This document shows positions 1 through 64,000 of a stretch of DNA of 64,000 nucleotides, in pieces. The translations under genes and the position numbers were made by a program. Position 1 is the stretch's first letter. Every line of letters starts with the position of its first letter. The notes under the pieces were generated by a model. That model was not told the origin of the DNA and searched no databases. It saw only the letters and a program-made list of their open reading frames with translations. This stretch comes from Orbicella franksi (lineage: Eukaryota): NCBI GenBank assembly GCA_964199315.1, contig OZ116701.1:868001-932000 (forward strand), in the 5' to 3' direction.

Positions 1-46
1 CATCAATAGCGTCCTCCATAACCTCCATCCATCCCTCAAAAGTAGC
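1..46 (-). CDS. Gene B exon, DIII filter ([15 protein letters not shown]; E at 35-37), truncated by the window edge
   Basis: ctttcag acceptor; homologous to the 54-nt exon of gene A. Confidence 0.92.
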
Positions 47-3000
47 CTGAAAGGCAACAGGTTATAATTATCTGCCTTCCTTTTTCCCTCAGGACCATCC
101 ACATCAGCTACTATTGAATCTGTTTTTTTTTTTTAGAATCCCATTGTATTATTTTTATTCAGATTTTAACAGTTGGTGTGATATCTCACGATTTTTACCA
201 ACTTAACTGAGTGGAGATGCCCCTCTTCTGCGCTATCAAATATTTTTTCCATTGACACCTGAATTATATATAACTATATTATTAAGTTGACCTGTCGCTC
301 TATGATGTTGTTAGTACTGCTATTGTGCCAACTCTTTAGAAAAGTACATCATGATTTCCTTCAAAATATTCGAAATACGGAATCTTTAACTTCTTAATTA
401 AACATACCACTTGAAGAAGTGCCAAAAATCCGTTGCCAGAATTATCAAAGTTAACGTTTGAGTTAATCCAGCGGTCTCCTCTTGCAAGGCATGCGGACTT
501 GTTAGCCACTACAGAAGCGTCATACTTAACGCCGCGCGCGTCGACACACTTGTAGAATTTCCCGCCAAAAAGATTGACGCCCATGATACTAAAAATAAGC
601 CAGAATACCAGGCACACGAGAAGAACATTGGCGATTCCGGGTATGGCGTGAAACAGAGAGCTGATCACCACCTGAAAAATAAAGCCAAGAGGCTTAAAAA
701 TGTCACAGTCCGCATTAATCGACGACCATATTAACATAATTTGTCACAGACCATTTTCTTCTCGGAACAGACAAGGTCCGTGGACAAATATCCTAGCATA
801 TTTTCGTGCCAAATGGTGGCTATCGTTTATATAACACGATGTATGTTGTTCCCAGTAACGTTCAAAGGATAGCAAGCCGACATAAAGTGTAGGCGTTATT
901 TCATCCTATATACTAGTGTGCTGAGTTGTCACCGATTGGAATTTTTTCCTTGTGTATCTAAACCGGATCCCAGAGGGGTCACGTTTTGGAGTTTTCTTTT
1001 ATGGCCAATTCCCTGCACGAGGCGCACCTGCAAGGAATCATGGTGGTTGCAAAAATAATATATATCCAGTCCAAGATGATGGAAACAACTACCGTGATTC
1101 CCTGCGGGCGTGCCTTATGGAGGAAATTGGCCATTTGCCTTACATGTACTAAAAGCTATCTGGTTGAAAAGTGCACTGGTTGAAGAAGGTGGCGTGCTTC
1201 GAGACACTGCAAGATCATAGAGCAATAATGAAAATAAAAATATTGAAATAGGGACATCGGAAACTGGGAAATAACGGCGCTTAAAGCATTTTAAAATAAC
1301 TCACCCTCATGCGTTCAAATCTGGAGATTGCCCTCAGTGGCCGCAAAGCTCTCAGTGTTCGCAGAGAGCGAATAGACATGACTTCTTCATTGCCAAACAA
1401 AGCGATGAGCGAAACCTTTTGAAAGAATGAAAATACATTTTCAGACACAATAACTGGTACCACCAGAGCTGTTATTTTTTTCTGGATAAATTTTGAAATG
1501 TTGTGCTATCCCCAGGCTAGTAATTCATTTGAGGAATCAAAAATAGGGACATCGATAACGTTCACTAAAACAAACTGAACATAAAACTATTGGATAATAA
1601 TCGTAACTAATGGAAAGGTAATCAACTTCTGAAGGAGCTATTGAAACAAAGCTTGACTGTGGAGCTGTTAAACTCAGAGCCACCGTGTTCAAGTAAATCC
1701 AGTAACAACTTAAACGGCGATTTTAACCCGAGACTTCTAAATTTAAAGTCAAACAACTAGAATACTTAGCTACAGCAACTCTCATTTTACAGCTAGGGAG
1801 AAATTCGGAAACACCTCAAGAGGAAGATTTAACAAGATTACTTACCACTATGATAACGACATCAAGCCAGTTCCACGCGCTCGAGAAATAGGACGTGAAA
1901 CCGAGACCGATGATTTTGAGTAAGAACTCGAGCACGAACACAGCGGCAAAGAAAATGTTGAGCACCCTTAAAACCTCCTTCAAGGTTGGTCTGCTGTCCA
2001 AGTAGACGTCTTCGAAGGCCTTAGAAGAAGTGAAACTTGTATATTTAAAAACTTTTGCAAATCAAATGGGTTTGGCATAGTCAAGTTATTTCAAGTCATT
2101 GAGTAAAATTGAAGAAAACTTTCAAGCACGTTAGAAAATGAGCAATTATCTTCAAGTTTTTCATAGGCAGAGAAAAACTCTTTTTTTTTTTGCAAAAAGA
2201 AAAGATCTTTTTATTGGTTACAACAAAATAAAATTACAATGAACACACTTAATATAAAATTACAAGTCGAGCACCATCTTGCTTACATAGTCACTATAGT
2301 CGAGCATAAAGTATGGATAGAATGCATCAGGGTTAGAGGCATCTCATACAAGAATCTTTCTCTTCAGACGACTATCAATGATCAGCTTTTGTTCCACCTT
2401 AATAACAAACTCGTCTATGTTGCAATGCTTAGGGTACATTTTCTGATAGTATAAGTAATATTTTGCAAATAATAAACAGTAATTAAATTGTAGAACGCTG
2501 TTTTCAGAAATATTTATCACTATTCCAAACAATATCTCATGAGACTTTGGGGAGAAAGTGCAATTGAATTTTGCATTGAACCAATCGACAAGTTTGGTAT
2601 AAAAGTCTTGAGTAAAATGGCATTCAACAAAGGTATGAAGGATCGAGTCCGGCTCTTTACAGTATAAACATTTGTTTTCGTCTTCTAAACCGTAGGTACA
2701 TAATTTCTTCTTGGTAACAGTTAGTCTATGAATCAACTTAAAGTTAAATTCTCTCAATTTATTTTCACAACATGTTTGTCCAATAAGAGTAAATTTTGAC
2801 CTCCAATCGATGTTATCTAATTTTAATTCTTTTTTCCCATTTTTTCCGTCCAGTGGCAGTACAAGTACTACCATTAATGTAGAGCCAATAGTAGTCCCTA
2901 CACTTCATTTTACATGGGTCAATGGCAGAGATTAACTTGATAATCACCGATTTGGAGCGGTGGTGGTTTTTTCATGCCTTGATTCGCTATGCTTACTTTT

Positions 3001-6000
3001 GCAGACATTCGACATTCATTCAGTTTTTTCGTTGACATGTTAAATCGACCAGTCATGATCAGAGGGCTATCTAAACGAACATGGTCAGTCTTTGTCGCGT
3101 ACGTTCTTAGCAACGTATCATTAGGGACCTTACGCAGAACACGACGGCAACGGCAACGAGAACGTCACCAAACAAAAGGTCTAATGAGCAAAACAATGGC
3201 TGTGCACGTGCATTATAATTCTAGGTACATTTCTTTGCCTTCCTCTGCAAAACAGAAACGTGAAATGACCAAATTCTGCGTTGTCTGGAGAACGTGAACC
3301 ACAACGGCAAATTTTTCGTATTTCTATTTGGAACTGAACGCATTCGTAGCATATTCAGCAGGGGCAAGTTTTAATACCGACAGACACACTGAAAAGTTCC
3401 AAATAAATGCGAAATTTCAAAGTAAAATAGAAAATTTTTACTAGGCGTCGTCCTCGTCGTCGCCGTCTTATATGCGTAAGGTCCCTATTGTGAAATAGAC
3501 GGCACATTCCTGCCTGGCAAATCTGATTCCGAGTTTGCCGTCGACATTCGACGGTTTGGCATATAGTGAGTCATGAAATATAACAGAGTGATATCAGTGT
3601 AACTGTGATAATATCATGGACATGCTCAAAGAAAAATCCACTCACCAAAGCAATGCTACTTGCTGCAATTAGAAACACGATGAACCATTCAAAATACTTG
3701 TGCTCCACAAAGCATTTAACTTTGTGACGTACGCACATCCAAATCACGTGACATGTGGTATCTTCAAACCTACTACAGCAGCTGCGCTGAGTCGGAAAGC
3801 AGTTGTCAACTTCATATTCCCGGGTGTTCAAGGAACAGCAACATACTGTTTTTGGTGAGTCAGGCGGGCAGTCCACTTGCGAGGCTCTCCTAGATATTGA
3901 TCCCACTGTGTCTGTATGGCCATTGCTGACTAAAAAAGAGAAATTCAACTGCAATATGATTATTTCATTCTGTGAGAAAGCATTTGCTTACTTAACTACT
4001 GAAGTCGATTTCAGTTAAATAGTCGAGGAGGTTTCTTTCGTCTTCTCCATCTTTCGCAATTGCGTTCTACGTAAGACCCTCACTAAATCGGCTACCTTGT
4101 TGGCAATTTAAACCAAGTCTGAATTAATTGAAAACTTGTCCAATGCTGATCCTTCAAATAACTGGTTACATTTTTGCAAGTAGCCGCGTCTTGCAATACG
4201 TCTAGCATTGATAATTCTTGTCATCTTAATTTTCCTAATCTTAGCAATCTATGGTGCTATTTGGCTAGTAATTACTTCATTGCTCTTTTTATTTTACAAT
4301 TCAAGAAAAATCAGCTTCAATCTGTTCAAGAAGGGAAGAATCCGTTTTCAAACGAAAGCAAGTTAGTGTGGACAGGGCTTAATCTATACAACTGCAGCAT
4401 GTGAAGTACAGCGTCGTGAGACAGGGAACTAAAGTTTGCAGTCCACAAATCCAGTAGTGTCTGTACTCACAACAGTTCCTTAGAACTCAGTTAAACTGCG
4501 AAGTAAGAGTTCCAGGGACGTCTGGGCTCGAATTGGTCTTATTAGTCATCACAGAAACAATTCTATGAAACTTTACGATGGTCAACTTCTTCACAGCAGA
4601 AGGACGAAAAACACTGCCTATATGTCTGGTATTGGGGGAGACTATCCATAAGTAAATACTCAAACCCTAGTTTTGTGCGTACTTACTTTCCACGACCTCT
4701 TCTGTCGGGGATACACTGTTTTGAGGCCACCTGACTTTGGATTTGATTCTCCTGATGAAACGCGACGCAATCACGACCTTTCTTAGGCGCGTGAAGATTC
4801 GGTTCTTTTTATTTCCTTGCGCGGATGAGGGCGAGGCTTGACCAGCGAATGAGCTTAACAGAAGCGCCAGGAAAAGGTTCAAGATCTGAAACGTGACAGA
4901 ATCGTGAGTATTGTTGCCAACCTATTGGTAAATAACTTCGATGTATTGGAGTTTGTATGGAAATAAATAATTCATTTTGTTTCATTTCGCCTCCGATCCA
5001 AGTTACACTGGCATATCGAAATTGGTGCATGAACAAATATTGGAATGAATTTCATTTTTACTTATGTATAAGTCAGTATGAAAAATCAAAATGACAACGA
5101 AAAATATATTTGTTTACTCACAATAAAGTGTCCTAAAATAAATGCTGGTATGAAGAGTATAATGGAAGCTGGCCCTGCAGCCCTCATGCAGTCCCACAGA
5201 GGTTCAATCCACTCTCCGCAAATAATCCGAAATATTAGCAAAAATGAATGCCAGAAATCTGTGAATCGCCACCGAGGAATTTCGCCGTCGAATTTCTCAG
5301 GCGTGTAGGAAGAACCAAACAGTTGCATGCCCACCACAGCGAAGATATAGATGATGATGGCTAATATGACGGACAGGTTGGCAAGCGCTCCCAGACTGTG
5401 ACCTATTGTTGCCAGAAGGCTTGACATTGTGCTCCAGGACTTGGCGAGCTTTAGAATACGAACCTGGAAAGAACGCCAGGAAAACTAATTGTTATTTTTA
5501 TGAATCAAAATTTGCCAAAAAAGCTGTAAACTTAAAGAAAAGTTACAAAACTGAAAACAAAATTCCCGCTAATCCTGGGATAACCTAATCGGAGTTTGAA
5601 CTAGCCGGCCCTGAGGTAGCTGACTACAGCAAAAACAAAAACTGGAATATTTTGAACCATCTTAAAGGATTTAATTAAAATGCTCACCAGTCTAAATGAT
5701 CTCAATACACTTGTGCCCGTGTTGTCGATGAGGTTTGACAGAGTCAAGACAGTGTCTATGAGACTGATTACCACAACTACGCCATCAAAAATGTTCCAGC
5801 GGCTTTTGATGTAACCACGAAACTTGAAAGCGATCAGCTTGAGAATCATTTCCCCCAGAAAGATAAATGTACAGACCTGCAAAACAGAGCCAAGAATCAG
5901 TTGCAATCCTGATACTAAATGTGAGACTAAACTTTGAAAATAGCTGGAACTTTTGGAACTTGACGGATTGTAAATCATGCGCACCTGGCAAAACATATTA

Positions 6001-9000
6001 TCGAACGAAGGGATGTGGTTTTGTTTGGAAGAGAGCAGGGGTTGTTTTCGTTCTTTATTTTGTCAAACATGTATACCTGTCTTCAAAACCGACTTAAAGC
6101 ACAGCCTGGTAAACCAAAGAATTTCATTACCTCTTCAACGCCATTGTGTTGTGAACTAAAACAAATTTGGGATATTTTTACCCATCGAATTTATCAGGTA
6201 GCTCATTATGCTGCGTTGCCGGGCAGGTACTCAACAACCAATTAGCAATTAACTGATAACTAAAATGTAACTGATAATTAATAATAATAATAGTAATAAT
6301 AATAATATTAAAATACAATATACTTTCCATGAAATGATCAGGTGCTTTTTACACAATAACGATGTAAATTTACAATGGTTGCTAAAAATACAAAACATGT
6401 TAAAACATATAGCATTTCAGTAAAAAGCTAACCTAAAATAATGTCCTTAAAAGCAACTTAAACCGATTAATTGAAGGTTTGGGTGTCTTTACTTACCAGA
6501 TTAACAATATCAATCGCTAAACCCAAATCCTCGTCCATTCCGTGATATTGTATAGACATGAACAGAGTGTTAATCAGAATAATCATGATAATACCAACTT
6601 CAAACACTTTGCCCTCTACGACTCGCTTCACTCGTTTTCTAAATGGTCTCCAAAATCCGCACTTCACAGATAGCCCAGCGCAGCAAGAACAACACTTTTT
6701 GACGGATTTCTCTGGATTCCCGCTTTGATTATTGTTTGTGAGGGTTTTTCTTGTAATTGTGTTGTCCTTAATGTCTTGAGGGCCTTGTTTTATTTGAAAA
6801 ACAGAAATTGACTCGGCTTGTGAGAGTGTTAAAGGGTTTTCAGTGTTTGCTGCTTGATCGAACATGGCTTTGTGAATCGTCTCGTCCAAAACCACATCTT
6901 GTTCACCGTATACGAGGCTCAAGATACTTCTGCGGCTGCGCAGAGAGAAGGTGGAGCCCTGTTGTTTCTGTTTGAAGCGTAAGTTGTCATTTTCCTGAAA
7001 AGAAAACACAGAGTCTTGAATATGTTCTCGTACACTGTATATACTCGAGTTTTAAATAAAAGCTTAAAGATCTCACAGTGGTACCAGCACCACTTTTGTA
7101 GGGATTTCTCTACGTGAGTTATTTCACTTGATGGTTATTTGTTTTTCGTAGCTACATGTTTACCTGCTTAGCATTTTGCACTTCATTTTCATACGATGCT
7201 GCTACTACAGCGAGAACGAGATTGATCAGGTAAAATCGGCCAAACAACACGATGCACAGGAAATAGATCACTGTCCACGGACCCAGGGCGTAAAGGATCT
7301 TAAGAAAAAAATAAAATAATCATGGATAAGTAATCATATTAAAAACTGAATCTTTGGATAATGCAATTCGAGTGTTTGATACGATTATAGCCTATTATAG
7401 TCATATCCAACGCGCGCTCGTGGAATAATTGTTAATTGAGAGGCCAGTTCAACAGCTGATGGTTTCACCATTTTCTCTGCAGTGGAAAACAGTTCAGGGA
7501 ATGATGTTAAGCTATAGAAATTGTATAAGTTATATTCGTCTAGTTCCAAAAAGATGACTATGTTACAAAGCGATTAAAATTGTTTCCCACTTGGAGGCAA
7601 ATAGCAAATGAAACAACAGGCGTACATCCAGGCCAGTGTTCCTATCGCGATCTGTTATCTCTTTAAAGTCGAAGGAAAAAATCGAACTCGATTTGCTCTT
7701 CTTGCCAGGTGATCACCAATATACTAACTATGTACCGTTCGAGCAAGAATACAGTCGTTTTTTTTTTTTAAAAGTTGCCTTTCGGTAGGAGTCGCTGGCG
7801 AGCAATAGAGGGGGACAAAAACGCCTCCTTTCGCAAGCAAATAAGAATTTAAATAACTCACATTATTGTACACATTCTCCCAAAAGTCCAAGGTAACAAG
7901 CTGGAATGACGTCATAATGGCCCAGCCGAAATGATCAAAACTCGTATATCCATAATTAGGATTAGCCCCTGCGTCTGGAAGACAGCTGTGATTGGCTGAA
8001 CAGTGCCTGTAGAGTAAAAATACGAGTACTAATCAGATGCAACTCAAAAAAAGATGTTATGGTGGGCGTGATTTGCTTTGCTCTTTAGCTTTGTAGGAAG
8101 ATCATCTGATGCACTTAAAGCTTTTAATACTTGTTTCTACGCATACACTACACCTTAATATTTCCCAAAGGTATCCTAAAGTACATCCAGAGAGAATTAT
8201 CTTAAAGGTTCACGACATTGTACAAGTGACTCTACTTCCCACCTTCTCGTCTGTACAGTTTTCAGTCTAATATCCTACTGTAGCTCAAATGTAATATGAC
8301 ATGCAGTATGTGAGTAAGGTTCGTGATACATACGCTCACGCGTGCAGTTATTATAGCCATGTGACGGATAAGAGGCTCTTTTGGGAGTTAATGAAAATGG
8401 AAATCAGATCTGCGACTATTTCCTTTTCCAAAAATAAAGCAAAATGCATCAGCAACCGAGAACAGGAATTAAGACGTAGAATAGACCAACTTGATGTTAT
8501 TATCTGCGATAATTTTTCTTCTCCTTACATCGATGGAGTACTACGGGAGTATGACGGACTGAAAACGGAACTTAAGTCAATTTACGAAGAAAAAGGAAAA
8601 CAGGCAATGTTTAGAGCAAAATGTCGTTGGATAGAAAATGGTGAACGCCCAACAAAGTATTTTTTCAATCTTGAAAAAAGTAATTACAACAAAAAAACTA
8701 TATCAGTGAACTTCGATTACAAAATGATTCTATTACGCGCAACGAGACACTGATTCTAGAGCAAATTGAAGATTATTATAGAAACCTATATACCTCGGAT
8801 TTAACCTTTTCTGAAACAGCTTATGACACATTCACTGAAAATGTTGAATCGCCTAAGCTTTCAGAGGACGTGAAAGGAACCTTGGAGGGTCCACTTACGT
8901 ACGAAGAATGCAAAAAGATACTAGAAACCTTTCAGAATGATAAAGCACCGGGGGAAGATGGATTTACCGTTGAATTTTATACCTATTTTTTCGATCTTTT

Positions 9001-12000
9001 AGGAAACGATTTAATAGCAAGTTTTAACGAAGCGCACGAGAAAGGTGAACTCTCCATTTCACAACGAAGGGGAATAATTACTTTAGTTCCGAAAGAAGAC
9101 GGGTCACTCCTAGATCTTTCAAACTGGAGACCGATTACTTTGCTTAATGTTGATCTTAAAATAGCGGCAAAAGCAATAGCAAAACGCATTGAACCGACAC
9201 TACCAAACCTTATCCACTCTGACCAAACGGGCTTCGTAAAAGGGAGATACATTGGGGAAAATATCCGACTTATAAGCGACATAATGGAATATACGAATCT
9301 ACAAAACTTACCTGGCATTCTAACCTCCCTAGACTTCCGTAAAGCTTTTGATTCGATTGAATGGCCCTTTATAATGAAAACTTTAGACCATTTTAATTTT
9401 GGTAGTGACATCAAGCGCTGGATTAAGATATTCTACACGAACACAGAAAGTGCGGTACAAAACAATGGTTTTATAACCAGTTGGTTTAAACCATCAAAAG
9501 GAGTTCGACAAGGTTGCCCACTCTCCCCTTATTTGTTTATTCTTTCTGCAGAGGTACTCTCAAATAAGATACGTCAGGATTCCAACGTGAGAGGAATCAA
9601 AGTCTTCGGTAAGGAAATCAAGCTGTCCCAATTCGCTGATGATACAACTCTATTCAATGCGGACATAGAATCTTTAGAAATGGCCTTGAAAATTGTTGGG
9701 GATTTCGAACGAATTGCTGGCCTGTCCTTAAATGTAAAGAAAACGAAGGCGCTTTAGTTGGGGAAATGGAAAAGTAATAGAAGTAAGCCTCTGGATTTAA
9801 AATGGTTCCACAGCCCCGTTAAGATATTGGGGATATATTTTTCGTATAATATTAAGGAGAATAACGAGCTCAACTTCGACAAAAAGATCCAAAAGTTGCA
9901 AATTAAGCTGGATATGTGGAGTTCACGGGACTTGACGATATTTGGAAGAGCCATGTTAATTAAAACCTTGGGCATATCGCAACTTATTTATTCGGCCTCT
10001 AATCTGGATGTTCCCAAAGGAATTGTGGAAATTGTAAGAACAAAATCTTTTAAGTTCCTCTGGAAAAACAAAAAAGATAAAATAAAAAGATCATGCCTTT
10101 ACCAGGATCCAGACAACGGTGGAATACGCATGACCGACTTTGATATTATGTTAAAAGCCCTAAAACTCGCCTGGATCCCGAGACTGTTGCGGACTTCGGA
10201 CAATAGTAATTGGTGTATTATTCCAGAGCACTATTTCAGAAGAAAGGGAGGGTTAAACTTTCTACTAAGGTGCAACTACGACACAAATTATTCTAAAGAT
10301 CTCCCGCCCTTCTATAAGAAGATATTAGACTTCTTCAACGAATTAAAAACTCTTTACTCGTATGATCAAAAGCAGGAGTTAGTATTGTTTAATAACAAAG
10401 ATATATTGGTGGACGGGAAACCCATCTTCCTTAGTGAATGGTTTAAAAAGGGTATTCTATCAATTAATGACCTATTGAATGAAAGTGGCAATTTTTTAAC
10501 ATTCCGCGAGTTTTGGGATAAATATTCCTGTGAATCCAATTTTTTACAGTATCATCAAGTTGTTAGTGCTATTCCGGAACGCTTAAGGTCTCTAGCCAAG
10601 TGCTCCGACATCATCAACAAATCATTTTTTACCGGAAATAATAATATCTTTTCCCTCAACGAATCGACACAAATTAATCTGCCCAAGGCTAAGTCAAAGG
10701 ACTTTTATAATTTGCTTAACGTCAAGATTCACACCGAAGATCAAACGGGCCCTAAACGTTGGAGCGAAAAACTCTCTTTAAAAAGGGACATGTGGACTAA
10801 GATCTTTAAATCACTAAAAAATATTTGTAAGGAAACTAAACTCAAAGAGTTTCAATTTAAATTAATCCATAGAACGATAGTAACTAAGAAAGAACTATTC
10901 AGATTTGGTATTAAGGCGGACGATGAATGTCTATACTGCGGAGATAAAGATTCAATTGAGCACTCTTTTATCGAATGTATGTTTACCAAATTGTTTACCC
11001 AAAAAGTCTTGAGCTGGTTCAACCAAGTGAATGCGTGTCAAATTTCTCCTACCACAGAGGAGACCTTGTTCGGTATTACTGCAAGCTCCCACGACATAGC
11101 AATAATACGGAAATTCAACTACACCACCTTATTTATGCGCCATTATATTTATTCAAGCAAGTTAAATAGCCTGGCCATCTCCATTTAGGATTTTATCAGT
11201 AAGCTACACATTAAATACAAGCTTGAAAATTTGTCTTAATTAAATGTTTTAGTGAGAAGTACTCCTCCCTCCTCAAAGTCAATACACAGTATAACGTATT
11301 GTAAGTAACTGTATGTACAGCAAGTAACGTAAGTAGAGTATTATATTGTTAGCAGTGTAAGTAGCCCGTATTGCAAGTAATTGTAAGGAACTGTATTGAG
11401 TATTGTATTGCCAGCATAAGTGATCCGTATTGTAAGTAACGTAAGTATTGTAGAACTGTGTTTTGTAAATTAAAATTATTAAAAAAAAAAAAAAAAAAAA
11501 ATATGGTGATTCTGACAACATCTACTCACACAGCTCCAGAATTATTTCCACAGACGATGGGTCTGTCCTCAGAGTCAAGTATCCAAACATCTAAAATAAA
11601 CAGGTTGAAAAGAATCAAGAACACGGAAGATCGATCATCGATTAAATCGATCCAGGTATGTATGCAAGTCAATATCAGGAATATTTGTAAGAGCTATTAA
11701 GGATCATTAAGTAAACTAAAAGATATTATGACAAGGTAAACTGTACTTTTCTTTTCTCAATGCGGAGACAATGTAAAGGGAACATAGCGGGTCAGTTTTA
11801 AAATTATTTAAAATGTGCTCTAAACTAGAACTAAACTTTAAAGGGAATCATCATATCGTAAACATGAAGTACTCACTTGGATTGGATGCGTAATCCTTGT
11901 AAGAAATTTGAAGATTCTCGGGCCCAGGCTCCGTGCATTTATTTCTCAATACACCCACAAATACTTGCATGCCGACAAGTGCGAAGATACAAATAAAGAA

Positions 12001-15000
12001 CATTGTGAGGATGAGTACATCCCATAACATCTTCATGGATGCAAGGAGAGTGTTCACCATCATCTTTAGACCTATAAAACAGCAAACTTAACTTTACTGT
12101 ACCTCCGGGACATAATGACTTTAATTGATGAGCGGTTAATCCCAACATCTGTTTCGATCTGTTTTCATATCGTAACTGAATCTTCCTAGATCACACAACG
12201 AGGAAGCTAAGTAATCGTTTATAATACTTGATAAATTATAAGAATCCTTTAGAATGAGTGTACGAGAAACGACGGTGGGGACGAAAGTAGAGCTAAGAGT
12301 AGACACACATGATATATGCAGGCTCGCGTTTTTAAATGTATCTCGGATGTTCTGGTCATGCATTCTTTCACAAACGATCCCTCTACTATTAAGTTGAGGT
12401 TCATATAGTTGAAATTGATATTAATTTGGGAAATAAAAGAGAAAGGTTTGATGAGCGCTAAAAAGCCAAAAAGAGTAAAGCCAATAGCGACCAAACGGCA
12501 TAATGAAAATGCATTGTAGTTTCATTTTGCTTTCTGTTTCTAAACTGACAATCACAAACCTTTTACGGCTGATATGGTTCTGAGAGCTCGAAACACTCGG
12601 AATGTCCTGATTCCAGAGAGATTTGCCACCCCAGGAGCAAAAGTTACATAGCTTGAGAAAGAAAAGAAATATAACAACGCTGTTTATATCGGCTGTTTAC
12701 GCGTGATCTGTGATTTACAATGAAAAGTTTCCAATCAAAAGAGATTGGAAACGCCCAGTTTCTTCCATTACTGTAAATACTCTTTTCCTTTAGCCATCCT
12801 AGCTTAATAAGAAATAGCACACAAACTGCTGTGACAAACATGACACTGAAACGCATTTTGGAAAACAAAATTCATTAACTTGAGGTTTCGTATGTTTCGA
12901 CATACATCTTCAGAAGTGACCGTTTGGAATAGAAGAAAAAACTAAATTTAAATTAAAGATAAGTAACTAATTAACAATAACAATGACAGAAGCTGAGAAA
13001 AATTTGCATATTAAAAGATGCAAACTAATAAAGATAAAGCTTTTTGCAGCTAACATTATCGTTTAGGGTAGGTTTCAATTCCCTAATTAGTAGAGTCTCC
13101 TTTATCTTGCAATGAGTATCTGACCGACCTTTTGCCAATATATCAAAGTGGTCCCATTTTAAGTTGTGACCAGTTGACGTGACGTGGCCTGCGATAGCAG
13201 ACGCATGACAGCTACTCGTGATCGCTTTAACAGGCAGCAAAACAGACCGAAGAATCCAACCACCACAGTCCTCAAAAAGGAAATAATCTTAGTTCTACCT
13301 TATTTAGAGTTACAAAGGAAAATTGTTACCAAACAGCTGAGGACCTGCATTAATAAATTTTATCATAGTAGATGGTTTGAACCCAGGAGTATCAGTAGTT
13401 CGTATAGTGTGATCGTCCGGGTGAGGGTAGTTATGAAAAGAACTGTTGTTGGTGACTGACGTTTCGACAACCGACAAGAGTCAAGTGAATAGTGTTTGTC
13501 AGTCGATGATCTTATAAGTCTGGTCCGTTGAACGTTATTGGTCAGTTTAGCCAAGATGGTACTGGCTGAAAGACTCGTGTAGAGTTTGTCATCAGTCATT
13601 GGTCGGTTTCGATCCGTCTATTGTTAGTCAAATTGGTCTGTTTTTGGTCCATGTATTGTGAAGTCGGTCTGTTAGAAGTCCGTTTGTCGGTTTCGTTTCC
13701 GTCGTGGATAAGTCGTTTGTAAGGCGCCGGTAGTTGTTGACGTCTGTTAAGAGGCGTTTGTTTTAGGTTAGTGTACCAGATTTTAATATGCAAATTTTTC
13801 TCAGCTTCAGCACATGGTCCACCCCTTAGTTGTTTGGGTTTGATTTTCTTAAGTAACGAGAGCCTGTTAACCTCCAAAGGTTCATGAGAATGTTTAAGCA
13901 CTTGTCTTGTGCCGGATATCCGGCGATATTTGACTCGATATAGGGATTAACAGTAAAATTCGACAAAATAAGAGATCCTACCCAAATATTACAACCACGA
14001 AATCCAGCCAATTCCACGGGTCTCGTAAATACGCATATTTGTGAAGAGCAAATCCTTTGGCAATTATTTTGAGAATCATTTCAACAGTATAAATAGCTGC
14101 AAATACATATCTGTTGAATGAGAAGAGAGAGACAGATAACCTGTTAACACCAGCAACTAGGGTACTATTTCCTTATCTCGGGATATCATCAGTTTTATCA
14201 GACGTCAATTAATACCGGATAGGATGTATGTTATAGACTTCTGGTTCTGTTGGTCTCCTTTTGCTGTATTTGACAACGTTTCCTCTGGTCATTCATGGGT
14301 TCGGTCCAATAAACAAAAATAATAGCCATCTTGCAGTTCGCGTTTTACTGACATTTGTAAAAAGTACGAACACGACGTGACTGTTCTGCACGTTTGCTCC
14401 CCTCCGTTTTTTGACTGGCGAAAAAATTCGCCTCACGTTTGCCCTTCTCGAGAGATGGCGGGAACTGCTTGTCTATCATTTTCACTTATTAAATCAAGCT
14501 AAAGAAATAACCAAGGGAAATCGTTTGGATGTTTGTAATGTTCACTAGCAAAGGGAAGAAAATTATCACTACTTTGATTAGTAATTATTACAAAGTGAAA
14601 TCAATTGGAAATACTCACTCAGGCTCCTCTGGAGGATTTGTCAATGCAAGAAAAACACAGTTTACTAAAATAGTTAGGATAATAAAAATTTCAAAATATC
14701 TGAACAGAGTTAAAGAATTTATCATCAAGAATGAATCAACACGGCATAGAAGTGACCAAACGTAAAGTTCTCAAAATAAAAAGCCTAGAATTTCCCTCTG
14801 AGCGCAAAACCCTTGGATGAAAATAGAGGAAAAGAAAGGATATTTAGCCCTCGGGGGTACTGAAACCTATCATGACCTTCGATTTCAATATGGAATCAGA
14901 TCGCCGTTGCTCTTCTGACGGCACTGGTCAACAAGGTAAAAGGGGGCAGGTTATTAATCATTAAGGAGATATTAAAGTTGAGGAAAGGTGGATGTCAAGT

Positions 15001-15665
15001 TTAAGTCTGTGACATGTTGTTATTTAAAGGGTTGAAAATTTGACACGACTTCTGAGCGTTATTCCCAAATCAGGGTTCGAACTCAGATCTCTCGCGCCAA
15101 AGTTTAACGAGCTTACTGAAAGGCAACTGAACCTACATCTTACTATGGAGATTTAATAATAATTTGTCCAAAGGATACTGATTTGTAGTTATATACAATG
15201 AAAACTTCCTAAAAGGGTGATTTTGACCAAATATATAAACAGATTTGGCTTTATTTAGTCTGTGCACGTGCGGCGTTCCAAAGCGGCTGGTGATGACGAT
15301 AAAGGTCTACAACAGAAAACAGATCAACTGAACATCACTCTACTTGACAAATAGATTCCATGTTGCCATGCGTCTGCTCAGTAACAGATCACAGATGACG
15401 TTAAAAAGTGACACATGAACCGTTAGGCGAATGTGTCACTGATGTTCTTACCACCTTTTGACGCCATCTATGATCTATTACTGAACAGCACGGCTACATG
15501 GAATCTATTTGTTTTATATGATAAAGAAACAAAAAAAAAATAGCTGTATATTTTATCCAACTATTTTCATAAGAGGACAATAGAAAACCTACATGTGCTA
15601 CTACAGCGAGCTAATCGTGTTTCTCGCGTTGTAAAAATAAATGTAAAAAATAAAAATCTTATTTG

Positions 15666-15725
<60 letters not shown>

Positions 15726-18700
15726 GAAACAAAGGAAACAAGTATTTCAAATGAACGTAACTTAGTTAAAAATCCCAACTGGCACGAGGCAGACCAGTTG
15801 GCTATTTACAAAGCGTGACCGAGGATTTGAACTCCTCGGGACTACCGAGAAACAATTCCCGCTAGTGGAAAAAAAAATCCAAACAAACAAATCCCGCTAG
15901 TGGCAGGGTGAAGGCCTTGAAGCCGGATTACAACACCAGCGCCCTAAGTCACTCGGCCACGCTGCCTCCGTAAGAGTTGAAAAATAAAGACCAACTCTAC
16001 CATGAGTAGAGTTGAATAATAAAGACAAAGACAAGACATGATCGCATTCGCACATCAAATTTATGAGCGCTGGATTATGTTTGCAAAACCTGAGTAAAAT
16101 TCTTCCGTTCTTCGCATGCTGAATTGTGTTTCCAGTAAAAGGATGCCTGGTACTCAAGACGCTGAATTCGAAATATTCAATTATCTGCTGACTGATACAC
16201 CACTACAGAAATATGTGTATATATGTTGTCCACTAATTTTCACCTGTGTGCGAAAATTCAAAACAGAAGACCACAGAGCATTCAAACCAATCCACGACAC
16301 GGAGCCGCGACTGAGGAGAGAGTTCTGTTTATTTAGGCTACATAACGTGAAATGCTTGATAGTGTTGTTAACCAAGGGCATCTTATTATGTCTCGTACTA
16401 CCTAACCACAAGCCACTTAGCCCACCGGGTTTGATTATTTAGATCTTATCAGTGCTAAACGCACAAGCGGGCTCAATGCCATGGGCACACGCGGTGCTAT
16501 TTACTCAGATCACTCCACTGGACTTGGTAAGTTTTCTTTTTCAGTTAGTCATGGAAAAACAAACAGAAGAATATTCTGGACGTTTTTAGTACAAGCTATG
16601 TTATTCAACTAAATACAACTACGATAGTAATTACAAAGGAAACGCAAAATTTAACGCAGGTGTTTTTGTTTGGAATATCATTCTCCCGGGGAGAATTCTA
16701 CTTGCTCGCTTGCTAAAAAGCAGAAAATTGATGGCAAAATAAAATGATAATCGAGGACGAAAAATGTTTTGATTTTTTAGATAAATATTAGGCTTAAGTC
16801 AGCTATTGATCTGTCTACCCTAATTTCCATTTTTTATTCCCTTTTAAACAAAGCTTTAAAACTTCTAAGGAAGGTATAGAAATAAGATGAAATTATTCCC
16901 TGATACTTAGTAGATAAATATCCAAATTCTCCTAACAAAATCATCACATTTTCAAGCAGTCAGCTAATGGGAATAACCGAACAAATCATCAAAGAGTGGC
17001 TTTATTTCTGTATATTGTCTTGATATACAACCAAGTTTTCAGAATTGAGTTAGCTGGCTGTACAATGACCAACTCTTGTCCAAAATCGGCAAAAAAGTTT
17101 CCTTCCTTACCTTGATCTCCATTTAGAGTCATGATCAGAAAAATCAACAAATTATTTTACGAGATTGCTGGCCGTGTTCGAAGATAACACTTAGAATTTT
17201 TATGTACGCCGTTAAAACTCGCAAACAATGATTCTGTGAGAGAGCGATAATTTATTTAACAAGATAAATCAAGGGAAACTCAGTTCAGTAGAGAAAAAAA
17301 TTGCAAGTTGTTCCTATCTATTAAAGTACAGTATGGCAAGCTTTTTATGATGGAGAAAACAATTTTCCTTGTTCGAAGACATGTCGTTTACTACACATTT
17401 CTCGGTTTTAATTGCGTCGTTGAAAGCCAGCACAGTCGCGTCTTTCGTTATCTTTTAAGACAACAAACAAACTTAACGCCAAATACAGCCACTACAGCGA
17501 TATTAACATGGTAAAATTAGTAGTTAACAGGGTTGCTATGCTTACAGGAATCGTTCACGAATTACATCGTTTTTCAATGAGGTTTGTGCCGTTGGATCGC
17601 AGAGAAGATCTCGGTAACCGCTTTTAAAGTATTAAATAGTTAATTTGTTTACCTTTCGTGGCTGAAATTTTAGTGCTTCCGTAAAATATATTTTGTCAAT
17701 TATACCACAGCCCAGAAGCCTATCTAATGTTCTCATCATAGCTTCAGTTTTAATTTACTGTTGATAAGCGCTATTTTGTAACGATCGACAGATTGTGCAT
17801 TGATAGTTAACCGACTACATTTCGCGACCATAATTTCCCATTTTTTTTTAATTAGGCGTCTGAAATTCGACGAAATCCGGTTTTAAATATTTTGTTTACG
17901 ACCAATTTTCAACGGTTTAAATTGTCTAAACTTACATCGAGGTAAAAAGGTTTGAAAGTCGTCATTGAAATCAACCTCGTCCAACGTGCGAAAACAAACT
18001 AAAATATCATAACTGATTCTGTATCGCTGTCCAGAATTATTTATGTTCAAGGAAATTGACACAAACTTGAAGTCTTTCCTAATCATAAAATTACCTCAGA
18101 AGAGTTCAGTTTCTCTAAGAAGCCTGATAAGGTACTATTAAGGGCATCCATATGAGGAACGATTACATGTATGAAGCGACAGCAGTAGATAAATACATTT
18201 CCGCAATTCTCAACTCGAAGCAGAACGTCTGCAAATCCAGAAAGATCAAAGGTTTCATGTCGCGACCAGCTGTCCAGTCGTTTTATAGTTTATACCAAGA
18301 CAAAGCTCGAGGTTTTTACGTGTGAGAGCTGAATAATTAAATATTCTTCAATTCAGCCAATTAGAAAGGTGCACAAGACCTGGTAGAAGACATAATGTCT
18401 CTCAGAAATCGCCGTGTTGATATTGATCATGAGGTACAGTGTTGAACAGAACAGGACTGTTGAGATATCGACACTTTCCTGAAGCACCGTACGTATCAAC
18501 TTCTATATCGTACTCTTAATCTACAAACATTGATTTCATTCATCCGACTACGACGACTACGTCTTCGAGCTGGTGTTGCCATGGAAACGGGGTTCTCCTC
18601 AAGCGACAATGAAATCGTTATTTTCAATTCACAAATTTTATCCTCATTAAAATGCATTAACGTGGATAAACCTAGTTTTGTTTGAAGAATGGGCAGTTGT

Positions 18701-21396
18701 TTGGTGGTTTCTGCTGACCGCAGACTAAAATCATTTTAGTCATAACAAAAAATCATACAGAATAACCGAGAACTACAATTTATTTTGTTGATGTGGTAAC
18801 AAAATGGTGTGGATAGGCCCTTCAGATGGAGCCATTTTCCTTTATCCCGTGAAAGGATATTATGAACATGTTTTATGCAGATGGATTAATTTGCGACACA
18901 AGTGAGGGGAAAACGGAACTTATTGACGTACATTCCCATTGTGAATTTCCATGGTATATTATCATAAAAAGGACAAGACAGTGTTTCAAAGATCTCTCAA
19001 ATACTTTTCGCTGCGGTCTGGATCGTTAACCTGTCGCCGTTCGAGGACAAGACTGTGCATGGTCTCGTTAACTTAGCGACACATGTTATTGACTTCAGAG
19101 ACGTAAAACCAGTCCAGCCGAATTGTGGCACGATCTATATTTGAGACTCACTAAGCCCTAGATTCGTCGTTCCTCGTGACGTTTCATCTACCTTACTTTG
19201 TTTTAGCTATTTATTTGATCTTGTTCCCGTATTTTTTGTTTTGTGTGATGCCCATGTTTAGACAAGGATTATCCTAACTCGCAACCGAGTCCGTCTCTTA
19301 ATCCCTGGCGAAATGGCGCATGATATTTGTAGCACCAACCATGATGTACTATTATCAATTATCATTCACTTTGAGCTTGGTCAAATGTTTCACAATAGCC
19401 AAAGATAGTTTTTCCCATTTGACCACGCTTATGATAGTCGATTATATTTGAGGAGATTCAACTATCATGTACTCTCTTTTTCAGCTAAAGGTGAAATGCT
19501 TCGTCTTGACGTATATTCTGTCTTGTGCCCGTCTTCAAAGAGAGAAACATAACCGTAATTCTAAACATCTATGATCTAGTATTTCTAATCTGCCTCGGAC
19601 AGGTTGTTCAAAGAGTTGATAAATCGCTCAATTTTCATGTATCGTGTGAAAATTAGAAGTCAAAATTAAGCACTCCGAGGACCTGTGTGGCGTAGAGCAT
19701 TACAAATGAAACTTTCTGTGACCAAGCATATTTAGTATTCGCTCTGATAACGTCACCTTATGATTCAATACAACTGAGGCAGTGTAGAGAGACAGACAAT
19801 TTTTGAGGTTTCTGCTGTTCTCTTTTCATTTCTTGTCGTGGGAATTTTACTGAGTAAACTTTTGATTAAGGCGGAAAAATATTAATTTCGTCAGCAAAAG
19901 GCTGAATCACTTTGCAACACAAAAAGTTATCTTAGTAATCGAAATGCAGTGTAGTTGAGACTTAAGATGAACACAGTATTCCACCCTTGTTTAAAATAAG
20001 AAACAAGATGGAAGAAAACCTTGAATCATGGCTGTGCTCAGCCAGACGAGTGCTTTTGGTGCCTTTGACCGCAAAAATACTGCAAACAGTTGAAAAGTAC
20101 CATAGAACAGTGCTTGCTGACGAAGTGAAACAATTAACAGAGTTTTCACATTCACTCAGCCTTGTACTAATTATGCTAATTGTTAATTATAAATGATTTC
20201 ATGTCGTTTACATGTAGCTACATGTATGTATCTGTTTTACAAGAATGTCTAAGTTTTTTTGGGGGGGCTGCTTGTGAATCAATAAGCATAAATCTGATAG
20301 AAGTTCAATCTCATGTACTATCTGTGCACGAAACAAATATTAGTAACGGAATTTGATTTTCTTATTTGCTTTTCTCATTGACATACAAGAGACAATATTG
20401 GGCGTCAGCAATTATATTCTGAACTATTGTTTGTACATTCCATTAACTAACATTATTTAGTGAACTGAACCATCAGTACAAAATATAAAATTTTATGTCT
20501 CACATATATGACATTAAACCTCATTTTATTATTTGTCTAATTTCCTTCTGTTTGGTCTGTTTGGGTCTGTTTTGCCACCATAAGCTTAATCAGTCATGAT
20601 GAATGATGTAAACAAATGTTTCTCTGTGTAAACAAAGATAATTGCTAGAGTGATAATGCTTTTCTCTTAGGCCAAAGAAAACACTTTTTGCGCTCTGAAC
20701 AACCGAACTCAAAGTGTCCTTGTCATTTTTTTCCAGTGAAGAAATCCATAAAGACAGAGCCACTAATTTATCGGAGAATAGTGACTAGCGGTTACTTGCT
20801 GAATCAGGACATCACTTAGTTTGCTTGTTAATCTTGATGTACAGACTGTTAACTAGGTATTCATAATTTGGCTATATGAACTTACAGGTCGCCTCCAGCT
20901 AAAACGAACTTGTAACCATTTGGAATTCATCATTCAGGAAACTGTTAGCCGTGAAATTTGTCGCATGATCCGAGTGAGTTCGTTAAATTTTGACGAAGCA
21001 ACACGCGCGGAAGCGGAATACAACTGATTTGCGCGTAAAAGGCAATCGGTTATATCGTGAGTTATAACTTAATTATTATCTTCAGCCGCTTCATAACTCA
21101 TTGCTTTTGATACAAGATGACTAGATGCAAAGAATATTACACTGAACTGAACTCACCTCATCATTACAGCCATGTTTGTCCTCCAACGGTCGATTGAAAT
21201 ACCTTGGTCGATCAGGGCAAAATTTCCGCATCATATTTTTAAAGAAGTCTTTGATTGTTTTACCATCGACACTGCTAGTCTCGCTGTTCCTACGGGTTGC
21301 CGACCGGCTAAAGTGGCTGGCATAACTAATTACGCTAGCTTGGGATAATCTTGTGGTTGCCCTTGTTGGGTTGGGCGAGAAGTTTTCGTTCTGTTC
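1..21396 (-). CDS. Gene B: voltage-gated Nav2-family channel alpha subunit (filter D-E-E-?), partial; the 3' part lies beyond the left edge
   Basis: Exons (minus strand): 21157-21396, 15179-15306, 14619-14699, 13982-14110, 12560-12651, 11877-12071, 11530-11590, 7862-8006, 7164-7298, 6497-6994, 5688-5876, 5122-5463, 4687-4885, 3646-3929, 1846-2019, 1305-1415, 408-671, 1-46 (partial). Phases are compatible and there is no internal stop. Pore motifs TLDFW, CGEWI, TFEGW. Many exon sizes are identical to gene A (128, 81, 129, 92, 145, 189, 174). Confidence 0.92.
408..671 (-). CDS. Gene B exon, DIII-S5 and P1
   Basis: [19 protein letters not shown]...[15 protein letters not shown]. Confidence 0.95.
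1001..1134. repeat. Decayed 49-bp inverted repeat (39/49 identical) with a 36-bp spacer
   Basis: 1001-1049 compared with the reverse complement of 1086-1134. Confidence 0.75.
1305..1415 (-). CDS. Gene B exon, DIII-S4
   Basis: [23 protein letters not shown]. Confidence 0.95.
1846..2019 (-). CDS. Gene B exon, DIII S2/S3
   Basis: AFEDVYL...[10 protein letters not shown]...AWNWLDV; 174 nt. Confidence 0.95.
2181..2874 (-). mobile_element. 3' fragment of a related L1/Tx1-like LINE, sense to gene B
   Basis: [12 protein letters not shown]...[17 protein letters not shown] aligns with [12 protein letters not shown]...[17 protein letters not shown] of the large element. AATAAA at 2210-2215 and A11 tail at 2181-2191. 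The 5' boundary is approximate. Confidence 0.88.
3122..3487. mobile_element. MITE with 15-bp perfect terminal inverted repeats
   Basis: TAGGGACCTTACGCA ... TGCGTAAGGTCCCTA. Confidence 0.85.
3646..3929 (-). CDS. Gene B exon, II-III linker and DIII-S1
   Basis: Ends [22 protein letters not shown]|gtgagt. Confidence 0.9.
4687..4885 (-). CDS. Gene B exon, end of DII-S6 and II-III linker
   Basis: [13 protein letters not shown]... Confidence 0.92.
5122..5463 (-). CDS. Gene B exon, DII S4-S6 (filter E at 5212-5214)
   Basis: [16 protein letters not shown]. Confidence 0.95.
5688..5876 (-). CDS. Gene B exon, DII S2-S4
   Basis: EMILKLIAF...WNIFDG...SVLRSFRL; 189 nt. Confidence 0.95.
6497..6994 (-). 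CDS. Gene B exon, I-II linker and DII-S1
   Basis: Ends [23 protein letters not shown]...NL|gtaagt. Confidence 0.92.
7164..7298 (-). CDS. Gene B exon, DI-S6
   Basis: [22 protein letters not shown]. Confidence 0.93.
7862..8006 (-). CDS. Gene B exon, DI pore (filter D at 7886-7888)
   Basis: [22 protein letters not shown]; 145 nt. Confidence 0.95.
8293..11505 (+). mobile_element. 5'-truncated L1/Tx1-like non-LTR retrotransposon (ORF2: RT and C-terminal CCHC), degenerate, antisense in a gene B intron
   Basis: RT motifs [42 protein letters not shown]; CLYCG...EHSFIEC. A 2-bp frameshift near 8700, and in-frame TAG at 9755-9757 and 11186-11188. Repetitive 3'UTR; A21 tail at 11481-11501; candidate TSD AATATG (8293-8298 and 11500-11505). 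Confidence 0.95.
11530..11590 (-). CDS. Gene B exon, DI turret ([19 protein letters not shown])
   Basis: 61 nt with AG/GT ends; VCGN motif. Confidence 0.9.
11877..12071 (-). CDS. Gene B exon, DI-S5
   Basis: [37 protein letters not shown]. Confidence 0.95.
12560..12651 (-). CDS. Gene B exon, DI-S4
   Basis: [21 protein letters not shown]; 92 nt. Confidence 0.95.
12775..13808. mobile_element. Composite of Penelope-like retroelement fragments (GIY-YIG ends, RT-linker fragment, degenerate hammerhead motifs)
   Basis: Minus strand: [47 protein letters not shown] (GIY-YIG C-terminus, about 13025-13216). Plus strand: [30 protein letters not shown] (about 13220-13363). Minus strand: [24 protein letters not shown] (to about 13780). 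Broken CTGAAGA...GAAA motifs at 12891-12913 and 13454-13472. Confidence 0.8.
13982..14110 (-). CDS. Gene B exon, DI-S2/S3
   Basis: [19 protein letters not shown]...RDPWNWLDF; 129 nt. Confidence 0.95.
14619..14699 (-). CDS. Gene B exon, DI-S1
   Basis: [19 protein letters not shown]; 81 nt. Confidence 0.93.
14700..15178 (-). other. U12-type GT-AG intron (gene B, same position as gene A intron 2)
   Basis: 5' GTATCCTTT; branch-like TTCTTTAAC at 14709-14717, 9 nt before the end of the intron; no long polypyrimidine tract. Confidence 0.88.
15179..15306 (-). CDS. Gene B exon ([10 protein letters not shown]...ITTNQ)
   Basis: 128 nt, same as gene A exon 2; followed by U12 donor GTATCCTTT. Confidence 0.92.
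15347..15512. mobile_element. Palindromic MITE-like element
   Basis: About 55-60-bp imperfect inverted arms beginning ACAAATAGATTCCATGT and ending ACATGGAATCTATTTGT. Confidence 0.8.
15667..15969 (-). mobile_element. tRNA-derived SINE-like repeat, copy 1
   Basis: tRNA-like head GGAGGCAGCGTGGCCGAGTGACTTAGGGCGCTGG... on the minus strand; highly similar to 32898-33171. Confidence 0.8.
18575..18588. promoter_or_regulatory. RFX X-box-like motif GTTGCCATGGAAAC (gene B intron)
   Basis: Consensus match only. Confidence 0.35.
21157..21396 (-). CDS. Gene B N-terminal exon (EQNENF...[15 protein letters not shown])
   Basis: Strong tttcag acceptor and GAG|gtgagt donor; 80 open codons; PLED motif as in Nav N-termini. 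Confidence 0.75.
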
Positions 21397-24300
21397 CTGA
21401 AATAAGAGAAAAAAACTCGATTTACTTGAAGTGATATGGCTCCTAGATGTGCCGCTCTGTTTACACGCTTACATGCTGATGTGTTAATATGTTTGCACAA
21501 TGAGATGGTTATGCTATACAGTCAGTTTGACCTCAGTCTACACAGAGTGAAAACGGGAAAAATTTGACGTTTTGCCAACCTGTTTAGAGTCTGTGTTACA
21601 CATGACGGAAGAACTGCCGCAATGCGCTTGAGAATGAACAAATTTATTCAATTTTTATAATTGCCGTTTCGAGTAACTAGAATGAAGTTGATACTTTCCC
21701 CAAGGCCAGATTCTTTGTATTGTAAATCAACATAAAGGTCATACGTCACTTTGAAACAAAGAACTATTTATTAGGAGCAATAATGGATGTGTTGTTAACT
21801 AAATAATATTTGCAGAGAAGGTTAAAAGCGTTCCGGTTGGTTAAAAAACATTTCAAATCTCAACCCTGCGGCTACCAGTTTAAAAGTTTCAAAAACGACT
21901 TAAAAATAGTACAAATACAGGCTGATACATACAAAAATGAACAATAATAACATTTGATCTTTTAAGGAGTAAAATTACCAATTGAAGAGATATTTTGTGA
22001 TTGCATTGTTTAATCCATTTTAACAATATCTATTTTTTCCTAGTTATGTTGTGAAAATTTTTATTTAAACGTTTCATAGAGTATATTTCCAATATAGACT
22101 GGCAGAGGAAAGCTTATTTTAACCAAAGAACGCTTAAATTTTTTCAGCAAATGCAAAAATATTTTAACGCGCTAGAAATTCTTCCCTCTAAGGCAATGAC
22201 GCGCTCGGTTTCTGGTGAATGTTACAAACTGGTCTTTTTATTGAATCGGAACATACAAATACCAAGTTGAAAGACAGGAAAAAACACTAAAGAAATACAA
22301 GAAAGAAGGTGCGAGAAATGGGTTGTGAAACGGTGCATGGGAAATCAAATTGCAACTGAAATTATGGTTTGACTCGATTTTCATCATCGGGAAGACACAA
22401 TGGGACCAGATTGAAGTCAATAGCTGAGAAACCTACAGACTTTGTCATTGAAAGGAGTTTTATTTGAGCCTTCATCTTTTCATAACCTTAGTTAATCGAT
22501 TTGTTAATTAACCTGTTATTAAAAGAGGGTCTAGGCTGATTTTAAGTGATGGTATGTGATAGCTCAGAGAATTGGTCAAAATTTTAACAGTCAGCTTACA
22601 AACGACGCGTGTTTAAACTGATTGTTGAGATTTGAGATCTGCAAAATTTACTGGCAGCTGAGGAATGGGCAGAAATTTAAACTGATAGCTGAGAAATCAC
22701 CGAAAAGTCCACTGATTACTGAGATAACAACAAAATGAACCTCATTCAGACCTTCCGATAACAGTCGTTATCTTTCACTATTACGTTATATGACATTTTG
22801 TCTCTTTCGATTTGTTTCAATTAAGTGCTGAATTATTATCATTCGCGACCAAAAACAAGGACAAAAAAGGGTAACATAGTTTACAATGTACGTTGATTTG
22901 TATTTACACATCAGGGGCAATATTATACGGCCAACACAACTTTGCGGCCCGCGATAAGTTCTAATAAGTCCACGACACGAATTCTTCTGGTCTAAACTTA
23001 CTGGCGATTGTCCCGTTCGACATGAACAGGCGATGCTGTCTGATGAAAGCTGTTTGTGAGTTTTTGCAGTACACGAGTGGTCTACACTACTAAAGCACGT
23101 GCGACAACGCTGTACCGTGCAAATTGGTCCTGAGAGTTGCTAACAGCCCCTCACAGCTTACGATATTGGCTTGTTTCGCGCTTTTCGATCATATATGGCT
23201 GGAAACCTAGAACTACAAATATAACAATTCAAAACAAGCCAATAGTAATCACCGAACCGGCAATCAGATTGGCAGATGTACAGTAGAGTACTGTACAATG
23301 ACTTATAGCCCCAGTCGAAATTTTTCTTGCCATGTGATTACAGATTACAGGACGGCGCAAACATCCCGTTACTAGTTAATAAACGAGAACAACAGTCGAG
23401 GAAAAACACTAACCATTTGTCACCTTTTTCGAGAAAGAACGGTTCGGAGGCGAGTTTTCGTTTGGATGAATGAGAAAAGAAACCCACTCAGACTGCTCAG
23501 TTAGACAAACGAAGTTTGATCGTTAGCAACCAAATGAGGCCTGCTAATGACCAATCACCTTCGAGAATTTTGCCATAGTTTTGATTAATACCATAATCAT
23601 ATTCCCGAATAATCCTACCAGTAATTACGCCCATCCCTGCTAAACCTACCGGATCACGAACCTTTAAGGCTGATTGCTGTTCAGTTGAAAAGTTCGTTTG
23701 AGCAATGAACTGTTATTTTTTAATTGGTCAAAGAGTGTATAATTACGCAGCACTTAAATGATGCACCACTCCCTCATACAGCAGTTGCGCTAATTGGTAT
23801 ACATTGAGGATCCATATTCTGCAAGCGGCGGATACTTCTAGATACTTCGTCATCTGTAGAGTGCGGCCATAGCTACAGGGGTTATTTGCCACCTGTTCAG
23901 CGCGGTCCTGTACAAAGACTTATGTCATCTCGATCACATTTCAAATTACGAACCGACACAGAAAAAAGTGAATAATCTTGAGACAAAAATAGGAAAAATC
24001 CATGGAAGTAGACAAGGAAGAACTGAAAAATATTTGAAGACGAAACTGATTGAAAAAAGTGATGGGAAATTCAAGTCTCCTTTCAGTGTTCAGACTCAAT
24101 AGGTTTCACGCCAAAGTAGATGTGAATTAAGTTCTTTGCTGCAATGTATTCGAGTTTTATGGTATTCAGAATTGTCAAGGTCTTGGTAAATGCTACCAGC
24201 CTCAACCTGTCAACCTTCGGCCATGGTTACTCTGGTTATAAAGAACTTAACATGCAATAATTGTTTATTATTGACTGGATCAATAGATATTTAAAGAGTA

Positions 24301-25689
24301 ACTTGTGCATGAATTTTCTAGGTTTCTTTATTCAAACATATATACACACTGCGTGGAGGGCTCTCATTGAACGCATATTACTTTCAGGGTATTGTTTGAT
24401 ACTTGTTCGTACTAAAGTGAGGGCAATTGGAAACAAAAAAATAAAAAAACCAGAAGCCATGCATTATACTGTCAAACAACACGGAAATCTGAGAACAAGA
24501 GAGAACTAACACGAGCTGCAGGCGAGTGTTTGCTAAGTTTCTGAAATTTTCTCAAAAAACCGAGTTAGCGTTTCAAGAGCAGTTTAAGACAACATTATAG
24601 CATCATGTCTGTTTAACTTCAGACTGAGGATATGAATTTTAAAAATGAACAACATTTTTTTTTGTTTCATACAATTATAACGCCGAGCTTCCTATCGAAT
24701 CAGAATGAACTGTATTATTTAAGTGGCCTTGTATTTGTTATTCTATCTTAAAATTGTCTGCTTTCTTTTTAATTTTCCAGGACACGAAGCTTCCGCAGAC
24801 AAGAAAACGACGCTCAACTGTCTACTTTGGTCTAGTTGTTATGGTTATGGAGATTTTGACATTAACATGGTAAACGAAAATGTGAAATTTATTTTGACTG
24901 ATTACATTTCAGTGTAAGTATGTGAAATATGCGTGCATTTATAGTCAGGCTTCGCTAAACTAGCAACATTGTTGCGTAGGCAAATATTTTGAATGCTTTT
25001 TTTTTTGCTTGCACTGCCGGCTTTTCTTCCTTCTGCGATTTGTTTTTCCACCCAAAATAATGGGGGGTGGGGGGGGGGGAGGGGGGGCTGCTCCCCTAGA
25101 TCCACCACTGCAGTGGTTAACCGCGAAGTTGAAGTAGAACCGAACTTTAAGTAGGTCATAGAAAAGAAAAGAGAAGGGAAATAAGGAAAGGATTTGGAAG
25201 GACGAGGGGAGAGAGAGTGTTACTCATTGCCTTGTATGATTGTTTTTGGGCTGTAGCTCATGAAGACTGCATGAATACGGACAAAAAGGAGGTGGCTTAC
25301 TACCGATACACAGATGTTAGAGAATGACATAGTGGTATCACAACGGACAATTACGAAAGCTTTATGTCTAGCTTGTGTTGCTGACTGCTCTTTCACCTTG
25401 AGAAATTGGTTTGTTAAACAGAATATCATGAGATCAACTGTATTGAGAAAATATCCCTTCTCCCTATATTCCAGGATGGCACTTAGCTTGAGTAAATTTG
25501 TCTGAGAACTGAAAACATTAAGGTAATCCTTTGGTTTGTATGAATATTCTTCATGGATTTTCAATTGTATAAGTTGCATACATTGGTGTTATTATAAATA
25601 TTCAATAGCTAGAGAATGTGACCACTGATTCAGTGGTAAACGATCATAGCTCTATCGGGAAAGAATATACTTTATTTTCCGCCAAACTT

Positions 25690-25737
25690 TTGATTTATTG
25701 ATTTATTGATTTATTGATTTATTGATTTATTGATTTA
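25690..25737. repeat. (TTGATTTA)x6 microsatellite
   Basis: Direct reading. Confidence 0.9.
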
Positions 25738-26673
25738 AAAATGAAGCTAAAATCGTTGTTTCTGAAACCATTTGAAACCTGGCTTTGCGTTTCTAAGTAT
25801 AAATTCATTGTAATAGTATGTACTACAGTGTAAGTAGTGATTTGAAGTAAAAAAAAAACAAACAAACTTGTCGTAGCGATATCTAACAGGCTAAGAATGC
25901 AACCACTAGAACTGAGTGTGAATAATTTACTTTTGGTTAATACTATTTTTCTCAGATAGCACTTCCTTTCAGGTGTTGCACTTATGTAAACAAACTTCAG
26001 TGCGTCAAATATGGGCCATTATCAACGAATAATTGACGATAATCCATTGAAATGAAGTAGATATGGGTAAAGAAGTAAATAATTTTACCGTTAACAGAGT
26101 ATTTTTGAAAATGTATTATCAGCGTTTAACTTGTGCTCGTACAACGTGACTTTTCTAATGAGCTATTTTGTTGTCATTAAGTCGCTTTTTCGTCTGCAAC
26201 ACGCAATTAGTGGCCGGCTAAGACAACGAAGCATAAAACCTGGTTAACTTCGAATATCGTGAACTATATACGTCATTGAAATTTAAAGTTAAATGAAGCT
26301 CAGTCGTAAAGTGGCTACAAACTGGTGATCAAATGCGATTACTACTGAAAGTTTACTTCTGTCGGATTAGCCGCACGAAAGACAAAGATGAAAACCAAGG
26401 CTCCTGTTTGTTTAAATTTCACACAGTCCGGCAAAGAGTGATGTTTCTTTGACACTGGTAAGTATCCGCTGTTTAATCTATTTGACTTGAGCGCACTTGA
26501 CCAGTTCAAATAAGATTTCGACTTCTAGCACTTTTGGTGGCCTTTGTTCAGAGCCATGAGCGCTCAGTCAACTTGGCGTCTGTAAAGTAAAACTGCTCTT
26601 TAAGGAAGCCCCGTTTAGAGAAAGAGACTTCACAGTTCAGTAGCCCTTAATTACCCATAAAGGTCTAACTTAC

Positions 26674-26694
26674 CTTAACGAAAACTTCATTCAT
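26674..26694 (-). CDS. Candidate first coding mini-exon of gene B (MNEVFVK)
   Basis: caacATG, then 7 codons ending at a perfect phase-0 AAG|gtaagt donor, compatible with the phase-0 acceptor at 21396. In-frame TAA just upstream. No homology support. Confidence 0.3.
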
Positions 26695-29600
26695 GTTGAA
26701 TGCTTATCTCGTCCGCATCCATCGGGTAAACGGAAGCGCAAAATCCTTTCCTTTAAGCGAAAACACAACCAACAGGCTTTTACCATTTGCCAGTAAATAT
26801 CCAGAGCCATTCATTGGCATTATTTAGACATTAGTTGGCTTAATACTCGCGCGTCATGCCATTCCCGACAATCTCGCCTTTCTTTGATACGATACTGAAT
26901 TGATTATCCCGAGCTTTGCATGTGGTTACCATGTACAGCTCATGGGAAACATTTATTCTGCTAAGATACCGAATCAACAAAGCGCCAAATTTGGGTCTTA
27001 TTTGCATGACAGGAAAAAAAACCTTGTTCTTTAGTACCTCAAAACAAATTGAACACGCAAATAACTCCCGAGGGGATAGCAAACAATCGCTGGCCTTTCG
27101 AAACTCGAAAGCAATAGAAGAGGACTACATTTAAAATCAATTAAAATCAGAGGCGATATCTTTCAGCCAATATCGTGGTCCAGTTTTGGGGCCTAATTAC
27201 ACAATACAAATCATCAAATCTTGACACCTAATAAGCCAGCTGCCAAATACTAGGCAACAGACAAGGGTCAGGAACATGATTACCCCGTGAAAACATTATT
27301 TTCGTTCCTTTGTTGAAAACAAAGTTGTATGAAGAGAGTTCTAAGAGGAGTGGGGGTGGTAAATAAATCCCAGTTCCAGGCCTATTTTCTCCCAACTCCC
27401 ACGGGCAGTCCCAGGGTTGAAATTAGAGAAAAATCCCAGTGCAGGAGAAATCAGAGCACAAACGCTCTATATGTACAGTTAATGTCTTGTTAAAATGGTT
27501 CTGTATCATGTATTTATTGTTGGATGCTATCATTATTAACAACAAGAGTTAATCGATGAATGCCGCCATATTTCATTGAGCACCGCTGATTGTATTGTAA
27601 AATCACCGACAAGGAAGACTGGAAAAACACTGAGCGACACCCTGTGTGTCGTACATACGTACATAGGGTGCGTTGCTATCGTTTTTAGCCATGTTTTAGC
27701 TGCTCCATGACTTAAGGGATGTTGTTAGGTTACCGTTTTTTAGAGATGTTAGAAGGGATATTCATTTCCATATATTAGCCTCCTCCAGTTATTTGGGGTG
27801 AAGAGCGAAAACATGGCGCACGAAAAAATAGGGGAGAAGCGCGGCGGAAGAAGGCGAAAGAAATCGTTCGCTCCTCGCGTCAAGCCCTTTTCTCCTTTTT
27901 CCGCTCGCCGTTTTTCGCGCTGCGTCCCAACTTACTGAACGGCTGGAGGAGTCTACTTGATATCATTTACCATGCAACCTTTTTCGCTTTCCTAAGGGCA
28001 GTGAGGCTGGGACAGAAAGGAAAATGTCGTTCCTTTGTTACACTGAGATCTCGCTAATAAGTAAGGGGATTCACCCACCATTCCACAGGTCATTAAGTGA
28101 TTAAGTCTAATTGTTTGAGTGTAACTCACTAACTTGTCTTTGAGGTAAAGAAAATCCATCAAAATTATGGATCCTATATTGACAAGAAAAAAACCTGTAC
28201 GCATTCCCTGCGTGCGTACATTCTATCGAGGGACAGTTGTAGATGGCATAACACTTCCCTATCAAACAGACTATCTCTGATAAAATGAAGTCGCCTTATA
28301 TGCCCGGCTATAAAACATGTATCCCTCAAACTATAACACAGCACATAAAATGATTATCAACATTCAACTGGGAGCTGGTTTTTGTGTTCGCAGAATTTAA
28401 TGGTTTTTGACGTATAAAATTTGTACTTACAAAAATCTTGGTGAAAACGAACTAAAAATCCCACCAGTGCTTCCTCATAAGGGAATAGGTTTCTGGAAGT
28501 ATTTGCGAATCAGCAAATTTTGACTTACATAACTAGCCAAATTATTAGCCTTTTCCAAACTCGAAAGAAAGGTAGGCACGAGTTTATAAATTTAATCAAA
28601 TTTGGAAATGAACCCCAACGCAAGAGCGGTGACATTACAATGAACAGATTGATTAAGTTGGCCAAAATCCTTTACTTCAATCATCCAATGAAACATCACC
28701 AAACTTGTTCTGGTGTAGTGATTTCGTTATCAGATAAAATTTACACACTCGAGCTTGCTGCTTTTTTCGAATTAAAGAAACCTACTAAGTCAACATACAG
28801 GGAAGAAAGCGGCACCGCCAAGCAAGGTCCTTAACATTCACTTGAAAAACAACAGAACGCTCATCTTTAATACAAAAACAAATATCTCCTTCCGGGATAA
28901 ACTTTGTGATAAATATTTCTCAATTACGTGGAGATATCAAGCTGCAAAATGAAAACAAAGTATAAAAGCTATCATAATTAAATTTTTGTGAAAAGTAACT
29001 TCCACTAGCGTACAATAAATATATTGTATTGTCAAGAACGGCCTTTAGGCCCTTATACAAAGACCGCTGATCCGAGTTCGCTTTCTGACCCTGTCAACCC
29101 AGTGAATAACTAACCGTATTACCGGTCAATAATTTACTGTAACACCTAACACAATCTTATATTTACACTACTACGATTTGGCACTCAAGTGCCATCACAG
29201 AACAAAAATATGAACATTATATTAAATAATCAATTATTAATTCAAAATAGAGGAAAATGGAAATATTATTATCGGGCACCAAAAACAAACGCGTTTTTTT
29301 ACGGTCCCATTCTATTTACGTTAAACTTGTGCCAGAGATTGGTTTTTGTTGAGGTCACCCAACAAATTAATTTATAATTAGTTTATAACGTTCCTGAAGA
29401 AAATTATTTCAGATTTGTCTTCGTTGCCCACAGCTCAAAAAAAGGCTAACGGCACGGCAGTGGGCAAATCAACATCTCTTCAATTTCAGTTTTTTTGCCA
29501 GACATTAACACACAGAAGGTTCACTGACACAGCTATTGCAGATATCTACGGCAGCCTTGCACAGGTTATCAAAAAACACCTTGTTTGAACCCAAGCTAAC

Positions 29601-29754
29601 GGTAAAACAGCGGTTGCAACAGGAATCAATCTGTTAGCGATATTTACTTCTGATTGTCCGGCCAAACAACTACTCAAACTGCTATAACTATTATTGTACT
29701 GACTTGACATAACTATTTCCACTTGACTTAAGGGCAGCCTGTCAAACTTTCCTC

Positions 29755-29760
29755 TTTATT
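29755..29760 (-). terminator. Candidate polyadenylation signal (AATAAA) for gene A
   Basis: First canonical AATAAA I found on the minus strand downstream of the stop, about 870 nt away. Confidence 0.25.
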
Positions 29761-30626
29761 ACGAAGAAATCATCGAATTGCCTTCCACTGCTAAGATAAA
29801 ATGCAGCTATTTGTGCCAAAAACGTTACGCTACCTTTGACTTCAGAAATTATCAATTGCAGCATTGCTTTTATCCTACTTATACAAATGTTAATTTAAAC
29901 TGTAACAATTTGTTGCCTTTTAATTGCGAAATATGCCGCCTTATTCACGGAAGGCGTTGTGCAATAAGGAAAACACAATTGAATTATTAGATAATCTGAA
30001 AGTCGGTTCACTAAATTAACCATAATGGCTATTATACCAGATGCTTCAGAAGTAACTTTTAGGAATTTCAATCTGAAGCTACCTTCAAATAGCATAGAGG
30101 CAAACCGCAAAAATGCAATACCTTTCTAAATGCACTGCTTCGCGCCAGCTACGGTCAAACAATAACAAAAATATTTCTAAGTAATATTTACAAATAGGCA
30201 TTGGCCTTTTGTTATTTTTAATGTATAAAATATACGGCATGCAGCCGCGGGACAACTGCGATGCCGCACAGCGGATTCACACTTTTGAAGCTTCTGTCAT
30301 AGGGGCATAACAAGCCATCTTCAGAGGGATCCTCAAGGGTAAGGTCCTCGATCTTCCTAAAGTCTCGCGGGCTCCAAGTGGTATCATCTGGCATTCATTA
30401 GTACTGCATTTGCGCGACATTCAACTGTGCCGAACTTGCTCCCGATGTCCTTTTCGCAGAAAACAGTTTAGCAAACGACCCAATGAGCTTAACGGTTTGG
30501 TTCTCATTAATTTTGAGTTTCAACGCTTTGCATTTTTAAATGTGACGCTCCATGTCACCAAGCCTAGAAGTTACTGTGATACAAAACGATGGCGGTGACC
30601 AGTGAAGTGTTGCAGGCGCCTGCTCG

Positions 30627-31867
30627 CTAACAATTCACACTCAGAGTGTTTGGCGAAGGTTTAGTTTTCTCGTCCACCACAGTCAAGGTAGCGGGCATAT
30701 CATTCTCGGTGTTTCCATTATCCTTGGTATTTTCCTCGTCGTTGTTTTCCTCCACTGCTGGCTCAATGTTGTGTCGCTTGGCCTGATTCAACCATAACAT
30801 CCCGATCACACGGGTGTTATCTTCCACTTGTCTTTCTCTCCATCCGTGACCTTTGTCCTTTTCCGAGGTCAACTCATCATACGGGTGAAACGCTCCGCCT
30901 TTACAAATTCTTAACCTTCTCTTCAGCAAGAAAATCCTTATTGCCTTTTGAATCGTCACCGCTGCCTTTATTTCAAATTTATGCTGCTCGGGAAGCGAGC
31001 CGATTGTCGCTTCTTTCTTTCGCATGTTTTGGAAGCGTTCTTCCAAGCGCTCCACTAACATCACCATTTCTTCTTCCTCGTGTCCTTCTACGCCTCCCAT
31101 TGCACGCCTGACAAGAGCTTGCATAACATCCAACAAATAAATTTTATAGTCCGTCTTAATTGGCACCTCCAACTCGCCAAAGAGGTGCCTATTTGGTTTT
31201 GGAATCTGTAGCGGTGGCTCTAAGGCGTCCAGGAAATCACTGAGTTGATTTAGAGAAATATAGTGCGTGGCTTTGGGATCAAATTCTTCCCACACTTGAA
31301 TAAAAGTTTCTAGATCGTCATCGGTCACGCCGATCTCTTCCTGTTGCTGTGCCTCGTTGAAATTCTCTAAGATAACTGCTATGTACATGTTGATGATAAT
31401 CAAGAAAATAATAAGAATGTAACTAACAAAGAAAAAGACAGCGAGAAAACGATTCCCGCAGTTGCCATTTAGTCCGCCATTGTCTAAATCTGGGTTACAG
31501 TCCGGCGGTGATACCATGAGCGGGTCAAGAATTGTATTCCAGCCCGCGGCCGTCCCGACGCGAAATAACAAAAGCATAGAGTTCCCGAAAGTCTCAAAAT
31601 TCACCACGTCCGTAATGCCGTTGGTCTTTTTGACGTATCCGAACGAAGACATTCCAATTATGGCGTAAATGAATATAATCAGGCATAACAACATGGCGAT
31701 GTTGACCAGGCCGGGCAGTGATTTGACAAGAGCAAACAGCAGGCGGCGAACGCCTTTTGCGCCTTCGAAGAAACGTAGCAGTCTTCCAAGTCGAAATACC
31801 CTCACAACTCGCAGCAAGCCTGGTGAGAGAATCATGTCCTTCTGTAGCACATCTTCAACAATAATAC
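30627..31867 (-). CDS. Nav2.5: Gene A exon 22, DIV S3-S6 and C-terminus (filter A at 31545-31547, IQ motif)
   Basis: [20 protein letters not shown]; [10 protein letters not shown]; [12 protein letters not shown]; stop at 30627. Confidence 0.96.
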
Positions 31868-34019
31868 CTGACAGAAACAGGACAAAAAAAGGCGAGTAAA
31901 TCAACCTTGAAGTCTGAACTCTGGAGCGTCGCACAAGGGTGACCGATGCGATATAACCCACAATAAACCCCTACGACACATACTCCGCATTTAACACTAA
32001 CTCTCCACACTTACTGACTCCACACTTCACCCTTCACACTCCACATTTCACACTTAAGACACACTCCACACGCAACGTTTCACGTTTAACACTCTACATT
32101 CTACATTCTAAATGATGATCCTCGCCCCATATTCCACCCATCCACTTTCTTAAAGAAGAAATAAACTACGACTCTCACGGCTCCTATTTAAAACTGTTTG
32201 AAAACGGTCATCAAAAGACCACAGGCAGAAAGTGCCGCATTAACAGGGCTGTCAGCATTAATCGGCAGCTAATATCAGAGAAAGAGTGAACAGCTTGGTT
32301 TTAAAAATAGCGCTGTAACCAGGATAAGACATTCAAAACGTTCTCTAGGTGAAAAGATTAACAACATAAGCTTTCGGCTATCAGTTTATAGCCTTTAAAG
32401 AAGGCCTTAACGCACTTTAACTTAACTGGGAAAAAAATACGGTTCGTCATCAACGAGTATCCCTAAAGTGGGGTTCAAATTGTTTAAACGGTAAAACACA
32501 CAAAAAAAACAGGGATGAATGCTTGACGTGGCGACCTCTTTTCCCACAAGGCTAGAATAACTCCAAATAAAAATAAATTAATGATAGAAAATTCACGCGC
32601 CACTTGTGACGATCAACTCACCGACAATGGAGAAAACCACTATGATGAAGTCGAACACATTCCAGCCGAGTTTAAAGTAGTCCAAGCGCATGGCAATCAG
32701 GCGAATGATTGCCTCTACAATGAAGATGCCAGTGAAGATATAGTTCAGATACCGTGATGGCCCCGAAACAAAAATCGAGCTCTGGTTAAGGAAAAAACAC
32801 TTCAGTTAACAGCTTAACCACATTCTTCACAAGGTCTGATGGAAATCGCTGGCAATCTGAAAAAGAGCCCTTTCAGGCTGGCCTAAATCTATATATTAGT
32901 GGTCCTGCACTTAGCTATACCAGCACTAAGTTTAGCTAGTTTACAGGCATGCCACTGAAACAAAGGAAACAAATATTTCAAATAAACGTAACTTAGTTAA
33001 AAATCCCAACTGGCAGGAGGCTGACCAGTTGGCTATTTACAAAGCGTGACCGAGGATTTGAACTCGGGACTACCGAAAAACGAATCCCGCAAGTGGCAGG
33101 GTGGAGGCCTTGAACTCGGGACCTCCGGGTTACGACACCAGCGTCCTAAACCACTGGGTCACGCTGCCTCCGATGAATGTTCAAGCCAGTGTTAATTGGT
33201 TAAAAGGATATTGAGCGCAGCGGTAAAGTTCTCCGTTTGATTGTTGTGTTCCATCATCATGGTAACCATGTTAATAAGAATCACCGACATGATGAACACT
33301 TCGAACTTCTTTTGTAGGATCAAGTCAAACAGCCAGGCACGAAACTTGTTCTGAAACAAGAAAAAGAAAAGTCAAGCTAAGTGTCACGAAAACTATACAT
33401 GTACTACAACTGACAATAGACCGGTTTCATCTGAGTATTGTTAAATTAAAACAAGTACAATTGCAGAACACAAGCATTGTACACAACACTCTGAACCAAT
33501 GGGAACCCGAGGTCAGTATACGTTTTTTCGTTCGCGGGAAAAAGATTAAGTCACTAGGTCACGATTGGTCGTTTCTGTTTGTATCTGACTGGTCGAATAG
33601 GAGGCGAGAGTTTTTTTTAAACCAATCACAAAGCAACAATATTGTGACTTCATATCGGTTCCCACCCATTGTGCGTGGGTTGTTTAACAACAGACCTGAG
33701 GTCTCTTGAACTGCTTCCGCGGTTTCCTGTAATAAGTTTTCTTGAGGGTGTTCACCCAGCTTCTCTGGCCTGGTGTTAAAAACATTCCAAGTGCACCGCT
33801 GTCTTCATACTAAGAAAGAAGGATAAACGAGTTAAGCATGAGCGCAGGCAAACACTGAGAAACGCACGTAATACTTGAGTCGTTAGTGGAAACCAAGCTT
33901 AAGTCTATCCCTTAGCAATCATCAATCAGCCAACCAACCAACTTATCAATCAATCAATCAATCAAGCAAGCACAAAATTAGTTAGTCAGTCGGTCAAGCA
34001 AGCGAACGAGCAGTCAGCT

Positions 34020-34065
<46 letters not shown>

Positions 34066-37000
34066 TCAGTCAGTCAGTCAGTCAGTCAGTCAATCAGTTT
34101 CATTTTAAGTTTGAAAGTCTTATAAATAAAACAGGAGCATTTAAAGATACAATGTCATTAACTGAAAGCTTACCTGTTGTTTTAGGCGATTGAAGTTTTC
34201 GATGATGACTCCAATGAAGAGATTTAAAATAAAGAACGAACCCAGAATGATGAAAACAACATAGTAGAAGTAGGCGTAGAAACTGTTCTCGTACCTTGGC
34301 TGCTTGTAATGCTTAAGACAAATAAAACAATCAGTTATGCCATCATACGATCCAACGATATCAATACGAAACATAAAAGAAACGTGAGTTGACAGCAGCA
34401 TCGGAAAGGACACGTGATTAAAGTATACTTACTCCTACGCCATCCACAGAATCTTGCATGACTTCAAAAACGCCTTCTAATGTAGCCTGAAATAAAACAA
34501 AAATTTCCAGGTAATTGTTTTTCTATCGCGAAATTGCTGAATATGTCTTTACCTATAATCCATCAAACATTTTCCCTGGCACGCGATTGGTCTCAACGCG
34601 TTACGTGCCTGGATATTCCCCGGCTAAAACTGGGCAACATCTGAGTGGTATTCCCCAATAGATCAGGCGTGTTGCGAAAAGTATTTGAAGGATAATAAAT
34701 AAAATAGCCTTCATTTTACTTTAGGACATGTTCGGATACTTGTCTTTGGACATGATCTGTTCCTTAAAGCTCAAAGTTTTCGCCGAGCTTTGCTCTCAGA
34801 CAAATGTTCGCTACTCGAACAGATAATGCATGCGGAAAAATATCCGGGAATATTTTCGCGCCACATGGAGGCTACTGTTTATATAGCTCAGTCACTATAA
34901 TCATAATGTTCCGCTGCGTTACAGATGCAAGCAGGCCTTACAGGTCTTATGGTGCTAGCTGATTGAATAAGTAAGACATTTTCCAGCTAGATTATTAGTT
35001 CATTTAATTCTCCAAAACTATACACTTGACCTAGTTAGATATTTAAACAACAACGTTTACATTTTTACATCAGCTACTCTGACTATCCCCTTCCCTAAGG
35101 AAGGCGTAAAATACACGTAGTGTACTTTAGTGTCAGTTACTTTGTGCCAGTTTTCCATTTATATCTTAATGAACTTTATGATTTCGATTGAACGAAAAGG
35201 CAGCGCTGTAGGTGAGGGTATTTTTTTTTTAACATTTTTTTCTCAAATGATCTTAACCATCCTCCTAAACATTCGCTGATTTGCTTAATTCTCACTGGAA
35301 ATAGATGTTTGTCACCCTGTTGACCAGGTCTGATAACTTGAGATTAAGTTAGTCACGTGGGCGCCTTTAAGGTTGCACATCATCATCACCTTTGATTGTA
35401 AAGACTCACTTCGGCTGAGTCTGACGTTTTTCAATGAGAAATAAAGACTTCATTAATTCATTACAGGTGTAAACAAGGCAAGGCTAGTGGAAGCGAAAGC
35501 CACTTCTCTTCCAATTCTCCTATCCGTTTACGCCTGCTTTGAAGGTTATGAAGTTTATACGTACAACTTGAAACAAAGCCAAGAATCCTTGCAAGGAACT
35601 GTCGAAGTTGATTTTTGCATTCATCCAGCGCATGCCCAGGGACTCGTTACACTGCTCCTTATTCTCGACTATGTGCCAATCAAATATCTCCAAGGTTTTG
35701 TTATCAACGCATCTGTAGAATTTCCCGTTAAACAGCTGATAACCAACAATACTGAAGATGAGCCAGAAGATCAGGCACACCAGCATCACGTTCACGATCG
35801 CGGGAACAGCGTGCACCAACGAATTCACGACAATCTGCAACGGCAGCACAAAAAACTGTAAGCGCTTCCCGCTACGCAAGGAATGGTGATTTCTGTCTGT
35901 CATCTTATATTATAAAATGCAAATACCCCAAAATAGCAACACCAAATAACCCAAATTTTCCAATTTCAGGCGATCGCAAGTAAGAGAAAATGAACAATGA
36001 ATAGACATTTACTTGCGCTAACCTACCTTCATTCCCTCAAACCGCGAGATCGCTCTGAGAGGTCTTAAAGCTCTGAGAGATCTGAACGACTGCAGATTTT
36101 TGCTACCAGTAAGACTTGCGAGAGAGATCTACAAAGCAAGACAATGAAACAAACAATGTAAAAGAGTAGAACGCAGGTAATATATATGGGTTAGTGATTT
36201 CAGTTATGCCCTTGAAGTTGCCTGCTACTTGACTCTTTGATTTCGTGGCCTTCATATTCTGAGCGCCCGTGGAAGTCAATGTTTTAAGTAATTTAATTTA
36301 CACCAGGCAACAAAATGAGACGAAGCCTGCAAATACAGGCGTCTCTCTCCCGACAAACTATTCAGAAGCTGTAAGTGCGGCTGTAACCGCATACTTGCAA
36401 AGACATAAAATAAGGAGAAACAGGAAAGACCCAGATCACCAAGACAGACAACGAGAAACAGATGGCGATCAAAACAGACAGGAAACATGGAGAAAAAGCA
36501 TGGGATGGGCACCATAAAGAATGCTGTGTAGTCTGCAGCAACTTACCGCTACAATGAAACTGTCCAAACAGTTCCACAAGTTGGTAAAATAACCCACGAA
36601 ACCCATGCCGAGGATTTTAAGAAGCATTTCCACTGTAAAGATGATCGCAAATGAGAAGTTCATCACACCTAGCGCACTCTCCAGCAAAGGATTCTTTTTC
36701 AAATGGATGTCTTCAAACACCTGTAATAAGGAATTCGATTCAAATGAGGGCGAGTGCTCTCTCTAACCAGACGGAGATGCTGTTACTTCAGCCCCGAGTC
36801 ACACATGTAATCTCAGTCACTCAAATCAGAGAATCTTGTCTTACTATGAAAAAATGAATAAACTTTGCAAGTGTCAGAGGTATTTGACTTGTGCAGCTAT
36901 TTGTGGATACACCTTACATTAGAAAAAATGACAATAAATTCACTATGTTAAAAGAATAAGCTGTCAAGATGTCGTTTCCTATGCTGGTCAGAGCAAATAT

Positions 37001-40000
37001 ATACAGGATTTCACATGACCGCTTTTTCTTCTCGTGTTGAAAAATATTTAAACTCATTCGCAGCGCTCAGTCGTGAAATATTTTTCAATACGAGAAGAGA
37101 AACTTCGAACCTTCGAGTAGCCATTTATAATGTAACCATAGCAACGATGATCTTTTAATGTGTGAAGACACTGTAACATGTTATTTTCGCGTGTGAAGAC
37201 ACTGTAATATGTTATTTTCGCGTGTGAAGATATCACGTTTTTGCGCGAAAGCTCGCCTAGTATTTCATTGGTGTTTATATAATAAATTACTTTCTCAGCC
37301 AATCATGTGTAGAATAGGAAACGTGATTTGCCTTGTGCCCGGCATTGGCTGCTACCGATAGGTTCATAGGTTCGAAGTCAATGGTGCATATTAAAGAAAA
37401 TGTCTGGAAATATCTAAAATGATACATGGGTTACAATAGTGAAATCCTCAGAGCAATGTCGAGAACGGCTGTGGTAAATGTACTTTGATCCATACAACTC
37501 TCAGGTCAGTTGTGAACAAACTGTTAGAACTTACCAAAGTTAAACTGCTTATGACAATCATGAACAGAATGAACCACTCGAAGTATTTATGCTCCACAAA
37601 AGTACACACATAGTAACGCAATCCATGCCAGCTTCTTCGAATACAGGACTCCTTATAATTGTCACAACAATTACTCTCACAGTAGCAGAACGCTGGGCAA
37701 CAAGGCCTCACTCCACCCGGGGGAGTAGTATCGTCGGTATCTACCGTGACAATCGTGTCACGCTTTGACTCATGACCCGGGCTGTTTGGTGGAATGCGTG
37801 ACTCTATGTCACCAAGACTGACGTCTTTGTGTGACGATCCGGTTGACATGCGCGAGTTTCCGTTGATCACCACAGGGGCTGAGCCATTGGCGACCAGATC
37901 TCCGTTACTCAAGTTGTTGTCACTAGGCTCCAGTCTGTCGTCACTCTTGACACGGTTGACGCATGGCAATCTCTTGTTTGAATCTGGAAGGTCCCGGATT
38001 CTTAATGCTGCTTCGTCCAGATCAAGGGCGGTAGTCAGTGAATGGCGGTTTTCAATGGGAAGAGAATTCACTTTGGTGTTACGTCCTACAGGTTTACCTG
38101 GAGTTTCGTCTGAGTTAAAAGGAAATCAATTCGTCAAAGTTGTTAACTCACTACCGATCTCAATACGGGAAAGCCCTCGCTAGGAATTAAAATCAATAAG
38201 TTACAATATTTAGAGAGCCGTAGATGGTTTTCACGAGGGTCCTCTTCCCAGGTCGAATCAGTTGCAATTTGTAATACTGGTTTTTCAGGAGGAGGAAACC
38301 TGGAGTATCCGGATAAAAACCCTTGGAGCAGGTACGGGAACCAACAACTCAGATATGACACCAGGGGCCCGTTTCTCGAAAGTCCCGGAAACTTTTCGGG
38401 CCCGGAAAGCCGTAGCAAAATCTCTACCCTTACTATTACAGAGCTGTTTTGTTTACATATTCTTAATATGAACAGAAGTTCCCTTCATACAAGAAGTTTC
38501 AGGCGTATACACTTCTCCGTTTTTAGATACAGATGAACTAAAAATGGCTTTACGGGCCCGGAAAGTTTCCGGGGCTTTCGAGAAACGGGCTCCTGGCCAG
38601 AATCGAACCTGGGCCACATCGATGGAAGGCGGGCTCCCCAAATATAAAGACTCTAGACATAAAAACCTGAGCGGATATTTTACAGAGTACTTGCCTCGGG
38701 TATGCCTACGTGCTGCAGATTTGTTCAAAATGGACTTGCTGAAGTTAAAGAGGCGGGCATGACTTACCAAAGTTGTACTTGAAGCCATTAGAATTATCCT
38801 GCTGTGTTTGACCGTTCGGCAGTCGGTTGACAAGTGTCATCTCGTAGCCGTTCTCTTGTTCTCCATTTTTGAGATTGTCCGACAAAGTGATTGCCGCTTC
38901 TTTCTTGGTTCCATCGTCAACTGGGCTTATCGTCCTCGAATGAGCTTCCTCGTCCGTTCCATCACCGTCTTCATCTGGTCCCACTTTACTTCGACTCCCG
39001 GAAAGATTTTTGTTTTGTCTTCCAAGCATACGAAGAATGTCTAACCGCCTCTTCCTCTCTTTTTCTTTTTTCTTCCTTTTCTTTTCTTCTTCTTTCCTTT
39101 TCTTTTCCTCTTCGTCTTCCGGCTCCTCGTCGCTGTCTGCACTGAACGAGTTCAACAACAGTGCAAGGAAAAGATTGAGAATCACAAAATTGCCGATGAC
39201 GAATGCGGGCAAGATGAGGCAGATGGCAGCGGGAGATGTTGCCCTCATTGTCCACCACAGAGGCTCGATCCATTTACCACATAATATCCTAAAAATCACC
39301 ATAAATGAGTGACCGAAATCCTTGAAATTCCACCGTGGTAGCTCGCCATTCTTAAACTTGTCCGCAGTGTAGTCTTTTTGGAAAAGCTGCATGCCGACCA
39401 CAGCAAACATGTAAACAATGATAGCGAGTATAACAGTGATGTTACCCACAGGGCCTACACTGCTCCCGATTGTGTTCAAAAGGTCACCCATTGTTTTCCA
39501 CGATTGAGCGAGCTTCAGCACACGAAGCTGTGGAACAGAAAAACAAACTAAAGCTTTAGTTTTTCCTCATTCTGTGTATTAGTTATTTGCGAAAACTTCG
39601 TCCTTCAAGATCCTATTCAGACACCGTATTGCATCTCCTATACAGTAAAAAGGATAATGTGCTTAAACGTCATTACTACAAGCTAGTTACTCTTTTGGAT
39701 GTGTTCTCAGCCTGTCAGAGAGCAACATTTCTCACGTGCATTCGAAACGATTTGGACTTTTTTGATTTCCAGGTGGAAAACGAACAAAACCAATGCCAAG
39801 AGGACGTACAGACCAGGTACCTAACACATGCATGTAAATGTCCGAGCTAAATATCAGCCAATTAACACCCGAGAAGATCAAGTAGATAATAAATGTTATC
39901 ATCAACATACCAGTCTGAAGGTTCGCAACACGCTTAATCCAGCACCACTGATGGCACCAGAGTAGGTCAGAACCATGTCTAAAACACTAAGAATTACAAT

Positions 40001-43000
40001 TGTCCCGTCAAACAGGTTCCACTTGTTTTTGCAGTACTCTTTGACGCCAAATGCGATCAGCTTCAGAATCATTTCCATAATGAATACCACGGTAAATACC
40101 TAAGAAACACATCGAGATAAAGAGTAGGCGAGTCAATAAATACAACAACACTCAAGAAATGTAACCAGACAAGCACCTTGCTACCTTTTTACAGCAGCTA
40201 CTATTGCCAAATCTTAATTTCAACGTCGACTTTCTTAATCTACCTTGATCTTTACCAATTTATGATCACCGGTTCCCTTTTGTCTTATTTCATTCTCGTA
40301 AGTGTTTTTCTACCTGTGTAAACTATTTTTTTTTAATTTTTCAAATTCGATTTCAGGGTGATTTTGCTCATCGCTAAAGATGTAACAACAACAACAACAA
40401 CTACATCCTCTATTTATTCAAGTAGATGGTACAAGAAAAGCGTTGATTGTGCCTTAGCGTTTCTAAGACAAACTAACACAATTCGTTAAACATTATTGTT
40501 CGCTGTCGAGGAAAAGGTTGTTGTTATTCATCGTGGAAGATGCAATAATAAAGTGTATCATCGTTTGTCTCACGATGTAGTCACGTGAGATGTAGATCGC
40601 GACGTTTCGACTGCTTACTGCTAGTCTTCTTCAGGCGATAAGGTCGACTGATTGCACGGTATCATCAATAGGAGGATCGAAATGCACCAATCACAGCCGA
40701 CCTTTGTGATATAAATGACACCGTGCAATCAGTCGACCTTATCGCCTGAAGAAGACTAGCAGTAAGCAGTCGAAACGTCGCGATCTACATCTCAAGTGAC
40801 TACATCGTTAGACAAACGATAATACACTTTATTATTATTGTCCGCGTTTATGGTTAATTGCAGGAGTTTGATAAATATCACTTACCAGATTACAGTACTC
40901 GAGCACCTTAGAAAAAGTCCCGTCCATTTCAAAGTGCTCCAGGGCCATTGCCAACGTATTGAACAGGATACACAAAGTAATGAGGGTCTCAAACACCGAG
41001 GAATTCACGACTCTTGACACGAAGTTTCGTGTACGCCTCCAGCAACTCGGGTTTCCTGGGACCTCGACAGTCACCTCCGTTGGTTCCTCGGGTTCTACGG
41101 GATGTTCAGATTCTTCCGGGTGAGCTGCTATGTAAGCCTCGCGCTCCTCAATTCGTTGTGTATCTTCTTGGTACAATGGTTCTGGGTCCATTTGTCCGTC
41201 AAACGAATAAGTGGAGGCGGATCGTTTGAGTTTGGCAAACGTTTGCGCCTAAAGGAACAAAGACAAGAGTGCACGAGATCAGCTAGCAAGTCAGAGGGAT
41301 GATATTTGATGAGACTTCGTCAAAGGTCAGAATCTGTCGACAGTTAGAAATGTAGTCGATTATCTGTTATCAGTAATGATGTTTGATACGTAAGACTTTC
41401 CGACCATTTGGTTCGTGGTGGTGTATCTAATCCCATCTGAAAACTCGTTGAACCTCATTCAAACCTTCACTCGCAAATATGGCTGAGTTAATAATTGCAA
41501 AACTAACAGTACAACATGAAAGTACTGCTGAATTACTTCCAAAATAATGGCCACAAACTAAGGTATCACCACAGACTTGAGAGTGTGTACGTCTGTAAAT
41601 GAAACCCTGATGCGGTGTGAGCAGTACTTTCATGTGGACTCTTAATTATGCTGTACAAGGTGGTTCTAACTTTTGAGTCTGTGGATGAAACCCTACTATG
41701 TGACGATTTAAATGAAAGCTATGGAGCAGTACTTTCATGTGGAACTGTTTATTATGCTGTACAAGGTGGTTCTAACTTTTAAGTCTGTGGATGAAACCCT
41801 ACGGTGTGACCATTCAAATGAAAGCTATGGAGCAGTACTTTCATGTGGAACTGTTTATTATACTGTACAAGGTGGTTCTAACTTTTAAGTCTGCAGATGA
41901 AACCCTACTGTGAGACGATTTGACTGGAAGATATTGAGCAGCACTTTCAAGTGGTAGTGGAAGTGCTGTTAGTAACGCTACCTAAAACTAAGGTTTCATC
42001 CACAAAATTAACAGTAAGAATAAACTTGCACAGCATAGTAAACAGTACTACGTGAAAATACTGTTGAAAAGCGTTGGTTTTAATGAATACACCCCAGAGT
42101 TTCAAAACCCAACTTAAAGTTAGAACCTCTAAACACGCATTTGCTACGGCCTACATTCGCGTACGGCATTGATTTCTTTAGATAAAGATTTTCTGTACTC
42201 AAATCTGGAGCTTTCAGTGATATAAACAAAATGTCCATGGAGCGAAGAATCTCACTCACCCGAAGAACTTGATCCTGCAATGCTGCAGTTTCTTGTTCGT
42301 ACGAAAGCGACACGACAGCCAAGACAAGATTGATCAAGTAGAAAGGACCCAGGAAGATCACAAACAGGAAATAAAATACGTACCACGGTCCTTTGGTAGC
42401 AATCACCTGCATGGAAAGAATCCACATCAACTGAGAAAACTTGGCCGGAAAGTGAACAAATGAATGTCACTTCGAGAAAGCAAGACAGCCTTAGAACTTA
42501 GTTGATGGCATGGCCTCATATTCAGATACGTATCGCTCGTCACACAGTTCACTAAATCTATACATATCTAAAGTGCGTACCAATTCTGGTAAACAAACAA
42601 TTGCTTATACAGCGACTATTATCTGGGACAATATCCCTACTCATCTTTAAGATCTCAATACCTTCAACTTCTCGAAACATCTGAAACTTTATTTACTGTC
42701 TGAACAACATTCTGAAAACAAGTAATATTCCTATATGCTCTTTATTTCCAATTTTATGTACATATCTCATTCTCTTAATAGCTTTTTTTCTCTTAAATCT
42801 CCATAGAAACATAATAACTGGAGGCTGACTAGAAAACCCTTGGTTACTTCAGTCTCCAGACTCATATAGTACACATTTTTCTTTGTCTTTACATTTCACT
42901 GATATAAAAAAAAACTGTAAATGTTCGACTAAATAAAGTTATTGTTGTTGTTGTTAAAACTCTACTCACGCTGTTGTAAATGCTTTCCCAGTAATCCATT

Positions 43001-46000
43001 GTGACTAGTTGTAGAGAGGTTAAAAGCGACCAACCAAAGTTATCGTAGCTAATGTACTCAGATATAGGATTTGGTCCCGTATTCGGCATACACGTGTAGT
43101 TAATGGGACATTCACTTTAAAAAAACACACAGGAAGAACGTTAGGAGCTGGAAAATCGTGAAAACATGAACTGGCCGACTTAGCAAGAAGTTTAATCAAC
43201 ACATGGATCGAAACTTACAAGGCGACGGAAGAGTTTCCACACAAAACAGCCATGTTATCGCCCGCGAAAATATAGTGATTACCTGAATAATAAACACACG
43301 CATTGTCATATTGTCAATAATCATACTGAACATACAGCGAGCGAGATGCGCTTTCGACACCAAGGTGGGAAAACCAGAAATATCAGTATAAATTTCTTAA
43401 CTACTCAGTCTGAGTAAAGGAAAATCTTTATTCGCGGGCCCAATTCTTTGCCCGCTCGAGAGATGTCAGAGACTGGACCCAAAAACTTCCATACTAATGA
43501 GGATGTTCAGATTCGTATCTCTGATTGGTTGTTTCTCGCGCGTCAAAATTCAAAACCGAGCAACAACCAATCAGAACAATACACAGAACTTATAGTGACG
43601 TTATCAGTATGGAATTTTTCAGGTCAAATCTTATCTCTCCAAAGATACGTCTGTTTACCGACTCAGGCAACAAGTAATTCGTAAGAGTAATTAGACTGAG
43701 TAGAGTACATAAAATTCGGGGAATAATCCTGCGAGTAATTTAAAAATGGGACGAGCGCGCAGCGCAAGACCGAATTAAAATTACGAGCACGAAAAATAGG
43801 CGCGCAGAGAACCAATCACGATGGAGATTGGTTAAGGATTAAGGATACGATTTAAGAGATAATCGTTTACTTACTTTCATTCTGCAAGTACGCACTGAAA
43901 GCTTCTTGATCTTGTGGCCATCCATTGGGATGATTACGAACACATTTATGCTGCATTACGCCAACGAAAAGTTGAAGGCCAATAAGTGCAAATACACATA
44001 AAAAGAAAGTTGTAAGTATAAGAACATCAGAGAGCATTCTGATAGATTTCAACAGCGTATTAACCATGGCTTTTAAACCTGCAATACCAAAAAGAAATAC
44101 TGATTTTAATCTCAGTACAAAAACATACTAACCAAATCAATTTTATCAAGGGCTCAAAAGCTATTAAGGGCGCTTTCCATTCAAACAAAAAGTCCGGAAC
44201 TTTCGAAACGGGAGCAAATGAAACCAAAATATCCTTGGAAAACCTCCAAAAAATCAGATAATTTTCACATTTCCAAAATGCGAACCATTCAAACAAAAAT
44301 TTCGGAGACTCTGAGAGGAAAATAAATTGGAACGAAATTAAGAACCCGTAAGACATTTTAGGACATTTGGATTTATCTTGCCAGGTTATCCTAATGGAAA
44401 TTGCCAGAAATGCAAACCGGCAGTTTTGGTCGAATGGAAAGCACCCCAACTGAAACAGGTGGTGCGCTAAATCTGTTTACCTTTAACTGCTGATATGGTC
44501 CTCAAAGCTCTAAGAACTCTGAAAGTTCGAATTCCCGATAAATTTTCTACGCCAGGAAGCATTGTTATATAACTGCAAGAAAAGGAAAGTGACATTTAGC
44601 TATGCTTCCATCACCTTCGCGTGCTATTGGAGACGGGAAATTAAACATTTTCCTTTCATTGATTTATCACACATTTTCCACCACTTCTTAATTTTGATTG
44701 ACTAAATACACCAGCAACCGCCTGAAATAAGAGACTCCTTCCACCATATGTAAAGTTAAATAATTGGGATGGGCAGTTTGGAGAAATCAAGCGAGAGTAC
44801 CCCACGCCGTCCTTGTCAAGGCAGTATAACAGACATTTAAGTCACCAAGCGATCATAAGTATCCGTGACGTTGGAATCTTCTCATGTACTAACATCACGG
44901 ATATCTGATTCCTTTTTCGTAGCTGAGGCAGCTTTGCACGTAAATCTTAACCCCATAAATAATACACAAAACTCAAAATTGCTTTGCTTTTAATACTATT
45001 ACGACCGAAATAAACCAAAGGTTAAAATTCCAAAAATAGAGTGCTTTGACAGCAGGACCTTCAAGACAAGGAGTGGTCAATTGAGATAATTTTAACTCAC
45101 CTACTAACGAAAGATTTTGAAGATACCAAATCAAAATTTATTGGTGATGTAATTATCAATCCCACACTAATACCATTAAGCTCTGTTTTGATGACACAGC
45201 TCAACGACGGTTTGTAATCCGGCCAGTACATTGCGAAATCGTGCAATAACAGTAGCAGATAACCGCACTTAACTCACCCTAAAACTACTACTAAAAAGTC
45301 TAACCAATTCCAAGCATTTCTAAGATAAGCATATTTGTGGAGCGCAAATCCACGACCTATGATCTTGAGGAACATTTCAAGTGTATAAATGGCTGCGAAC
45401 ACAAATCTGTGGGATAGAATAGATACAATGCACGGTATTAGTCACGTATAGACTCTTGAGTTAATAATTTAATAAGTGAATGAGGTGAATCTTAGAAAGG
45501 GAAAATCAATATCAGTTGGTGTAAAGAGACAAGATAGAGAAGATTCTGAGTTTGATTATATTTAACTCTTCCGACTTTAGACGGACAACTTATAGACCCA
45601 GGAAGATATATCAGTCTGGTCAGGATAACCTTTAACGGTTAGATGGAAATGAAATAATGATGCTTTGTAGGAGTTATCGGAAATGGGTGCGATAATGATC
45701 CACATCGAACGAAATCCGAGTATTACAAGATTATGTAAGAGTTAATAAACGATCTATTGACACAAAAGTCACCAAAGTTGACTAAAATGTCTTTAAAACC
45801 CGATGATAGCCTTCACTACTACAGAAAGAATGATAACTATAAATGACCAAAGATGACTAAAGAACAAAGATGGGGAAGAATGCCTCGGTTTAAGAACAAA
45901 GCAACTCATGTTCTCGGACAATTGAAGCCCTTAATATTTCAAGATGTACCATCATTTCCAGCAAGGCATTAAACGATTAACATCACAGGTTACAAGTGGC

Positions 46001-49000
46001 GAGCAACGACCGTTCCAGTTTCGAGATCCAACTAGTAATTCTCATTACTGATCGTCACATATTTCTTTAGTTTTTAGTTCTGAGAATTGGGGGTTACACC
46101 AAGACAATATCCGCAGTAAAGACTGGACCACCTGTCAGCTGGAGAATGCATTCATATTTTGAGGAAAAATTAGATGTTCATGACTTTTTGCAGTTAATGA
46201 GTTCAATACAATCAATTCGTTTTGACTAGACGTCTATCAAATTGGTGTTAAAAAAGACAAACACAACGTCGTTTCCATGGAAACAACCGCCTACGTAATC
46301 TCAAAAAGATTAACATTACGCGTCAGTCGTGATAACATAGCAATTTATGACACGAACAAAGCCAATTCTGCTAAAACTGTCGGTTAGCGACAATCAGTAC
46401 ACACATAAACAAATATTTCTCTGGAAATTGAAACAAAATTAAACAAAAAAGTCGGCAATGCAGTACCACAACCACATTGGTGAATTGGTTGATTGGTGAG
46501 TGGCATGGCCAAAATTTCACTTTACATCTGGATCGCGGTACACAGCGGTCAAATTCGAAAACTCATCAGGGAGATAATTCAGTCTTACGATTCAAAAGAA
46601 AAAAAATGACAAAAATACCAAGATAACCTTGACAGTTTAAGTAAGTTGTTAAGAAATCCAGATTTTTCGATTAATTTCACATGGTGTTCATAGCACGAGA
46701 ACAATATCGATTTGACCATCAAAAGTTGCCGAATTTATTTCAAGTGCTGCACTTATTGCTAATGACCACGAAAAGATAATTAAATAGCTCTGGTTTACTG
46801 GCAGATAAAATGAGAACGCAAGGAGAACTCGTCTGCTTCATAACTTACATATTTGAACATGCCATATAGGCTCAAAATTTATCATTTGTTCAGCGGTAAC
46901 GTCGAGAGAGGTCTAAAGTTTTATTAGTAACTGAAGAAGATTCTTTACAAGTTGATCCACAATTAATTCTGGCCGGCGCCTGGTTGTCTCTTTTACAAGT
47001 TATTCGCTTCACAAAACAAAAGCTGGATTCTACGAAAAACCACTATATTTGTCTTGCTACGTCAGTGTCCACTGCCAGTAAGGAACTCCAGACAAAATCA
47101 CGGAACTCGTCAACCAATAGACTGACATTCAGAGCGATAAGAGTGAAGCCAAAACAGCTTAGACACATAAAATAGGGCCACTTTTAACAATCTGCCAGAC
47201 AAGCTGACTCGCTTGCTTCACTGCCCAGCCAAGCGAGTCATCATTACATCAACCGAAGACATAATCATGTTATTTACTCCTCGTTCAATAAATCCCCTGC
47301 CAAAACAAACGAATTGCCATATACTTCTCTTCTCTTTATTTTTAAAAGCGACCCTGCCTGTGTATTTGCTCTACCAAAACTTATGACGAAGTCGTGGAAA
47401 AACAGATATAATCTCAAAAGAAAAGTGGTTTTTTAGTCTTTTTTTCTAATTGAATATACAAAATTAGGGGTTGTTTGCAGAGCATCTAAACCTTTTATTT
47501 GCTCTACACATTTCTTACAGCGTTCGCGGGTCGGATTCTAGGGGACTGAGGAAAGAGACCCCCCCCCCCCCCCCCTTCGAGAAAGTGCACCCGCCATGCA
47601 AAAGATAACCGAAAAAGAGAGGAAGGGAGGGAGGGAGGGAGGGGGGGGGAGGGGGTAGAGAGAGGGAAAGGAAAAAATACTCACTCTGCCTCTTCTGGTG
47701 GATTGCTCATAGCCAGGAATACACAGTTTGTTAAAATTGTCAGTAGAATAATAAGTTCAAAATATGTGCGCTATGGTCAAGGAATCAAACAGCACAAGGT
47801 GACCAGCAAATAACTCACAAAAATACACAAAAAACGTTCAAACTAGAGTGACCTTAGGTGTATTAAGTTTGACCCATTTCCCCACATTTTACAACCAACC
47901 AACCTGGCAAATGTTGCGCCATGGTAAAGGTTTTGGTCACTCTCTTGTCACGCCGTCTTATAAACGGAAGGTCACGCGAGTTTTTTTTTTCAGTGGACAG
48001 TTCCTTTTTTCAGAACAAGATTGTCTGTACATGTGGTACTGATCTTTCAAGTATTTGAGGTTGACACTGTAATACACAAGACAAGACGGGTTTGCAAAAA
48101 ACAAAACAACAAAAAGAAAAACAGGTGTATGAGAAATTTAGTCACATGAACACGACAAACGCACAAAAACAAACAAACAAACAAACAAACAACTAAAATA
48201 GAGCAGGACGGACCCAAACGCGCTAAACACCAGCAGTTTTTTCTGCGTATAACGTAATTAATGTAATAACTGTCTATAAACTAGTCTGTAATAAAGGATA
48301 TTGATGTGTTATTAGAAAAAGTACAAATCTTCGAATCCTGTTCCTAGGACTGAAGAGATAAAGGGAATCGGAGGCGTGGAAGCGGTACACATACTGTTTA
48401 CCAAACTTGTTCGCAACGATGAGAAAAGTCTGAAAACAGAAACAAGAAAAAACATCACATAAATAAAATCAATTACCTACACAAGCGATATTTATATTTA
48501 GCTCGATAAAAATAATACATATTCACCGAATCAGAAACAGTTTTACGAGGTAATGACAATTTATCTCGCCGAAAACACAATAATTTACGCCTTCAGGGAA
48601 GTAATAAAATCTACCTTCCGTTTTCAATGCGGTCAAAAGTTTGAATATATATCCGGCAAAATCAATCTTATTTTGGAACACGCAAGTCCTGTTAAGGATA
48701 GGTTTTCAAGGCGATATTTTTACACTGAATGAAAATAGTCTAGACGAACAAATTTGGTGGAAGACAACCAAATGAGTTGATATCACTGCCATGGGCGCAA
48801 CATGGGCACAAGCGAATATCGGAAAGGACTTATTCAACAAAAGAATAAATACATCACGGTTATTGCTTTGTTAGACGATAAGTCTTTATTTTAATCCTTC
48901 TCAAAAGCCTGTAAATTGCTTAAACGAAAAGTACGCTTTTCTTTGCCGTAATGAACACAAATATACTGTCATGGTGTACAAACAGAAGCACGGAAATTTA

Positions 49001-59200: not shown

Positions 59201-60724
59201 TTGTCCAAAACAACTTGTTTCCCTACTTGACTGTAGATTGGAAATAAAAGTTAGGGAGAAAATTCGTCTTCACCAGCAACAAAATTATAAAATTAAATTT
59301 CTATAACAAGTGAAACTTTCCTGTTCTTGGACGCAGAGCTGTTAACAGTATTAACCTTTCACCGCAGATTTTATGATCGTTTTTCCGAATAAAACATGAC
59401 AAAAGGCTATTAGGTAAGCCTTGAATCTACTGAACCACACACAAATAAATTAGCAACAACAATTTCTAAATTGAGCGTAATTTCTTCTAAATATTTGGCT
59501 GTTAAAAAGTATTGAATGCTTGCTACAAAACCATTTACAAGTTTTACTAAAACAGTTTATTATTGATATACAGCAAAAAAACATTTTCCAAGAAAAAAGA
59601 AATTATTCACTTAAGAAAGTCCCAGTTGTTTGTGCAATAAACAAACTGAATGCAAACTTAATTTCATCTCACAAATTTTGAGGCTACAAAAACAAGCAAA
59701 ACTTATCCGTTTTGCTGTAAAATGTTGATTGTTTACCATAAGCAGTAAACCAAGGGCTAATGTAGTTACACATAACCACAAAACTAGACGTTACAAACCA
59801 GTGTTTGCGTCAACTTGCAATCAAGCACGTTTGAGAAAACTAATTTGATAAATTATCACGGAGAGTGAAAGAGCTTTATAACACAGAACATCGTAAGTAT
59901 TACTTCAAATCAACAGTAACGAAACACCTATACACTGAGTAGTTGCTGCAACATGTGGGCATCAAAACACGCGCGTGCCAACACCCCAAAACAAATACAC
60001 GATTCCTCTCTTGTGCGGCAGCGTCAGACTAACAGTGAATGGCTTGGGTACGAGACTGGTATTGACATCAAACTGTATAACGTCACAAAAATGGAAAAAT
60101 CTAAATCATTTCGGCTTCCTTCCTTTAGAGATAAGGGACAGCTTATCACAGAACGCTCTTTATAAATACATAATCCGTTATTTCCACTCTATCAACCGAT
60201 GTTTAAGCACAGAACGTCCTCAAATGTGAAATTAAAGTGAATGGGATGATGGCTTATGATGCAGTCTTATTTCTTGCGAAACGTTCGTTCGCTAATAACT
60301 TCGTTACGAACATTCCATTCCAAGTTCCACTCTCGAATCATCGCCAGCTTATGATGAACTGCAACACAGGTCGGATCATAAAAAAATCGAACAGTTCACG
60401 GGCACTTCTGTTCGCAAGACCATTTCCATACTTTTTCTTAACCATTATTTTCTTTTTCCAGATCCAAAAAAAGAAACTTTCCACCTTTTCACAATCTGAT
60501 AAGGTTGATGCTTGATCGTTGCAAAGCCTGGCAGTCTTTGGAACCAAAATCTAGCCATGAAGCACAAGAAAGAATAGTAACTGCGATGAAATAGTAAAAA
60601 TTCAATTTGGACAAAAAATTAAAGTACTTTTCGAGGTCATTCCAGAACATAATTCTAATTTTTCAAGGACTCAATCCACCAAAAAAATACCATTAGAATG
60701 TGACACTAGATGCTCAGACACAAA

Positions 60725-60766
60725 GCCGCCATCTTGAATTTGAAGTACGTCAGTGGCCGCCATCTT
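60725..60766 (-). promoter_or_regulatory. Two AAGATGGCGGC (YY1-type) motifs 31 bp apart; candidate promoter or first exon
   Basis: GCCGCCATCTT at 60725-60735 and 60756-60766, with a TGACGT half-CRE between them. Confidence 0.35.
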
Positions 60767-63700
60767 ACCGCATTCCATAGCACTGTAGAGAGATGTCTTA
60801 TGTCTGAAACTACTGAGAACTTTTACACACCGAGATGATCAAATACTCAGAAGAGTTTCCTACACACTCAACGAACTTAAGGTCTTAAATAACTTCGAAA
60901 CGATGTAAAAACTGTAGATTAAACACTTTTAATATGGCAGACGATTGAAGAGGCTCGAAGAAAGAAATATACATCGAATAACCGCGATTTAACAGTTTCA
61001 TTTCGAAGTTATTCGAAGTGTGTCGAGTGTGTATAAAAGACGACATGTCTTATTCTTCTCGTCAACGCTACAATGCTCCTGCTGGCTGTTTTGCATCTAA
61101 TCTCACATTACAGTCATTTAAAATCGTTTTAAAACTGCCCGTTTTCCACTCGTGACTCAAAGAATCTGGGTAGGACACTAAGATACCGTAAATATTTAAG
61201 TCGAAATTGCTATAATTAGCTTTCAAGTCATGATATGAAATTAAATCCAACATTTAACAGCAGGTGAGAGAACTGAGGATAAAAAGAGCTCAGCAGCTGT
61301 AAGGGCAAGAAGTAAAATTCTCAGACGTCAATGGAAATCGAAGTCATCTTTGCTACAAAGCTGCAAACGCTCTGTAGCTACTACTGAGATGCGAGGCCAC
61401 TGGGAACTGGTTAAGTGATGCCGGAATACAACACACGATAGTGCATAAAAAGCTTAAAACAAGGAGAATTCGTAAAGACAACGCGATAACTAAAAAAAAT
61501 GTTTTCTTAAACACCTCGAAGAAATACAAATCGTGTTATAGAGGTCTGGTATCGGGTCTGACATGAGAGGCGATTGAACGTGTTTACAAACCTGCTTCAT
61601 AAGGTCAGGTTATGAAACATGTAGGCTGACCCCAAAACAGCTAAAAAATATTACTTCTACATTTGGTACACAAATAGTCGCATATTGAAGGGGTAGTGAA
61701 GATTTTTCAAAAACTCTTAAAAGCAGGTTGGAACAAATTTTTAATACAAAAACATGCTATTTTTTATTACTACTCCACCTACTCTCACTTGTTTCAATAT
61801 GTAATCCCTATGATTCAGCCATCTGCTAAACAGGCTTCAAAAGGCACGTTTCACGCAAAAACTATTCTTTTTATATTTTTCTTTTCTCTTATGCCAATGA
61901 AATACTTAATAATTAACTGGGGAAAATTCATTGTCAAAACATCATAAATTGTACGGGAAATGTAAAACCGATATTGTACGAATGACGAATCAATTTACGC
62001 AATAACAGTTTTTAAGTGTCAGGAAACAAATGCTCTTCAACGAATCACATGGTATTTAAATTCATGCATTATCAACTAGTACATTAGCATGCACAACACG
62101 TACCATAGGAACTCTCATGACATGAAACCAAGCTTTAACGCCTCTTTGGATCATTAACAAATTATCAACAATGCTCCTTGCATAACTTGAACACGTTCGC
62201 GTTGGTCATCCAAACAGACGGGGCACGAAAACCTACACCTGTTTAAGTCGTTCCCGCATACAGCGCACTTTGTCAAAACTATAACTTAACAATTTCACAA
62301 GGGGTAAAAAAACTTTAAGTTAACAGCTTTGATAATTAACAGCAAAAGCGGAAAATTGAAGATTTATTGTCGGTTTTCAGTTTAATTCTCTAGGTTAACC
62401 ACAGGTTTTCTGGAAAAAAAAAAACAATAACTAAATGAAAATAAAAAAAATGTTCCCACTTGAAAACGGATGCAGAAATATCTGCAAACTCGAATTTTCA
62501 ATTCCGCGCTAAGAGTGTTCAACTTCCTATTTCTCCTACACTTGACCATACTTCGTTAAAGAAACCGTGTATGAGAATATTACATAGCCAACTATGGGAC
62601 ATTGTTCTGATGTAAGAACAAGTTCTCCAACCTCGTTACGAGGTTCTCGCTCATTGGCAAACGTCGAAAGCCACGGAGAAAACTACATTTAAATTTTCAA
62701 CTAGAACATTCTCTGCAATATGTCGGCTAAATTACATGCTTTTCACTGTCACATATATCACTGAGGTCGAAAATTTCCAACTACTTTCGAGAAATTAAAG
62801 CCGTGAGAAAAAACGCATACAATCCAGCAAAATTTACAACTTTTCAAAGCGACCTGTTTTAAGTTCTTGCTTGTACTAACTCCAAAGGTCGGAGATAATT
62901 TGCAAAACAATAAAAGAAAAACAACTTAGAATAAAAATGGGGCCTGACAAAAACAAAATCTGCAAAATCATGCTTTAACTTTAGAACCAGGAATAACACG
63001 GACTCCTACGCAACCGAAAAATACAAAATGCTTTGAGAGATGTACCTTTAACGTGCTTTGAAAAATGACAGACGGATATAAATTCTCATCAGTCGAAGTT
63101 GTACTGCGACAATTGTTCTGAATACTGAATCATCTTTCAAACTTCTCCGCATTGTAACGAGGAATAAAGCGCTGGTTTCTCGGAGGACCACGTGATACTT
63201 TGCTAATATTATACGCAAAAAAAAAAAACGCGTGGCGCTGTGAGCTGAAATGAAAATGTTCTAAACACAGGATATTTTTAGCGACACCCTCACGCTGATG
63301 ACATCAGCAATTAAGTCCTCGGCCAATATAACCTGCAAACAATACCGTTATTGACGGATCTGCGGTAGATACGTTAGAAATAAACACCAGTCAAAAAAAA
63401 AAATATATATTAGAACAAAAGTATCTAAGATCTGTTTTAGTTCATTTGTTCTACAACGAATTAAGGTAAAGAACAGTAAATATATTACCTTTAATAACAC
63501 AAAAGTTCTTATCAGAAAAAATCTAATTACTTATCAACAGCCTTCAAATGGCTTAAAGTGGAAATATCAACTAAACTGTCCACTGAAGATGGAAGATACT
63601 TTTTTGTTTATAACGACGCCCAAAGAAAGCGAGGTCCAAGAAAACAGCTATTTTCAAGGTCAAGGTAGCTGATTTGGTAACGTGCTAATAAAAGAAAGCT

Positions 63701-64000
63701 TTATTAATTATTAATTTCACAAGAGCTGGCTTTAATCATGAAAGCCTTAAAAAGGCTCAATGTAGTTGAGTACAGCACGAGTAAAGTAAACAATAGGATT
63801 ACATAAAAGCGAATCTAACTAACAGTTATACAACTGTGCAACTCCGAGAACAACTGTACTGTATTGGAAAGAGATTCTACATGTACTGGATGTATATTCA
63901 CAAAGATGGAAAAAGGCGCTTTTCCAAATTGTAAACGAACAGAACGAACAATCTTGAGTCTAGCAAACAGAAGCACAGTGATTAATGAAACAGCGATATG

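Follow-up and report, generated by a model that had tools for sequence, protein, structure and literature searches.

Two neighbouring sodium channel genes in an Orbicella genome (99% identical to O. faveolata) carry the same minor (U12-type) intron in different subtypes, AT-AC in one gene and GT-AG in the other. How did one intron come to have two kinds of ends, and does the difference mark one event or several? The genes, A and B, lie head to tail on the minus strand of the 64 000-nt stretch of DNA that was analysed (the window). Switching of U12 subtype between orthologues or paralogues is said to have been described by Burge in 1998, and Wu and Krainer reportedly described in 1999 a U12-type (AT-AC) intron conserved at the DI-S1 position of channel genes.

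A D1S1 U12 intron is present in both Nav and Cav genes, including those of Nematostella and Polyorchis (Fux et al. 2018, PMC6259924). Its conservation from cnidarians to vertebrates had already been published, according to Spafford 1999 as cited in PMC6259924. The minor intron 3 of SCN5A follows c.392 (c.392+1) and is in phase 2 (PMC13602164). Subtype switching between orthologues or paralogues was reported by Sheth 2006 (PMC1557818); Lin 2010 found 36 clusters with both subtypes and described a path from AT-AC to GT-AG to U2 (PMC2831892). SCN10A is one such case, the human gene having ATATCCTTT and the mouse gene GTATCCTTT (PMC6717393, supplement file 3).

Two sodium channel genes and their DI-S1 introns

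Gene A has the selectivity filter DKEA. The O. faveolata proteins XP_020607114-6 map onto it, and an mRNA contig from a related coral (L041, ~96% nucleotide identity) aligns with it collinearly in 22 blocks. Its features are listed here, a slash in this and later entries marking a splice junction.

28464..53561, minus strand: gene A, Nav2.5-type (DKEA) voltage-gated sodium channel, from 5' UTR/exon 1 through the end of the 3' UTR
48302..48429, minus strand: coding exon 2, 128 nt, ending ...ITH + CA, final bases ...ACACATCA
47766..48301, minus strand: U12-type AT-AC intron, 536 nt, phase 2
48293..48301, minus strand: 5' splice site ATATCCTTT, agreeing with the U12 consensus at 9/9 positions
47776..47784, minus strand: branch site TTCCTTGAC, 10 nt before the terminal AC, without a pyrimidine tract
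47685..47765, minus strand: exon 3, 81 nt, starting A TAT TTT GAA (Q/YFE)
32754..33211, minus strand: second AT-AC intron, domain IV (context only)

Exon 2 encodes protein 100% identical to the O. faveolata model, the intron tail after the branch site is CATAGCGCAC, and the spliced protein, ...FLITHQ/YFELIILL, matches annotated or transcript-derived orthologues. Nineteen other introns, mapped cleanly via the mRNA contig, are GT-AG and mostly have GTRAGT-like donors and pyrimidine tracts; by the same mapping, the only gene A introns that start with ATATCCTTT are 48301-47766 and 33211-32754. Sequence words of the DI-S1 intron occur in RNA runs (up to 0.89), but this was not read as intron retention because DNA carry-over is possible.

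Gene B is partial, as the end of domain III and domain IV fall to the left of the window. Its filter is of the DEEA type, DEE(A), and its first coding exon is placed tentatively near 21178-21234.

1..21234, minus strand: gene B, Nav2.4-type (DEE-) channel, partial, located by tblastn with Montipora XP_068681879
15179..15306, minus strand: exon, 128 nt, ending ...ITTN + CA, final bases ...ACAAATCA
14700..15178, minus strand: U12-type GT-AG intron, 479 nt, phase 2, boundaries by homology
15170..15178, minus strand: 5' splice site GTATCCTTT
14709..14717, minus strand: branch site TTCTTTAAC, 8/9 positions, 9 nt before the terminal AG
14619..14699, minus strand: exon, 81 nt, starting A TAT TTT GAA

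The one departure in the branch site is a C>U change, which would make a G.U pair with U12; the tail that follows is TCTGTTCAG, and the intron has a short pyrimidine-rich end (last 18 nt). The spliced protein, ...YITTNQ/YFE, matches annotated or transcript-derived orthologues, and acroporid mRNA-derived proteins (P0185 and nine more, each a 1730-aa ORF on a contig of 5.4-5.7 kb) read TTNQ/YFE. A second protein search returned no Orbicella protein model for gene B.

The sequence-only reading had given these AT-AC and GT-AG introns with the same exon sizes, phase and coordinates, all of which were borne out on the minus strand. It had proposed spliced RNA across both junctions as a check, and here the outcome was divided. 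The gene A junction (48302/47765) is present in mRNA contigs L041 and L042 of the related coral, but no spliced read or contig crosses the gene B intron in four RNA runs, two of contigs and two of raw reads (window positions 11500-16400), so the gene B junction rests on homology. This negative result does not count against the junction. The exons of gene B have zero depth in both raw-read runs, which come from a sibling species, and depth there falls solely on intronic repeats; the low-depth contigs that span exon and intron are unspliced RNA or DNA.

Minor-spliceosome signals

The DI-S1 intron of both genes is in phase 2 (CA/A = Q), and both introns carry full U12-type signals. The window contains five copies of RTATCCTTT, where 1.5 would be expected; all five are on the gene strand, and three lie exactly at Nav exon ends. 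This count and placement, with the branch-site 9-mers 9-10 nt from the 3' ends, exclude a chance origin of the signals in A and B. Further ATATCCTTT motifs at 14843-14835 (within the gene B intron) and 18860-18852 have no preceding exon and were treated as chance.

The U12-type call was made by consensus matching, by contrast with the other introns of gene A and by conservation over 16 homologues of the DI-S1 intron: RTATC[CT]T is present in all 16, and a U12 branch site lies 9-14 nt from the 3' end in 15. U12-type introns have a branch site (TTCCTTRAC) some 8-20 nt from the 3' splice site and can do without a pyrimidine tract, and in both A and B the branch site falls in this range. The 42-aa exons of A and B yielded no hits in Pfam, for which they are too short. 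Genes for U11, U12 and U6atac are present in the genome with scores over the Rfam cut-offs and the expected pairing boxes, and the U12 snRNA box GUAAGGAA is complementary to the gene A branch site TTCCTTGAC.

From these signals we infer that both introns are removed by the minor spliceosome. The 5' splice site (RUAUCCUUU) would be recognised through pairing with U11 and the branch site (UUCYUURAC) through pairing with U12, the branch A lying 11-12 nt from the 3' end. Because the two terminal bases of the intron would pair in non-Watson-Crick fashion (A-C or G-G), switching subtype would require both ends to be altered. Retention of the intron would bring the frame to a stop nine codons later in A and 15 codons later in B, and we propose that the output of either channel may thus depend on a slow splicing step.

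Gene A is a plain member of the DI-S1 intron group of Nav1, Nav2 and Cav1-3 (human SCN4A intron 2, SCN5A intron 3), sharing the position before DI-S1, phase 2 and the ATATCCTTT and TTCCTTRAC signals. The introns of both genes lie at the DI-S1 position where vertebrate Nav and Cav genes also have a U12 intron, as the sequence-only reading had stated for SCNA genes (PMC6259924; SCN5A c.392, phase 2, PMC13602164). Its dating of the intron to before the cnidarian-bilaterian split also holds, and had been published before (Spafford 1999, as cited in PMC6259924).

Old paralogues with opposite subtypes in corals and anemones

Gene A is a Nav2.5 orthologue and gene B a Nav2.4 orthologue, and they are not sister duplicates. 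The Nav2.5 clade (medusozoans and gene A) and the Nav2.4 clade (NvNav2.4 and gene B) each have support of 100/100, and the grouping of paralogues D, E and F with Nav2.5 has 94/92; the split between A and B is older than the divergence of Anthozoa and Medusozoa. Channel names follow the Nematostella and Clytia GenBank records AEX00070, AEX00073 and AEW90240. Gene A shares DKEA with the Na-selective cnidarian Nav2.5 channels and clusters with Clytia Nav2.5, and gene B has the DEE- of the DEEA channels Nav2.1-2.4 and clusters with Nematostella Nav2.4. As read from their sequences, A would thus be a Na-selective DKEA channel and B a channel of the DEEA type, and in the exon compared they are 37% identical.

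There are six Nav2 genes in the genome, five of them on one contig. Only gene A has an AT-AC DI-S1 intron; the other five (B and four more) have U12-type GT-AG introns. Published descriptions of this intron stress AT-AC, whereas most cnidarian Nav2 copies here are GT-AG. Among the five Cav-like genes, two have an AT-AC intron, two a GT-AG intron and one an apparent AT-AA intron. The Q/[YF]FE site holds an intron in these six Nav2 and five Cav-like genes and in five genes of other cnidarians. U12 signals have been kept at one position in all eleven four-domain channel genes, while the termini vary between AT-AC, GT-AG and apparent AT-AA.

Other cnidarians do not repeat the coral pattern. Nematostella Nav2.4 is AT-AC and the Actinia orthologue of gene A (Nav2.5) is GT-AG, the reverse of the coral states; the introns of Nematostella Nav2.1, Clytia Nav2.5 and Rhopilema are GT-AG. 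Among corals, in a wider comparison drawn from metagenome contigs, five distinct variants of the gene A-type intron are all AT-AC and at least four variants of the gene B-type intron are all GT-AG. Since coral and anemone states are opposite, each of the two orthogroups, Nav2.4 and Nav2.5, has switched at least once within Hexacorallia.

A single derived state confined to one copy, as the sequence-only reading supposed, does not agree with GT-AG in five of six Nav2 paralogues or with the reversed anemone orthologues. Because A and B are not sisters, GT-AG is in the majority and the anemone states are opposite, the A/B difference is the sum of separate lineage-specific switches, and its direction cannot be read from these two genes by themselves. 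As in SCN10A and other known switches, the U12 donor and branch site persist although both ends differ, and the gene family is the same. Unlike those cases, there are several switches at one position in one phylum, and the coral and anemone orthologues of two paralogues are opposite. The pair is a clean, well-bounded example for the study of minor-intron evolution, although such switching is recurrent, already known and no surprise; neither the age of the intron nor the existence of subtype switching is seen any differently for it. Given the opposite states of coral and anemone orthologues, the family could serve to measure the rate and direction of switching, and it could also be used to test the effect of subtype on the splicing speed of neuronal channel mRNAs.

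Direction of switching and alternative histories

The reading that we favour, with a probability of about 0.8, is that A and B carry genuine, ancient DI-S1 U12 introns in old paralogues, and that the subtype has flipped repeatedly, with AT-AC most likely ancestral. The flips would have been spread through the gene family, with no single event between recent duplicates, and GT-AG would most likely have replaced AT-AC several times independently.

The opposite history, in which the cnidarian Nav2 ancestor was GT-AG and coral Nav2.5 and Nematostella Nav2.4 each returned to AT-AC independently, is unlikely but is the strongest of the alternatives. It is the more economical by unordered parsimony, with two changes within cnidarians, or three when SCN5A is added, against at least five under a model that allows only AT-AC to GT-AG; the states of D, E and F entered this count through Oculina proxies (89-95% identical over 115 aa). 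Parsimony does not, therefore, settle the direction. Every deep branch, however, includes AT-AC introns (Cav3-like, another Cav, vertebrate Nav1, Nav2.4 and Nav2.5; PMC6259924), the Nav gene of Polyorchis reportedly has an AT-AC intron (Spafford 1999, as cited in PMC6259924), and surveys indicate that AT-AC to GT-AG is the usual direction (PMC2831892). Comparison across Nav2 genes, which had been proposed as a way of polarising the switch, showed at least one switch within Hexacorallia in each of the two orthogroups.

A related and similarly doubtful idea is that the DI-S1 intron of cnidarian Nav2 genes is a hot spot where the subtype switches again and again, possibly in both directions, the same two regains of AT-AC included. 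If true, it would challenge the view of AT-AC to GT-AG as a one-way street and would offer a natural series in which to look for any effect of the terminal dinucleotides on splicing efficiency.

The favoured reading also takes the gene B intron to be a true minor intron. That it is now spliced by the U2 pathway and is merely U12-like, a conversion in progress, is quite improbable. Conversion to U2 usually passes through GT-AG U12 introns (PMC2831892), the gene B branch site has a mismatch, the last 18 nt are fairly pyrimidine-rich, and Clytia Nav2.5 has a pyrimidine tract and a distant branch-like motif alongside its U12 donor. Yet the gene B donor, GTATCCTTT, fits a U12 site perfectly and a U1 site poorly (A at -1; T, C and C at +4 to +6), and the branch motif, 9 nt from the AG, lies nearer to it than U2 splicing would allow. 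At least four coral orthologues of gene B, whose introns are only 67-94% identical, retain both motifs, as do all the other GT-AG paralogues. Their persistence despite the divergence of the introns argues for selection by U11 and U12.

It is most improbable of all that A and B are recent tandem duplicates, one of which switched from AT-AC to GT-AG after the duplication: they are adjacent, on the same strand and alike in exon sizes and intron phase, but they are only 37% identical in the exon, group with medusozoan Nav2.5 and Nematostella Nav2.4 at 100/100 each, have unlike filters (DKEA and DEEA), show the reverse states in their anemone orthologues and share GT-AG with four other paralogues. 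The proposal that a subtype switch had been captured between adjacent duplicates is accordingly not supported, the two genes belonging in the tree with Nav2.5 and Nav2.4, respectively.

Layout of the two genes and their minor intron

Two voltage-gated sodium-channel genes, both on the minus strand and head to tail, occupy the window (G000:C4:868001-932000), which comes from a 497-Mb coral genome. Each has a phase-2, U12-type (minor) intron just before DI-S1, and splicing it out of either gene gives Q^YFE (caret, splice point).

Genes, exons and DI-S1 introns (window coordinates)
53561 to 28464, minus: gene A, 22 collinear blocks with a 7.9-kb related-coral mRNA contig, L041 (~96% nucleotide identity)
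48429-48302, minus: gene A exon, 128 nt
48301-47766, minus: gene A DI-S1 intron, start ATATCCTTT, end TTCCTTGAC + CATAGCGCAC
47765-47685, minus: gene A exon, 81 nt
Start near 21.2 kb, recognisable exons from 15306 to past position 1, minus: gene B
15306-15179, minus: gene B exon, 128 nt
15178-14700, minus: gene B DI-S1 intron, start GTATCCTTT, end TTCTTTAAC + TCTGTTCAG
14699-14619, minus: gene B exon, 81 nt

On re-reading of the window, the coordinates and motifs that the sequence-only reading had assigned to both introns were exact. Across the window there are five copies of RTATCCTTT where 1.5 would be expected; every copy is on the gene strand, and three lie at the end of a Nav exon. Among the introns of gene A mapped with the mRNA contig, only the DI-S1 intron and 33211-32754 start with ATATCCTTT; the latter, a ATATCCTTT...AC intron in domain IV (minus strand), lacks any TCCTTRAC-like branch motif within 30 nt of its 3' end. 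A further 19 cleanly mapped introns are all GT-AG, most with GTRAGT-like donors and pyrimidine tracts. Read from the sequence, retention of the DI-S1 intron in either gene brings in a stop codon within 16 codons.

Genes for U12, U6atac and U11 were found in this genome above Rfam cut-offs. The U12 copy has GUAAGGAAAA, which pairs with UUCCUU and, with one G.U pair, with the UUCUUU of gene B; U11 begins UAAAAGGGCC, pairing with CCUUU. We infer that the minor spliceosome removes both introns.

Support for the junctions from RNA and protein

The 48302-47765 junction of gene A is present in two mRNA contigs of the related coral (L041 and L042). A shared ATAT leaves the cut ambiguous over 4 nt, and it was placed as AT-AC because this is the sole option within the ambiguity that fits a known splice class. 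Over the intron region of gene A, identity to Orbicella faveolata GCA_002042975.1 is 99.2%, and the O. faveolata RefSeq models of the gene read ...FLITHQ^YFELIILL. For gene B, RNA mapped to 11500-16400 gave no joint across the intron. Depth on the gene B exons was zero with raw reads from a sibling species, and low-depth RNA contigs there cover exon plus intron. The B junction therefore rests on homology to five paralogues and on ten acroporid mRNA-derived proteins of gene B type, which read TTNQ^YFE.

A single RNA contig (X26 record 11; depth 12; window 14619-14761) spans exon 3 plus 62 nt of the gene B U12 intron and departs from the genome exactly at 14619, the donor of exon 3, with 25 letters left unmatched; it could be a transcript from which the next intron has gone and the U12 intron has been kept. 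Repeats in introns of gene B (13304-13795, 15272-16091) and gene A (32892-33158) reach RNA contig depths of thousands, with numerous loose ends and with joints on the opposite strand. In several frames, the copy at 15664-15956 matches 32892-33158 by as much as 94%, and the repeats have the appearance of a transposon or foldback family, expressed and lying within both genes.

Termini of the intron across the channel family

The DI-S1 introns were extracted from the six Nav2-like and five Cav-like genes found in this genome; in all 11, RTATCCT is kept at the donor, as is a U12 branch motif located 9-13 nt before the acceptor. Among the six Nav genes, GT-AG is the rule and A the exception.

Termini of the DI-S1 intron
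Nav A: AT-AC
Nav B, C (Nav2.1-like), D, E and F: GT-AG
Cav-like L036, Cav3-like L039: AT-AC
Cav-like L037, L038: GT-AG
Cav-like L035: AT-AA, judged by reading frame
Nematostella Nav2.4: AT-AC, ATATCCTTT...TCCCTTGAC+10...AC
Actinia orthologue of A: GT-AG, GTATCCTTT...TCCTTAAC+10...AG
Nematostella Nav2.1, Clytia Nav2.5, Rhopilema: GT-AG

The Actinia intron ends GCGCAG, as against GCGCAC in Orbicella. Among coral metagenome contigs, all five distinct variants of the gene A intron are AT-AC (three 74-80% identical to the window intron, one 99%, one not alignable), at least four variants of the gene B intron (67-94% identical) are all GT-AG, and Nav2.1-like and F-like copies are GT-AG.

Gene L035 (4861-5052; G000:C11, ~10767360-10767551, plus strand) has ATATCCTTT at the DI-S1 site, and the reading frame, ..VEWK^PFDVMIL, imposes an AA end after GCCTTGAC/TCTTGAC. 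The minor intron here is apparently of the AT-AA type, the commonest non-canonical class (PMC10639083).

Contig G000:C4 carries five of the six Nav2 genes (0.87-0.93, 11.41, 18.07 and 18.09 Mb), with a further locus at G000:C1:34.32 Mb; paralogues E and F are arranged head to head, ~20 kb apart. A 1765-aa stop-free frame (G000:C14:4482811-4484826), 24-29% identical to channel domain I, may represent a four-domain channel-like gene lacking introns, a retrogene or foreign DNA.

Paralogy and the direction of switching

In a careful IQ-TREE analysis of 39 full-length proteins, equal in topology to a quick tree, gene A joins its coral and Actinia orthologues in a clade that is sister to medusozoan Nav2.5 (100/100), gene B joins Montipora orthologues and Nematostella Nav2.4 (100/100), and D, E and F are nearer to the A clade than B is (94/92). 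Nav2.x names were taken from GenBank records within protein clusters. The selectivity filters, DKEA in the A clade and DEE(A) in the B clade, agree with the tree. These placements and differing filters indicate that A and B are ancient paralogues, not recent tandem copies; the exons preceding the intron are only 37% identical, and the proposal of a switch captured between adjacent duplicates is wrong.

The coral and anemone termini show that the subtype is fixed per orthogroup in stony corals and opposite in a sea anemone, so that each of the two orthogroups switched at least once, in one direction or the other, within Hexacorallia. Unordered parsimony on the tree needs a minimum of two changes within cnidarians, or three including the AT-AC SCN5A; a model restricted to AT-AC to GT-AG takes at least five. 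AT-AC is the preferred ancestral state, short of proof, because every deep branch retains it (Cav3-like, another Cav, vertebrate Nav1, Nav2.4 and Nav2.5) and because published surveys agree (PMC2831892).

The antiquity claimed for the intron is correct, yet already in print: PMC6259924, citing Spafford 1999, describes its conservation across nearly all Nav and Cav genes, Nematostella and Polyorchis included. Minor intron 3 of SCN5A, after c.392, is phase 2 (PMC13602164). Switches of subtype are on record from 36 ortholog clusters with both U12 subtypes (PMC2831892) and from SCN10A, AT in human versus GT in mouse (PMC1557818 Table 3; PMC6717393 supplement file 3), and a 3000-genome minor-intron survey covered O. 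faveolata (PMC10639083). What is new here is the neat pattern of recurrent switching across the whole channel family.

In Clytia hemisphaerica Nav2.5 (L046:56138-56863), a perfect GTATCCTTT donor is followed by a lone TTCCTTAAT motif 27 nt from the AG and then a pyrimidine tract. It resembles a U12 donor joined to a U2-like 3' end, perhaps an intron midway through conversion. Distant Nav-like genes on three eukaryotic metagenome contigs (L072, L108, L119) carry short introns, GT-AG with a GTAAA donor, within 1-2 nt of the DI-S1 site, possible U2-type replacements or slid introns; the spliced form is seen in related metatranscriptome contigs.

Follow-up and report, generated by a model that had tools for sequence, protein, structure and literature searches.

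A 5'-truncated pair of Penelope-like element copies with minimal hammerhead motifs in a sodium-channel intron of Orbicella franksi

How does an intron of a coral sodium-channel gene come to hold two opposed hammerhead-ribozyme motifs in the arms of a nearly perfect inverted repeat, and does the gene make any use of them? The locus lies in a 64,000-nt stretch of Orbicella franksi contig OZ116701.1 (the window, to which all coordinates refer), within a Nav-type Ion_trans gene encoded on the minus strand. The original prediction read it as a foldback element, possibly one of a non-autonomous hammerhead-MITE family. We posit instead that the structure at 40504–40836 very probably arose when a high-copy Penelope-like element (PLE) integrated in a single event, leaving a dead and passive insertion that carries the element's own minimal hammerheads (min-HHRs).

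An inverted repeat in a normally spliced intron

The composite falls inside a single spliced intron of 786 nt (40097–40882, minus strand, GT..AG), whose spliced joint 40096>40883 is present in the raw reads of X21 and in contigs of X1 and X4. The flanking exons match the Pfam profile Ion_trans at profile positions 2–39 and 42–102. The insertion ends at 40836, 46 nt from the intron donor and close to the roughly 50 nt first given, and RNA reads indicate normal splicing of this intron. The X1 and X4 contigs, which derive from other coral samples and show 12–13 differences over 463 nt, continue from intron sequence through the first 29 nt of the insertion, which is thus not private to this assembly.

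A repeat search delimited inverted repeats of 127 nt at 40544–40670 and 40710–40836 (95% complementary, 39 nt apart), of which the homologous arm part comprises 122 nt (40544–40665 versus 40715–40836). Four mismatches separate these arms (40719/40661, 40795/40585, 40809/40571 and 40821/40559), none of them inside the hammerhead motif, and the resulting 96.7% identity bears out the earlier estimate of two 122-bp arms about 97% identical. The whole composite is predicted to fold as a hairpin of −232 to −235 kcal/mol (z = −33).

Two hammerhead motifs of the minimal, helix-III-less type

An identical 44-nt minimal type I hammerhead motif occurs on each strand. The plus-strand copy (40741–40784) is antisense to the channel gene and has its predicted cut at 40779|40780; the minus-strand copy (40639–40596) is sense in the channel pre-mRNA, and the cut predicted there between 40601 and 40600 was reproduced. 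The motif consists of helix I (AUCGC/GCGAU), CUGAAGA, an extra A, a 6-bp helix II with one bulge, GAAA, CG and UC. As had been claimed, the core is intact in each arm, both copies holding the catalytic positions C3 U4 G5 A6 N7 G8 A9 / G12 A13 A14 / A15.1-U16.1 / H17 in the form CUGAAGA ... GAAA-CG-UC. The lowest-energy fold of the 44-mer (−11.0 kcal/mol) comprises helix I and helix II with an open core.

These features match the min-HHRs surveyed in PLEs of metazoans, including cnidarians, by Cervera & de la Pena (2014; PMC4209133). Shared are the type I topology, the core CUGANGA ... GAAA ... UH with its G10.1-C11.1 pair, a long helix II (6 bp and a bulge here) beside a short helix I (5 bp), and the pseudo-LTR location. 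Also shared are the unpaired nucleotide between A9 and G10.1 and the palindromic 15.2-16.2 without loop 3, both listed in that survey. The palindrome is ACGU at this locus and ACGU or AGCU in other families, while the unpaired nucleotide is A at this locus and A or U in most of the matches listed, the search pattern having allowed any base at this position. The original identification of the motif as the minimal, helix-III-less, dimer-dependent hammerhead known from PLEs, with the extra base after A9 as a known variant, agrees with the same survey. A single min-HHR is reported to be inactive as a monomer (PMC4209133), and according to the literature hammerheads without a helix III loop cleave only as dimers and weakly; for dimer cleavage by min-HHRs, a review (PMC6765202) cites Lunse, Weinberg & Breaker (2017). 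Modelling two 44-mers with RNAcofold returned only an uninformative full duplex, the intermolecular helix III being a pseudoknot that crosses both closed helices I.

Rfam covariance models gave no match to Hammerhead_1 or related hammerhead families at E<=10, whether 5 kb or 321 nt were searched. This miss is expected because the models include the helix III hairpin, which the min-HHR variant lacks, and the 2014 survey likewise required a dedicated descriptor (PMC4209133). The one strong Rfam row, tsr1 with 44.9 bits where the gathering score is 235, was rejected as an artefact of the long hairpin. In poly(A) RNA-seq of X23, with a family depth of ~30–80, read ends were not enriched at either predicted cut (40779|40780, 40601|40600), so that the 5' ends looked for at 40600 did not pile up in libraries that rarely capture 5'-OH or cyclic-phosphate ends. 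The same absence of read ends at a hammerhead cut has been reported for Anolis (PMC11167929).

Both arms derive from the 3' end of a Penelope-like element

Both arms correspond to the 3' end of a 2.7-kb PLE with one ORF, which combines a reverse transcriptase (RT) with a GIY-YIG endonuclease at the C-terminus. The ORF at locus L033, which serves as the reference unit, has 899 codons, scores 30.1 bits against RVT_1 (cutoff 29.6) and 24.2 bits against GIY-YIG (cutoff 22.6), and contains a DKG motif. Judged by eye, it also shows a CxC...HxH pattern in the endonuclease and no linker CxxC finger; these motifs would place the family nearer to Penelope/Poseidon than to the cnidarian 'Hydra' clade. 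The hammerhead follows the ORF stop at a distance of 31 nt, and the next ATG falls within the 'tail' described below. The putative ribozyme is the PLE's own motif, situated between the ORF stop and the start codon of the next unit. A locus with a partial upstream copy followed by a full-length one (L031) displays the corresponding pseudo-LTR, or partial tandem, arrangement. Upstream of the plus-oriented copy, family similarity continues for at least 1.5 kb in many loci, with varying 5' truncation points. A tblastn search of the window with the PLE ORF found no further coding fragment of this family.

The family is abundant. A search for the exact 34-nt ribozyme recovered 485 genomic copies and none in a reversed control, which places the motif far above chance, and the arm repeat has at least 1,111 first-look genomic candidates at ~98% identity, both counts being lower bounds. 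The proportion of exact 34-mers among the candidates is about that expected from 2% neutral divergence (0.98^34 = 0.50), in keeping with dead copies. The proposed comparison of core and flank conservation among copies is therefore uninformative within this young family. The comparison across families is informative and supports a ribozyme. A general hammerhead descriptor, whose pattern omitted helices I and II except for the 10.1-11.1 pair, returned 2,735 genome matches versus 44 in the control. Several PLE families, differing by compensatory changes in the helices, are represented among these matches, and in the other families the hammerhead lies downstream of PLE ORFs just 27–42% identical to the L033-type ORF. 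Across families the core is constant, and covariation is seen in helix I (AUCGC/GCGAU, AUUCC/GGAAU, UGACU/AGUCA), in helix II, whose sequences are unrelated yet paired, and in the helix III palindrome. Helix I was not found in two of the families (GGTC... and GGCC...).

Two truncated copies, probably joined in one integration event

The 333-bp structure resolves into two unequal PLE copies whose truncated 5' ends abut at 40665|40666 and whose 3' ends point outward. The left copy (40504–40665, minus strand, 162 nt with tail) consists of a 3' UTR/pseudo-LTR at 40544–40665 (unit 2548–2669; 97.5% to L033 by BLAST), 5'-truncated at 40665, and a 40-nt tail at 40504–40543 that is the start of the next unit. 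This tail aligns to positions 2670–2709 of the L033 unit and includes the ORF start codon (40531–40529, minus strand) in an ATG context matching the L033 ORF. The right copy (40666–40836, plus strand, 171 nt with ORF end) begins with the last 14 RT/GIY-YIG codons at 40666–40709 (unit 2499–2542, TGA at 40707–40709), 5'-truncated at 40666. When translated, they correspond to the C-terminal end of the L033 ORF, and RNA reads from other copies continue upstream of 40666 into ORF sequence. Its 3' UTR/pseudo-LTR (40710–40836, 98.8% to the unit) ends at unit position 2669 without a tail, family similarity stopping at 40835/40836. A 9-nt target-site duplication with one mismatch flanks the whole composite, with ATTGTTCGC on the left (40495–40503) and ATTGTCCGC on the right (40837–40845); the match is 8/9, or 10/11 with an ambiguous ATT overlap. 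Abutting copies within a single flanking duplication indicate one integration event.

Twelve other head-to-head composites were present in the fetched loci (13 with this one), 11 of which have a clear duplication of their own of ~8–13 bp. The tail is one-sided in most composites and two-sided in L011 and L033. When the first 100 descriptor matches on contig 1 were inspected by eye, same-family neighbour pairs less than 6 kb apart comprised 18 in minus-then-plus order, one plus-then-minus and one tandem. Published in-vitro work on an Anolis PLE suggests how such pairs could arise: the PLE endonuclease would cut both target strands, both target 3' ends would prime reverse transcription on element RNA, and the two short cDNAs would then be joined. 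Inner junctions appear to cluster at unit positions ~2498–2505 and 2529–2538, just upstream of the ribozyme; it is conceivable, though unlikely, that a structured RNA halts the reverse transcriptase there. At the present locus the insertion is very probably a passive passenger and encodes no protein, and in the channel pre-mRNA its sole sense hammerhead would be paired with a perfect antisense in a predicted hairpin of about −232 kcal/mol.

Alternative origins and possible host function

The near-perfect inverted arms, short spacer, flanking duplication and small size of the composite, together with the existence of a very similar composite at L064, would also fit a foldback or MITE family, non-autonomous and with long inverted repeats at its ends, that moved as a unit with hammerheads in its arms. 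This reading is hardly credible and already largely refuted, since each arm is co-linear with an autonomous RT/GIY-YIG retrotransposon at its 3' end, of which the arms are 5'-truncated remnants joined in one integration event, the two copies are unequal (one with tail, the other with ORF end), and the inner junction is different in every composite. A query spanning the junction recovered the locus itself and L064 alone, and L064 is a mirror image with its tail on the opposite side, another junction and unrelated flanks. The composite has thus not multiplied as a unit, L064 being an independent event. Nor does a retrozyme-type origin, in which non-autonomous hammerhead repeats lie in tandem and are expressed as small circular RNAs, have more than a negligible probability. 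The minimal type I hammerhead is shared with animal non-LTR retrozymes, which have been proposed to derive from PLE pseudo-LTRs (bioRxiv 10.64898/2026.07.22.740005). However, retrozymes are direct tandem repeats giving circular RNAs, whereas the copies here form an inverted pair without tandem. No transcript contains two sense ribozymes, and hence there is no unit-length RNA to excise or circularise; the sequence is also co-linear with an autonomous PLE, ORF end and start included.

A different possibility is that the host has exapted the element to control the sodium-channel transcript, either through a ribozyme that is regulated or 'self-silenced' or through a supply of double-stranded RNA (ADAR, siRNA). 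Such a role draws on the presence in the pre-mRNA of a sense hammerhead and the predicted −232 kcal/mol hairpin within 46 nt of the splice donor, and on the X1 and X4 contigs, which reach into the insertion in other coral samples. The original claim of sequestration is also consistent with our analysis, in that the channel pre-mRNA contains the minus-strand hammerhead in sense orientation and the predicted hairpin would sequester it. Exaptation is nevertheless very improbable, given that the locus is one of hundreds of insertions of identical type, a lone min-HHR is reported to be inactive as a monomer (PMC4209133), the intron is spliced normally, and the arms and target-site duplication have gathered substitutions as neutral DNA does. 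Reads on the arms show alternative letters at 40537, 40559, 40585, 40719 and 40809, indicating that they derive from other copies; X21 yielded no arm reads. No arm read carries locus-private variants and the listed arm changes are not of the A>G type. We found nothing in support of a self-silenced ribozyme with a host function.

Relation to known elements and significance

The passive PLE insertion preferred here matches what has already been published on architecture, tail, min-HHR and abundance (PMC4209133, PMC8557442, PMC11167929, PMC6765202). It does not differ in kind from the PLE min-HHRs of the 2014 survey, which also reports per-genome copy numbers in the hundreds to thousands, most copies being solitary, and mentions 'dual min-HHRs ... 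(~100-700 bp) but in opposite strands' (PMC4209133); the present case concerns one family in one coral genome, known from sequence. With other endonuclease-positive PLEs (Craig et al. 2021, PMC8557442; Mob DNA 2024, PMC11167929) it shares strong 5' truncation, an abutting inverted and 5'-truncated partner that makes inverted repeats, a 30–40-bp tail at one end only, and an RT and C-terminal GIY-YIG ORF with a hammerhead in the pseudo-LTR. It differs from the canonical insertions in that both copies are very short (162 and 171 nt), leaving the foldback alone.

The geometry also resembles that of another class of retrotransposon. In LINE-1 twin priming both 3' ends of the target site prime cDNA, producing an inverted, 5'-truncated composite inside one duplication. 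This outcome is shared with the PLE pair, with the difference that LINE-1 inverts or deletes a single element, whereas here a pair has both 3' ends outward, and that PLEs rely on a GIY-YIG endonuclease and initiate internally, which yields the tail.

Genome annotation should mask the locus as a PLE fragment and not present it as a novel sodium-channel ribozyme device; beyond that it has little importance. It is a clean documented example of the PLE insertion signature of inverted truncated partner, one-sided tail and one duplication, and the descriptor matches show the abundance of min-HHRs in a coral genome. Genome scans keep rediscovering 'foldback ribozymes' because Rfam hammerhead models miss the min-HHR variant. 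About one third of the hammerhead motifs among the matches listed sit in minus-then-plus pairs. It is conceivable, if unlikely, that frequent short head-to-head PLE insertions seed near-perfect hairpins in transcribed introns and UTRs and so provide a genome-wide source of double-stranded RNA and siRNA. If so, these RNAs could feed back on PLE activity or on host transcripts, and the hammerhead would be irrelevant to that effect.

Structure and parent element

The structure at 40504–40836 is a dead-on-arrival, head-to-head insertion of a Penelope-like element (PLE), a kind already in the literature. A repeat search of the window returned inverted arms of 127 nt (40544–40670 and 40710–40836; 95% complementary) with a 39-nt spacer. 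Comparison with other copies placed their homologous core at 122 nt (40544–40665 versus 40715–40836) with four mismatches (96.7% identity), in agreement with the original prediction of two 122-bp arms about 97% identical. Either strand of the whole composite is predicted to form a single hairpin (−232 to −235 kcal/mol, z about −33). This long hairpin explains a match of the Rfam model tsr1 to 40530–40850 (E = 1.4e-10; 44.9 bits against a gathering score of 235), which was discarded as a false lead.

The arm is repetitive: a first-look search gave at least 1,111 candidates across the 497 Mb of the genome, most of them with about 98% identity. In BLAST of fetched loci, the boundaries of the foldback were not those of the other copies, which match 40666–40836 and, without a change of orientation, the reverse complement of 40504–40665. 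The window thus contains two pieces of the same unit that overlap in sequence and meet between 40665 and 40666. Upstream of the plus-oriented piece, similarity among loci extends for at least 1.5 kb and stops at many different points on the 5' side. In the full-length reference locus L033 the unit, about 2.7 kb long, contains an uninterrupted 899-codon frame that ends inside it. Scanned as two pieces, this ORF matched RVT_1 (30.1 bits, cutoff 29.6) and GIY-YIG (24.2 bits, cutoff 22.6); canonical PLEs are defined by one ORF that encodes a reverse transcriptase and, C-terminal to it, a GIY-YIG endonuclease (PMC4209133, PMC8557442). Motifs read in the ORF (DKG present, endonuclease CxC...HxH, linker CxxC finger absent) suggest that the family is probably Penelope/Poseidon-like. 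By unit comparison, the plus strand of the window retains the last 14 codons and stop of the ORF (40666–40709, TGA at 40707–40709) and a 3' UTR or pseudo-LTR with a hammerhead (40710–40836), and the minus strand carries a 40-nt extension, or tail (40504–40543), with the next unit's ATG (40531–40529). The ribozyme falls within the roughly 135 nt separating the stop from the next start codon, as it likewise does in published PLE pseudo-LTRs.

Hammerhead motifs

Each arm carries the same 44-nt hammerhead motif, identical in sequence, at 40741–40784 on the plus strand (predicted cut between 40779 and 40780) and at 40639–40596 on the minus strand, where we obtained the cut site originally predicted, between 40601 and 40600. 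In order, the motif comprises helix I (AUCGC/GCGAU), CUGAAGA, a single additional A, helix II (6 bp, interrupted by one bulged A and closed by a 5-nt loop), GAAA, CG and UC. The minimum-energy structure of the isolated 44-mer has helices I and II round an open core (−11.0 kcal/mol). Rfam hammerhead models gave no match at the locus even at E ≤ 10, so that this formal test failed, which we attribute to the motif's lack of a hairpin at helix III; a dedicated descriptor was likewise required in the 2014 study of minimal hammerhead ribozymes (min-HHRs; PMC4209133).

The coral motif and the min-HHR of Cervera and de la Peña share a long helix II with an unpaired base at its 5' end, a short helix I and a palindromic 15.2–16.2. 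Agreement in every listed feature bears out the earlier assignment to the minimal, dimer-dependent hammerheads of PLEs. Min-HHRs occur in cnidarians, including 'dual min-HHRs ... in opposite strands', and had no activity singly and weak activity as dimers (PMC4209133); later work describes cleavage as dimers (as cited in PMC6765202) and protein-assisted hammerhead cleavage (PMC11167929).

Across the genome, the exact 34-nt motif occurred 485 times versus 0 in a reversed control, and a descriptor limited to three requirements (the core, the 10.1–11.1 pair and a palindromic 15.2–16.2), with helix I outside the pattern, found 2,735 sites versus 44. These matches form several families whose helix II sequences are unrelated yet paired. 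Helix I is quite different in three families, each with 5 bp (AUCGC/GCGAU, AUUCC/GGAAU and UGACU/AGUCA), and was not seen in two of the descriptor-match families; at helix III, either ACGU or AGCU forms the palindrome, and most of the matches listed have A or U as the additional nucleotide after A9. The other families lie downstream of PLE ORFs with just 27–42% protein identity to the L033-type ORF. Ribozyme core and pairing have persisted while PLE proteins diverged deeply, and it is this comparison across families that makes the conservation test informative. In the young family itself, 485 intact 34-mers among at least 1,111 candidates is the expectation of neutral decay at 2%, a share expected of dead copies that says nothing either way. 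Aside from Rfam, the evidence for the predicted hammerheads is strong.

A second min-HHR-like motif, of a different family, was observed at 12882–12913 on the minus strand (context 12700–13100), with CUGAAGA, an additional U, a fully paired 6-bp helix II and GAAA; its helix III, ACCU, is non-palindromic, probably through a G16.2-to-C change. Upstream of the motif on that strand lies a reading frame whose C-terminus resembles the end of a GIY-YIG domain, and intact relatives are present elsewhere in the genome. The region is probably another decayed PLE fragment.

Origin of the composite

The original prediction of a foldback element or hammerhead-MITE family implied a mobile foldback, which we reject: the arms are PLE 3' ends, and their junction does not recur. 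An 80-nt query spanning the inner junction recovered, genome-wide, this locus and a single further full-length match (L064). The latter has its tail on the opposite side, a different junction and unrelated flanks, and is an independent, mirror-image short composite of the same PLE family (L064:543–719). Its plus-strand ribozyme reads CCGAAGA for CUGAAGA (U4 to C), leaving one hammerhead intact and the other disabled.

Head-to-head pairs are instead the rule among loci aligned to the L033 unit: a minus copy meets a plus copy at their truncated 5' ends, to within 0–9 bp, with 3' ends outward. Thirteen composites, the window's included, were fully resolved, and most have one outer end at unit position ~2669 and the other with the 40-nt tail to ~2709 (tail at both ends in L011 and L033). 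A clear direct duplication of their own, about 8–13 bp long, flanks 11 of the 12 others. The flanks of L011 share a weak 6-bp match only, and the clear exception is L033, where the 20-nt flanks (L033:1535–1554 and 5174–5193) are perfect reverse complements; that locus is a full-length-plus-truncated composite nested in either a larger palindrome or an artefact of assembly. The window composite is bounded by the target-site duplication ATTGT(T/C)CGC (40495–40503 and 40837–40845; 8/9 matching), and one duplication enclosing both arms implies a single integration event. The insertion is aged, as the arms differ at 4/122 positions and the duplication has one mismatch. Among the first 100 descriptor matches on contig 1, counted by eye, 18 same-family pairs within 6 kb ran minus-then-plus, one plus-then-minus and one in tandem.

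The composites have the architecture of the published PLE insertion signature. For an Anolis PLE, the purified protein cuts both strands of the target and extends them, and its reverse transcription starts at two internal sites, which bound the tail (PMC11167929). Given this activity and the signature, the most likely mechanism in the coral family is that both target strands would prime reverse transcription and the two short cDNAs would then be joined head to head. Of the original interpretation, the ribozyme class stands, whereas the proposed nature of the element and the suggested functions (self-silenced ribozyme, dsRNA/ADAR substrate) are not supported.

In a small sample, inner junctions of short composites seem clustered at unit ~2498–2505 (window, L006, L021, L064) and at ~2529–2538 (L011, L014, L016, L023, L026, L064), both 40–75 nt upstream of the hammerhead (unit, L033:1555–4270, minus strand).

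Host intron and transcription

Spliced joints 40096>40883 in raw stranded reads (library X21) and in contigs of two coral RNA samples (X1, X4), CT..AC on the plus strand and GT..AG on the minus, define a 786-nt intron of the minus-strand gene (40097–40882). The exons on either side match consecutive Pfam Ion_trans profile positions (2–39 and 42–102), and the donor lies 46 nt beyond the end of the insertion, in agreement with the original prediction of about 50 nt for this Nav-type channel gene. Expression of the channel gene is seen at low read depth, with this intron spliced out normally. The X1 and X4 contigs carry 12–13 differences in 463 intron positions and extend 29 nt into the insertion, which is thus not private to the assembly.

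In the poly(A) library X23 both strands of the arms had about 30–80x coverage, by reads that almost all carry the alternative letter at 40537, 40559, 40585, 40719 and 40809. These reads also extend past 40666 with ORF sequence, or past 40504 and 40835 with flanks that vary, indicating that they derive from other copies. Read starts and ends were not reported to pile up at any place, in libraries whose poly(A) selection suits cleavage ends poorly; the changes listed on the arms were not of A>G type, and no arm read had the private variants of the locus.

The next intron contains a short repeat (41724–41925) with summed contig depth up to ~66,000 in X1 and 20–50x in poly(A) raw reads, which continue into other sequences. 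It is an abundant expressed repeat, and small ORFs around it have in common the recurring peptide pattern ...QYFHV.LF.ML.K..LT...VDETL...
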